Below are positions 1 through 46,608 of a stretch of DNA of 46,608 nt, piece by piece. The number at the start of each line of letters is the position of its first letter. Position 1 is the first letter of the stretch. A model generated the notes under the pieces. The model saw only the letters and a list, made by a program, of their open reading frames with translations. It searched no databases and was not told the DNA's origin. Source of the DNA: Candidatus Micrarchaeota archaeon (GTDB taxonomy: Archaea > Micrarchaeota > Micrarchaeia > Norongarragalinales > UBA8480). Location of the stretch: assembly GCA_964514805.1 (NCBI GenBank), contig CAZERP010000002.1, forward strand, positions 1 to 46,608, read 5' to 3'. A program made the position numbers and the translations under genes.

Positions 1-776
1 TTTCTTGTTTGGGCGTGCATTGCTTTGTGTGCGAGGAATATTGCAGTGAATCGTCTTGCTTGTTTTTCTTGGGCGAAGCCATTTAGTTCGTTGTGATTGC
101 TTTCTGGTAGTTCGTTGTAGAATGCGGGGGCTTTGGCGTTTTCGTTGATTTTGATTTTGCAGGCCATTGCGACTGGTTGCATTGTTTGATCTGAGTAGAA
201 GCAGGTTGTTTTGTTTTTCATTTTGGCGGCTAGTTCTTTGGCTAGTGTTTTTACTTCTGCGGGTTTTAGGCTGCTTGCAGCTGCGATTAAATCATCTTTG
301 GCGGTTTTTGGTACGTCGCTTGTGTTTATGAATATTTGTAGTAAACTTGAGAAAAAGTATCCTGTGGCGCATCTGGGCTGTAGCCCTAGGGGTATTTCTA
401 TTGTAGGGGTTTTGTGTTCGGTTGCTATTTGTTTTAGTTCGCCGCCTGCAGTTATGATAAGTGTTTGGCTTTTGGTCGTTATTGCTTGTTTGGCGCAGGA
501 AATGGTTTCTTCTGTGTTTCCCGAGTAGCTGCTTAGTATTACTAAGTCGTTTTCGTTTAGTGTGAATGGTATTTCGTATTGGCGGTTTATGTGGATTGGT
601 TTTTGGTAGTTGTATTGAGTTTTAAGGAATGTTGCAAGTAGTTCAGGGGCGAAGGCACTGCCGCCCATTCCACAGATTATTACCCGTTCGAATGGTCGTA
701 GGTTTAGGTCTTTGGCGAGTTGGAAGCCTTGTTTGTATTGTTTGGGGGATTCTTTGATTTGTTCTTTAAAGTCCAT
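1..776 (-). CDS. bifunctional phosphoglucose/phosphomannose isomerase (SIS domain); C-terminal part cut by window edge
   Basis: The gene runs off the window, so it is absent from the ORF track. Reverse-strand translation from the ATG at complement(774..776) reads MDFKEQIKESPKQYKQGFQLAKDLNLRPFERVIICGMGGSAFAPELL...VILSSYSGNTEETISCAKQA...LGLQPRCATGYFF...KINENAKAPAFYNELPESNHNELNGF, with no stop down to position 1. GMGGS and SYSGNTEE are SIS-domain motifs, and the ENAK..PE.NHNE block is typical of archaeal PGI/PMI. The listed + ORF 211..528 is its antisense shadow. Confidence 0.8.
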   Translation of the reverse strand, partial: MDFKEQIKESPKQYKQGFQLAKDLNLRPFERVIICGMGGSAFAPELLATFLKTQYNYQKPIHINRQYEIPFTLNENDLVILSSYSGNTEETISCAKQAITTKSQTLIITAGGELKQIATEHKTPTIEIPLGLQPRCATGYFFSSLLQIFINTSDVPKTAKDDLIAAASSLKPAEVKTLAKELAAKMKNKTTCFYSDQTMQPVAMACKIKINENAKAPAFYNELPESNHNELNGFAQEKQARRFTAIFLAHKAMHAQTR

Positions 777-1036
777 AAGTAGTATTTTTCACTTTAATTG
801 GTGTTTAAGCGCGTTGAGTTATATTAAACATAGGTTTGTGTGCCTATGTCATCCCCCCTTTATTAAGTTCGTGGTTTGCCGTAGTTGTTTACGGCTGGAA
901 GGAAAGGTTTTTATATTATTTTTAGCAACACTGTTTACACAAGCACCTTTTTTCACAAAGGTTTTCATGACTAATTGGTCTTTAACGAGTAAACGAAGTT
1001 AACTTCGAATGTTAAAGAAGAGTAGTTAGTTATTGA

Positions 1037-1042
1037 AGGTGG
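1037..1042 (+). promoter_or_regulatory. Shine-Dalgarno-like site (aggtgg)
   Basis: aggtgg lies 11 nt upstream of the ATG at 1054. The same GGTG core sits 7-12 nt upstream of the starts at 13607 (aggagtg), 18596 on the minus strand (aggtg) and 35845 on the minus strand (aggtga). Pairing with the 16S 3-prime tail is inference. Confidence 0.45.
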
Positions 1043-1053
1043 TTGAATAATAA

Positions 1054-1419
1054 ATGAAAAATATGTCTCAACTCGGATCATGGGCATTCCTATTAGGTCT
1101 CGTAGTAGCAATCTTAAGTGCACTAGTCTCACTTGACGCAAGTACCAGTGGACTCGTAACAATGCTACTCGTAGTAATCGGCTTAGTAGTAGGAATTCTC
1201 AACGTAACCGACAAAGAAGTAGTTCCATTCCTAGTAGCTACAATCGCTTTCCTCGCAAGTGTTGGAGGACTAGCACCATTAGTAGTTGCACTCGGAGGAG
1301 CAAGTGGATTCCTTGGAATGTTCGTTGCCAAGATGCTCGGAAACATTGGAGTATTCGTAGCACCAGCAGCAGCTGTAGTTGCAATCAAAGCAATCTACGA
1401 CATCTCAAAGGACCAATAA
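1054..1419 (+). CDS. small multi-pass membrane protein, unknown family
   Basis: 121-aa ORF with about four hydrophobic segments (SWAFLLGLVVAILSALVSL, LVTMLLVVIGLVVGIL, VVPFLVATIAFLASVGGLAPLVVAL, IGVFVAPAAAVVAI). It has an SD-like site upstream. Its codons end in A/C like tuf and rps10 although it is on the + strand. The overlapping minus ORF 1068..1388 is a low-complexity shadow. Confidence 0.7.
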   Translation: MKNMSQLGSWAFLLGLVVAILSALVSLDASTSGLVTMLLVVIGLVVGILNVTDKEVVPFLVATIAFLASVGGLAPLVVALGGASGFLGMFVAKMLGNIGVFVAPAAAVVAIKAIYDISKDQ

Positions 1420-1438
1420 AAAAGTCTAAGAAAAACAA

Positions 1439-1466
1439 CTTTTTTCTCCTCTTTCCTTCCCTTTCT
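1439..1466 (+). terminator. C/T-rich post-stop tract (putative archaeal terminator)
   Basis: The tract cttttttctcctctttccttccctttct starts 20 nt after the stop at 1419. It contains the TTCCCTTT core that recurs after at least seven other stop codons in this window. The terminator function is inference. Confidence 0.35.
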
Positions 1467-1518
1467 AAATCTCTAATTCTAACAAAAAACTTTTTATTTC
1501 GTATTTGCTACCGTTTAT

Positions 1519-2277
1519 ATGACTAATTTTGTAACTAGCGAGCTAGAGCATCCGACGTTAGGTGCGCTCAAAATAGAGCATTGGCATAGATACCCGGCAG
1601 ACCAAATATTGGCCGCGTTAAAGGATGAACCGATTATAAGAAGCGGAAATACGCCGCCCGTATTTACTCATGTACTAGGCCGTCAGTGGCTTGCAGTTAG
1701 AAAGTGCGAAAAAGGTGCAATGCCATATTCCGATCAAAAACCAAGGCAAGTTTTTGAAAGTTTAAAGCGAACTATGGAAAAAAGACTACCTGTTCTTGAA
1801 GTTCCAGTTGCATTTATTTCAACTGATGAGCATGAGTATTTGGTGACGTTATGGCGGCGCAACATGCTTCCGTTTAGTTCGTTTAGTTCCAGTTCAGATA
1901 TTTCACTTAAGGATAAGATAACTGCAAGTGAGAGTATAATGCGAGAAGTTGCGAAGTTACACGCGACTGGTTTTAAGCATAGGCATTTGCATTTTGATAA
2001 CTTTCTGGTTCACATGAAAGCGTTTGTCGCTAAAAAAGGTAAACCTGCAATTAGAAGTCGATTAATTGATCCGACTAAGGTAATTTCTTTGCCTGAGAAT
2101 GAGCGTTTAGATTCGAAAAAAGCGTATCCGGTAGAGGCTAGATTGTTGGCAGAAGAAATTAGTAAACAACTGGCGTCAGTACATAAGCTAGGCCATAGTG
2201 CAAAGGAAGAATTAGAAGCTAGATTAAACCGAGAATATGATACGCATTATATAAAAGTTAAAAGTAAATTAAATTAA
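1519..2277 (+). CDS. RIO/Bud32-like minimal kinase-fold protein, non-canonical active site (paralogue 1 of 3)
   Basis: 252 aa. Blocks 'WLAVRK', 'PVAFIS', 'LHATGFKHRHLHFDNFLV' and 'LIDPTKV' are shared with ORFs 5068..5781 and 20944..21639. They resemble the beta3 strand, hinge, catalytic loop and metal-binding loop of RIO/Bud32/Kdo-type kinases. Confidence 0.6.
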   Translation: MTNFVTSELEHPTLGALKIEHWHRYPADQILAALKDEPIIRSGNTPPVFTHVLGRQWLAVRKCEKGAMPYSDQKPRQVFESLKRTMEKRLPVLEVPVAFISTDEHEYLVTLWRRNMLPFSSFSSSSDISLKDKITASESIMREVAKLHATGFKHRHLHFDNFLVHMKAFVAKKGKPAIRSRLIDPTKVISLPENERLDSKKAYPVEARLLAEEISKQLASVHKLGHSAKEELEARLNREYDTHYIKVKSKLN

Positions 2278-2327
2278 TTTTTTAAGAATTAGTATTAAAA
2301 GTGGGAAAAAAGAGAGTTTAGAAAAAT

Positions 2328-2504
2328 TTAGCGTTTTTGTTGTGTTGGTGATCTTTGACCTGCTGGTCGTTCTCTTGATCCGCGTCCGCCTCGGCCTCGG
2401 CCTCTTGTTGTTTCTGGTTTTGCGTTCATTCTCTTCTTGCGTTTTTGGCGCCAGTTCATGTGAGGTTTGCCTTTGTGGGCGTATTTCTTTGCTTTTTCTG
2501 CCAT
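2328..2504 (-). CDS. small basic RGG-rich protein (58 aa), unlisted in ORF track
   Basis: ATG-initiated 59-codon ORF below the track cutoff: MAEKAKKYAHKGKPHMNWRQKRKKRMNAKPETTRGRGRGGRGSRERPAGQRSPTQQKR. About one third of residues are Lys/Arg. It uses the A/C-ending codon dialect typical of minus-strand genes here, and a pyrimidine-rich tract follows its stop. No family assignment. Confidence 0.45.
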   Translation of the reverse strand: MAEKAKKYAHKGKPHMNWRQKRKKRMNAKPETTRGRGRGGRGSRERPAGQRSPTQQKR

Positions 2505-2606
2505 TTAGTTAATTAAACACCATTTAGTTGTTTTTTTTCTATGTAGTTATTAGGGTGGCTTTGGCTTTTTATTCTTTCCAAGCGTAAACAAATACCGTTA
2601 TTAGTT

Positions 2607-3977
2607 ATGATTAATGAGCATATTTTCAAAGCGTATGATATTCGTGGTAAAGTACCAAGTGAGTTGAATGAAGAGGCTGCTTTTCTTATTGGCAGGGGCA
2701 CTGGTACTTTTTTTATTCGTAAAGGAGTTAGGGATGTCGTAACTTCGGTTGACGCGCGAGTTAGTTCTGCGTCTTTGTATGCCGCTTTTTTGAAGGGTTT
2801 TTTGTCAACTGGCTGTAATGCTCATTATATTGGGTGTGTTCCTAGTCCGATTACTTATTTTGCGCAATTACATTTTAAGAAAGAAGGTTGTTCGCTTGTT
2901 ACGGCGAGTCATAATCCGGGCGGAGATAATGGTTTTAAGGGCCGGGCGGGTCATTTGCCTATTTTTGCAAGTGAGATTCAGGATATTCGCAAGTTAATTG
3001 AAATGGGAGATTTTGAAACCGGTAAGGGCCGGGAGTTTAAGCTTGATGGCGCACTTGACGCGTATGCTGATTACTTGAAAAAGAATATTGGTAGTTTGAA
3101 GGGTTTAAAGGTTGGACTTGACCCGGGTAATGGTATGTTTGGCGAGATTGCGCCCCGGGTGTTTAGGGAGTTAGGTTGTGAGGTTAAATCGATTTACACG
3201 AAGGTGGATTGTACTTTTCCTAATCATATTGCCGATCCTGTTTATGTTGAGAATTTGAAAGATTTAACCGCACTTGTTAAGAAGGAAAAGTGTGATGTTG
3301 GTTTTGCTTTTGATGGTGATGGGGATCGTATTGGCGCGATTGACGAAAATGGCTCATACATTCCAGCTGATCGTTTGCTTGCTATTTTTGCTCGCGAAAT
3401 CCTTTCTCGTAAAAAGGGAGCGGTTATCGTTTATGAGGTTACTGCTAGTGACGCGGTTGTTATTGATATTGAAAAGCACGGTGGTAAGGCGATTCTTTCA
3501 AAGACAGGTCATACTCATATAGAGGAGAAAATGGAAGAAACTGGCGCGCTTTTGGCAGGTGAATTGTCTGGTCATCAGTTCTTTAAAGATGGTTATTTGG
3601 GTTATGACGATGGTTTGTATTCGGCGCTTCGTTTTGCTAAGTTAATGGTAAATGAAAAGAAGAAGGCTAGTGAGTTGAACGTGGGTTTTGAAGCGCGCGT
3701 TACTTTTCCTGAGACTCGTTTTGAGTGCAGTAATGAGACTAAGTTTAAAGTCGTTGATAGTATAGTCAAGGCGTTCAAAGCGAAGGGGTATAATGTTAAT
3801 GATTTGGATGGCGCGCGGGTAACTTTCGCAACGGGCTGGGGGCTTGTGCGTGCTAGTAACACGTCGAGTAAGCTTTCTGTACGTTTTGAAGCAAAAACTG
3901 CTGCTGATTTAGAGGTTATTAAAAAAGTTTTTAGAAATGAGTTAAAGAAAAATGGTTTTGATAAATTGCCTTTTTAG
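2607..3977 (+). CDS. phosphoglucomutase/phosphomannomutase (alpha-D-phosphohexomutase family)
   Basis: Carries the active-site Ser loop 'TASHNPGGDNGFK', the Mg site 'FDGDGDR', the sugar loop 'GELSGH' and the phosphate-binding loop 'RASNTSSK'. 456 aa. Confidence 0.9.
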   Translation: MINEHIFKAYDIRGKVPSELNEEAAFLIGRGTGTFFIRKGVRDVVTSVDARVSSASLYAAFLKGFLSTGCNAHYIGCVPSPITYFAQLHFKKEGCSLVTASHNPGGDNGFKGRAGHLPIFASEIQDIRKLIEMGDFETGKGREFKLDGALDAYADYLKKNIGSLKGLKVGLDPGNGMFGEIAPRVFRELGCEVKSIYTKVDCTFPNHIADPVYVENLKDLTALVKKEKCDVGFAFDGDGDRIGAIDENGSYIPADRLLAIFAREILSRKKGAVIVYEVTASDAVVIDIEKHGGKAILSKTGHTHIEEKMEETGALLAGELSGHQFFKDGYLGYDDGLYSALRFAKLMVNEKKKASELNVGFEARVTFPETRFECSNETKFKVVDSIVKAFKAKGYNVNDLDGARVTFATGWGLVRASNTSSKLSVRFEAKTAADLEVIKKVFRNELKKNGFDKLPF

Positions 3978-3988
3978 TGGAATTTTAA

Positions 3989-5071
3989 ATGAATCGGGTT
4001 GTTGTTGTTGGTTGTAGTGTGACGGGCGCGTTAGCGGCTAAGGAAGCTGCGTTAGCGGGCGCTAAGGTTACTGTTTTAGAGGAAGATAAGCAGCCTGGTA
4101 AGTTTCATAAGTGTAGCGGTATTGTTTCTAAAAAGGGACTTGACTCGCTTGGTGTTGATTACTCACCTAGTGTGTTGCATGAGATTTTTGGCGCGAATAT
4201 TTATTCCGCTAAGGGTAGGAAGTTTACTGTCCGTAATAAGGACGTAGTTGCGCTTGTTTTGGACAGACAGTATTTTGATGAATTGTGTACGCGTGAGGCG
4301 ATTCAAGCAGGCGCTGTGCTTAAGCTTGGAGAGAAAGTTACTAATCAGAAAAATAACGCGGTTTTTACTAAGAGTGGGGCTGCTTATGAGTATGATTTTT
4401 TGATTGGCGCAGATGGAGCGTCTAGTACGGTTGCTAATTTGTTTGATTTTCCTAAGGTGCGAACTAAAGATTTTGCTTTGGCATACGAAGCGGAGTTTGA
4501 AAACGCTACGGTAGAAGATGAGCATTTGGTTGATGTTTTTTTGGATAATAAGTTATTTCCTGGTTTTTTTGGTTGGGCAATTCCCGTCGGTAAAAATAAA
4601 GTGCGACTGGGTTTTGGTACTAATGTCCATGCTGGTTTTGAAGAGAGGCGTTTGAAGTTTCTTGAAAAGTACTTACCTAAATATAATACGAGTAAAGCTT
4701 GTGTTAAGTGTCGTGAGTTTTGGCATCCGATTCCTTTGAAGGTGCGAAGCACTACGAGTAGGGGTAATGTGTTTCTTGTTGGGGACGCTGCTGGCCAAGT
4801 TAAGTCAACCACAGGTGGTGGTATTGTGTTTGGGGGGAATTGTGCTAAGATTGCGGGCAGGTTAGCTGCTAGTGGTTCTAAGGCATATGAGAAGCAGTGG
4901 CGTAGTCGTTTTGCTACACCATTAGTTGCGCATCGTAAGATTAGACGTGCATTTGATATTTTACCGAATAGTCTTGTTAATTTAACGGTTATTGGTTTTG
5001 ATAAACTCTTGTTATCTAAATTTTTATCCGAGTTTGGAGACATGGACTTTATTTTAAGTGGTAAAAAATGA
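3989..5071 (+). CDS. geranylgeranyl reductase family FAD-dependent oxidoreductase
   Basis: N-terminal dinucleotide fold 'VVVVGCSVTGALAAKEAALAGAKVTVLEE', plus 'CSGIVS', 'GADGASS' and 'LVGDAAGQVKSTTGGGI'. 360 aa. The antisense ORF 4384..5130 is rejected. Confidence 0.8.
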   Translation: MNRVVVVGCSVTGALAAKEAALAGAKVTVLEEDKQPGKFHKCSGIVSKKGLDSLGVDYSPSVLHEIFGANIYSAKGRKFTVRNKDVVALVLDRQYFDELCTREAIQAGAVLKLGEKVTNQKNNAVFTKSGAAYEYDFLIGADGASSTVANLFDFPKVRTKDFALAYEAEFENATVEDEHLVDVFLDNKLFPGFFGWAIPVGKNKVRLGFGTNVHAGFEERRLKFLEKYLPKYNTSKACVKCREFWHPIPLKVRSTTSRGNVFLVGDAAGQVKSTTGGGIVFGGNCAKIAGRLAASGSKAYEKQWRSRFATPLVAHRKIRRAFDILPNSLVNLTVIGFDKLLLSKFLSEFGDMDFILSGKK

Positions 5072-5781
5072 CATGGGTTAAAAGTAAACTTGCAATTGCA
5101 AAGCCTCGTTTTTCTTATGAAGCAGAGCATAGATCAGATGTTTTGCCTAGTGAAATTGCTAAGGTAATTAGCGAAAAGCCTAATTTTAGTTTTGGTACTA
5201 CTCCGAAAGGTTTTGTTCATACTATTGTAATTAATGGCGAGCCGACTAAGGTTGCGGTTAGACCACTTGAGTCATTTAAGGGTTTTTTTTATTTTCACGC
5301 GTTAAAAAATTGCCATGATAAAGGAATGGATGTTGTAGATACTCCAATTGCATTAGTTACTAGTAAGCGAGGACGTGTTTCGCATTTGATTACTGAATGG
5401 CACGAAGGCGCAGTTAATTTAAAGGATTATTACTCTACGCATAAATTATCTGCAGAGGCGCGTTTAGTTATTGCTAAGCTTGCTATGCATGAGCTTGCAA
5501 AGCTTCATAATGCGGGTTATTATCACGGTCATCCGCATTTGGGTAATTTCGTAACTTATCCTAATTCAAATAGAGTTAAGGTAAATATTGTTGATCCGAC
5601 TATGCTTAATACTAGTTTTCGTAGTGTTAGTAATGAAGATAAATTTTCGGATGCAGTTATTGCAGCGGTTGGCTTTGTACAGAATTTACGTGGACTTAAG
5701 AAGTTAGAATCTGTCGAACCAGATGACGCTTTAATTTTAGAGTTATTAAATGAATATATGCAAAGTAGGCCGCATAGTTGA
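5068..5781 (+). CDS. RIO/Bud32-like minimal kinase-fold protein, non-canonical active site (paralogue 2 of 3)
   Basis: 237 aa with blocks 'KVAVRP', 'PIALVT', 'LHNAGYYHGHPHLGNFVT' and 'IVDPTML'. Its start overlaps the GGR stop (ATGA at 5068..5071). Confidence 0.6.
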   Translation: MTWVKSKLAIAKPRFSYEAEHRSDVLPSEIAKVISEKPNFSFGTTPKGFVHTIVINGEPTKVAVRPLESFKGFFYFHALKNCHDKGMDVVDTPIALVTSKRGRVSHLITEWHEGAVNLKDYYSTHKLSAEARLVIAKLAMHELAKLHNAGYYHGHPHLGNFVTYPNSNRVKVNIVDPTMLNTSFRSVSNEDKFSDAVIAAVGFVQNLRGLKKLESVEPDDALILELLNEYMQSRPHS

Positions 5782-5793
5782 TTTAAGGCGTGT

Positions 5794-6495
5794 TTATTTT
5801 CCGAATCTTCTTTCGGTTTGTTCGTAGTATGTTTTGGCTTCTTCGAAGTCTGTTTTGGTGAATTCAGGCCATAGTTTGTGTGAGAAGTAGAGTTCGCTGT
5901 ATGTTGCTTGGAATGGGAGAAATCCGCTTGTTCTTTGTACGTCTCCTGTTCGTATGATTAGTTCGGGTGTTTTTTGGTAATATAAGTGTTTTTGGAATGT
6001 TTCGGTTGTAATGTCTTCTATTTTGAGTTTGCCGAGTTTTACTTCTTCTGCTATTTTGCGTGAAGCTGCGGTTAATTCGTCTTGGCCGCTGTATGCGATT
6101 GCGATGTTTAGTTCGTATTCTTTGTTGTCTTTGGTTTTTTGTTCTAGTTTGATAATGTCTTGTTTTAGTTTTTCTGGTAGTAGTTCTGTTTTGCCGAAGA
6201 ATTGTACTTTGCAGTCGTAGTTTGATATGACGTTTGAGTTGGTTAGTAGTTTGGCGATGTTTTGGTTCATGAATCTAAATATCGTGTTTAGTTCGCCGTC
6301 GCTTCTGTTTTGGAAGTTTTCTAGTGATAGGGCCCAGAATGATGCGGATTTTACTCCGTTTTCGTATCCCCATTTTACGAATTCTTCGGTTTTTTTGAAG
6401 CCGGCAAGGTAGGCCGCGTCTAGTGAGACGTTGGCTTTTGCGGCGTATCTTCTGTTTCCGTCGGGTATGACTGCGACGCTAGTTAGTTTGTTCAC
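5794..6495 (-). CDS. uppS: cis-prenyltransferase (undecaprenyl/di-trans,poly-cis polyprenyl diphosphate synthase)
   Basis: Carries 'VAVIPDGNRRYA', 'FWALSLENFQNR' and 'IRTGDVQRTSGFLPFQATYSELYF'. 233 aa with a GTG start. Confidence 0.9.
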   Translation of the reverse strand: MNKLTSVAVIPDGNRRYAAKANVSLDAAYLAGFKKTEEFVKWGYENGVKSASFWALSLENFQNRSDGELNTIFRFMNQNIAKLLTNSNVISNYDCKVQFFGKTELLPEKLKQDIIKLEQKTKDNKEYELNIAIAYSGQDELTAASRKIAEEVKLGKLKIEDITTETFQKHLYYQKTPELIIRTGDVQRTSGFLPFQATYSELYFSHKLWPEFTKTDFEEAKTYYEQTERRFGK

Positions 6496-6613
6496 TTTTA
6501 TTTATAAGCACCAAAATGTTGAGTTATAAGTAGAGTTTTGTCTGTTTTTATTTATACTTAATTAGTACTAAACCTAGTTTAAAATTCCTTTGGGAGCCTA
6601 TTAAAATAACGAC

Positions 6614-6964
6614 ATGGCGAAAATTGTTGACGCGTCTATTAGACGTTCAGGTAAAGTAGTTTGGAGTAAGTATGAGGCTACTAGTAGTTTTTTTGAAAAG
6701 TTTAAGGGCATTATGTTGCGTAAAAGAATTGATTTTCCTCTTTTGTTTACTTTTACTTACCTTGGTAAGTGGAGTATTCATTCTTGTTTTTGTAGTTTTG
6801 ATTTTGACGCTGTTTTTTTGGATGAAAATAAGAAGATTGTTACTATCGCGCGGGGAGTTAAACCGTGGACTTTATCCGTTACGCCAAGCGAGTGTTTGTA
6901 TTTGATTGAATGTACTGCTGGAGAGGCGCGTGAATTGCAAGTTGGAGATGTTTTGGAATGGTAA
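6614..6964 (+). CDS. DUF192-like protein
   Basis: 116 aa. 'FKGIMLRK..FPLLFTF', 'FDFDAVFLDENKKIV' and 'YLIECTAGEARELQVGDVLE' follow the DUF192 (COG1430) pattern GLM.R...mlF...LD.iFld..g.V....yvlE...G......Gd.v. Confidence 0.7.
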   Translation: MAKIVDASIRRSGKVVWSKYEATSSFFEKFKGIMLRKRIDFPLLFTFTYLGKWSIHSCFCSFDFDAVFLDENKKIVTIARGVKPWTLSVTPSECLYLIECTAGEARELQVGDVLEW

Positions 6965-8199
6965 GCTTAGGTTGGAGCATTTCTAAAGATGCGCAGTATG
7001 TTAATTCTGATTTTAGTAGTTGTAGTTTGACTGAAGGGGAAGAGAAGGTAGCTATTGATTTGATTGGTTTGTTTTCTAAGATTCAAAATGTTAGAAACGC
7101 GCAGGATACTCTTAAGGAGTTACTTATAGAGTATTGTTCAGATAATAATATCGCAATGGAGCGCCGGCAATCGGATAAAATTATCAAAACTACTTTGCTT
7201 GTGACTGGCGGTTTTGGTCCTATTTCTATTCTTCTTGAAGATTCAAGTATTGAAGAAATTACCGCTACTGGAGTTAATCTTCCAGTAAGAGTTTTTGTAA
7301 AGGGTAAGGGTTGGCTTACTAGCGCGGTTGTAATTACGAGTAGCGAGTTTGCAGTTGATGTTATTAATAAAATGGCCCGCGGACTTGGAAGAAGAATTAC
7401 TTATCAGTATCCTCGTTTGAATGCTAGTTTGCCTGATGGTTCTAGGTTGCATGCATGTATTAATCCAGTTGTTTTAGATTTTGAGTTTACTATCCGTAAG
7501 TTTAAAGAAAAGCCATACGTTCTGCAAGAGCTTGTTGATTTGAATACAATTTCTAAGGACGCGGCGGGTTTTCTTACCGCGTGTGTGAATGCTGATTTGA
7601 ATGGAGTTATTGCGGGTAATACTGGTAGTGGTAAAACTACTACGCTTAACGCGTTGTGTGCTAATTGGCAGTTGGATGAGCGGGTTGTTCTTATTGAAGA
7701 AACTCCCGAAATTTCTATTCCGCATGAGCATAAAGTTTCGTTAGTTTGTGTTCCTGAGATTGGGGTTTCTATGCAAGATCTTGTGCATGATTCTCTTCGT
7801 ATGCGTCCTGATCGGGTAGTAATGGGCGAGGTTCGTACTGAGAAAGAAGTTGACGCGCTTTTTGATTCTTTGCTTGCAGGTCAAGCTAAGGGCACTTGGA
7901 CTACTTTTCACGCCAATTCGTCAGAAGAAGCTTTGAATCGTTTCAAGTCGCTTGGGGTTGCAGAGCAGGATTTGAATTCAGTTGATTTGATTGTAATTCA
8001 ACGTAGAGTTACTCGTTTTAAGCAAGATAAGAAAGAAGAGTTACGTAAGGTAACTGAAATAGCAGCAGTTGAAAATTCCAAGTCAATTGTTTTGTTTAAA
8101 ATGAACAGCGAAGATGAACTTGAGAAGACGAAAGATTATTCAAACAAGAAGTTGAAATTATTCGAAAAACTAAAAACTACATACGGAAAAGAAATTTAG
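6958..8199 (+). CDS. type II/IV secretion-family ATPase (VirB11/FlaI/CpaF-like)
   Basis: Walker A 'GNTGSGKTTTLNAL', 'RVVLIEETPEI', 'LRMRPDRVVMGEVR' and His-box 'WTTFHANS'. 413 aa. Its start overlaps the DUF192 gene by 7 nt (ATGGTAA). Confidence 0.85.
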   Translation: MVSLGWSISKDAQYVNSDFSSCSLTEGEEKVAIDLIGLFSKIQNVRNAQDTLKELLIEYCSDNNIAMERRQSDKIIKTTLLVTGGFGPISILLEDSSIEEITATGVNLPVRVFVKGKGWLTSAVVITSSEFAVDVINKMARGLGRRITYQYPRLNASLPDGSRLHACINPVVLDFEFTIRKFKEKPYVLQELVDLNTISKDAAGFLTACVNADLNGVIAGNTGSGKTTTLNALCANWQLDERVVLIEETPEISIPHEHKVSLVCVPEIGVSMQDLVHDSLRMRPDRVVMGEVRTEKEVDALFDSLLAGQAKGTWTTFHANSSEEALNRFKSLGVAEQDLNSVDLIVIQRRVTRFKQDKKEELRKVTEIAAVENSKSIVLFKMNSEDELEKTKDYSNKKLKLFEKLKTTYGKEI

Positions 8200-8909
8200 C
8201 GTAGTTTTCTTAGTTGGGTTTTGATCCATTCTTCTGCTTGGTAGTGGTGTTCGTATTTGCGTTCGTCTTGTTTGAATTCTGTTGTGTGTACTGTTCGTCT
8301 CATGGATTCTCCTCTTTGGTATTTGACGTCGTGTTTTGCGTGTAGTAGTTCGTGGAATATGACGTTTTCAATTGCGTATCTTGGTACCCGTGGGTCGTCG
8401 AATATACTTGATATGAATATCATGTGGTGCGCCGAGTCGTAGTAACCTAGTCGTCTTTTGCTTGCCGCAGGAGAGTAGCTTATTTCAGGTAGAGCGCCGA
8501 TTGGTTCGAATACGTTCCAATATTTGATGCTAATTTCTCGTAGGACTTCGTCCAAATTATAAAAAGAACCTTGTACTACTTTACGTCGTTTTCCGCGTTC
8601 TTTGCGTAGGGCTTCGTTGTGTTTGGCTACGCTTTCTCGTGACATGAATTCTTTGTAAGTGTCTATTTCTTTTTGTACTTGCACGGGGGGTTTGCGTTTA
8701 AACATCCTAAAAATTATTGAGAACGCCATACCGTCGAGTACTTCTTGGGGCGCGGAGTTGTACGCGTCTGAAATTGTTACGTCTAGTTCGTTTCCTTTGT
8801 AGGTTGCGCTGACTTGGTAGCCTGCTTTTTCTTTTACTTTAATGTTTACACTAGCTGTGTTGCCTAGTAGTAAAAGGGCACGTATGAAGGGTAGTTGGAA
8901 GTCAACCAT
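8196..8909 (-). CDS. SprT/YgjP(DUF45)-like zinc metallopeptidase
   Basis: 237 aa. HExxH in 'VIFHELLHAKHDV' is followed by 'HTTEFKQDERKYEHH' and preceded by 'RRLGYYDSAHHMIFIS', which is the layout of SprT/DUF45 proteins. It converges on the ATPase gene and overlaps its stop. Confidence 0.55.
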   Translation of the reverse strand: MVDFQLPFIRALLLLGNTASVNIKVKEKAGYQVSATYKGNELDVTISDAYNSAPQEVLDGMAFSIIFRMFKRKPPVQVQKEIDTYKEFMSRESVAKHNEALRKERGKRRKVVQGSFYNLDEVLREISIKYWNVFEPIGALPEISYSPAASKRRLGYYDSAHHMIFISSIFDDPRVPRYAIENVIFHELLHAKHDVKYQRGESMRRTVHTTEFKQDERKYEHHYQAEEWIKTQLRKLR

Positions 8910-8946
8910 ACTTGTTTATATGTATCGTTTTTTCTTGTATTTATTA

Positions 8947-9264
8947 GGGGCAGGTGGGTGAAGCGACTCACCGCTAGTTAAGATTAAAAAATCGAAGGAT
9001 TTTAACAGGGGAGGAACTTCTGCACACTCGATTCACACTTTAGAACTGTAATGGTTCTACACTGTAAGGGTGTTCCCGTGGGAACAGAAACGAGACCGCT
9101 TGACCACATAATGCTATGAGTCACCGTGCGAGCGCTTCAATGTGCGCAGCGGGTGAAACGCGCCTTTGGGAAAAGTTTTGCGAGTGCAAGGCGAGAAATT
9201 CGCCGCTTTATAGTCTAATGTCGCTAGCAAACGAACAGAATGCAGAGTACGACCCAACTGCCCC
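8947..9264 (+). ncRNA. rnpB: RNase P RNA (archaeal type-A-like)
   Basis: About 318 nt. The P1 closure pairs ggggcag (8947-8953) with ctgcccc (9258-9264). A CR-I-like 'gaggaacttctgca' (9011-9024) and a CR-V-like 'acagaatgcagagta' (9235-9249) are present. In these, ACU(U)CUGCA pairs with UGCAGAGU, giving a P4 helix with the conserved single bulged U. 'gggtgaaac' matches the J11/12 GGGUGAAA motif. The listed ORF 9116..9304 lies inside it. Confidence 0.8.
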
Positions 9265-9365
9265 TATTTTTCTAATTTTTTGGCTAGTTTCTAGCTTTTT
9301 TTAAACTTGGCATACCTACTAATTCTACTGTTAATTTTTGTAAATATTTGGAGTTAATTTTTCGT

Positions 9366-12038
9366 ATGTTATCTAAGGATGAATTAAAGAAGCAATTTGC
9401 TCGTGAGTCTTCGAAGTACTATAAGGTTCCTTTGTTTGACCGTGAGGGTTTTCAAAGGTTTGAGTGCCCTAAGTGCGGGAAGGGTTATTGGACTACTTTT
9501 GATACTGGGGATTGTGGTGATTCAAGTCACACTAAATATAGTTTTTTTAAGAAGAATCCTGGTAAAACTACATATGCTGAGTTTTGGAAGAAGACTAGTG
9601 ATTTTTGGAAGAAAAACGGACATGAAGTAATCGATAGGTACCCAACGGTATGCAGATGGCGAGACGACTTACCATTTACTATTGCATCCATTGTTGACTT
9701 TCAACGATTAGAACAAGGTAAAGTTGTTTTTGAGTATCCTGCAAATCCGCTTTTTGTTCCACAGATGTGCCTTCGTTTTCCTGACGTTGCAAACGTAGGA
9801 GTCACAGGCAGACACTTCACGTGTTTTATGATGGCAGGACAACACGCCTTCAACACTAATACCGAAAAGGGTTATTGGAAAGATGAATGTCTTGAACTTA
9901 ACTACAAGTATAACCGCGAGGTTCTAAACATTCCAAAAGATGAACTTATTTACGGCGAAGACGTTTGGAACATGCCAGACTTCTCTGCATTCGGTCCATG
10001 CATCGAAACATTTTCTAAAGGAAGCGAAATTGTAAATAGCGTTTTTATGCAATACCGCGCAACTCCAACCGGAGGATTCGAAGAGTTAGATACTAGAGTT
10101 ATTGACGTAGGTTGGGGATTTGAACGCCTTCTTTGGTATTCAAATGGTACACTTACTGCATACGATAGCGTATTCCCTAATGAAATTGAATTCATGAAGC
10201 AAAATGCTTCAATAGATTTAGATTACGACTTACAAACAAGATACAGTGAAATATCCGCAACCTTAGATGTAGAAAACGTTCACACTTTCAGAGAAGAAAA
10301 AAAGAAAATCGCGGCCACTCTTGGTTTAACTCCAGAAGAGCTCGAAAAGGGTATTGCGCCAATGCAAGCTATTTACGCAATCGCAGACCACACCCGTACA
10401 CTTCTATTCGCATTAAGTGATGGGGCGCTTCCATCAAACTCAGCTGGTGGTTATAACTTGCGTGTAATTACTCGCAGAGCATTATCTTTTATTGATAAAT
10501 ACAAATTCAATTTCTCATTGTATGACTTGTGTGCTATGCACGCAGACGACTTAAAACCGGTTTTCCCTGAATTAACTGAAAACCTTGCCAACGTTGAAAA
10601 AATTCTAGATGCGGAAAGACGTAAGTACGCAGACGCGCTAGAAAAAGGTCGCCGGGTTACTAGCGAAGCTATCAAGAAGAACCCAGTTATTTCTACGGAA
10701 CAAATGGCTACCATGTATGAGAGTAGTGGAATTACTCCGGAGTTAATTGAACAAGTTGCGCGTGAGATGAATGTTGAAGTTTCAGTGCCTTCTGATTTTT
10801 ACTCTACGTTAACTGCTAAGAATGTAATGGCAAAAGCGCAAAACACGGACGATGATAAGAAGCCTAAACTCGAACTAGATGTAAGTTCACTTGCACCGAC
10901 TAGAAGATTATACTATGAAGATCAAGATCTTGTTACGTGTACTGCTAAAGTTGTAGCAAAGAAAGATAACGTGCTAATTTTTGACCAGACGATTATGTAC
11001 CCACAAGGCGGTGGACAAGAATGGGACGAAGGAACCCTTGATGTAAAAGGAACTACGTTTAAGGTATATAATGTGCAGAAGTTAGGTCAAGTTATTTTAC
11101 ACTTCGTAGAAAAAGCACAAGTTGCAAAACTTGCAGAAGTTAACGTTGGAGATAAAGTTATAATTCATTTAGATAAAGAGCGCAGAGACGCATGTATGAA
11201 GCATCACAGTGCTACGCATACTATGATTGCAACGTGTCGTAATTATTTTGGTCCTCATGTTTGGCAATGCGGAGCACATAAATCAAAAGAAGATGGTCAT
11301 ATTGACTTTACTCATTTTGAAAAACCAACTCAAGCACAATTACAAGAACTTGAAACAAGAGCAAATGCAGTTATACGCGCCGCGTTAAACTTGAAGGTTG
11401 AAGAAATTAGTCGAAAGGATGCGGAAGCAGAACATGGCATGCGATTATACCAGGGCGGAGGAGCAGTAGGAAAGATCATTCGTATTGTAACGATTCCTGG
11501 TCTTGACGTTGAAGCTTGCGGAGGCACTCACGTACATAACACGAGTGAAATGAACTTCATTAAAATTAGCAGCTGCGAGCAAATCCAAGACGGAGTAATT
11601 CGCTTGACTTACAAAGCAGCAATACCCGCGATTATTTACATTCAGGATCAAGAAAATTTAATCTTAAAAACTGCAGACACTTTAGGTTCACCTAAAGGGG
11701 ATATTGCTAAAAGCGCGGCGAAATTCGTAGGAGAATGGGAAGTTCAACGCAAACAAATTGACAAACTAACCGAGAAGTTAGCTGAATTAACCGCAGAAAG
11801 TTTACTCTCACGAAGCGATGACGTCATTGAGTACAAAGATGAGAATTTGGACGCTAAACTTGGAGAAAAAATTGCTAACACAGTCGGCGATAAAGGCAAA
11901 AACATCGTTTTAATCGGCAAGGACGGTTTTATTGTAGTACGCACAAATGGTACTCCAAACGCACTTGAACTTCTAAAAAGTAAAGGAGCTAAGGGCGGTG
12001 GAAGCGACAAATACGCACGAGGCAAAATAAACAAATGA
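9366..12038 (+). CDS. alaS: alanine--tRNA ligase (archaeal type)
   Basis: N-terminal 'FECPKCGKGYWTT', 'RWRDDLPFTIASIVDFQ', 'GRHFTCFMMAGQHAF', 'VIDVGWGFERLLW', and editing-domain metal ligands 'HSATH' and 'CGGTHV'. I prefer the ATG at 9366 over the track start at 9348. Confidence 0.95.
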   Translation: MLSKDELKKQFARESSKYYKVPLFDREGFQRFECPKCGKGYWTTFDTGDCGDSSHTKYSFFKKNPGKTTYAEFWKKTSDFWKKNGHEVIDRYPTVCRWRDDLPFTIASIVDFQRLEQGKVVFEYPANPLFVPQMCLRFPDVANVGVTGRHFTCFMMAGQHAFNTNTEKGYWKDECLELNYKYNREVLNIPKDELIYGEDVWNMPDFSAFGPCIETFSKGSEIVNSVFMQYRATPTGGFEELDTRVIDVGWGFERLLWYSNGTLTAYDSVFPNEIEFMKQNASIDLDYDLQTRYSEISATLDVENVHTFREEKKKIAATLGLTPEELEKGIAPMQAIYAIADHTRTLLFALSDGALPSNSAGGYNLRVITRRALSFIDKYKFNFSLYDLCAMHADDLKPVFPELTENLANVEKILDAERRKYADALEKGRRVTSEAIKKNPVISTEQMATMYESSGITPELIEQVAREMNVEVSVPSDFYSTLTAKNVMAKAQNTDDDKKPKLELDVSSLAPTRRLYYEDQDLVTCTAKVVAKKDNVLIFDQTIMYPQGGGQEWDEGTLDVKGTTFKVYNVQKLGQVILHFVEKAQVAKLAEVNVGDKVIIHLDKERRDACMKHHSATHTMIATCRNYFGPHVWQCGAHKSKEDGHIDFTHFEKPTQAQLQELETRANAVIRAALNLKVEEISRKDAEAEHGMRLYQGGGAVGKIIRIVTIPGLDVEACGGTHVHNTSEMNFIKISSCEQIQDGVIRLTYKAAIPAIIYIQDQENLILKTADTLGSPKGDIAKSAAKFVGEWEVQRKQIDKLTEKLAELTAESLLSRSDDVIEYKDENLDAKLGEKIANTVGDKGKNIVLIGKDGFIVVRTNGTPNALELLKSKGAKGGGSDKYARGKINK

Positions 12039-12379
12039 AGTTATATTTTGCTCATTCAAGTGAAATTAATTACAAAGAAATATACGCCGCACTAGAAGGT
12101 AGTTTTGGCAAAGAACATGAGTTAATTTTACCTCATAAAAGTAAAGCAGTCAACTCAAAGGACACTATTACCAGTTGCGATTTATTCATCGCCGAATGTT
12201 CTCTACCCTCTACTGGAATGGGTATTGAAATTGGATGGGCAAACGCCGCAGATGTACCAGTGGTTTTTGTTTACAAAAAAGGAAGTAAAATTTCATCTTC
12301 TTTAAAATTTGTTTCTAAAGAATTTATTGAATATACGACCTTATCTGATTTAGTTGAAAAGTTAGAGAAATACATTTAG
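12035..12379 (+). CDS. nucleoside 2-deoxyribosyltransferase-like fold protein
   Basis: 114 aa. 'MKLYFAH' plus 'CDLFIAECSLPSTGMGIEIGWANAADVPVVFV' resembles the D..G..fE.G.A...gkPv core of the Nuc_deoxyrib_tr-like family. Its start overlaps the alaS stop (ATGA). Confidence 0.5.
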   Translation: MKLYFAHSSEINYKEIYAALEGSFGKEHELILPHKSKAVNSKDTITSCDLFIAECSLPSTGMGIEIGWANAADVPVVFVYKKGSKISSSLKFVSKEFIEYTTLSDLVEKLEKYI

Positions 12380-13003
12380 CTATATGTATTGTTGTATTCC
12401 TGCGGTGAATAGTAATAGTAGGATTGTCCAGGCGTAGTCGCCTTGTGCGCCGTTGAATATTTTTTCACGCAACTGTGCAAAGAATAGCAGCGGATAGGCA
12501 ACTGGTACGTAAAAAATCACTGCGATTAATGAATCTAGTGGCCCGGATGTTTTCCATAGGGCGTCGATTGATTTTTCGGCTACTTTTAAATCTGGAACAG
12601 ATGGATTAGCATGCATTGCGGTTGAAAATCCAAGCCATAGCCAAAAAATGGCCATTAGTACATCCGGATTACCTAGCGAGTGGAAGAATTGGTCAAAAAA
12701 CGCAATTGCGATTATTGTACCGATTAGCATTGGCGCGGTTGAAATTAAAATTAGTGGAAATAAACTGTTTGGTTTGAATGTTACGGATGCTTGTTTTGCG
12801 CCGAAAAGGGATGAACCGATTATTTTGCCCCCTGTAATAATGATTAGGAAGTAGTGTGTTAGTTCGTGTATTACTACTCCGGGGAATGTAACGTTCCAAA
12901 GAGACGGGAATTTTAGTTCCATTGTGGTTTCTTTTGAGTGTAGCGTTTTAAAATTAGCTTCTTTGCGCGGTGTTGGTTCATCGTCTTCGAATTCTCTTCG
13001 CAT
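12380..13003 (-). CDS. membrane protein with HExxH motif (DUF3267-like putative zincin)
   Basis: 207 aa. 'VVIHELTHYFLIIITGG' sits at the start of the first of about 5 hydrophobic segments. The gene lies 1 nt downstream of the YbaK-like gene on the same strand. Confidence 0.5.
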   Translation of the reverse strand: MRREFEDDEPTPRKEANFKTLHSKETTMELKFPSLWNVTFPGVVIHELTHYFLIIITGGKIIGSSLFGAKQASVTFKPNSLFPLILISTAPMLIGTIIAIAFFDQFFHSLGNPDVLMAIFWLWLGFSTAMHANPSVPDLKVAEKSIDALWKTSGPLDSLIAVIFYVPVAYPLLFFAQLREKIFNGAQGDYAWTILLLLFTAGIQQYI

Positions 13004-13004
13004 A

Positions 13005-13499
13005 CTAGTTTTGACCTTTGATTGAGAAGTTTACGAATTTGGCTTTTAGTGTTTCGAATACTTTACGCAAATCTGTGGACTTAATGCGAATGGATACTAC
13101 GTGTCTGCCTGCGTTGAATTCATTGTATTCTTGTTCAAATATTGCTTCGTCGACGTAGAGTGGTATGAAGTTTAAGTGTCCAAATGGCGGTACGCTACCT
13201 ATTTCGCAGCCTGTGATTTGTGCTACTTCTTTTGGCGGCGCCATTTCAAGCTTTTTAGAACCACTAATAGTTCTTAGTACGTCGAGGTCTGCTTTTCTGT
13301 CTGCGGGTAAGTCTGCGATTATGTATGTACCAGTTTGGCGGTCTTTTAAGCATAGGCTTTTGACTCCTTCAGACAATCTTCCGCCTCTTGCTGCTGCGGC
13401 TTGGGCGCTGTTCATCACAGCCTCGTGTTCTTTTACTTCGTAGGGCAGTTTGAGGTAATCTAGGAGTTTTTTCATTTTTTCAAATTCTAATTGCGACAT
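13005..13499 (-). CDS. YbaK/ProX-type aminoacyl-tRNA deacylase
   Basis: 164 aa. 'GVKSLCLKD', 'KKLEMAPPKEVAQITGCEIGSVPPFG' and 'NAGRHVVSI' fit the YbaK/EbsC trans-editing domain. Confidence 0.8.
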   Translation of the reverse strand: MSQLEFEKMKKLLDYLKLPYEVKEHEAVMNSAQAAAARGGRLSEGVKSLCLKDRQTGTYIIADLPADRKADLDVLRTISGSKKLEMAPPKEVAQITGCEIGSVPPFGHLNFIPLYVDEAIFEQEYNEFNAGRHVVSIRIKSTDLRKVFETLKAKFVNFSIKGQN

Positions 13500-13606
13500 T
13501 TTTCGTATTCACGTTTAATTTTTAAGGGTGGCAAAGTATTTATACGCTCTAAAATTAACTCTTATACGTAAAAAACGTTGAATAGTTTAGGAGTGTTCGT
13601 ATAAAC

Positions 13607-13966
13607 ATGGTAATGAAAAAAAGTAGTAAATCAATGAAATCTGACAAGATGTGTTGTGATGACGCTGGAATGAATTGTTGCAGCGGTGATAAAATGTGTC
13701 ATCACTGTACTGAACATTCACTTCCTAAGTGCGCGGCTATGGGTTGCGCTTTTGGTGGAGCATATTTGCTTAGCGTTTTAGTAGCGTGGCTCGCGCCAAG
13801 TTTTCATAATTACCTTTGGAAAGTAATGTTTCACGGAAGCTTAACTGTAATGCCGGGCGATTTTTCAGTCGCAACAGTAGTAGCTGGGCTCGTAGCATGG
13901 TTCATAGTAGGTTTTGTTCTTAAGTTCTTGTTCTTCCACGGTAAAAAGTGGTGGGGCTGCGAATAA
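13607..13966 (+). CDS. Cys/His-rich N-terminus plus two-TM membrane protein, unknown family
   Basis: 119 aa. The N-terminal stretch 'KMCCDDAGMNCCSGDKMCHHCTEHSLPKCAAMGC' is followed by hydrophobic segments. An SD-like aggagtg lies 11 nt upstream, and a pyrimidine-rich tract (13971-13998) follows the stop. Confidence 0.6.
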   Translation: MVMKKSSKSMKSDKMCCDDAGMNCCSGDKMCHHCTEHSLPKCAAMGCAFGGAYLLSVLVAWLAPSFHNYLWKVMFHGSLTVMPGDFSVATVVAGLVAWFIVGFVLKFLFFHGKKWWGCE

Positions 13967-14006
13967 AAATTTTTTAATTCCCTTCTTCTCTTTTTTTTAA
14001 ATAGTC

Positions 14007-14825
14007 TTATTCTTGGTTTAATGGCTCGCCGTTTTCATCGAATAGCCAATTTGTCCCTGGCTTAGTTAATTTGTTTGGCTCAAATCCGACATTGTTTCTT
14101 TTAAGTTCGTGATACAAAGCGATCATGCTTTGACGATGTAAATAGGTTTTTAGTAAATTATATTCTTCCGGGTGCTCACGAGAGTTAAATTGGTGCGTGG
14201 TTTGAGATTCAGCTATTCCATCTTCTATTGGTACTACTCGGATAGCTTTTAGATTAGGCACTAGTTCTAAAAGTTGTTTGCTTCTACGTCCGCGTGTGAA
14301 TCCTAGTCGGTTGCGATCTCCCGGACTTGAAGGAATTTCTTCATCTAGTGTTGAGTCTTTAGATGTGAATGCCCGGTCGGGTATTTTGTATGAATGCCTA
14401 ACTGATATTGTGCCGTCTTTGTTGTCGAATACTTTAACGATTATTTCTTTGTCCGCGGCGAATTGTTCTTTTTTAACTTCTCGTAGTATTTCTTTGAATG
14501 TTGGGTGTAAATGAAGTGGTTTTTGATTTCGGGCTATTCCTCTGAGTTCTATTAGTGATATTAGTTCATCTACCGGTAAGTGTAATCGAGTTATTACTTC
14601 TAGGGGCACTTCGCCGTTTCCAGTGCGTGGCACTTCGGGTGCTAATTCTTCGGGGGCGTGGCGTATTTTTGAGGGGGTAGTTGTAGCGTGAGTGATTAGT
14701 ACGGGCCAGTGATCGTGATCGAATGAAATTGTGTGCCCAGTTACGACCATAAATGGGCTTAGTTCTTGTTCGTGTCGTCGTATTTTAGCATATAGGCCGT
14801 TAAATGTCAATTTTTTTCTATTCAC
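14007..14825 (-). CDS. hypothetical His-rich protein (272 aa), downstream gene of overlapping pair
   Basis: Long ORF in the minus-strand codon dialect. It overlaps the upstream gene by 8 nt. No recognisable family. Confidence 0.65.
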   Translation of the reverse strand: MNRKKLTFNGLYAKIRRHEQELSPFMVVTGHTISFDHDHWPVLITHATTTPSKIRHAPEELAPEVPRTGNGEVPLEVITRLHLPVDELISLIELRGIARNQKPLHLHPTFKEILREVKKEQFAADKEIIVKVFDNKDGTISVRHSYKIPDRAFTSKDSTLDEEIPSSPGDRNRLGFTRGRRSKQLLELVPNLKAIRVVPIEDGIAESQTTHQFNSREHPEEYNLLKTYLHRQSMIALYHELKRNNVGFEPNKLTKPGTNWLFDENGEPLNQE

Positions 14826-15474
14826 TTCTTTTGAATGGCGCGCCTATTCGACTTAATGCGACTCTGTGTTCTTTTATTCTTAGGTGCATAGCATGCATTT
14901 GTAGTGCTTTTAGGAGTGGACCAGTTGCGCGGATGTATTTAGTATATGCGTGCATTACGTTTACGCCGCCGTCGAATGTTTCGTGGTGTCCTAGTAGTTC
15001 TTCTATTGAGCTTTCGTCACTGGCGTTTGGTCCATCTAGTGTTGAATCGTCGATGTGGTCCATTGTTTCGTCAATAGACATTGTGTCAGTTTGGTGGCGT
15101 ACTGGTTTGAAGTAGAAGTGAGTTATTTCGAAGGTGTTGTTTTTTATTTGTTTGACTTTTACGTGAACTAAGTTTTTTCCTGCGATTGGTGTGATTAAAC
15201 CGTGCATTTCTTTAGTTTCTTTGAATTTACGTAAGTCAGGTAATTCAACGACGGGGTTGTCGTGTAGTTCTTTTAATGCCGCTACTTCTTTACGCGGAAG
15301 TTGAATTGGAATTTCTAATTCTTTTGGATTTGCCCCGGCTAGAGTGGAAGTGAATTGTACTAATTTAGCCCCTTTACCCGGAACAAATGTTACGTACAAG
15401 CGGTTGATTTTTTCAGTTGGCGCTATTGAACGCCTGGCATTTTGTATGTGTTCATGTAATGTTTGAAATTGCAT
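14818..15474 (-). CDS. hypothetical His-rich protein (218 aa), upstream gene of overlapping pair
   Basis: ATG-initiated ORF starting 40 nt downstream of the tRNA 3-prime end on the same strand. No recognisable family. Confidence 0.65.
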   Translation of the reverse strand: MQFQTLHEHIQNARRSIAPTEKINRLYVTFVPGKGAKLVQFTSTLAGANPKELEIPIQLPRKEVAALKELHDNPVVELPDLRKFKETKEMHGLITPIAGKNLVHVKVKQIKNNTFEITHFYFKPVRHQTDTMSIDETMDHIDDSTLDGPNASDESSIEELLGHHETFDGGVNVMHAYTKYIRATGPLLKALQMHAMHLRIKEHRVALSRIGAPFKRSE

Positions 15475-15514
15475 GTTTTAATCTATTAGTAGTAAGGGCG
15501 AGTGTGTTTTTAAG

Positions 15515-15649
15515 TGCCGCGGGCGAGATTTGAACACGCGACCTCCAGATGGCTCAAGCGCTCAAGTTATTCTAAACCAGCATAGATTTGGTTATTCTAA
15601 GTTGGTTTACTTTATGAGTCTGGCGCTCCACCGACTAAGCTACCGCGGC
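15515..15649 (-). tRNA. tRNA(CAU) (Met or Ile2) with a 62-nt intron at the canonical 37/38 position
   Basis: The reverse strand reads GCCGCGG-TA-GCTT-AGTCGGTG-GAGC-G-CCAGA-CTCATA[intron]A-TCTGG-AGGTC-GCGTG-TTCAAAT-CTCGC-CCGCGGC-A. The exons total 73 nt. The CAT anticodon is the complement of 15614-15616. There is one U52-U62 mismatch in the T stem. Confidence 0.85.
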
Positions 15650-15719
15650 ACTTAATTTGTTTTTAGCGTTAAAATTAGTAATATTTCTTAGGAATGTGTG
15701 GTTATAAAAAACGTTTCTT

Positions 15720-16799
15720 GTGTTAATATTGTTGCTATTCTTTATGGACGTAACCTCGTTTTTATCTTCTTTTTCGCAAAATTCACTAGTGCGTTTACTT
15801 GACGTACCTATTGCGGACGCGTATTTTGTTTTTCTTGTGTTGCCGCTTGTGTTTTTGGTTTTGGCGCTTTACTTTTATTTTGTTAAAAAGGACGTTAAAA
15901 CCGTCAAAGTTTTGCTCTTATCTCTTTTGTTAGCTGGGGTTTTGTCGATTGCTTTAAAGAGCATCTATCATGAAGCAAGGCCATGCGCAGGACTACTGGA
16001 ATGTAATTCTGATTTTGGTTTTCCATCTAGTCATGCTAGTGTGACTTTTGCAATTGCTTTTGCACTTATTGGCACTGAAATGTTTTTACCTGCACTTATT
16101 TTTGCGCTTTATGCTTCGATTATGCGCGTTTTGACTGGTTTACATAGTTTTCCTCAAATTGTCGCCGGAGCGGTTCTTGGAGTTATTTCGGCTATTTTGA
16201 TTCGTGATTTACTAATTAAGAACTTAGAAAAGGTAAAACAGGCTAGAAATGAAAGTATACGTCAAGTTGTTCATTTTTTGAGCGCTGTTTTTGGAATTGC
16301 GCTGTTTTATGTTTTTGATTTTGAGGTCGCGGTTCTTATTTTGAGTGTTGTTTTGATTGCGGGCATTGTGCTATTTAGTTTTGTTCAAAGTAATCGTCTT
16401 AGTTTTTTGGTTAAGCGCATCTCTCATTTAGAACGCAGCGGGGATCTTATCGGCAGGGGCGCGTTGAGTCTTTGTCTTGGAGTAATGTTTACGCTTCTGT
16501 TTTCTAGACCGCTTCAAGATGCTTTTGCAGTGGTTGCAATTCTTGCAGTTGCAGATGCCGCGTCTACTATTATAGGTGTTCGTTTTGGTACGCGTAAGTT
16601 TAGTTTTAATTCTAAAAAGTCAATTCAAGGAACTGCCGCATTTATAGTCGCTGGTTTTATCGCAGGTAGTCTTTTTGTTCCTATGGAGAAAGCTTTTGTT
16701 TTAGCCGCGGTTTTAGCGGTTGTTGAAATTCTTCCATTGAGAGTTGATGATAATCTTTCTATTCCAATTGTAGGCAGTTTGCTTACTTTAATTTTGTAA
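15720..16799 (+). CDS. fusion protein: PAP2 phosphatase domain + dolichol/polyprenol kinase-like (CTP-transferase-1 family) domain
   Basis: The N-terminal half carries PAP2 motifs 'KSIYHEARP' (Kx6RP), 'PSSH' and 'MRVLTGLHSFPQIVAG' (the usual Asp of SRx5Hx3D is Gln). The C-terminal half carries 'AVADAASTIIGVRFGTRKF..SKKSIQGTAAFIVAGF' and 'VVEILPLRVDDNLSIPIV', as in SEC59/dolichol kinase (COG0170). The start is uncertain (GTG at 15720 or ATG at 15744). Confidence 0.7.
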   Translation: MLILLLFFMDVTSFLSSFSQNSLVRLLDVPIADAYFVFLVLPLVFLVLALYFYFVKKDVKTVKVLLLSLLLAGVLSIALKSIYHEARPCAGLLECNSDFGFPSSHASVTFAIAFALIGTEMFLPALIFALYASIMRVLTGLHSFPQIVAGAVLGVISAILIRDLLIKNLEKVKQARNESIRQVVHFLSAVFGIALFYVFDFEVAVLILSVVLIAGIVLFSFVQSNRLSFLVKRISHLERSGDLIGRGALSLCLGVMFTLLFSRPLQDAFAVVAILAVADAASTIIGVRFGTRKFSFNSKKSIQGTAAFIVAGFIAGSLFVPMEKAFVLAAVLAVVEILPLRVDDNLSIPIVGSLLTLIL

Positions 16800-16818
16800 A
16801 AGGTGTTTTTTTGAAATA

Positions 16819-17457
16819 ATGAAGGGCGTTTTTATTGTTATTGAAGGTATTGATGGCGCAGGTAAGGGCAACGTGATGATGCGCTTGCAAGAATACATTA
16901 TGGGTAAAAGTAAAAAGTACGATCATTTGCTTTTAACTCGTGAGCCGACTTTTGGCCCGATTGGTAGTAAAGCACGTGAGCTATTAGCTAATGAATCGGA
17001 TCCATATAAAAATGCACAGTTGTGTTTGAAATTATATACGGATGATCGTAAGTGGCATTGTAAGGAGCACATAAAGCCTGCATTAGATAAAGACTACGTT
17101 GTTTTGTGTGACAGGTATAAGTATTCTACTTATGTTTTTCAACAAACTCAAGGTTTATCTGTAGATGACATACATGCGGCACATACGGGCGTTTTGATTC
17201 CTGATTTAACGATTGTTTTAGATGTAGACGTACAAGTTGCACTTTCACGTATGAATGGCGAGAATCGCGGTGGGTCGAAGGCAGGAGAGAAGTTTGAAAA
17301 AAGAGAATTTATGGAAAAACTTAAGGAGAAGTATCTTGAGTTACCTAAGCTGTTTCCAAGTGAAAAGATTGTTGTGATTAACGCGAATTTTTCTAAAGAA
17401 CAAGTAGCACAAGAAGCGATTAAAGCACTTGAAAACGCGAAAGTATTACCTTGGTGA
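16819..17457 (+). CDS. tmk: thymidylate kinase
   Basis: P-loop 'IVIEGIDGAGKG', 'LTREPT' and 'CDRYKYSTYVFQ' (DRY/S..AYQ motif). 212 aa. Confidence 0.9.
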   Translation: MKGVFIVIEGIDGAGKGNVMMRLQEYIMGKSKKYDHLLLTREPTFGPIGSKARELLANESDPYKNAQLCLKLYTDDRKWHCKEHIKPALDKDYVVLCDRYKYSTYVFQQTQGLSVDDIHAAHTGVLIPDLTIVLDVDVQVALSRMNGENRGGSKAGEKFEKREFMEKLKEKYLELPKLFPSEKIVVINANFSKEQVAQEAIKALENAKVLPW

Positions 17458-17465
17458 AATTAATT

Positions 17466-17867
17466 ATGGCTGATTGTGTTTTTTGTAAAGTTGTAAAGGG
17501 CGAGTTGCCTTCGTATAAAATTTATGAGGATGAAAAGACGCTTGCTTTTCTTGACATTTATCCCGTCTACAAAGGGCATACACTTGTAATTCCTAAAATA
17601 CATACGGAAAGTATTAGTGATATTTCGCAAAGTGATTTAGCAGCAGTCGCAGCGGCTAGTAAAAAGGTTGCTAAATTGCTTAAAGAGAAGTTAAATTATG
17701 ATGGAGTTAATTTAGTTCAATCTAATGGCAAAGCAGCAAGTCAAGTTGTCATGCATTTTCACATGCATGTAGTTCCACGTTTCACAGGAGATGGTTTGAA
17801 TTTGTGGACGCATGGCGAAAAACCAAGTTTTGATTTAAAGAAAATTCACGAAGAAATCACAAAATAG
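17466..17867 (+). CDS. HIT (histidine triad) family hydrolase
   Basis: 'CVFCKVVKGELP', 'GHTLVIPK' and the histidine triad 'HFHMHVVPR'. I prefer the ATG at 17466 over the track GTG at 17451. Confidence 0.9.
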   Translation: MADCVFCKVVKGELPSYKIYEDEKTLAFLDIYPVYKGHTLVIPKIHTESISDISQSDLAAVAAASKKVAKLLKEKLNYDGVNLVQSNGKAASQVVMHFHMHVVPRFTGDGLNLWTHGEKPSFDLKKIHEEITK

Positions 17868-18030
17868 GCGTTAAACGCAGTTAATAAAAACACTTACTTT
17901 CCTTATTTATTTACTAATTTTTTAGTCATTTTAAGAAAACTTGTTTACAGATAGCGCGTCTTTTTTCCTTGACGGGGATGTGCCAGAACGAGTGATCTTT
18001 TAGAGACTGTATTTTTTGAATCACTTTTTT

Positions 18031-18105
18031 GCTCCAATCGTCTAGTTCGGTCAAGGACATCGGCCTTTCAAGCCGCTAACCCGGGTTCAAATCCCGGCTG
18101 GAGCA
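18031..18105 (+). tRNA. tRNA-Glu(UUC)
   Basis: GCTCCAA-TC-GTCT-AGTTCGGTCAA-GGAC-A-TCGGC-CTTTCAA-GCCGC-TAAC-CCGGG-TTCAAAT-CCCGG-CTGGAGC-A. 75 nt. It has two mismatches (A7-C66 and U27-C43). A T8 run follows at 18106-18113. Confidence 0.85.
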
Positions 18106-18128
18106 TTTTTTTTATTAGGGTTTTAGCG

Positions 18129-18596
18129 TTAGCGCTTTAGTTTGGCTTTGAGTTGTTCTATTTCTTGTTCTTTTTGTTTTAGTTCAGTCACGTCGTTTGC
18201 TATGCTCATTATTCTTTTGGTTTTGTCTGAACTTTGTACTATTTTAGTTATACTACGTATCCATGCAGTTTTTCCGTTTTTGGTTTTTATTCTATAAGTA
18301 ATATCATAGGGTATATTGTTTTGTTTGAGTTGCATTATGCTTTGTACTAGTCGATCTTTGTCTTCTAGGTATACTGCGTCGAACCATTCTTGTGGTGATT
18401 CGCGTATTTTTTTTGGGTCATAACCCCATAGTTTAGTGAGGGCTGGGCTTATGTACATTATTTTATCTGGGTTATTTGCGTCTAATATCCAGAATACTTC
18501 GCTAGCTTCGTTTACGATTGGTTTAAGACATTCGTATAGTTGTAGTGATTCTTCTATTGAGTTTTTTATTTTGGGAAAGTCTACTTTGCCGGTCAT
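18129..18596 (-). CDS. stand-alone PAS/PAC sensor domain protein with C-terminal coiled coil
   Basis: 155 aa. 'FWILDANNPDKIMYISPALTKLWGYDPKKI', 'YDITYRIKTKNGKTAWIRS' and 'IMSIANDVTELKQKEQEIEQLK' form a typical PAS-PAC layout. No output domain is present. An SD-like aggtg lies 7 nt upstream. Confidence 0.8.
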   Translation of the reverse strand: MTGKVDFPKIKNSIEESLQLYECLKPIVNEASEVFWILDANNPDKIMYISPALTKLWGYDPKKIRESPQEWFDAVYLEDKDRLVQSIMQLKQNNIPYDITYRIKTKNGKTAWIRSITKIVQSSDKTKRIMSIANDVTELKQKEQEIEQLKAKLKR

Positions 18597-18693
18597 AAAT
18601 TAACACCTAGTCGTTAAAAAAAAATTCTTTTTTAGTGGATGTAAATAACGGTTTTTGCCTTAAAAAGATTAGTAGTATGAAAAGTTCGTTTTT

Positions 18694-18786
18694 TTATTTT
18701 GTTTTTGGTGTGCCGGTTATTGCTATGAAGAATATGATTATCCAGAAGAGTAGTTCGAATTGTTCTTTGAGTGTAAATAGTAACAT
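18694..18786 (-). CDS. mini-ORF B, 30-aa single-TM peptide (candidate)
   Basis: MLLFTLKEQFELLFWIIIFFIAITGTPKTK. ATG start and TAA stop. It lies 8 nt downstream of mini-ORF A and shares 'FELLFW', a hydrophobic core and a basic tail with it. Below the ORF-track cutoff. Coding status is not proven. Confidence 0.35.
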   Translation of the reverse strand: MLLFTLKEQFELLFWIIIFFIAITGTPKTK

Positions 18787-18794
18787 TTTTTTGT

Positions 18795-18881
18795 TTATTT
18801 GGATCCTTTGGAGGGTATTGCTATTGCTAGGAGAAAAACTAAAGCCCAAAATAGTAGTTCGAATATTTCCCTAAACTCCAT
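18795..18881 (-). CDS. mini-ORF A, 28-aa single-TM peptide (candidate)
   Basis: MEFREIFELLFWALVFLLAIAIPSKGSK. ATG start and TAA stop. Paralogous to mini-ORF B. The listed + ORF 18635..18874 covers the same DNA on the other strand and looks like a shadow. Confidence 0.35.
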   Translation of the reverse strand: MEFREIFELLFWALVFLLAIAIPSKGSK

Positions 18882-18969
18882 ATTTTCTATTAAACAAGTA
18901 GAACAGATTAATCTTTTCATAACCCGCAATATATTGTTTTAAAGTCTAAGCGTGTTTTTCTTAGTAATT

Positions 18970-19974
18970 ATGGCTGTTTTTGAATGGGCTCATCGCAATG
19001 GTTTTGTTAAAACATATACTGATAACAATAGAACCCCCCACACTGTGATTAGACTTGCCAATGGTAATTTACTTGTTAATGAGTTTAAGGCTGAAATTCG
19101 AAAAGCTGGTGGTCTTTTGAACTTTTTAGCAATGGAAAACACCCCTGTTCCTATTTTGTATGAAACTATGACTCGTTGGAGTCATGAAGATGGCGCGCCT
19201 AAGTTTTTTTTAAGTCACCCGGCTGTTCTTAGGCATGAGGTTTTGAAAGTTTTAAACGGGCAGAAGTTAGTTAAGCGAATTAAAGATAAGAATGGCAAAC
19301 GTCATCCGGTGGTTATTTTGGATAAAGCTTTTCAAAAGATTCCGGGAGGTAAGCGTTTTGTTGACGTGATGAAGAATTATCATGGCGGCGAACTTGAGTT
19401 GCCGCGGATTTTAGGGATTCCTGTTTTATATCGAAGTGGCTCGCAGGGTAATGATAATCATTACTTGAGTAATGATTTGGTTTTTAGAAATGAGTTTTTG
19501 AAATTTGCGCGCAGGCATAAGCTCTTCAAAAGGTTTGTAGATGCTAAAGGCGAGGTACATAGATTGATTGTTTTGCCTGGAAAGCTTAGGGACACTCCTA
19601 GTGGTCGGAGTTTTGAAAATGCGCTTCAAAGACGTGCTAAAAAAACTAAAAGGTCTATGGGCGAACATTTGACTAGTTTAGTTGAAGTTCCAATTGTAGC
19701 AAATTATAGAGGTAATTCGGAAGATAATTCGTCTATTCCGACGTATTTGTCGCATCCGGCTGTTTTTAATCACGAGTTTAGGCAGTTAGCTGCAAGTAAA
19801 GGATTGCTCAAACGAGTTAGTGGTGAAGATGTTTTAGAAGTGCCGCATACTAATTTGCATGCGTTTTTGCGCGAACACTTTGAACCATATTTACACGTGA
19901 TGATTAGATATTATAATGGTAGTAATAAAAATAATTTAGAAAGTTTAACTGGTTTAAAAATCCGCACAAGGTAA
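18970..19974 (+). CDS. hypothetical protein built of about four degenerate 80-90-aa repeats
   Basis: Repeat starts are 'FEWAHRNGFVKTYTD', 'FLSHPAVLRHEVLKVLNGQKLVKRIKD', 'YLSNDLVFRNEFLKFARRHKLFKRFVD' and 'YLSHPAVFNHEFRQLAASKGLLKRVSG'. I prefer the ATG at 18970 over the GTG at 18952. Confidence 0.65.
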   Translation: MAVFEWAHRNGFVKTYTDNNRTPHTVIRLANGNLLVNEFKAEIRKAGGLLNFLAMENTPVPILYETMTRWSHEDGAPKFFLSHPAVLRHEVLKVLNGQKLVKRIKDKNGKRHPVVILDKAFQKIPGGKRFVDVMKNYHGGELELPRILGIPVLYRSGSQGNDNHYLSNDLVFRNEFLKFARRHKLFKRFVDAKGEVHRLIVLPGKLRDTPSGRSFENALQRRAKKTKRSMGEHLTSLVEVPIVANYRGNSEDNSSIPTYLSHPAVFNHEFRQLAASKGLLKRVSGEDVLEVPHTNLHAFLREHFEPYLHVMIRYYNGSNKNNLESLTGLKIRTR

Positions 19975-19982
19975 GGTTTTAG

Positions 19983-20900
19983 TTAGAGGTTGTTTCGTAT
20001 TACGCGTTCTATGTCGAATGCTATTCCTTTGGGTTGTGAGGTTATTTCTTCTGTTGTCATTAGGGCTTTTGCTATGCAGAGTAGTTCTTCTTTTCCGGTG
20101 TAGATTGCTACTAATTCGTCTTTTTTGATTCCTTTGGATAACGCGTTGATTCCGGGAATGGCTAGGTCTGCTCCGGTTGTTATGGGTTTTATTGCTCCGT
20201 CTGATACGATTACTTTTTTGAGGCCTGTTACGTCTTCGATGTTGTGGATGTGTTTTGATAATTCATCTTTGCCTTGTTCTTTGTATAGCCACCATAGGTC
20301 GGATAGTTCTTGTAGGGTTATGCAGTTTTTTTCTGTGAATTTTCCGGCTTTGGTTCTTCGTAGTTCAGTCATTTCGGCTTTTGCGCCAGTTAGTTCTCCG
20401 AAGTCAAAACAAAGGTTACGAATATACGTTCCGGCTTGTACATTTGCGCGATACAAAACGCAGTTGTCTTTTACTTCGATTACTTCTAGTTCGTGTACTT
20501 TTCTTGTGCGTAGTCGTTTGGCTACTGCGCTTGCAAGTGGCGGGGTTTGGTATATTTCTCCGCGGAAGTTATCCATTACTTGTTCTACTTTGTTAAGTGG
20601 AAGGGGTTTTTCGATTGTCATTAGGCAGACGTATTCTTTGTCTTTGTCTGCTAGGTAGTTGGCGGCTTTGGTTGAGTCGTTGAATAGAATTGTTAGTACT
20701 CCTGATACGTTATAGTCTAGTGTTCCAGTGTGACCGGTTTTGCCAGTTTCTAGTATGTTTTTTACGAATGCTGAGACTTCGTGGCTTGTTGGCCCTACGG
20801 GTTTGTCTACGCAGAGTACGCCTGTTTGGAGTTTTTCTTCTAAGTTGCGTTCTGATGGCTTTTTGCCGGCAATATATTTCTCTTGACGAAGGATAATCAT
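19983..20900 (-). CDS. cbf5: tRNA/rRNA pseudouridine synthase Cbf5 (archaeal TruB with PUA domain)
   Basis: 'GVLCVDKPVGPTSHEV', the catalytic 'GHTGTLDYNVSGVL', and a C-terminal PUA-like region 'VIVSDGAIKPITTGADLAIPGI'. 305 aa. Confidence 0.9.
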   Translation of the reverse strand: MIILRQEKYIAGKKPSERNLEEKLQTGVLCVDKPVGPTSHEVSAFVKNILETGKTGHTGTLDYNVSGVLTILFNDSTKAANYLADKDKEYVCLMTIEKPLPLNKVEQVMDNFRGEIYQTPPLASAVAKRLRTRKVHELEVIEVKDNCVLYRANVQAGTYIRNLCFDFGELTGAKAEMTELRRTKAGKFTEKNCITLQELSDLWWLYKEQGKDELSKHIHNIEDVTGLKKVIVSDGAIKPITTGADLAIPGINALSKGIKKDELVAIYTGKEELLCIAKALMTTEEITSQPKGIAFDIERVIRNNL

Positions 20901-20943
20901 ATATTTAAAATTACTAACAATATTAGTAGATTGTTACCATTTT

Positions 20944-21639
20944 ATGCCTTTGGAATTAATTGAAAGTAAGGTAGAATACAGGGGCGCTAATTATGAAATT
21001 AAGCATTTACCCTTAATTGACGCGCAGGAGATTATTCGCACAGTAAACTCTACTCCATTAGATATTGTTGGAATTTATCCTAAAGTTGAACGTTTTAATT
21101 TAGTTAAAAAAAGCGGAGTACAAATGCCCGTTGCAGTTAGGTGGATTCGAATAGGGGACTTGAATCAACCGCCTGCTGAAGATTTATTTGAAAGTTTAGT
21201 TGAAAGTGCTAAAAGGAAGGCGGCTATTGTTGAGAGTCCTATTGCTTTTATTAGAAACGCGCATAAAGTTGGTATTATTACTACTTGGAAAAAAGATACG
21301 GTGCCCATGCCTGTGTTTTTGCTTGACAAAAATGTAAGTAGCGAGCGTAAGATTAAAGCATGTGTGACGTTGTATCGCAAAATTGCGCGGTTGCATGCGG
21401 CTGGTTTTACTCATTTGCATCTTAATCCAGATAATGCGCTTGTTGATAGTAAGGATCAGGGCCATATGGTGGATTTTACGCAAATGAAGCGTTTGACTGA
21501 ATTTCGTAGATGGGTTGATTTAATTAAGTTTAGAGCAAGATTAGGTAAGTATGTGCATGGCGATTTACGTAAAGCTATTGATAGTAAATTAAGAGCCGCG
21601 TATGAATTAGAGTATGAAAAGCATAGGATGATCGTGTGA
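20944..21639 (+). CDS. RIO/Bud32-like minimal kinase-fold protein, non-canonical active site (paralogue 3 of 3)
   Basis: 231 aa with blocks 'PVAVRW', 'PIAFIR', 'LHAAGFTHLHLNPDNALV' and 'MVDFTQM' (the last is close to RIO 'IIDFPQ'). Confidence 0.6.
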   Translation: MPLELIESKVEYRGANYEIKHLPLIDAQEIIRTVNSTPLDIVGIYPKVERFNLVKKSGVQMPVAVRWIRIGDLNQPPAEDLFESLVESAKRKAAIVESPIAFIRNAHKVGIITTWKKDTVPMPVFLLDKNVSSERKIKACVTLYRKIARLHAAGFTHLHLNPDNALVDSKDQGHMVDFTQMKRLTEFRRWVDLIKFRARLGKYVHGDLRKAIDSKLRAAYELEYEKHRMIV

Positions 21640-21978
21640 ATTTTTTTGCGTAAGTAGTATTAGCTTCAACTTTTTCGAGCTATTTTGATTGAGATATACT
21701 TGGGTATAGCTTCGAGTTTTTTTAGGTTGTTTTGTGTGAAGGGTTTTGGGGCCAATTTTTATGGTCCGAGTTTTTTCTTTTTGATGTGTCCGGTTGTTCT
21801 TAGTACGAAAAAGGCTAGTAATCCGCATAAGGCCAGTAGGACATCTGATTCTAATACCATGTTTCTTTTAAGCTTGACTCCCGCTTTGGGGTAGGTTTGG
21901 TTAAAAGTGCGCTCTCGTGTTTGAGAGTGGGTTTTGTCTTGCACAGGTCAACTAAGTAGTGAACTTAGATTTGACTTG

Positions 21979-22012
21979 AAAAAAAACTGCTTTTTTCATC
22001 CCCCGATGAAAA
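21979..22012 (-). terminator. hairpin plus T8 run downstream of rpl14e
   Basis: On the minus strand: ttttcat-cggggg-atgaaaa (7-bp stem, 21993-22012), then aagcag and tttttttt (complement of 21979-21986). It lies about 86 nt after the rpl14e stop. Confidence 0.4.
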
Positions 22013-22097
22013 TTTTGTTGTTTAGTTTTAAATTAGAATAGGGTTTTTGGGTTTATATACGCGCGTTTTTAAGAGGTAAAAATTGAAGGAAAAAAGG

Positions 22098-22259
22098 TTA
22101 AATTGGTTCGAGGTGCATTACGTTGCATCTTCTTAGTTTGCCTTTTTTGTCTTTGATTTTGACGAATGTTTTGTCTACTAGTTCGGTTATTTCGACTTCT
22201 TGGCCTGCTCTTCTTCCGGTTGTTAGGATGCATTTTGCGCCTACTTGGATTGCTGTCAT
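22098..22259 (-). CDS. rpl14e: ribosomal protein L14e (short, KOW-like)
   Basis: 53-aa ORF below the track cutoff: MTAIQVGAKCILTTGRRAGQEVEITELVDKTFVKIKDKKGKLRRCNVMHLEPI. It matches the archaeal L14e pattern AIEVGR.C....GR.AG......I.D..FV........RR.N..HLEP. It sits immediately downstream of cmk, as in the conserved archaeal cmk-rpl14e-cbf5 cluster. Confidence 0.8.
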   Translation of the reverse strand: MTAIQVGAKCILTTGRRAGQEVEITELVDKTFVKIKDKKGKLRRCNVMHLEPI

Positions 22260-22295
22260 GTTTTAAGAATTACACCTTTAAATATTGCGTTTTTT

Positions 22296-22940
22296 TTATT
22301 TTTTGATTGCTTTTTGTATAGAAACAGGTAGCTTTTGTAGCTTTGTTCTATTAAGATTACGGGCGATGATGGTTTTTATTTGTTTTGAAAGGGGGTTTTC
22401 GCGTTTTAGGTTGTTGTTTGCGGCGAGTTTGGCTGCTGCGACTATTAGGGCGGCGACTTGGCTTGGCGTGAGTCGTTCCGTATTGACTACTAAGTCTAGT
22501 TCCATTCGTTCTTTGGTGATGTCTATTTTGTAGTATTCTTTGTATCTGGCGATGTTTTCTGCGTCTCTGCGGTTTGTTTCCATGCGGACTTGGTGTAGTG
22601 TTTTGTGTTTTTCTCTTGCGTGTATTCTTTTGGCTCTCTCGTTTGGTGAGGCGTGTAGCCATACTCTTAGGTCCGCGTCTGGTACTAGCCATGCGGCGAG
22701 TCTAGTTCCGACTACGCAGTTTTTGTTTTTTTCGAATATTGATATGATTTTGCTGTCAACTAGGTAGTCTATTGTCTTGTCTTTCATTGCTAGTTGCTGT
22801 ATTTGATCTAGAGTTAGGTCGCTGTCAGCAGCTAGGTTCCTGAATGTGTAGTTTATGGCGGGGATATTAAGTAATTTAGAGACGTTTGCAACGGCAGTTG
22901 TGTTGCCGCAGCCGGATAGTCCAGAAATAGCAATCTTCAT
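22296..22940 (-). CDS. cmk: cytidylate kinase (archaeal type) with C-terminal extension
   Basis: P-loop 'MKIAISGLSGCGNTT', 'GTRLAAWL' and 'RDAENIARYKEYYKIDI'. 214 aa. Its position upstream of rpl14e supports the call. Confidence 0.8.
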   Translation of the reverse strand: MKIAISGLSGCGNTTAVANVSKLLNIPAINYTFRNLAADSDLTLDQIQQLAMKDKTIDYLVDSKIISIFEKNKNCVVGTRLAAWLVPDADLRVWLHASPNERAKRIHAREKHKTLHQVRMETNRRDAENIARYKEYYKIDITKERMELDLVVNTERLTPSQVAALIVAAAKLAANNNLKRENPLSKQIKTIIARNLNRTKLQKLPVSIQKAIKK

Positions 22941-22998
22941 AAATCTATATAGCGTAAGTGGATTTAAACTTTAATGTTTTTGAAGATGATTATTTTAT

Positions 22999-23901
22999 AT
23001 GGCAGTAAATCAAAGTGTTGAACGTATAGAGCAGGCTAGTGCTAAGGCGCGTTTTTTGAGTAAATTAACTACACACCACGGCAAAAATGCTAGGGATGTT
23101 GGAGAGGTTATTTTAGGTAATTTACGAGATGTATCATTTCATGAGCATGATGTGGGCGGCGTTAAGTTGTTTAAGGCTTTTGGTTTTAGTACTGTGGGTA
23201 GCCATCGTGTTGTGGTAACTACTTTTAAGCCCACTCAAAGATCGCTTGTTAATCCAGATATTCCTATTACGATTAGTTTTGGAGATAACGCGCCTAGTGT
23301 TTTTATTGTTAAAAAAGGCGCGAGCAGTTTTGCGTATGGCGCTACCGATAGTGCTGACTTCAATGAGCATAGTGGCGTTCGTAAGTTGGTTGAGGATTTG
23401 CAGTCAAATGGTTTGCGTAATGTGAATGAGTTAAACGAACTTGCGCAAGAGAGAGGTAAACATTATGCTACCGTTACTAGTGGTTCTAAGCGTGGTTTGG
23501 TTAATATGTTAAAGGAGATTATAATTGAAGCTGGGCATGAAGAGTTGCATCCGGTTATTGACACGCTTACTCGTAATATGACCGTTACGGAGTTGCATGA
23601 TAGTCGTGATGTTACTAAATTGATTGGTAGTTTTGGAAATAAGCCGCACGAATTGAGTAGTGTTATTTTTCATAAAGGTAAAGGTAATCCTCGTTTTAAG
23701 CCCCTGCTTAGTGTTTCGCAGCATGTTGGCGATTATGACACGCACAATTCAGTTGTTTCGGGTGGCGTTCATGTGCTTAAAGATTTAGAAAGCGGTGAAT
23801 TGGTTTTTACTCATTTTGAAGATGATGATTATTTGAAGAATAATCCTGGCGTTGCAAGAGCCGTTGAGTTGCTTAAGGCGCATGGAATTGAAGAGCGTTA
23901 G
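22999..23901 (+). CDS. hypothetical protein (300 aa) with internal two-fold duplication
   Basis: The two halves end in similar segments: 'SVFIVKKGASSFAYGATDSADFNEHSGVRKLVEDLQSNGL' and 'GVHVLKDLESGELVFTHFEDDDYLKNNPGVARAVELLKAHGI'. No known family recognised. Confidence 0.65.
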   Translation: MAVNQSVERIEQASAKARFLSKLTTHHGKNARDVGEVILGNLRDVSFHEHDVGGVKLFKAFGFSTVGSHRVVVTTFKPTQRSLVNPDIPITISFGDNAPSVFIVKKGASSFAYGATDSADFNEHSGVRKLVEDLQSNGLRNVNELNELAQERGKHYATVTSGSKRGLVNMLKEIIIEAGHEELHPVIDTLTRNMTVTELHDSRDVTKLIGSFGNKPHELSSVIFHKGKGNPRFKPLLSVSQHVGDYDTHNSVVSGGVHVLKDLESGELVFTHFEDDDYLKNNPGVARAVELLKAHGIEER

Positions 23902-24662
23902 AAGTAGTGTGTGAGTTCTTGTTGTTTTTTTTCTAGGCCTTTTATTTTTGTGTCTTCGTGGCTTGCGTCGTATTTTAGTTTGTAGAATTCGAAGCCGTAG
24001 CCGTCGAGCATTTTTTTGGCGTTTTCGGAGATGTCTGGCGCGCATATCATTCCGCGTACTTTGCAGTCTTTTCTTTTGGAAACTTCCTCAACGTATCGTT
24101 TCAATTGAGAAACGGCATTTAGTTCGGCTTGTCGTCTTTTGATTTCAATTACTACGAGCGCGCCGTGTCTGTCTCTTGCGAGAATGTCTATGTGTCCTTT
24201 GGCGAGGGGGGATTCTTGTTGTACTGGAATTAAGCCTGGTTCGATTAAGTGTAAGTCGTTCATTAATAGGTTTGATAGGTCTTGTTCTGTTCCGAAGAGT
24301 TGTATTTTTTTGTCGTCTTGTAAGTCAAATGAGTGGCAAAAGCTTATTTCTTGAAATGTTACTGTTATTTGTTCTGATACTTCTCCTTTCTTTTTGCGTA
24401 CTGCGCTTACGGTTAATTTACCGAAGTCATCTATGTTAGTGAGGATTGCTGCGCCTGGGCCTTGATAGTTTATAGCTGCCATTCCTTTGCTTTGGTGTAC
24501 GAGGAATGTCCCGTCTTTTTTGATTATTAGCATTCTGTCTCCGTTTGATAGTTTGCTTGCGGCTCTTCCTTCGTATTTGACGCTGCAAGTGCCGATTGTC
24601 ATGATTAGGTGTCCTTGGTTTAGACTTTGGTCAATTGTTTTTTTTGCATCCACGGCGTTCAT
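23898..24662 (-). CDS. nucS: endonuclease NucS/EndoMS
   Basis: RecB-like nuclease core 'GHIDILARDRHGALVVIEIKRRQA', 'QLKRY', an N-terminal ssDNA-binding half, and an extreme C-terminus 'QQELTHYF' that fits a PIP-box (Qxx[LIM]xx[FY][FY]). 254 aa. Confidence 0.85.
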   Translation of the reverse strand: MNAVDAKKTIDQSLNQGHLIMTIGTCSVKYEGRAASKLSNGDRMLIIKKDGTFLVHQSKGMAAINYQGPGAAILTNIDDFGKLTVSAVRKKKGEVSEQITVTFQEISFCHSFDLQDDKKIQLFGTEQDLSNLLMNDLHLIEPGLIPVQQESPLAKGHIDILARDRHGALVVIEIKRRQAELNAVSQLKRYVEEVSKRKDCKVRGMICAPDISENAKKMLDGYGFEFYKLKYDASHEDTKIKGLEKKQQELTHYF

Positions 24663-24674
24663 TTTTTTTTCACG

Positions 24675-25424
24675 TCAGCGTTTGTGGTGTATTAGTTCTT
24701 GTTCTATTGCGTGTAGCGCGCGTATGTTTACTTTGGGGAAGAAGTTGCGAGCGGCGGCGGCTAGTTCTATTAGTTCTTGTCTTGATGGGGGGTAGTAGCC
24801 TGCGGCGAGTGCGTAGTCTGTCGCAGGAGTCCATTGTTCTAGAACGTATAAGTCAGCGAAGGGAGTGATTTCTTTTGCTATGTATTCTACTGTTGTTTTT
24901 TTGTTGTTTAGGCCGCCGATTACTGGTGTTTTTACTTCTCGCATTACGCTTGCGTTTTGCAATATTGCAAATGTTCGTACTATTCTTTGGTAGAACAGGG
25001 CAAATTGCATTGTACCTAGAGTTTTTGTGTAGTTGTTTTCTTCGAGTTTGTTTTGAATTGTTAGTGAGACGTAGTTGACGTTTGGTAGTAGTGCTTTGAG
25101 TTCTTCTGGATAAAACCCACTGGTGTCGATTTTTACTTTTAGGCCGTTTTTTTGTAGTTCACGGCATAGCGGTAGTAGTGCGTTTGATTGTAGGCAGGGT
25201 TCGCCGGCTGTGAATACTACTGCGTCGATTCCGTTTTCTTCTTTTTCTTTTAGGACTGCTTCGAGGAAGTATGAAATTGGGGCTTTTTCGTGAGTGTGAG
25301 TTTTTGGGTTTATTGGAGATAGCGCGTCGTTAAATGGCGTGCCGGCTAGGTTTATTATGGTCGAACAGCGCGCAGGGTATGCTTTTGAGTCGCCGTGGAT
25401 TATACTATAGTAATTAATTTCCAT
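24675..25424 (-). CDS. radical-SAM activase-like protein (NrdG/PflA-related family) lacking the CxxxCxxC motif
   Basis: 'VVFTAGEPCLQSNALLPLCRELQKNGLKVKIDTSGFYPEELKALLPNVNYVSLTIQ' matches the GGEP..Q / K.DTNG core of anaerobic RNR-activase-like proteins. The position of 'GCNxxCxYCHNP' reads 'AGTPFNDALSPINP'. The whole protein has only three Cys (C20, C76, C86). Confidence 0.65.
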   Translation of the reverse strand: MEINYYSIIHGDSKAYPARCSTIINLAGTPFNDALSPINPKTHTHEKAPISYFLEAVLKEKEENGIDAVVFTAGEPCLQSNALLPLCRELQKNGLKVKIDTSGFYPEELKALLPNVNYVSLTIQNKLEENNYTKTLGTMQFALFYQRIVRTFAILQNASVMREVKTPVIGGLNNKKTTVEYIAKEITPFADLYVLEQWTPATDYALAAGYYPPSRQELIELAAAARNFFPKVNIRALHAIEQELIHHKR

Positions 25425-25513
25425 AAAGTTCTAAGATTTATTCTTGTAAAAAAGAATTTTTTTGAAGTGTATTAGTGTTTAGTACACTTAATAATAAAAA
25501 TTGACCTTTGAAC

Positions 25514-28375
25514 ATGTTGCATTTTAAGTTAAAAGAATTACTCGCAAGGAATGGTTTTACGAGTTTTACTAAGATTCAGGAAGCTGCAATTCCTCGTATT
25601 GTTACTGGTAGGAATGTTTTGGTTATAGCGCCGACTGGTTTTGGTAAGACGGAAACTGCGTTTTTACCTGTGCTTTCAAATATTTTAAAACTTAAAGACG
25701 CAAGTTCGGGAGAACTAAGGGGAATACAGGTCATTTATGTTACTCCTTTGAAGGCTTTGAATCGTGATATTACAGAGCGGCTGACTACTTGGTGTGAGTC
25801 TAGTGGTGTTACTATTTCGGTTAGGCATGGTGATACGACGTCTAGTCAAAGGGAAAAGCAAAAGGTTAACCCGCCTAATGTTTTGGTTACTACGCCTGAG
25901 ACGCTTGCTAGTGTTTTGGTTGCGCCGATTTTGTGTGACTCGCTTGTGAATGTTAAGCATGTGATTATTGATGAGTTGCATGAATTGTTTGGTTCTAAGC
26001 GTGGAACTTCGCTTACTTTAAATTTAGAGCGTTTAGAGGAGAAAGCGCCTGGCTTTCAGCGTATTGGTTTGAGTGCGACTATTGGTAATGAAGCAGAAGC
26101 AGCGCGTTTTTTGGGCGCGGATGTTGAGATTTGTAAAGTTGATTTAAAACGTGAAATTGACTTAACTGTAAAAGTACCGGCAGCGGCTCCGCAGGAAATT
26201 AAAACGTTAATTAAGACTAGTAGTGAAAGTGCTAGTCGTGTTTATGAAATTGAAAACGCGATTCATAGTCATAGGAGTACTTTGATTTTTACTAATACGC
26301 GTTACGTGGCTGAGAGTCTTTCAACTTTTTTAACTTCTTTGGAGAGTCTTCGTGGAAAATTTGCAGTACATCACTCTTCATTATCTAAGGAGACTCGTTT
26401 GGATACTGAAAAAGAGTTTAAAGATGAGAACGGAAATTTAAGAGCAGTTATTTGCACGTCTAGTTTGGAACTTGGTATTGATATTGGTAAGATTGATCAT
26501 GTTATTCAATATGGATCTCCAAGGCAAGTTTCTCGTTTGTTGCAGCGAGTTGGGCGCAGTGGACATAAGTTTAATTTGAAAGCTAAGGGCACTATACTTC
26601 CGATTGATGAAGTTGATTTAATTGAAGCAGTTGTTATTTGTAAACGCGCAGCTGAAGGTAAATTAGAAGAAATAAAGGGACAGCAAAAGCCTTTTGATGC
26701 GCTTGCGAATTATTTAGCCGGTTTAACTTTGGATTATCATTCAGTCACTTTGCAAAAAGCGCTTGATATAGCGCAACGATCCGAACCGTATAAAAAATTA
26801 AACCGTAAGGAGTTGCTTGTAGTTGCGCGTCAACTTGCAAGTAGTAAAATTTTAGACTTAAAAGAAGAAAAGAAATTCGTAGTTAAACAAAGTGAAGAAG
26901 AAGCTACGGTTGGTAGTGAAGTTGATTTTGAAAAGAGTACTATTACGACTCGTGGCACCCGCACTAGGCTGTATTATTATGAGAACGTGTCTATGATTGC
27001 AACGGAGAAGAAGTTTTTCGTAAAAAATGCTATCACTCGTAAAAATGTATCTGTGTTAGATGAAGGTTTTGTTGCAGAGTACGTAAAGGAAGGCGCAGTG
27101 TTCATATCTGCAGGTAAACCTTGGCGAGTTAATGGAATTGACGAGGTTAAAACGGAAATTACTGTTGAACCGGCAGGTGATTTTACCGCCGCGGTGCCGG
27201 ATTGGTTGGGAGAAGAAATACCCGTGACTTATGACGTGGCGCAGGATGTTTTTAGCGTAATGAAGCATTACGCGAATTTAAGCGAGAAGTACACGTGTTA
27301 TTTTTCTAAAGCTGAAGAAAATGTGTTGAAGAGTTTTTGTGAAACGCAAAGCAAATCCTTTACTCCTAGTACTAGTGAAATGGTAATCGAGAGTAAAGAT
27401 GAAGTTACTGTCATTCACTCCCCTTTTGGTTTAAAGGTAAACGAAACATTGGCAAGAGTACTTGGTTTACTGCTCGCGTATAAAGATAAAGCACTTAGAG
27501 TGCGCGCGCAAAGTTATGCAATTACGCTTGTTTTCTCTAGTGAAGTTTCCGCAGTTGAAATTGAACGCATTGTTAAAAGTCTTGACCCAGCTAAGCTTGA
27601 GTATTTGATCGAAACTGCTGTGCTTGACACGCCTGCGTTTAGACGTCGTTTTATTCACGTTGGAAAACGATTCGGTTTTCTTTCCAAGACGTGGGACGCT
27701 AAAGGAGTAAATCTGAAGAGAATTATAGCTAAGCTTCCTAAGGATAGCCCGATTATTCTTGAAGCGCTAAAAGAAGTCTATTCCACGTTATTAGATGTTG
27801 ATAAGACAATTGAAGTAACGAGGGCAATTAAAACACGAGATGTTTACGTTAAGTCAATACAGCATTTGCGTGAGAAGTTTTCCCCATTGGCTAAAAACGC
27901 GTTAGACCTTGGCGGACTTGGAGAATTATTCGCGCCAAGCGAACCTGTTGAAGCAATTCTATCTTCGTTTATTGAAACGGTTAAAGACAAAAGCCCACGC
28001 TTAATTTGCACTCACTGCAAAAACGCTTTCACCATATCGCTTCGCGATTTAAAATTAAATGACAAAATTGCATGTGTACACTGCGGAGCTACACAGATTG
28101 CTAGTGAGCAGTATGAAGAGGCTATTTTGAAGAGTAAGCAAGGTAAGAAGCTTAGTAAGGAGTTGAAGAATAAGCTTGAGGACGCGCAGAGCGCGATGAG
28201 TCTTATTTCTAGTTACGGCGGCAGGGCGTTATTCGCGTTAGAGACGTATGGCGTTGGCCCCGCAACTGCAAGCAGATTACTCGCACGGCTGCACACTACT
28301 GAAGATGCGCTTTTCACTGACCTTTTAGAAGCACAAAAAACATTTTTAAAGAACAGAAAATACTGGAAACTATAA
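25514..28375 (+). CDS. lhr: Lhr-family DEAD/DEAH-box ATP-dependent helicase
   Basis: Motifs 'VIAPTGFGKTE', 'IDELH', 'LSATIGN', 'IFTNTR', 'HHSSLSKETR', 'TSSLELGIDIG' and 'QRVGRSGH', a DEAD-associated middle region, and a C-terminal Zn-ribbon 'CTHCKN...CVHCG'. I prefer the ATG at 25514 over the TTG at 25508. Confidence 0.9.
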   Translation: MLHFKLKELLARNGFTSFTKIQEAAIPRIVTGRNVLVIAPTGFGKTETAFLPVLSNILKLKDASSGELRGIQVIYVTPLKALNRDITERLTTWCESSGVTISVRHGDTTSSQREKQKVNPPNVLVTTPETLASVLVAPILCDSLVNVKHVIIDELHELFGSKRGTSLTLNLERLEEKAPGFQRIGLSATIGNEAEAARFLGADVEICKVDLKREIDLTVKVPAAAPQEIKTLIKTSSESASRVYEIENAIHSHRSTLIFTNTRYVAESLSTFLTSLESLRGKFAVHHSSLSKETRLDTEKEFKDENGNLRAVICTSSLELGIDIGKIDHVIQYGSPRQVSRLLQRVGRSGHKFNLKAKGTILPIDEVDLIEAVVICKRAAEGKLEEIKGQQKPFDALANYLAGLTLDYHSVTLQKALDIAQRSEPYKKLNRKELLVVARQLASSKILDLKEEKKFVVKQSEEEATVGSEVDFEKSTITTRGTRTRLYYYENVSMIATEKKFFVKNAITRKNVSVLDEGFVAEYVKEGAVFISAGKPWRVNGIDEVKTEITVEPAGDFTAAVPDWLGEEIPVTYDVAQDVFSVMKHYANLSEKYTCYFSKAEENVLKSFCETQSKSFTPSTSEMVIESKDEVTVIHSPFGLKVNETLARVLGLLLAYKDKALRVRAQSYAITLVFSSEVSAVEIERIVKSLDPAKLEYLIETAVLDTPAFRRRFIHVGKRFGFLSKTWDAKGVNLKRIIAKLPKDSPIILEALKEVYSTLLDVDKTIEVTRAIKTRDVYVKSIQHLREKFSPLAKNALDLGGLGELFAPSEPVEAILSSFIETVKDKSPRLICTHCKNAFTISLRDLKLNDKIACVHCGATQIASEQYEEAILKSKQGKKLSKELKNKLEDAQSAMSLISSYGGRALFALETYGVGPATASRLLARLHTTEDALFTDLLEAQKTFLKNRKYWKL

Positions 28376-28394
28376 AACAAGATTGTGATTATTT

Positions 28395-29102
28395 ATGACG
28401 TTTACTTTTGATATTGAGCAGTTTACCATAGCCGGTAGGCTTACGGAAAAAACTAAGCAGAAGGTTGTTATTGTCGTGCATGGTTTTGCGGATACTAAAG
28501 ATGGCCGAGTGGCTAGGATGTTTGAGGAGTTTTTCCTTGAGAATAATTATTCGACGCTTGCTTTGGATATGCCTGGAGCTGGTGAGAGTAGTGGAAATTA
28601 TTATGATATTTCTCCTCGTTTTGAGGCTAAGGTTATTCACAAAGCAATAGATTTACTTAAAGCTCAAGGCTACAAGGAGATTTCTTTGTGCGGTCATTCG
28701 CTTGGTGGCACGGATTGTGCAATTGTAGCTAGTGAAATGAAATTACACAAAGTGTTTTTGATTAACCCGGTTGTAGATCCCCGGGAAACGTATGGCTTGT
28801 GCGAAAAACTAGGCCAGTTCAAAAGACGTGTTGATGCTGATCTTGAAATTTTTGGCGTGATTGTTAACGCGCGTTTTCTTAAGGCGATGCCGAATTTAAT
28901 GGATCTTTCGTATCTCCTAAAGAACATTGTTATAATTCAAAGCGAAAATGATGAGTATTGCCCGCAAGCTACAAGTAAGTTGTTTTTTGATTTAATTGCA
29001 GACAAAAGTAAAAAATTTTTACTAGTAAATGGCGCGAATCATAACTTCACTGAAGAAGAAATGAAAGCACAGCTACGCGAAAAGTTAAAAGAAGTTATTT
29101 AG
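28395..29102 (+). CDS. alpha/beta hydrolase
   Basis: 'VVIVVHGF', the nucleophile elbow 'GHSLGG', and a late 'ENDEYC' / 'NHNF' acid and His region. 235 aa. Confidence 0.75.
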   Translation: MTFTFDIEQFTIAGRLTEKTKQKVVIVVHGFADTKDGRVARMFEEFFLENNYSTLALDMPGAGESSGNYYDISPRFEAKVIHKAIDLLKAQGYKEISLCGHSLGGTDCAIVASEMKLHKVFLINPVVDPRETYGLCEKLGQFKRRVDADLEIFGVIVNARFLKAMPNLMDLSYLLKNIVIIQSENDEYCPQATSKLFFDLIADKSKKFLLVNGANHNFTEEEMKAQLREKLKEVI

Positions 29103-29991
29103 ACCATAAGTTAACGAAGTGCGCGTACTCGTCCGAAATCTTTTTTACGGCTAGTTCTCGTTTAATTTTACCTGCTGCTAGTTCTAATAGCGGAGTTTGG
29201 AATACTGTTCTTCCTACTGCAAATCCTATTACCCCCGGTATTTCTTTGGCGGCGTTTAGCCATTGTTCTACTTTGTGCTCATTCTCCCCGCGACCTAGGA
29301 CTATGACTCCGGTTTTGGCTTTTTGGTTTACCGCGGCAGACACTACAGAATACATTGTTTCTTTTTCGTCTTCGCCTTCTATTTTCCAGATTTGTGGTTC
29401 GATTCCTGCCGCGTGTATTTCGTTAATTGCTCTTATCGTAAGTTTTGCTCTTTCTTTTGCATCGAAGTTTTCTTTGCCGTACTTTTTGAGTTGCAAATCG
29501 TTTGGTATTACAAGGAGTTCGAAGAGAAAGGGTTTGGCTATTGATTTGCAGTAATCGTGCAGTTCTTTTAGTCTTTTTAGTTGTAATTCATTGTCTGTTT
29601 TTTTGTTTTCTGGGTTGTATCTAACGAGTACTTTTATTATTGTGGGTTGGAGTACTTTGATTGTTTTTTTGTAGTCGGGGTATTCGAAGTCGAATATTTC
29701 TTGTCCGCTTTTTTCCATACATGTGGCGAATATGACGCCGTCTTTTGCTGCTCTTTTCATCACGGTTTTGCCGTATTGTGAGTCGACTAGAACGGCAGAG
29801 TTTTGTTTGGTTACTGTTCGCTGCCCTACGCATTTCATATACGCGTCGTAGATTATCTCTTTGTAATTTTCAATTTGTTTTACTTGTTCTTTGGATGGTT
29901 TTGCGCCGTCTTTTACCCCTATTATTTTGGCAAAGCTTGCTCTGTGATCGAAGGGTAGCATTAAAAGTTGAGAGCCAGGAGTGTAATTCAT
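29095..29991 (-). CDS. class I aldolase-like TIM-barrel protein (DUF2090/LacD-like)
   Basis: 298 aa. 'LLMLPFDHRASF', 'VLVDSQYG', 'KVLVRYNP', 'FLFELL' and 'WKIEG' resemble DUF2090 and tagatose-bisphosphate-aldolase-type proteins. Assigned from motif memory only. Confidence 0.5.
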   Translation of the reverse strand: MNYTPGSQLLMLPFDHRASFAKIIGVKDGAKPSKEQVKQIENYKEIIYDAYMKCVGQRTVTKQNSAVLVDSQYGKTVMKRAAKDGVIFATCMEKSGQEIFDFEYPDYKKTIKVLQPTIIKVLVRYNPENKKTDNELQLKRLKELHDYCKSIAKPFLFELLVIPNDLQLKKYGKENFDAKERAKLTIRAINEIHAAGIEPQIWKIEGEDEKETMYSVVSAAVNQKAKTGVIVLGRGENEHKVEQWLNAAKEIPGVIGFAVGRTVFQTPLLELAAGKIKRELAVKKISDEYAHFVNLWSK

Positions 29992-30058
29992 TTGTTTATA
30001 AATCTATAATTTATTACACGGAGGAAGGTTAAAAATACCGCACGGGTTTAAAGCTGTA

Positions 30059-30487
30059 ATGGATTATCGTTGGGAAGAATTGAAAGGACACCATTTGCTT
30101 AAAACTATTCCCGAAGGGTCGGCGGATGTTGAAGTTGGTTGGCTTACGTATTCTAAAGATCATCGGGAAATTCATGTTTATGACCCAGAGGACACTAAAA
30201 ATGTAGTTCATAATCGACATGGTTTGCCGCGTGGGAGTAAAGTTACTATTTCATTATCTGTTAGGGATAATGAACTTAAAGTTGAAGAAAATGGCAAGCC
30301 GGTTTCACGGCTGAAGGGCGCTTTTTTCTTGTTTGAAGCTAAGCGTTTGTTACATATTCGCGGGCGTAATCCTGAAGCGGAAGCACTTGGTTACCCTAAA
30401 ATTAAAGAGGCTAATGATACACATAAAGCGCGTCTGCCTATGATTGACAAACTTAACGTTTTGAGATATTTATTTAAGGGCAAATAA
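30059..30487 (+). CDS. hypothetical His-rich protein (142 aa)
   Basis: ATG ORF in the G/T-ending plus-strand codon dialect. A pyrimidine-rich tract follows the stop. No family recognised. Confidence 0.55.
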   Translation: MDYRWEELKGHHLLKTIPEGSADVEVGWLTYSKDHREIHVYDPEDTKNVVHNRHGLPRGSKVTISLSVRDNELKVEENGKPVSRLKGAFFLFEAKRLLHIRGRNPEAEALGYPKIKEANDTHKARLPMIDKLNVLRYLFKGK

Positions 30488-30623
30488 GGCGATTAAAGAG
30501 AGCCTTTTTATCCCTTTAACTTCCCAATTTATTTACTAATTCTAACATTTCTTTTAGACTATCTTAGGTTTTTTCTTTGGTAGTCTCAAAGAGACTTTCT
30601 TTTCATTAAAAGAAAGTATCTTT

Positions 30624-30706
30624 GCGGGGGTGGCAGAGCGGTCATTGCGCCAGTCTTGAAAACTGGTACTCGTAAGGGTTCATGAGTTCGAATCTCATCC
30701 CCCGCG
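30624..30706 (+). tRNA. tRNA-Ser(UGA), class II with long variable arm
   Basis: GCGGGGG-TG-GCA-GAGCGGTCAT-TGC-G-CCAGT-CTTGAAA-ACTGG-TACTCGTAAGGGTTC-ATGAG-TTCGAAT-CTCAT-CCCCCGC-G. The anticodon and T stems pair perfectly. A T6 run follows at 30713-30718. Confidence 0.9.
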
Positions 30707-30742
30707 CTCTCATTTTTTAATTAATAACGCCTACTTTTTTGT

Positions 30743-31333
30743 ATGAAGCTTGTTTTTGTTGGTGGCGCGCAAGGGGCAGGTAAGAGTAGTTTAGTTGCGC
30801 TTGCGGCTCAGAAGCTTAAAGAAGAAGGAGTTTCTGTTTTTCATTTGGATCCGGGTGAGTTTATTCGCGAGTATTGTGCGCGTAAGAAGCTTGGTCGTTT
30901 TAGTGATTTAGATTTTAAAGAACAAATGCGGGTTAATCGCGCGGTGTTAAAAGAAGTTAAGCCCGTTTTAAGTAAGCATGACTTGGTTTTTGTAAGTACT
31001 CATTATGCAGTTAATACAGTTAAAAGTAAACCAGATGAATTAATTGACGTCCCATTAAGAATGCCATTAGCTGAGCCCTTAGTTGATAAGGCGAGTCATT
31101 TGGTTCTTTTGGATGTTGACCCAGAAGAAGTGCACCGGAGAATACGAGGAGATTCTCGTAGGCCAAACACATGGGAAGATGTTTCTAGGAGTGTAATTGC
31201 GAATAAATTAAGCGCAAGGGCGCTTGCTAAAACAAGAAAATTACCACTAACAGTTATCCATAATAATCGCGATTTACAAAAAGAAACAATAGGCGAATTA
31301 GTGAAGATTGCAAAAGAAGTTATACGTAAATAG
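30743..31333 (+). CDS. archaeal-type adenylate kinase-like P-loop kinase
   Basis: 196 aa. 'VFVGGAQGAGKSSL', 'VFVSTHYAVNTVKSKPDELIDVP', 'LVLLDVDPEEVHRRIRGDSRRPN' and 'LTVIHNNRDL' parallel the AdkA (COG2019) layout VVVTG.PGVGKT / DTH..IKTP.GYLPGLP / EA.P.EI..RR..D..R.RD / V.N. Confidence 0.55.
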   Translation: MKLVFVGGAQGAGKSSLVALAAQKLKEEGVSVFHLDPGEFIREYCARKKLGRFSDLDFKEQMRVNRAVLKEVKPVLSKHDLVFVSTHYAVNTVKSKPDELIDVPLRMPLAEPLVDKASHLVLLDVDPEEVHRRIRGDSRRPNTWEDVSRSVIANKLSARALAKTRKLPLTVIHNNRDLQKETIGELVKIAKEVIRK

Positions 31334-31399
31334 TTTTCACTGGAAGTTTGGTTTCGTCTTGTTTTTTAAATTGAAAGTCGTCTTCTTTTATTTGAGATT

Positions 31400-32074
31400 A
31401 TGGTTGTTGATTGGAAGAAGGCTATTGATGGTTATTTGAATGCTAGTCGTAAGCCTGGAAGAATACTTGAGGATCATGTTTTTTCTCCGTCTATGATTGG
31501 CACGTGTCTTAGGCAGAGTACGTTGAATAAGTTGGGTTTGAAAGAGTTTGATGTTGATAGCTTGGCGAATTTTGAAGCGGGGACTATGCTTCACGAGTGG
31601 ATTTCAAACGTGGGCGCTACTAGTGAGTTTAAACTCGAGTTCGAAAAAGAAATTACTCTCGAGGTAGACGCATTAAAGTTTCATGGTTTTGTTGACTGCT
31701 TTGATGGTGAAGTTGTGTACGAGTTTAAGACTACGGGCGATGTTGAAAAGGCAATTGCGTGGTGGCCAAATGAAACGTACATCCGGCAAGTTACGGTTTA
31801 CTTAAAAGCGCTGAATGTACATAAAGCACGTGTCGTGTTTATTTCTAAGACTAGAATTAATGATGTACGTGAGATTGACGTTTTTTACAGCAGTGAAAAG
31901 TTTAGAGAAGTAGTTGACTTTTGTACTGCGGTTATGAATGCAGTGAAAAATTATAAAGAATCAAAAACACTCCCCGCAATTTGTGGTAAGTGTTTTGATT
32001 GTCGTAAAGAACAAATTGAAATGAATCGAGATGAACTTAAAATTAAAGGTAAGTCCACTCAATTCACTTTGTAG
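31400..32074 (+). CDS. Cas4/RecB-like PD-(D/E)xK nuclease with Cys cluster, stand-alone
   Basis: 224 aa. It has an N-terminal Cys in 'SPSMIGTCLRQSTL', 'GTMLHEW', the nuclease core 'HGFVDCFDGEVVYEFKT', 'YIRQVTVYLKAL' and the C-terminal 'CGKCFDC'. That gives the 1+3 Cys arrangement of Cas4/AddB-type Fe-S nucleases. Confidence 0.65.
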   Translation: MVVDWKKAIDGYLNASRKPGRILEDHVFSPSMIGTCLRQSTLNKLGLKEFDVDSLANFEAGTMLHEWISNVGATSEFKLEFEKEITLEVDALKFHGFVDCFDGEVVYEFKTTGDVEKAIAWWPNETYIRQVTVYLKALNVHKARVVFISKTRINDVREIDVFYSSEKFREVVDFCTAVMNAVKNYKESKTLPAICGKCFDCRKEQIEMNRDELKIKGKSTQFTL

Positions 32075-32075
32075 T

Positions 32076-32705
32076 TTATTTTGTTTGGAATGTTTGAAGC
32101 ATTGCGTCTACTTTTTGTTTAGTTGTTGAGTCGTTTTCTTTGTATAGCGCGCTTATTCCAAATGTAGTTGAGCCTTTGTTGAATAGATAGTCGGTTTGTG
32201 TTGTTCCTTTTAGCGCTGAGGCAGTTATTTGGAACGTAGCTTTTACTGCGGTTTGTCCTTGGAATTGTACTTCTTCGTTTGATATTACGGTTACGTAGTC
32301 GTTTGCTTTGTTGAGTTCAATGACGTGCATTTCTTTTAGTGTAGGCGGCGCTCTTGTAGTATACGTTTGATAGGATATGGTTAGTCCGGTTAGTTCGCCG
32401 TCTATTTGTTCTACTGGTGTGAATATTACTTCTTTTAGGTTTGACGTGTCATCGTTTAGTTCTTCAAATTTCCAGTCTGCAGGGTATTGTATGGAAAACG
32501 CTGCAGAGTCGTAAGTTAGTGTTTTACTTTCGCTTTGAGTCGCACTGGTTTGAGTAGTTGTGTTGGTTTGAGTGTTTGGAGTGTTTGAGTTAGGGAGTGG
32601 AGTTGAGTTTAGCGTGTTTTGTTCTACTGGCGCGGCGGGTGAGTTTAAACAGCCGAGTAATAGAACTGAAACTAGTAATATTGAAATTAGGGCGTATATT
32701 TTCAT
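32076..32705 (-). CDS. secreted lipoprotein-like protein
   Basis: The signal peptide has a lipobox-like 'VLLLGC'. A T/N/Q/S-rich linker is followed by a globular domain ('FSIQYPADWKFEE...'). 209 aa. Confidence 0.6.
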   Translation of the reverse strand: MKIYALISILLVSVLLLGCLNSPAAPVEQNTLNSTPLPNSNTPNTQTNTTTQTSATQSESKTLTYDSAAFSIQYPADWKFEELNDDTSNLKEVIFTPVEQIDGELTGLTISYQTYTTRAPPTLKEMHVIELNKANDYVTVISNEEVQFQGQTAVKATFQITASALKGTTQTDYLFNKGSTTFGISALYKENDSTTKQKVDAMLQTFQTK

Positions 32706-32791
32706 TAAAAAAACCTCTTTTTAGTTGTTTGTAATTTAAGAGAAGAGCAGTAGAGTATTAAAATTATGCTAAAAAAAAGGGGGAAGAAGGG

Positions 32792-34027
32792 TTATTTCTT
32801 TTTGGTTAGAAATACGTAGCCTGCAATTAGTATTATTACTAGCGCCGCGGTTGCTGCGATTACTATTGAGTTATCTACGCCTGGAACTATTGGCGCTGAG
32901 TTAATTAGCGTAGTCGCGTTTTGTTGGGCGTTTGCGTTGCTGGCGTTGTTTGGTTTGGAAACGTCTGGCTGTACGTTAACGTTTATGCTTACGTTTGCAG
33001 GTCCTTGAGCGGCTGGAGCTGCGGGTGCGACTGCTCCTCCGTTTGAGCTTGAACCGCTGCTTGATCCGGATCCGCCTGAACTTGAAGAACCAGAACCACC
33101 TTGAGCGTTACCAGCTGCATTAGCACCTTGTGCGTTTAACCCGCCGGGGTTTTGGTTTATCGCAGGTTGTTGACATACGCTAGTGTTAGTAACTGCATAT
33201 AAGCAGTAGCTTCCATCTGCGTTTACTAATCCATTTTCGTAGAGGCAGTTTTGGTGTATGGCGTCGAGTACGCTTTGGTCTATTCCGGCTAATCCGCCAT
33301 ATATTACGTAATACATTGCAGCTTCAGTACATGCGCCTGAGACGGGGACTGGGCGTCCTTGTGCGTTTAGTATGGTTCCTTCTAGCCATGAGTAGTTTAG
33401 TTTATCCATCATGCTGCGAATCTGTTCTACTTGTAGTTGTGCGCCGGTGGGTTTTACTAAAAATCCTACTTTGCACATGTCTTGTGATAGTTTTGGCGTG
33501 CAAGTGTTGACGTAGATGTCGAGTGCTTGTTGGGCTTGTGATACGTTTATGAGGGTGCCGTTTATTTTGAGGGCTGCTTGGTTTATTTGAACTGCCGCGC
33601 GGGGGTTTGCGTTGGGCTCAGTTGTTACGAAGTTTCTGAGTGTTGCATTGCACCAGCCGTTTTGAGCACAGTATACGATAGAATACCAGTAGTTTACTCC
33701 TGGAGATAGTCCAGTTACCCGTACGGAATGGTTTATTGCAAAAGTAGCGTTGTTAGCTCTAAAGTCGACTATTTGTGGCGGCGCTGCGGGGTTGGGGTTG
33801 TTTCTAAAAACGACTAGTGATGCGTTTGTTTGTGGTAGTGTGTCCCAGATTAGGTTTACGTAGTTGCTGTGTATTTGTTCGTATAAGTGTGTCATTTCTG
33901 GTGGCGCTAAGTTAATTTGACCATTTAAGTCAACAACTGGGTTTAATTGGAAGTTAAAATTACTCGGAGCGGCACTAGTTGCGCCGACTAAAAGTAATAA
34001 CAAAAGGGTTAGGTTTATAATTTTCAT
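32792..34027 (-). CDS. surface protein: signal peptide, FN3-like domain, G/S-rich linker, C-terminal TM anchor
   Basis: 411 aa. 'LIWDTLPQTNASLVVF...HSVRVTGLSPGVNYWYSIVYCAQNGWCN' parallels the FN3-like module of the two giant proteins. It also has 'GGSGSSSSGGSGSSSGSSS' and the C-terminal anchor 'IVIAATAALVIILIAGYVFLTKKK'. Confidence 0.65.
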   Translation of the reverse strand: MKIINLTLLLLLLVGATSAAPSNFNFQLNPVVDLNGQINLAPPEMTHLYEQIHSNYVNLIWDTLPQTNASLVVFRNNPNPAAPPQIVDFRANNATFAINHSVRVTGLSPGVNYWYSIVYCAQNGWCNATLRNFVTTEPNANPRAAVQINQAALKINGTLINVSQAQQALDIYVNTCTPKLSQDMCKVGFLVKPTGAQLQVEQIRSMMDKLNYSWLEGTILNAQGRPVPVSGACTEAAMYYVIYGGLAGIDQSVLDAIHQNCLYENGLVNADGSYCLYAVTNTSVCQQPAINQNPGGLNAQGANAAGNAQGGSGSSSSGGSGSSSGSSSNGGAVAPAAPAAQGPANVSINVNVQPDVSKPNNASNANAQQNATTLINSAPIVPGVDNSIVIAATAALVIILIAGYVFLTKKK

Positions 34028-34144
34028 AATAAAATACGGACCTCAATAGAAGAAAAAGGTTTACACTAAGAAAAAAATAACATTTATTTTCAAAAATTGT
34101 TAGCAGAAGTTGTTAGAAAGGGAATAAAGTGAGTTGAAAAAAGT

Positions 34145-34450
34145 TTAGTTTAGTGTCATTTCGACGTGTACTGAGTATGGGATTCTTATTCTCATTACTT
34201 CTCTTAGTACGCGATCATCAGCTTCGATTTCGATTAAACGCTTGTGTACTCTTAGTTCCCATTTTTCGTAGGTGTCTGATCCATCTCCACATGGAGTCTT
34301 TCTGGTAGAGATTTTTAATTTCTTTGTTGGAAGGGGAATTGGTCCTTTTAGTGGCACGCCTGTGCGTTTTGCGATTTCGTTTATTTGTTGGCAGACTTGG
34401 TCTAAGTCCTCAACTTGTCTTGATTCTAGTTTAATACGTGCCTTACTCAT
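34145..34450 (-). CDS. rps10: 30S ribosomal protein S10
   Basis: 'MSKARIKLESR...VCQQINEIAKRTGVPLKGPIPLPTKKL..TRKTPCGDGSDTYEKWELRVHKRLIEI'. I prefer the ATG at 34450 over the track TTG at 34459. It lies downstream of tuf, as in the conserved operon. Confidence 0.95.
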   Translation of the reverse strand: MSKARIKLESRQVEDLDQVCQQINEIAKRTGVPLKGPIPLPTKKLKISTRKTPCGDGSDTYEKWELRVHKRLIEIEADDRVLREVMRIRIPYSVHVEMTLN

Positions 34451-34573
34451 AAAAATCAACTTATAAGCTTAATTCCCGAATTGTTGCTTTTCTTACTTTT
34501 TTTAATGTTTCCCAAAAGTTGGGAAAAAAAGAAAAAAATTAGTTGTAGAAAAGAAAAAGGGGAAGAAAGGTAT

Positions 34574-35845
34574 TTATACCTTTCTTGGTGTTACGTCGAG
34601 GATTACTCCTGCTGCGACGGTTTGTCCCATATCACGCATTGCAAATCTACCTAGTGCTGGGTAGTCGCTGAATTTTTCTGCGCATACTGCTTTGGTTGGT
34701 TTGATTCTAACTACTGCAACGTCTCCAGTTTTGATGAAGTCTGGGTTCTTTTGTGCTGTTGCACCGGTTTTAGGATCTTTCTTTTCGATTATTTCAGTGA
34801 TTGTGCATGCGATTTGGGCTGTGTGCAAGTGGAAGACTGGTGTGTAGTTCTTTCCGATTGCGGTTGGGTGGTTTAGTACTACGATTTGTGCTGTGAATTC
34901 TTCGACTACTAGAGGTGGTTTGTCTGGTGATCCGACTACTGATCCTCTTTTGATTGCTTTTTTGTCGATTCCTTTTACGGTGAATCCGATGTTGTCTCCT
35001 GGTACTGCTTCTGGGATTGATTGGTGGTGCATTTCGATTGATTTTACTTCACCGATTACTCCTTCTGGCATTACGATTACTTTGCTGTTTGGTTTGAGGA
35101 TTCCTGCTTCAACACGTCCTACTGGTACTGTTCCTTGTCCAGTGATTGTGAAGACTTCTTGGAGTGGGATTCTTAGTGGTTTGTCGGTTGGTTTCTTTGG
35201 TTCGATTAAGTTGTCGAATGCTTGTACGAGTGTTACTCCGTCGTACCATGCCATGTTTGTTGATTTTTTGGCGATGTTGTCTCCGCCGTATGCTGAGTAT
35301 GGGATGAATGGAATTGTTTCGGTTTTGTATCCCATTGGTTTGAGTTTTGCTACGAGTGCTGCTTTGGTTTCTTCGTATTTTGCTTTGTCGTAGTTTACTG
35401 CGTCCATCTTGTTGATTCCGATGATGAATTGTTGTACTCCGAGTACTTTGAGAAGGAAGGCGTGTTCGATTGTTTGTGCTTGGATTCCGTCTTTTGCTGA
35501 GCATACGATGACTGCTGCGTCTGCTTGTGATGCTCCAGTGATCATGTTTTTGACGAAGTCTTTGTGACCTGGTGCGTCGATGATGGTGAAGTAGTATTTT
35601 TGTGTGTGGAAGTCTTTGTGTGCGATGTCAATGGTTACTCCTCTTTCTCTTTCTTCTTTGAGTTGGTCCATTGCGAAGGCGAATTCGAATGTTGCTTTTC
35701 CGAGTTTGGCTGCTTCTTCTTTGAGTTTGCGCATTGTGTTTTCGTCAATTGCGCCAGTGTCGTATAAGATTCTTCCGACTGTGGTTGATTTTCCGTGGTC
35801 GACGTGACCAGTGAAAATTAAGTTTAAGTGTGGTTTTGCTGCCAT
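34574..35845 (-). CDS. tuf: translation elongation factor EF-1alpha
   Basis: 'GHVDHGKST', 'DAPGHKDF', 'NKMD', 'SAYGGDN'. 423 aa, full length. Confidence 0.97.
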   Translation of the reverse strand: MAAKPHLNLIFTGHVDHGKSTTVGRILYDTGAIDENTMRKLKEEAAKLGKATFEFAFAMDQLKEERERGVTIDIAHKDFHTQKYYFTIIDAPGHKDFVKNMITGASQADAAVIVCSAKDGIQAQTIEHAFLLKVLGVQQFIIGINKMDAVNYDKAKYEETKAALVAKLKPMGYKTETIPFIPYSAYGGDNIAKKSTNMAWYDGVTLVQAFDNLIEPKKPTDKPLRIPLQEVFTITGQGTVPVGRVEAGILKPNSKVIVMPEGVIGEVKSIEMHHQSIPEAVPGDNIGFTVKGIDKKAIKRGSVVGSPDKPPLVVEEFTAQIVVLNHPTAIGKNYTPVFHLHTAQIACTITEIIEKKDPKTGATAQKNPDFIKTGDVAVVRIKPTKAVCAEKFSDYPALGRFAMRDMGQTVAAGVILDVTPRKV

Positions 35846-35857
35846 TGTTTTTATAAT

Positions 35858-35863
35858 TCACCT
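35858..35863 (-). promoter_or_regulatory. Shine-Dalgarno-like site (aggtga) for tuf
   Basis: The complement of tcacct lies 12 nt upstream of the tuf ATG. Confidence 0.45.
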
Positions 35864-36111
35864 ATGTTTTTTAACATTTATTTGTTTTTTTCAAAGTTTC
35901 AACTGTCGTACTGTACAGTTGTTGAATATTACTTTTTTTTGAACTTTCGTAGTTTTTTTGTTCTTTGGTTTTAAACGGTTTTTTTAGAAATAGCTATGTT
36001 AAGCCAATAACCTAGTCGATTGTACTACGTAGTTTGATTTTCGTATATAGTATTTATTCGAGTTTAGGTTTAAAAACATTACTCTTTAGAAGAGAAAGGG
36101 AAAAAAGGGAG

Positions 36112-38580
36112 TTAGAATAGTTTTTTGCCGGGTGGTTTTCTTGCTAGAGGGTATTTTGGCGCGGCGGTTCTTGTTTTCCAGTAGACTAGTCCTGCGATTA
36201 TTACTATTACTACTACTGCGATTGGTATTAGTGGTAGTTGGCTTGTGTTTGGTAGTACTATGTTTTGTGCTAGGTCTGTTGAGTTGGTGTTGTTTGTGTT
36301 TGTTGCGTTTGCAGCAGTGGTTTTTACTGTTGTTGGCGTGGTTGCTTTGGGTGGAGTGTATTGTGTTATATCTAGTACTATGTTTTTGCCGGTTATTGAT
36401 ATTAGTTTGAGTTTTATGTCATCTTGTTTGTCGCCGGTTACATCATAGGTTTTTTCTTCTCCTGTTGCGAGTGTTACGTCAAATGGAGTGGATGCGAGGG
36501 TTAGTGTTACTTTTCCGGTTTCTATTTTCTTGACTTGTATTCTGTGTTGTTCTTTTTGGTGTGTGTAGAGTAGTATTCCCTTGTCTCCGATTTGTGTTCT
36601 TCTTGTTTCTTTGTGTGAGTCGAAGTCTGGTAGTGTTCCTACTTTGTTTTCTGCGATTGTTAGGGCGATTGTTGGGTTGTTTGTGGCACTGGTGGTTGAT
36701 GCGCTTGCGCCGCTGCTTCCGCCTGAGCTTGAGGTGGTTGAGCTTGCTGCGCTGGTTGTGATTGTGTATGGTCCGGTTGTGTTGCAGTTTCCTGATGTGT
36801 CGCAGCTGGTTACGTTGTAGTAGTATAGTGTTGATGAGTCTAGGCCTGATGCGGATCTTGAGTGTGCAGTGTCGTTTTCTGAGTTTGATGATGTTCCGTC
36901 TAGTAGTGCGGTTGTGTCTCCGTATTTTAGTGTTGAGTTTGCTGGTTCGTTTGTTGTCCAGGCGATTGTGAAGCCGCTTGATGATGTTGAGCTGTTTGTG
37001 ACTGCGGTGATTTGGGGTGCAGTTGTGTCTCGTGTGAAGGTGTACATTGTGGAGGCTAAGTTGCCGCTTGTGTCGTTTGCGTAGATTGTGATGTTTTGGT
37101 TTGTTCCGGTTGTTATTGTTGCGGTGGTTTGGTTTGTTGTTGCGTTTACGCATCCTGCTACTGAGACGTTTGTTGTTTTGTTGATTGAGTACCAGCATGA
37201 GTGTAGTGCTGTTTCGTCTGTTACTGAGAAGTTTATGGTTAGTGTTGCGCTTGTTTGGTTGGTGTTGTTTACGGGTAGGTTTATTGTTATTACTGGCGCG
37301 GTTGTGTCTGGTATTGTTAGTGCGATTGTGCTGGTTTGGTATGCTCCTTGGTATGGTGCTTGTAGTATTAGATATGTTTGGTTTGTTGCGGTTGAGTTGG
37401 TGGCGTTGATTGTTACGTTGCTGAAGTTGAATGTTCCGGTTGAGTTGACGCGTAGTGCGGTGATGTTGAATAGTGCTGATTTGGTTGTGGTGTTTAGTGA
37501 TTGTATGGAGTAGTTTGTGACTGTAACGTTGGCATCTAAGTTTGTTGTAGTTACGTTTAGTGGTTGTATTACGTATAGGTTTGAGCTTGATTCTGAGATT
37601 GCAGTTATGTTGCGAGTGCTTAGTGTTGAGTTGTATAGTGTTACGTTTGAGGCGTTGCCGATTGTTAGGTTTCCGTAAGTTATAGTTATTGTTTCGAGGG
37701 TCATTGGGCATTGGGCATTGATTGCTGCTGTGCCCCCGGTTGAGTTGAAGATTGTGTTGTAGGCATTTAGGCGTCCTCCTGCGCAGTGTGCTGCGGGGAT
37801 TGAGGTGAATTGTCCGTATATGCCTGAGTTGTATAGGTTGGTTGTTCCGTCGTTTATTTTGATTACTGATCCGCTGTTTCCGTAGTGTGATCCGGTCATG
37901 TTGGTTACTGTGAGGTTTGATTGTGAGGTTAGTGCGGTTGCTGCGCCTCCTGCGTTTACGTATCCTGTGAAGTTTGTTATGTTTACGTTGTTGGATCTTA
38001 GTGCGTAGATTAGTTTTGCTCCGTTAGTTGATGTGTTTCCTGTGATGTCGGTTAGTGTTGAGTTGTATACTCCGTTTGCGCCTAGTTCTATTCCTATTGC
38101 GGGGGTGTTTGTTGGGCGTACGGTTATGAGTGTTAGGTTTGCGTTAGTTACGTTGTTTAGGTATATTCCTTCTGTTCCATTGACGGTTACGTTGTATATT
38201 GTGATGTTTTGTATTTCGTTTCCTGAGTTGTTTACTAGTATTGAGTATGCTGAAAAGCCGTCGATTCCCTCTCCGAGTTCGCAGTTTTGTAGTGTGACGT
38301 TTGATGAGTTTGTTGCGATTCCTATTTCGGTTGCGTTAAAGGAGCTGTAGTTTATTCTGTATCCTGCGCAGTTTAGTACGACGTCGTTTGTTGTAATATT
38401 AACACATGCAGTTGGGTTGATTCCTGATTCTCCGCTTGACCCATCACTAGTTAGATGTCCAGATAGTGTATACACGCCAGGGGTTGTTATTTCTCCGCAG
38501 GTTAAGGGAAATATGGCATTTGCGGAATTTGTTAGTATTATTAGGAGGGTTAGGGAAAGTAGTACTGCTAGTTTTTTCAA
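36112..38580 (-). CDS. large surface (glyco)protein: signal peptide, parallel beta-helix (PbH1/NosD-like) repeats, FN3-like domain, C-terminal TM anchor
   Basis: 822 aa. 'CGEITTPGVYTLSGHL...CVNITTNDVVLNCAGYRI' is followed by repeats of the 'NVTLQNC..G..GI.L' type and very many N-x-S/T sequons. The FN3-like module reads 'IAWTTNEPANSTLKYGDTT..HSRSASGLDSSTLYYYNVTSCDTSGNCNTTGPY'. The anchor is 'LIPIAVVVIVIIAGLVYW'. Only a TTG start is available, because an in-frame stop lies just upstream. Confidence 0.75.
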   Translation of the reverse strand: MKKLAVLLSLTLLIILTNSANAIFPLTCGEITTPGVYTLSGHLTSDGSSGESGINPTACVNITTNDVVLNCAGYRINYSSFNATEIGIATNSSNVTLQNCELGEGIDGFSAYSILVNNSGNEIQNITIYNVTVNGTEGIYLNNVTNANLTLITVRPTNTPAIGIELGANGVYNSTLTDITGNTSTNGAKLIYALRSNNVNITNFTGYVNAGGAATALTSQSNLTVTNMTGSHYGNSGSVIKINDGTTNLYNSGIYGQFTSIPAAHCAGGRLNAYNTIFNSTGGTAAINAQCPMTLETITITYGNLTIGNASNVTLYNSTLSTRNITAISESSSNLYVIQPLNVTTTNLDANVTVTNYSIQSLNTTTKSALFNITALRVNSTGTFNFSNVTINATNSTATNQTYLILQAPYQGAYQTSTIALTIPDTTAPVITINLPVNNTNQTSATLTINFSVTDETALHSCWYSINKTTNVSVAGCVNATTNQTTATITTGTNQNITIYANDTSGNLASTMYTFTRDTTAPQITAVTNSSTSSSGFTIAWTTNEPANSTLKYGDTTALLDGTSSNSENDTAHSRSASGLDSSTLYYYNVTSCDTSGNCNTTGPYTITTSAASSTTSSSGGSSGASASTTSATNNPTIALTIAENKVGTLPDFDSHKETRRTQIGDKGILLYTHQKEQHRIQVKKIETGKVTLTLASTPFDVTLATGEEKTYDVTGDKQDDIKLKLISITGKNIVLDITQYTPPKATTPTTVKTTAANATNTNNTNSTDLAQNIVLPNTSQLPLIPIAVVVIVIIAGLVYWKTRTAAPKYPLARKPPGKKLF

Positions 38581-38672
38581 ATTTCTAATTTTTCACACTC
38601 TAAGGGGTTATTTTTTTGTTTTAGTTATTAACGGGATGGGCTTTATATTTTTTGTGCGCGGGTTTTTTGTAG

Positions 38673-39143
38673 TTAAATAGTTTGTGGTTGGATTTGGTTT
38701 TCGCAGTATTGGCATTGTAGTTGTAAGGGTTGTTTGTTTTTGACTATTGCTGTGCATTGTAGGTCGCGTTCGTATTTTGTTATGCAGTTTGCGTTTTGGC
38801 AGTCGATTACTCCGGTTATTTCGTTTGGTAGTTCTACGTTGAATTTTTTGATGACTTGTTCGTTTTCGATTATGTTTACTGTGGCTTGTGGCGCGAAGAG
38901 AGCGATGGTCGCAGTTTGTGTTTCGGTGAGGTAGATGTTTTCTATTTTTAGCATGTCTTTTTTGCCTAGTTTTTTGCTATCTACGTTCATTATTACTGAT
39001 ACTACGTCTTGGTGTGTTTTTGGTAGTTTTAGTATTTGGTATGCGCGCATTGCTGTGCCTGCAGTTAGGTGGTTTAGTACGGTTCCGTTGCGTATTTTTC
39101 TTAGTCTGAATTCTTTTGTGTCATTTTCCATAAGCGTGTTCAC
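38673..39143 (-). CDS. pyrI: aspartate carbamoyltransferase regulatory subunit
   Basis: 'LRKIRNGTVLNHL' plus the Zn domain 'CQNANCIT...CQYCE'. Its start overlaps the pyrB stop (ATGA). Confidence 0.9.
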   Translation of the reverse strand: MNTLMENDTKEFRLRKIRNGTVLNHLTAGTAMRAYQILKLPKTHQDVVSVIMNVDSKKLGKKDMLKIENIYLTETQTATIALFAPQATVNIIENEQVIKKFNVELPNEITGVIDCQNANCITKYERDLQCTAIVKNKQPLQLQCQYCENQIQPQTI

Positions 39144-40024
39144 CCGAGGATTGCGTCTAGTAGCGCCATTCTAACATATACGCCGTCGTTTGCTTGTTTG
39201 AAGTATTTTGCTTTGGGGTTTTTGTCGACTTTGGTATCTATTTCGTTTACGATTGGTAGGGCGTGTAGGATTATGGCGTTTGGTTTTAGTTGGTTTACGA
39301 AGTTTTCAGTGATTAGGTAGGTGTCTTTTAGTCGGTTGTATTCGTTTAGGTCTGTGAATCGTTCTTTTTGTATTCTTGTTGAGTATATTACGTCGCAGTT
39401 TAGTGCCGCGTTTAAGTCCGCGGTTTGTATGTCGTTTTCGCGGGTGTATTTTTGTGGCATTTTGAGTTCTTCTGGTGCTATGAATGTTATTTGTACGTCG
39501 TATAAGCGTAGGGCGGTCGTTAGTGAGTGGAGTACTCGTGAGTATTTTAGGTCGCCGATCATTGCGATTTTGATGCCATCTATTTTACCGAAGTGACTTC
39601 GTATCGCGTAGAGATCTAGCATTGTTTGTGAGGGATGTTGGTTTGCGCCGTCTCCTCCGTTAATTATTGGTATTTTTGATATTAGTGACGCGTATTTTGC
39701 GGCTCCATCTCTTGGGTGTCGCATTACGATTGCGTCTGCGTAGCCATTTACCATTTTGATTGTGTGTGCTAGTGATTCTCCTTTTACTACGCTTGTGGCG
39801 TGGATGTCTGAGAATCCTAGTGTGCTTGCGCCTAGTCGTTGTGCCGCGCTTTCGAATGATAGGCGAGTTCTTGTTGATGGTTCGAAGAATAGTGTGGCGA
39901 TTATTTTTCCGGTGAGTGTTTTTACGTTTTCTTTTTGCAAGTAGTCTGCGCGTTGGAATATTTGTTCGAAGTCTTCTTTTGTAAAATCAGAGATTGTTAT
40001 TACGTGTCTTTTTTTTTGAATCAT
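39140..40024 (-). CDS. pyrB: aspartate carbamoyltransferase catalytic subunit
   Basis: 'FFEPSTRTRLSFE', 'MRHPRDGA', 'NQHPSQTMLDL' and 'ILHALP'. 294 aa. Confidence 0.95.
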   Translation of the reverse strand: MIQKKRHVITISDFTKEDFEQIFQRADYLQKENVKTLTGKIIATLFFEPSTRTRLSFESAAQRLGASTLGFSDIHATSVVKGESLAHTIKMVNGYADAIVMRHPRDGAAKYASLISKIPIINGGDGANQHPSQTMLDLYAIRSHFGKIDGIKIAMIGDLKYSRVLHSLTTALRLYDVQITFIAPEELKMPQKYTRENDIQTADLNAALNCDVIYSTRIQKERFTDLNEYNRLKDTYLITENFVNQLKPNAIILHALPIVNEIDTKVDKNPKAKYFKQANDGVYVRMALLDAILG

Positions 40025-40091
40025 ATTGAGGGCGTCTAAGGTGATAGGCGCGTAGTGTTTTTAAGGAGATCGAAGATTTTTTTGCCTAGCA

Positions 40092-42128
40092 TTATGTTTT
40101 TTTAGTTTTGCTACGTAATTTCTTTTTCGTTTTCTTTGTGTTTTTGTTTTCTTTTGGTTTTTCTTTTGTTGGCGCGTATTTTTGCATTAAGTGTTTGTAA
40201 GTTTTTTCGCTGATTCTTCCATCTATTAGAGCATCGTCTAGTTTTTGTATTTTGGTTTTTTCATCTTTGGGCGCGGTTTTTGCTTTGATTATTAACGCAG
40301 TTAGTAGTATTAGTGCGATTGCGATTAATGCTAGTCCGAATTGTTGGGCTGCGTTTAGTTCTTGTTTGGGTGTGACTTGTATTGATGCGGTGATTTCTTT
40401 TGAGTTGTTTGGTACGCGTATTTGTATTGCGTCTGTGGTTTGGTTTTGAGTCGTGTTGGTTTCAGGTATTGTGAATACGGGTGTTGGCCTTGGGTTTTGT
40501 GCTTCGAGTAGTATTTGGTTTTTGTTTTGTTCGAAGTTTTGTGCTAGGTATATTAGGCGTAGTGCGTTTGGCGAGTAGTCGTCTTGGTTTTGTGCGCTGA
40601 GTTGGACGTTATATAGCGCGTTTGTGTAGTAGAGTTCGGCCCATATTGAGTTTGAGTTTATGTATTTGTTTTGTATTGGTATGTTCGCGTTTTTTGCTGC
40701 TTGTGTTTGGTTTTGTTCTATTTCATTATCTGCTTTGTTGAATGCCATTGCGTATTGTAGGTCGTAGGTTGCTGCGAGGTAGTTGTTTTGTGCGATTGCG
40801 ATTTTAGCTGTGTCTATGTGGTCTTGGAATTCTTCGTTTGTTGTGTTTGTTTCTATTGCTTGTTTTAGTAGGGTTAGTGCATAGGGGCGGATGTTGTTTT
40901 CATTTAGTTCGTCGCCTGTTTGTTTGGCTTGTGTTGATTGGGCCATTTTGTTTGCTGCGTTTATCCAGTTTCTTGCAATTATTATTTCTTCTAGGTATTC
41001 ATTTGGGCTTGCGTTTGGTTCTTCTTGTATTGCTTGTTTTATGGTTTGTATTTTGTTTTTAGCCCATGTATATCGCATCTGGGCTGCGCTTACTGTTTCG
41101 AAGTTGTTTGTGTTTGGTTTGGTGGTTTGGAATTCGTTTATTGTTTGCTGTGTTTCTTTTAGTAGGGCGTTGAATTGTGTTGGTGATATGTCTTGTAGTA
41201 GCATTGTTTCTAGGTTTATGTTGATTAGGAATGCGGTGTTTGCTGCGGAGTAGTAGTATCCTTGGTCTATTGCTTTGGTGGCGGTTGTGATTGATGTGTT
41301 TATTGCTCGGATGTTTGCTTTTACGCGTTGGGTTTGTTTGGTGTCGTTTTGTAGTTTTTGTTGTACTTTGGCTAGGTTATCTACTGCGCGTTTGAGGTCG
41401 TCTTGTGCTATTTGTTTTAGGAATGTTGTTTTTTGTGTTGTGTCGATTGTTTTGAGTTGTAGTGTTTTTATTGCGGTTTGTGGCGCGTTTGGGAAGGTTA
41501 CTGCGTTGGGTGTGAATGCGTATGTTACTGCTTCGGTTAGGTTTTTGACTTCTATTGCTTGCATTGTTCCGTTTGATATTTCGTTTGCGTATATTACGTA
41601 GTCGAATGCGTCGATTGTGCTTTGTCCTTTTGATATTAGTACTAGTTTGAGTTTGTTTTTTGCGGCTGCTTGGAGTTTTTCTTCTACTCCTCCGACTGGT
41701 CCGATTTCTCCTTTGTCGTTTATTGTTCCGGTTACTATCATGTCTGTTCTTAGGGGGTTTGGTAGGTTTTGTTTGGCTAGTTCGCTGTATATTACTAGGG
41801 CTAGTGCCATTCCGCCGGATGGTCCGTCGATTTGTTCTGCGTTTGCTACTATGTCGATGTTTACGTCGTAGTTGTCTGGTTTGAGTTTTAGTAGTGTTGT
41901 TGCGGCAGCCATTGCGTGTCGTATTGATAGTTCTGTGTCTTGTGCTACGAGTGCGTTTGATATGTCTGTTCTTACTTTGCCAGTCCCACTAGTTGCGGTT
42001 GCGGAGATTGTTGTTACTACTCCGTTTCCGTTGGCGTCTACTGCTGGTGCGTTGATTGTAGTAGTTGCATTAGCTATGGTTGCTAGTAGGATTGTGATTA
42101 ATATGACTAGGAGTGAGAGTTTTTTCAT
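40092..42128 (-). CDS. secreted S16 (Lon-type proteolytic domain) peptidase fused to a long Q/N/A/T-rich helical region, TM anchor and Lys-rich tail
   Basis: 678 aa. It has a signal peptide, the Ser motif 'IDGPSGGMALAL' and the Lys motif 'GPVGGVEEKLQAAAKN', which form the Lon Ser-Lys dyad context. About 450 aa of low-complexity helical sequence follows. The TM segment is 'FGLALIAIALILLTALII' and the tail is 'KEKPKENKNTKKTKKKLRSKTKKT'. Confidence 0.7.
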   Translation of the reverse strand: MKKLSLLVILITILLATIANATTTINAPAVDANGNGVVTTISATATSGTGKVRTDISNALVAQDTELSIRHAMAAATTLLKLKPDNYDVNIDIVANAEQIDGPSGGMALALVIYSELAKQNLPNPLRTDMIVTGTINDKGEIGPVGGVEEKLQAAAKNKLKLVLISKGQSTIDAFDYVIYANEISNGTMQAIEVKNLTEAVTYAFTPNAVTFPNAPQTAIKTLQLKTIDTTQKTTFLKQIAQDDLKRAVDNLAKVQQKLQNDTKQTQRVKANIRAINTSITTATKAIDQGYYYSAANTAFLININLETMLLQDISPTQFNALLKETQQTINEFQTTKPNTNNFETVSAAQMRYTWAKNKIQTIKQAIQEEPNASPNEYLEEIIIARNWINAANKMAQSTQAKQTGDELNENNIRPYALTLLKQAIETNTTNEEFQDHIDTAKIAIAQNNYLAATYDLQYAMAFNKADNEIEQNQTQAAKNANIPIQNKYINSNSIWAELYYTNALYNVQLSAQNQDDYSPNALRLIYLAQNFEQNKNQILLEAQNPRPTPVFTIPETNTTQNQTTDAIQIRVPNNSKEITASIQVTPKQELNAAQQFGLALIAIALILLTALIIKAKTAPKDEKTKIQKLDDALIDGRISEKTYKHLMQKYAPTKEKPKENKNTKKTKKKLRSKTKKT

Positions 42129-42188
42129 AGGTAGATAAGAAGAATGTTGGCAGAGGTATTTTAAGTTTGTTAAAGGGGGTTTTGGTGT

Positions 42189-45100
42189 TTATTGGAATAT
42201 TTTCTTTATTTTGTTTATTGCTTTTTGTGAGAGGGATAGTTCTTCTTGTTGTATGTTTAGGTCTAGTTTGTCGCTTTCGTCTATGTTCCAGTCAATTTCT
42301 TGTTTTTCAGTTTGTTGGGCAGTGTGTATTTCTGGTAATTGTGAGTAGAGTTCTATTTTACTTGGTTTTTTGGTTTGGCTTGTAGGTTGTGGTTGGTTGT
42401 TTGGTTGTTGTTTGATTGGAATTTGTAGTTCGGAGGTTGGTTGTACTATTTGTGCAGGTATTGGTCTTGTCATTGTTTGGACTACAGGTTGTGGTTTGGC
42501 GAGTGGTTGTTCGTATGATTTGTTTATTTCTTCGACTAGTTTGCTAGTTGATTTGTGCGCAGTGTAGTTTTGGTAAAGTTTGTAGGCGCCGATTGCAATT
42601 GCTAGAATTAGTACTAGTAGTAAAATTATTTCGTAAGGGAATGGCGCTGGGGCTTGGCGTGTTTCTTCTTGTTGAGTTGCTTCTCGTATTGGTTTGTTTA
42701 GTGGCGCGTCCGGGGTTTGGTTTCTTGTGCTGCTTGTTTTGAATACGGTGTTGTTTTGTATGATTAGGTTGGTTATGTTGGTTGTGTTGCCGTTTTTGTC
42801 GTGGAAGTCGTTTGAACCGCCGCCCCCGCCACTGCTAGATACTACTGGAGTAGTCGTGTTGAAGTTGTATGGCCCGGTTGTGTTGCAGTTTCCGGCTAGG
42901 TCGCAGCTGGTTACGTTATAGTAGTACGTGGTGCTTGATGTGAGTCCGGTTAGTGGTATTGAGTGACTGGTTGTATTAGTGTTATTTGTTGTGCTTGAGC
43001 CGAGTAGGATTGTTGTACCGTATGTGATTGTACTGTTTGCTGGTTCGTTTGTGTCCCAGGTTATTGTAGTGGCTGTTGTGTCGGGGGTTCCGTTTAGTAG
43101 GTTTAGTATGTTGGGTTTGGTGTTATCGATTCTAATTGTTAGGTTTACTGTGTTGTTTATGTTGTTTGATGAATCGTTTGTAATTGCGGTTATTGTGTAG
43201 TTGCCATCTTGGAGTGTAGCTGTGTTTAGTGTTGTGTTCCAGTTGGTTGTGCTTGTGTTTGTTGCGGCAAGGGTTAGTTGTACTCCTGTGTTGTTTGAGA
43301 TGTTGAACTGTGCGGTACTTATCCAGAGTGTTGTTGTTATTGTTGCGTTTAGGTTTATTGTGCTTGATAAGTTTGAGTTGTTTTCTGGGTTTACGAATGT
43401 TACGGCGGGACGAATTGCAGCTAGTTCTATGGTTATTGTTTGGTATGCGCCGTTTTGTGTTGAGTTTAGGTTAAACATTGTTGAGTTTGTAGTGTAGCTT
43501 GTTTTGTAGGCGGTGACGTTTATTTGTGAGTAATTGGTGGGGATCATACTTCCTAGGTATATTAGTGTGGTTATGTTTGCGTAGAATTGTCCGTTTGAGT
43601 CGCTGGTTCCGTTGATTAGTATTGTGCTATTGGTTATGTTTACGTTTGTTGTTTCTAGTGCGCTGGTTGAGTTTCTTGTTGATATGTTGAGTGGTTGTTT
43701 TATTGTAAGATTTGAACTTTCGTTTATGGTAATAGCACTTGTAGTAAAGCTTGTGTTTATTGCAGTGACATTTGATGTGTAGTTTAAGTAGAATGGAGTT
43801 GCTGATGAGGCTAGGTTTTCGGAGTATATCGTGTTGTTTTGTGCAGAGGTGAAGTTATAGCTTACTGATCCGATACCACCTTGGAATGTGTTTAGTGATG
43901 AGTTTGTGTTGTTTGTGCTTTCGAAGTTGATGTCTCCTTGTGTTGATTTTTGAGTGAATGTGTTTTTGGTTATGAATGCAAGGTCGTTTGATCTTAGTGT
44001 TATGCAGTGTGTTGCACAGGTTTGGAAGGTGTTGTTTGAAATGTAGGCGCCTTCTGAGCTTACTATTAGTATGCCTCCAAGGGAGGAGTTGAGTGTGTTG
44101 TTTGATATGTTTATGTAGTGTGCGCCGATTCCTAGTATGTCGAGGTTTTGTGAGTCTATGTAGTTACTTGTGATGTTTATTGCGGTTCCGAATGCGCTTA
44201 GTGCGAATTCGTCTTGGCCTATTTCTCTTGCGAGGGTTATGTTGTTGTTTACAAAGTTTGTTTGGTCTCCGATTATTACTGCGCTTGATTCTAGAGTGGT
44301 GTTGTATACTAGGTTGTTTTGTATTGTTGTGTTTGGTCCTGCGGTGTAGATTGCGGTTCCGTTTGTTTGTGTGAATGTGTTGTTTGTGAAGTTTGCTGCG
44401 TTGGCGAATGTATATGCGCCGCCGGTTGAGTTGTAGAATGTTGAGTTGTATATTGTGAAGTTATTTCCTTCGCTGTATGCTACGTAGCTTGTGGAGTTAG
44501 CGGAGTAGTCACGGAAGTTGCAGTTTGTGATTGTTGTGTTGGTTGAGTTGCTAAAGATTGCGTATTTGGCGTTTGGTCCGGCAGAGTTTATGTAGTAGCC
44601 GTTGCAGTTGATTTGTACGTTTTGTGCAGTTACGTTAAAACATACTATGTCAGTTACTGATTCGTTTGCAGTTAAGGTAGTTACAGTATTTGGAGTTGAA
44701 AGTGTAGTGCATTGCGTTGTGGGTGTGTTTGTTGCTCCGATTGTTACGATGAAGTAGGAGTTTTGGTATGTTACGTTTGTACGGTTGTATAGTACAGCGG
44801 TTCCGTTGTCGTATGTGAAGTTGTGTGGAGTGTGGTTGGTTACTCCATTTTCATTTACAGATAGTAAAGTTAGGTTGAATAGGGCAGTTCCTTGGGTGTT
44901 TGTTAGTCCCGTGTAGAGTTGATCGCCGGTGCTGTTGAGTACAAAGTAGTCTTCGTTTACTACCGGGGTGCTCATGTTGTAGATTGTTAGGTTTATGGGT
45001 TGCATTACAGTGATTGAGCCATTTCCACTTACGTTTAACCCGCTTGAGTTTGCTCTAAATGTACTGTTAATTATAGTAATATTAGAGAAGTGGTGTAACA

Positions 45101-46199
45101 TACCTCCGCCGAGTGTTATGTAATCGTATGAGACTGGGCTTATGTGAGTGTCATTGATGCTGGTTACGTTTGAGTTGCTTACTGCGGCGAGTCCAAATGT
45201 TACGTTTGTGATTACGTTATTATAAGTTGTTAGGTTGTCTGCGCTTGATGCGCTTATTGCGCCGCGGAGGTTGAATTCCATTGCTACTTCGTTTAGGACC
45301 ATGTTTGTAAATGTGTTGTTGAATATTTGTTGATTTGCGCCAAATGCTACGATACCTGCCCCTGCAGTAGATGAAACGTTTACTATTGTGTTTCGATATG
45401 CTTTTGAATTATTTCCAGATATTAGTATGGCGCTAGTTACATTGGTGAATTGGTTGTCGTAGATTAGATCATTTGCACCGTAAGTGGTTATAGCCGTTGT
45501 TGGGCTGTTTAAGAATGTGTTATTGTAAATGTAGTTCCCGCCGCCATTTAATGTGATGAATTCGCTTGACTCATTAATGATCGTATTATTGAATATTCTT
45601 AGATTTCCATTAGTATTTTGGAATGAAAAGGTTTGTCCGGAGAAGTTTTCTATATGTAAGTTATAGAATGTTGAATTGGCAACGGGTTGTGAACCAAATG
45701 AACTTTTGAATCCCACCAGTCCAAAGCCGGCTGAATTTATTATATTTAGATTATAAAAAGTTTGATTTACGGTGGCGTCGTCTGCAAATGCTAGGTATAC
45801 GCCATAGTAGAAGTTTTGTATTGTTGAGTTGTAGAATGTGAAGTTTGACGCGTTTACTTGTACTGCTTTTCCATGGTTTGTGAATAGTACGGTGTCGAAG
45901 TAGTCAAATCCAGTTACCGTGCAGCCGTGAAGGGTTACGTTTGTTGCGCTTACGTTTATTCCTATTTGTTGTAGTGTTGAGTTGGTGTTGTTTATTGTGA
46001 ATCCATTGCAGTCGACGTCTACGTTTGAGGTGTTTAGATCAAGGCAAGTTGTACTTGTGCTGGTTAGATTTGCGTTGAGTCTCCAGCTAGTATCAGTTAG
46101 GTTATTTACATCTGTTCCGCAGGAGTTGATTAGTGTAAGCGCAGCTACGGTTGAAGTTATTAAAAATAATGATAGTACAAGTAAAGCAGTTTGCTTCAT
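42189..46199 (-). CDS. giant surface (glyco)protein: signal peptide, many parallel beta-helix repeats, Ig/FN3-like domains, C-terminal TM anchor and cytoplasmic tail
   Basis: 1336 aa. 'CLDLNTSNVDVDCNGFTINN...NVTLHGCTVTGF' and dozens of 'N.T..NN.F.N' beta-helix rungs are dense in N-x-S/T sequons. The FN3-like module reads 'ITWDTNEPANSTITYGTT..HSIPLTGLTSSTTYYYNVTSCDLAGNCNTTGPY'. The TM segment is 'IILLLVLILAIAIGAYKLY'. Confidence 0.75.
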   Translation of the reverse strand: MKQTALLVLSLFLITSTVAALTLINSCGTDVNNLTDTSWRLNANLTSTSTTCLDLNTSNVDVDCNGFTINNTNSTLQQIGINVSATNVTLHGCTVTGFDYFDTVLFTNHGKAVQVNASNFTFYNSTIQNFYYGVYLAFADDATVNQTFYNLNIINSAGFGLVGFKSSFGSQPVANSTFYNLHIENFSGQTFSFQNTNGNLRIFNNTIINESSEFITLNGGGNYIYNNTFLNSPTTAITTYGANDLIYDNQFTNVTSAILISGNNSKAYRNTIVNVSSTAGAGIVAFGANQQIFNNTFTNMVLNEVAMEFNLRGAISASSADNLTTYNNVITNVTFGLAAVSNSNVTSINDTHISPVSYDYITLGGGMLHHFSNITIINSTFRANSSGLNVSGNGSITVMQPINLTIYNMSTPVVNEDYFVLNSTGDQLYTGLTNTQGTALFNLTLLSVNENGVTNHTPHNFTYDNGTAVLYNRTNVTYQNSYFIVTIGATNTPTTQCTTLSTPNTVTTLTANESVTDIVCFNVTAQNVQINCNGYYINSAGPNAKYAIFSNSTNTTITNCNFRDYSANSTSYVAYSEGNNFTIYNSTFYNSTGGAYTFANAANFTNNTFTQTNGTAIYTAGPNTTIQNNLVYNTTLESSAVIIGDQTNFVNNNITLAREIGQDEFALSAFGTAINITSNYIDSQNLDILGIGAHYINISNNTLNSSLGGILIVSSEGAYISNNTFQTCATHCITLRSNDLAFITKNTFTQKSTQGDINFESTNNTNSSLNTFQGGIGSVSYNFTSAQNNTIYSENLASSATPFYLNYTSNVTAINTSFTTSAITINESSNLTIKQPLNISTRNSTSALETTNVNITNSTILINGTSDSNGQFYANITTLIYLGSMIPTNYSQINVTAYKTSYTTNSTMFNLNSTQNGAYQTITIELAAIRPAVTFVNPENNSNLSSTINLNATITTTLWISTAQFNISNNTGVQLTLAATNTSTTNWNTTLNTATLQDGNYTITAITNDSSNNINNTVNLTIRIDNTKPNILNLLNGTPDTTATTITWDTNEPANSTITYGTTILLGSSTTNNTNTTSHSIPLTGLTSSTTYYYNVTSCDLAGNCNTTGPYNFNTTTPVVSSSGGGGGSNDFHDKNGNTTNITNLIIQNNTVFKTSSTRNQTPDAPLNKPIREATQQEETRQAPAPFPYEIILLLVLILAIAIGAYKLYQNYTAHKSTSKLVEEINKSYEQPLAKPQPVVQTMTRPIPAQIVQPTSELQIPIKQQPNNQPQPTSQTKKPSKIELYSQLPEIHTAQQTEKQEIDWNIDESDKLDLNIQQEELSLSQKAINKIKKIFQ

Positions 46200-46239
46200 T
46201 TTTTTACCATTAAATTAGTTTAAGGAAGTATATAAACGG

Positions 46240-46608
46240 CTAATTTGTGCCTTTGGTTAGTTTGCTTAGTTCTTTTTTGTGAGCGTCTCGTTGTTTAACT
46301 ATTTTGCTTTTGCCGTGCATGTGGTATTTTTCTAGCATCATTGCCGCGTGAGTACCTCCGACTAGGTGTGGTAGTATTATGTAGTCTGCGCCGGCATCGT
46401 ATAAGTCTATTGCATCATAAGCAGTTTCTGCGGTTAGTATTACTATTGCGTTTTTTGATTGTTTTTTAACTTCTTTTAGTAGCAAGTGGTTAGCGTTTTT
46501 GTTAGTCGTTGTGGCGAGTAGTATTTGGGCGTTTGAAAAGTTTACGCTTTTTATAAATTCTAAGTCACTCACGTCGCCATATACTGCGTTTATTTTGTTT
46601 TTGTTTAG
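46240..46608 (-). CDS. TrkA-N/RCK-type NAD-binding domain protein; N-terminal part beyond window edge
   Basis: The frame stays open to the window end (LNKNKINAVYGDVSDLEFIK...). 'VYGDVSD..F', 'ILLATTTNKNANHLLLKEVK' and 'AGADYIILPH' are typical of K+ transport/channel RCK N-domains. The track start at 46572 is only an internal GTG. Confidence 0.65.
   Translation of the reverse strand, partial: LNKNKINAVYGDVSDLEFIKSVNFSNAQILLATTTNKNANHLLLKEVKKQSKNAIVILTAETAYDAIDLYDAGADYIILPHLVGGTHAAMMLEKYHMHGKSKIVKQRDAHKKELSKLTKGTN

Follow-up and report, generated by a model that had tools for sequence, protein, structure and literature searches.

Results

Three diverged kinase-like genes in an archaeal window

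The 46,608-nucleotide stretch of DNA analysed here (hereafter the window) carries three open reading frames, w1, w2 and w3, which are listed in Table 1 together with the codons of their key residues and the annotated genes beside them. A sequence-only reading of this DNA had proposed that the three are paralogues, and BLASTP bears this out: the proteins align end to end at pairwise identities of 23-31%, with E-values of 4e-15 (w1/w2), 3e-19 (w1/w3) and 3e-8 (w2/w3). Judged by these alignments, w1, w2 and w3 are true paralogues. When the ORFs of all six frames of the window were searched with the profile, no fourth copy appeared. The beta3, catalytic-loop and metal-binding blocks that had been pointed out in the three proteins are all present, and each falls into one common register. 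The beta3 motif reads LAVR61K in w1, VAVR65P in w2 and VAVR66W in w3; the catalytic loop reads LH..G..H154-R-H156....N161, H153-G-H155....N160 and H157-L-H159....N164; and the DFG-type aspartate lies in LID184PT, IVD176PT and MVD177FT, respectively.

Table 1. Family genes of the window, codons of their key residues, and neighbouring genes.
Feature	Position	Strand	Description	Evidence
w1	1519..2277	+	252-aa family member; stand-alone gene	ORF and translation
w1 key residues	R61 (codon 1699-1701), H154, H156 (1984-1986), N161 (1999-2001), D184 (2068-2070)			
Phosphogluco/phosphomannomutase gene	2607-3977	+	5' of w2, same orientation	NCBIfam and Pfam
Geranylgeranyl-reductase-family gene	3989-5071	+	immediately 5' of w2, same orientation	NCBIfam and Pfam
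w2	5068..5781	+	237-aa family member	ORF and translation
w2 key residues	R65 (5260-5262), H153, H155 (5530-5532), N160 (5545-5547), D176 (5593-5595)			
Cis-prenyltransferase (UppS-type) gene	5794-6495	convergent with w2		NCBIfam and Pfam
Cbf5 pseudouridine synthase gene	19983..20900	-	divergent from w3, 43 bp apart	NCBIfam NF003280, 351 bits
w3	20944..21639	+	231-aa family member	ORF and translation
w3 key residues	R66 (21139-21141), H157, H159 (21418-21420), N164 (21433-21435), D177 (21472-21474)			

The start ATG of w2 shares bases with the TGA of the geranylgeranyl-reductase-family gene (ATGA), and the order mutase gene, reductase-family gene, w2, cis-prenyltransferase gene recurs in another contig, L001. 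The divergent arrangement of w3 and the Cbf5 gene is likewise found in contig L125. The w2 orthologue in L001 (P0003) is 68% identical to w2 with a dN/dS of 0.27, and the w3 orthologue in L125 (P0004) is 97% identical to w3 with a dN/dS of 0.14; by these ratios, the family genes are under purifying selection. The w2 gene changes faster than the genes next to it. Two other samples contain a protein identical to w1 with the same gene context, and w1 is cleanly missing from L001, a syntenic contig with about 88-92% nucleotide identity; w1 is dispensable in this close relative.

Predicted structures support a truncated protein-kinase-like fold

Confident AF2 models were obtained for w3 (pLDDT 95.1, pTM 0.89) and w2 (pLDDT 92.8). 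Foldseek searches of the PDB at E<=1e-3 gave at least 1867 matches for the w3 model and at least 1278 for the w2 model, and all 50 matches listed for each were protein kinases; the family profile matched the PDB at an E-value of 3e-8. The lack of any significant profile or structural match to a kinase fold, named beforehand as one finding that would overturn the proposal, is thus not what the searches show. Models and matches together support a bilobal protein-kinase-like (PKL) fold for the family, with an N-lobe sheet and alphaC and with alphaE, the catalytic loop and the DFG-type aspartate in the C-lobe. The predicted N-terminus is a beta-hairpin and a helix, followed by a five-stranded N-lobe with alphaC. 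The predicted C-lobe is truncated, ending in two C-terminal helices after the DFG-type aspartate and lacking an activation segment, and no substrate-binding insertions are evident in it in the models of w2 and w3. One earlier assignment has to be corrected: the segment read as the hinge (PVAFIS / PIALVT / PIAFIR) is strand beta4 in the AF2 model (PIAFIR, residues 99-104 of w3), and we place the hinge after beta5, at the conserved T-x-W-K-K.

Two catalytic residues are replaced and the replacements are conserved

We placed the active-site residues by profile alignments and by the secondary-structure register of the models, rather than by residue-level three-dimensional superposition with a ligand. 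In the profile alignments, the family arginine falls on the VAIK lysine of beta3 and on the natural arginine of the 'VAIR' motif of KSR1. The second histidine of the H-x-H motif falls on the HRD/HGD aspartate, including the HKD/HRD aspartate of KSR1, MELK and 9emy, and the family asparagine and aspartate fall on the catalytic-loop asparagine and the DFG aspartate, the two metal ligands. These alignments, and the natural arginine of KSR1 in particular, agree with the proposal that arginine stands at the ATP-anchoring lysine and histidine at the catalytic aspartate while the other two residues are kept.

A collection of homologues and a check of the two replaced columns, which had been suggested as a further test, uphold the assignment. 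Among 97 short representatives, counted with the scorable sequences of each column as denominator, the beta3 position is arginine in 72/82 and lysine in 4, and the catalytic-base position is histidine in 86/96 and aspartate in 5; w1, w2 and w3 all have arginine and histidine. The two occur jointly (R,H) in 65 representatives, and (K,D), (K,H) and (R,D) are also found in nature, as rare intermediates. The loop asparagine is kept in 94/97 (97%), the DFG-type aspartate in 91/93 (98%) and the HRD-type histidine in 95%. The Gly-rich loop (GxGxxG) is missing, the beta1-beta2 region reading G43(69%)-x-x-P46(86%)-x-V48...H51...G54. No alphaC position carries a conserved acidic residue in the short family representatives, and the alphaC glutamate of KSR1 lies in a stretch that is inserted with respect to the family profile. 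The alanine of the A-x-K motif, the beta2 valine and a threonine at the likely gatekeeper position are kept, and the family signature as a whole is (L/V)A(V)R ... VExPVA ... VTxWKK ... LAKLHAAG(F/Y)xHGH(L/P)(K/H)xxNFVV ... L(V/I)D(Y/P)T.

Because arginine, histidine, asparagine and aspartate are kept in about 88-98% of the 97 diverged representatives, and because dN/dS is low for both orthologue pairs, we attribute the altered site to selection and not to decay, as the sequence-only reading had argued; the site appears to have been remodelled and to be maintained. Under the operational definition of a pseudokinase as a protein without the beta3 lysine, the HRD aspartate or the DFG aspartate (PMC12599244), two of the three residues are missing from this family, although the label describes sequence only and is silent on activity.

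An apparently Micrarchaeota-wide, multi-copy family

Family members, about 100 cluster representatives in all, were collected by an exhaustive HMMER search (a word-indexed protein search gave just 3 matches each time). It returned 381 matches at E<1e-3, of which 98 reached E<1e-10; w1 matches the family HMM at an E-value of 2.9e-64. Members are about 225-270 aa long with a median pI of 9.86. Many other proteins encoded in the window, beyond the kinase-fold family, are basic as well. Each named member or locus belongs to Micrarchaeota or Norongarragalinales, each named member is annotated as "hypothetical protein", and the EF-1alpha of the window is nearest to Micrarchaeota. A contig scan for a degenerate DNA pattern encoding LHAxG[FY]xHxHxxxxN gave at least six family genes among the matches listed, all in Micrarchaeota MAGs; most of the other listed matches are long kinase-like genes of bacteria, unrelated to the family. 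None of the Pfam and NCBIfam models reached its threshold for any member tested. On the evidence of these searches, w1-w3 belong to an undescribed, unannotated multi-copy family, so far found only in Micrarchaeota archaea.

Several copies per genome are found elsewhere too: at least three in JAZDHP01, at least two in JBDRDM01, and P0006 and P0008 in GCA_053535655.1. By raw pairwise distances and their ranks, paralogues within a genome are as distant as random pairs from the family, indicating that the expansion is ancient and not specific to one genome. Of the lineage-specific expansion proposed earlier, the multi-copy character thus stands and the restriction to a single genome does not; the copies appear to be ancient paralogues and no recent burst, in an expansion that is apparently Micrarchaeota-wide.

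In different genomes, separate paralogues occupy conserved places within core operons. With X as the family gene, these contexts include S12-S7-X-EF2, Rpr2-S19e-...-eIF6-prefoldin-X-FtsY (in two MAGs), eRF1-like-X and Cdc6<-SepF-X (in two assemblies); other family genes follow an AAA+ or a JAB gene, so that the neighbourhoods are heterogeneous. An all-vs-all comparison of neighbours found no universally conserved partner gene, and PADLOC gave just weak generic kinase-domain matches, leaving a role in a defence system without support. Translation genes are abundant in small DPANN genomes, so that adjacency to them is weak evidence.

Bud32/PRPK and Kdo/WaaP proteins are the closest named relatives

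Bud32, the kinase/ATPase of KEOPS, is an ATPase in function and not a signalling kinase. Bud32/PRPK (TP53RK; TIGR03724) is, like the family, of the smallest kinase-like build: it measures about 210-260 aa, its C-lobe is truncated and it lacks an activation segment. Both also have a DFG-type aspartate and a catalytic loop of the HG(D) type with asparagine after it. TIGR03724 is the most consistent NCBIfam match, top or near-top for 8/10 members, at 21.2 bits for w3 and 20-30 bits for ten other members against a cut-off of 125. Bud32/PRPK structures are also the best full-length folds for the w2 model (6wqx_D, 7szc and 8k20_B; TMq 0.55-0.60, TMt 0.58-0.61, over 202-223 columns), and lie outside the best 50 Foldseek matches of the w3 model. 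Unlike Bud32, the family has histidine for the catalytic aspartate, arginine for the beta3 lysine, an extra N-terminal hairpin and helix, and several copies per genome. No Kae1 (Peptidase_M22) gene or fusion was found in the family neighbourhoods examined.

The most frequent Pfam match is Kdo/WaaP (PF06293), found in 22/72 members at E<0.01 (best 6.7e-7), with w2 scoring 21.2, w3 17.1 and w1 16.6 bits against a gathering threshold of 21.3 bits. The likeness lies in a catalytic loop of the H-x-(D)-L/P-H-x-G-N style, and the next-best library matches to the family are bacterial tandem Kdo-like proteins with HxDLHxGN. Kdo/WaaP proteins are bacterial sugar kinases that keep the lysine and the aspartate, whereas the archaeal family has AVR, HGH and a smaller C-lobe. 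With the family-defining aspartate replaced, these scores indicate what is probably a distant relationship and not clean membership.

RIO kinases are minimal atypical archaeal kinases/ATPases tied to ribosome biogenesis, with the loops HGDLSxxN and IDxxQ. RIO1 (PF01163) matches none of w1-w3 and only 1/72 members at E<0.01, the family contains no STGKEA-type RIO nucleotide loop, and it has histidine and arginine where RIO has aspartate and lysine. The MVDFTQM of w3 presumably resembles the IIDFPQ of Rio2, a comparison drawn in the sequence-only reading as well. The proposed RIO/Bud32-like minimal kinase fold is therefore sustained as to the kinase fold and Bud32 but not as to RIO: the closest named relative is Bud32/PRPK by fold and NCBIfam and Kdo/WaaP by Pfam, and RIO is not close.

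The best PDB profile match is KSR1, which shows the same beta3 lysine-to-arginine replacement but keeps the HKD aspartate and a full ePK C-lobe, unlike the family. The bacterial ActPs2 and DYD pseudokinases also have a conserved arginine at the beta3 lysine, with ATP binding predicted to be retained (PMC12599244); ActPs2, unlike the family, has HRN and loses the DFG motif. KSR1/2, ActPs2 and DYD all lack a histidine in place of the catalytic base, and they are neither archaeal nor of minimal size.

Discussion

We put at roughly 60% the probability that w1-w3 represent an undescribed minimal kinase-like family whose members are nucleotide- and metal-binding ATPases or switches, or phosphotransferases, with altered chemistry. 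The retained alanine of A-x-K, beta2 valine, gatekeeper-position threonine, asparagine and aspartate suggest that nucleotide and divalent metal are probably still bound. The proteins would then act as an ATPase or switch in the manner of Bud32 or RIO, or as an altered-chemistry phosphotransferase, rather than as classical protein kinases. Arginine would hold the phosphates, and histidine would be a general base, a phosphate/anion ligand or a transient phospho-acceptor. Each paralogue would serve the machinery it is co-transcribed with, be it translation/ribosome factors, the SRP receptor, SepF or Cbf5. Four canonical ATP-site elements (lysine, aspartate, Gly-loop and alphaC glutamate) are missing, which counts against this reading, as do the heterogeneous neighbourhoods, the dispensability of w1 and the rate of change of w2.

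The main rival is that the proteins are non-catalytic pseudokinases, scaffold or conformational (possibly nucleotide-sensing) modules for protein or RNA partners, in which arginine and histidine are structural or ligand-binding. We hold this to be possible, if clearly the lesser prospect. The same four missing elements speak for it, as do evolution faster than that of neighbouring genes and the presence or absence of w1 between close relatives, and lysine-to-arginine replacement is typical of known pseudokinases (KSR1, the top PDB profile match, and ActPs2 and DYD; PMC12599244). However, the asparagine, the DFG-type aspartate and the HRD-type histidine are as conserved as in active kinases, and the replacements are chemically competent (a cationic arginine, an ionisable histidine) and themselves 88-90% conserved. 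Scaffold-only pseudokinases, moreover, usually lose the metal ligands too.

It is improbable that the family instead comprises kinases of the Kdo/WaaP/APH type that act on small molecules (sugars, lipids or phosphate acceptors), with w2, for example, taking part in the metabolism of dolichol phosphate or glycans. An anionic acceptor would fit a cationic Arg/His site, the Kdo/WaaP and tandem Kdo-like matches point the same way, and w2 is translationally coupled to the mutase and reductase-family genes and faces the cis-prenyltransferase gene, a context kept in L001. Yet that sugar/isoprenoid context is limited to w2 and its close orthologue, other paralogues lying in translation, cell-division and RNA operons, and the fold is better matched by Bud32/PRPK, in a C-lobe without evident substrate-binding insertions. 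More improbable still is that these are simply the organism's divergent Bud32 (KEOPS) or RIO orthologues and no separate family. The weak but consistent arch_bud32 matches, the PRPK and KEOPS Bud32 structures at the top for w2, and the proximity of RNA-modification and ribosome genes are set against scores far below the cut-off, the single RIO1 match, at least three copies per genome, neighbourhoods free of Kae1, and the replacement of a catalytic aspartate that is essential in both Bud32 and RIO. Chance ORFs or decaying pseudogenes are ruled out by the BLASTP E-values (to 3e-19), dN/dS of 0.14-0.27, the confident AF2 models and about 100 diverged relatives with the same signature. All that speaks for such a reading is that the genes are unannotated and that one relative has lost w1.

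A more specific form of the ATPase/switch reading, which we consider unlikely as a whole, is that the proteins are active enzymes with histidine in place of aspartate and that the ancient paralogues are dedicated switches, driven by nucleotide, for core machineries of Micrarchaeota (ribosome and translation factors, SRP receptor, SepF division, Cbf5 RNPs), perhaps in roles that RIO/Bud32-type ATPases have elsewhere. Histidine would then be a general base, accept phosphate transiently in a phospho-histidine counterpart of the RIO phospho-aspartate cycle, or bind an anionic acceptor through its positive charge. Active proteins would enlarge the range of chemistry known for the kinase fold; inactive ones would make this, to our knowledge, the first pseudokinase family to be widespread in archaea. 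Catalogues of pseudokinases are centred on eukaryotes and bacteria. A review of bacterial pseudokinases contains neither an HxH family nor an archaeal one (PMC12599244), and our literature search found nothing relevant on a Micrarchaeota pseudokinase or on histidine replacing the catalytic aspartate.

The family is multi-copy, restricted to its lineage and embedded in core operons of DPANN symbionts with reduced genomes, where the retention of several paralogues implies a real function. It would add a natural, strongly conserved lysine-to-arginine and aspartate-to-histidine site in the smallest kinase scaffold, and its rare natural intermediates provide a ready-made series for the contribution of each residue.

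A multi-copy family of small kinase-fold proteins

The window carries archaeal genes for an archaeal-type AlaRS, Cbf5, a FlaI/VirB11-type ATPase, a geranylgeranyl-reductase-family protein, EF-1alpha, PyrBI and NucS. Its EF-1alpha is 85–86% identical to proteins of 'Candidatus Micrarchaeota archaeon' or Norongarragalinales, an order placed in class Micrarchaeia. Judged by these genes, the window is a DPANN (Micrarchaeota) genome fragment.

We recovered exactly the three ORFs, here w1, w2 and w3, that a sequence-only reading had described as end-to-end paralogues; their proteins align over the full length at 23–31% identity (pairwise BLASTP E-values of 4e-15, 3e-19 and 3e-8). A profile built from them detected no further copy when run against every six-frame ORF of the window. 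To define the wider family, we searched 1.84 billion cluster representatives exhaustively with HMMER and obtained 381 matches at E<1e-3, 98 of which passed E<1e-10; some 75–100 of the matches were full-length proteins of about 225–270 aa. Members with a source name are all 'hypothetical protein' entries from Candidatus Micrarchaeota or Norongarragalinales. When GTDB genomes were scanned with a degenerate DNA pattern, the true family genes among the matches listed all lay in Micrarchaeota MAGs. At least three copies occur in assembly JAZDHP01, a pair of them separated by 4.4 kb, and at least two in JBDRDM01; GCA_053535655.1 has P0006 and P0008. One JBDRDM01 gene is read as two overlapping ORF fragments, owing either to a frameshift that makes it a pseudogene or to faulty assembly. 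We found no description of the family in the literature searched.

Features of the window and of compared loci
Feature	Position	Strand	Description
w1	1519-2277	+	252-aa ORF; codons of R61 at 1699-1701, H156 at 1984-1986, N161 at 1999-2001, D184 at 2068-2070
w2	5068-5781	+	237-aa ORF; codons of R65 at 5260-5262, H155 at 5530-5532, N160 at 5545-5547, D176 at 5593-5595
w3	20944-21639	+	231-aa ORF; codons of R66 at 21139-21141, H159 at 21418-21420, N164 at 21433-21435, D177 at 21472-21474
Basic ORF	2328-2504	-	58 aa, between w1 and PGM gene
tRNA match	15515-15649	-	135 nt; Rfam model positions 1-71, 53.5 bits
340-aa gene	18952-19974	+	86.8% identical to L125
Unannotated gene	22999-23901	+	300 aa; 66.6% identical to L125 counterpart, dN/dS 0.37
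Large ORF	36112-38580	-	821 aa; no Pfam match
Large ORF	42189-46199	-	1335 aa; beta-helix and purple-acid-phosphatase-N-like domains
Big_9 / Laminin_G_3 gene	L125 2974-5790		938 aa, between 340-aa gene and Cbf5; absent from window
Split family gene	L081 6713-7550		pieces 6713-7375 and 7209-7550
Bacterial HGH genes (examples)	L038 2874-4280; L074 1918-4011; L120 181-1731		kinase-like

Purifying selection and old duplications

For selection estimates, the window was compared with two syntenic contigs of related populations, L001 for w2 and L125 for w3. w2 shares 68% amino acid identity with its counterpart at a dN/dS of 0.27, versus 89–99% and 0.03–0.16 for its neighbours; w3 shares 97% at 0.14, versus 0.04–0.05 for its neighbours. 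Both genes are real and kept by purifying selection, with somewhat less constraint than the housekeeping genes around them. w1 is wholly missing from L001; its place, between flanks that are 88–98% identical, is taken by about 150 bp of unrelated sequence (7156–7303, against window 1488–2290). An identical w1 sits in the window's context in two other samples; between close relatives the entire gene is polymorphic for presence or absence.

The mutual Kimura distances of w1–w3 are 1.8–2.5, against a family median of 1.77. Each scores higher against many outside representatives than against its window paralogues, and the three resemble one another no more than they resemble randomly chosen family members, which marks the duplications as old. 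What emerges is a real family under selection, present in several copies and restricted to one lineage. The lineage-specific expansion proposed earlier is ancient and not confined to this one genome; other assemblies also carry several copies.

A Bud32-like minimal kinase fold

Pfam matches of w1–w3 were all below threshold (Kdo/WaaP at 16.6–21.2 bits against a cut-off of 21.3, also ABC1 and Pkinase), and NCBIfam matched w3 to Kdo kinase and arch_bud32 far under cut-off. Scanned member by member, Pfam gave Kdo in 22, Pkinase in 14, PK_Tyr_Ser-Thr in 8, Kinase-like in 6, APH in 3 and RIO1 in 1 (n=72); NCBIfam ranked arch_bud32 top or near-top in 8 of 10, at 20–30 bits against a cut-off of 125. 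With only such sub-threshold matches, the family is covered by no curated model.

AlphaFold2 models built with a 72-sequence family alignment were confident (w3, pLDDT 95.1 and pTM 0.89; w2, pLDDT 92.8). Foldseek returned at least 1867 PDB matches for w3 and at least 1278 for w2 at E<=1e-3, and all 50 listed for each model were protein kinases. The best for w2 were human PRPK, a Bud32 homologue, and Arabidopsis KEOPS Bud32, near full-length and with TM-scores of 0.55–0.61 in both normalisations over 202–223 columns. The w3 model runs from an N-terminal beta-hairpin (6–21) and helix (27–34) through beta1–beta3 (40–69), alphaC (78–90), beta4 (99–104), beta5 (108–114) and alphaD plus alphaE (133–152) to the catalytic loop, beta7, beta8, the Asp and two C-terminal helices, a predicted minimal kinase architecture lacking an activation segment. 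The fold is thus that of a Bud32-like minimal kinase. Of the RIO/Bud32 likeness first suggested, the Bud32 half stood, with PRPK/Bud32 and Kdo closest, and the RIO half did not; the w3 PIAFIR segment, wrongly labelled the hinge, is beta4 in the model.

A consistently remodelled active site

Residues were placed by HMMER alignment of paralogue and family profiles to PDB kinases, and both profiles agreed. Family 'LAVR' aligned on 'VAIK', 'H-G-H-L-K-x-x-N' on 'H-K/R-D-L-K-x-x-N', and 'LVD' on the DFG Asp; the best PDB profile match was KSR1, which has a natural Arg at the VAIK Lys ('EVAIRLL'). In the models, the Arg lies within beta3, the H-x-H between beta6 and beta7, and the Asp directly after beta8. 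The proposed Lys-to-Arg and Asp-to-His substitutions are thereby borne out at the level of profile alignment, and both columns proved conserved. Among 97 short representatives, the beta3 Arg is present in 72 of 82 scorable (Lys in 4), the His at the catalytic-base position in 86 of 96 (Asp in 5), the HRD-type His in 91 of 96, the loop Asn in 94 of 97 and the DFG-type Asp in 91 of 93, the last two retained as had been claimed. Arg and His are combined in 65 of the sequences, and the pairs (K,D), (K,H) and (R,D) are found rarely, the (K,D) protein P0091 likewise coming from a Micrarchaeota archaeon.

The earlier list of losses was incomplete: the family alignment also lacks a GxGxxG loop and any conserved acidic residue in alphaC. 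Further near-invariant positions are H21, P46, F82, L85, E97, P99, A101, T113, W115, K116 and K136. By analogy with canonical kinases, the Ala of A-x-(K/R) (79%), the beta2 Val (75%) and a Thr at the likely gatekeeper position (88%) would line an adenine pocket. The proteins are basic (median pI 9.86). Overall, the site is consistently remodelled with both metal ligands kept.

A 2025 review of bacterial pseudokinases, which includes no archaeal family, lists ActPs2 and DYD as Lys-to-Arg families, as here, and gives none in which His takes the HRD Asp position (PMC12599244). Long kinase-like proteins in many Acidobacteriaceae, Terracidiphilus and Edaphobacter genomes (loci L006–L120; about 450–700 aa, at least some with an apparent membrane segment) carry the catalytic loop LHAKGFVHGH(V/I/L)KPSNIL, so this His also occurs in a bacterial family, apparently of independent origin.

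Gene neighbourhoods and possible function

No single conserved partner gene was found across the family neighbourhoods compared; distinct paralogues hold conserved slots in core operons. With X as the family gene, the orders are L7Ae-KH-S12-S7-X-EF2; Rpr2-S19e-dsDNA_bind-L39e-L31e-eIF6-prefoldin-X-FtsY in two different MAGs; X, as a second copy, directly upstream of Rpr2; eRF1/Pelota-like-X; Cdc6<-SepF-X in two assemblies; AAA+ (Mg-chelatase-like)-X; and X-JAB/MPN. In the window, w3 and Cbf5 are divergently oriented. Adjacency to translation genes is a suggestive but weak hint, because a reduced genome is rich in such genes.

Most likely, the proteins retain nucleotide and metal binding and would then be ATPase switches or atypical phosphotransferases in the manner of Bud32 and RIO (about 0.45, within 0.6 for the overall statement). 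The beta3-site Arg would hold phosphates, and the His would take over from Asp, whether as a base, as a phosphate ligand or as a phospho-acceptor. The chief alternative, a non-catalytic pseudokinase, would suit the missing Gly-loop and alphaC acid and sits uneasily with the kept metal ligands; we regard it as possible, if on the unlikely side.

A Kdo/WaaP-like small-molecule kinase role is a minor possibility, at least for w2, which is translationally coupled (ATGA overlap) behind a PGM/PMM gene and the geranylgeranyl-reductase-family gene and faced by a cis-prenyltransferase gene; Kdo is the commonest Pfam match, and the closest structures to w2 are Bud32 proteins. That the proteins are bona fide, if divergent, orthologues of Bud32 or RIO is unlikely, with arch_bud32 ranking high in profile scans at scores far below its cut-off. 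Decay or chance ORFs could accommodate the missing w1 of L001 and are likewise unlikely: the dN/dS values and the Arg and His conserved across diverged members speak for selection, as the sequence-only reading had argued.

Other features of the window

The tRNA match, not reported by ARAGORN, is probably an intron-containing archaeal tRNA. The extremely basic 58-aa ORF (MAEKAKKYAHKGKPHMNWRQKRKKRMNAKPE...) is conserved, being also called in L001, L126 and L127, and could encode a small ribosomal-type or nucleic-acid-binding protein. Genes flanking the unannotated 300-aa gene are 99.5–100% identical to L125. Together with the 340-aa gene, it gives a mosaic pattern of divergence that points to recombination or to hypervariable (perhaps surface) genes. 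The products of the two very large ORFs are candidate surface or host-interaction proteins. GC skew over 1–46,608 is uniformly and strongly positive (+0.09 to +0.48), with a monotonic cumulative rise, and AT skew is mostly negative throughout, a strand asymmetry unusually marked for an archaeon.
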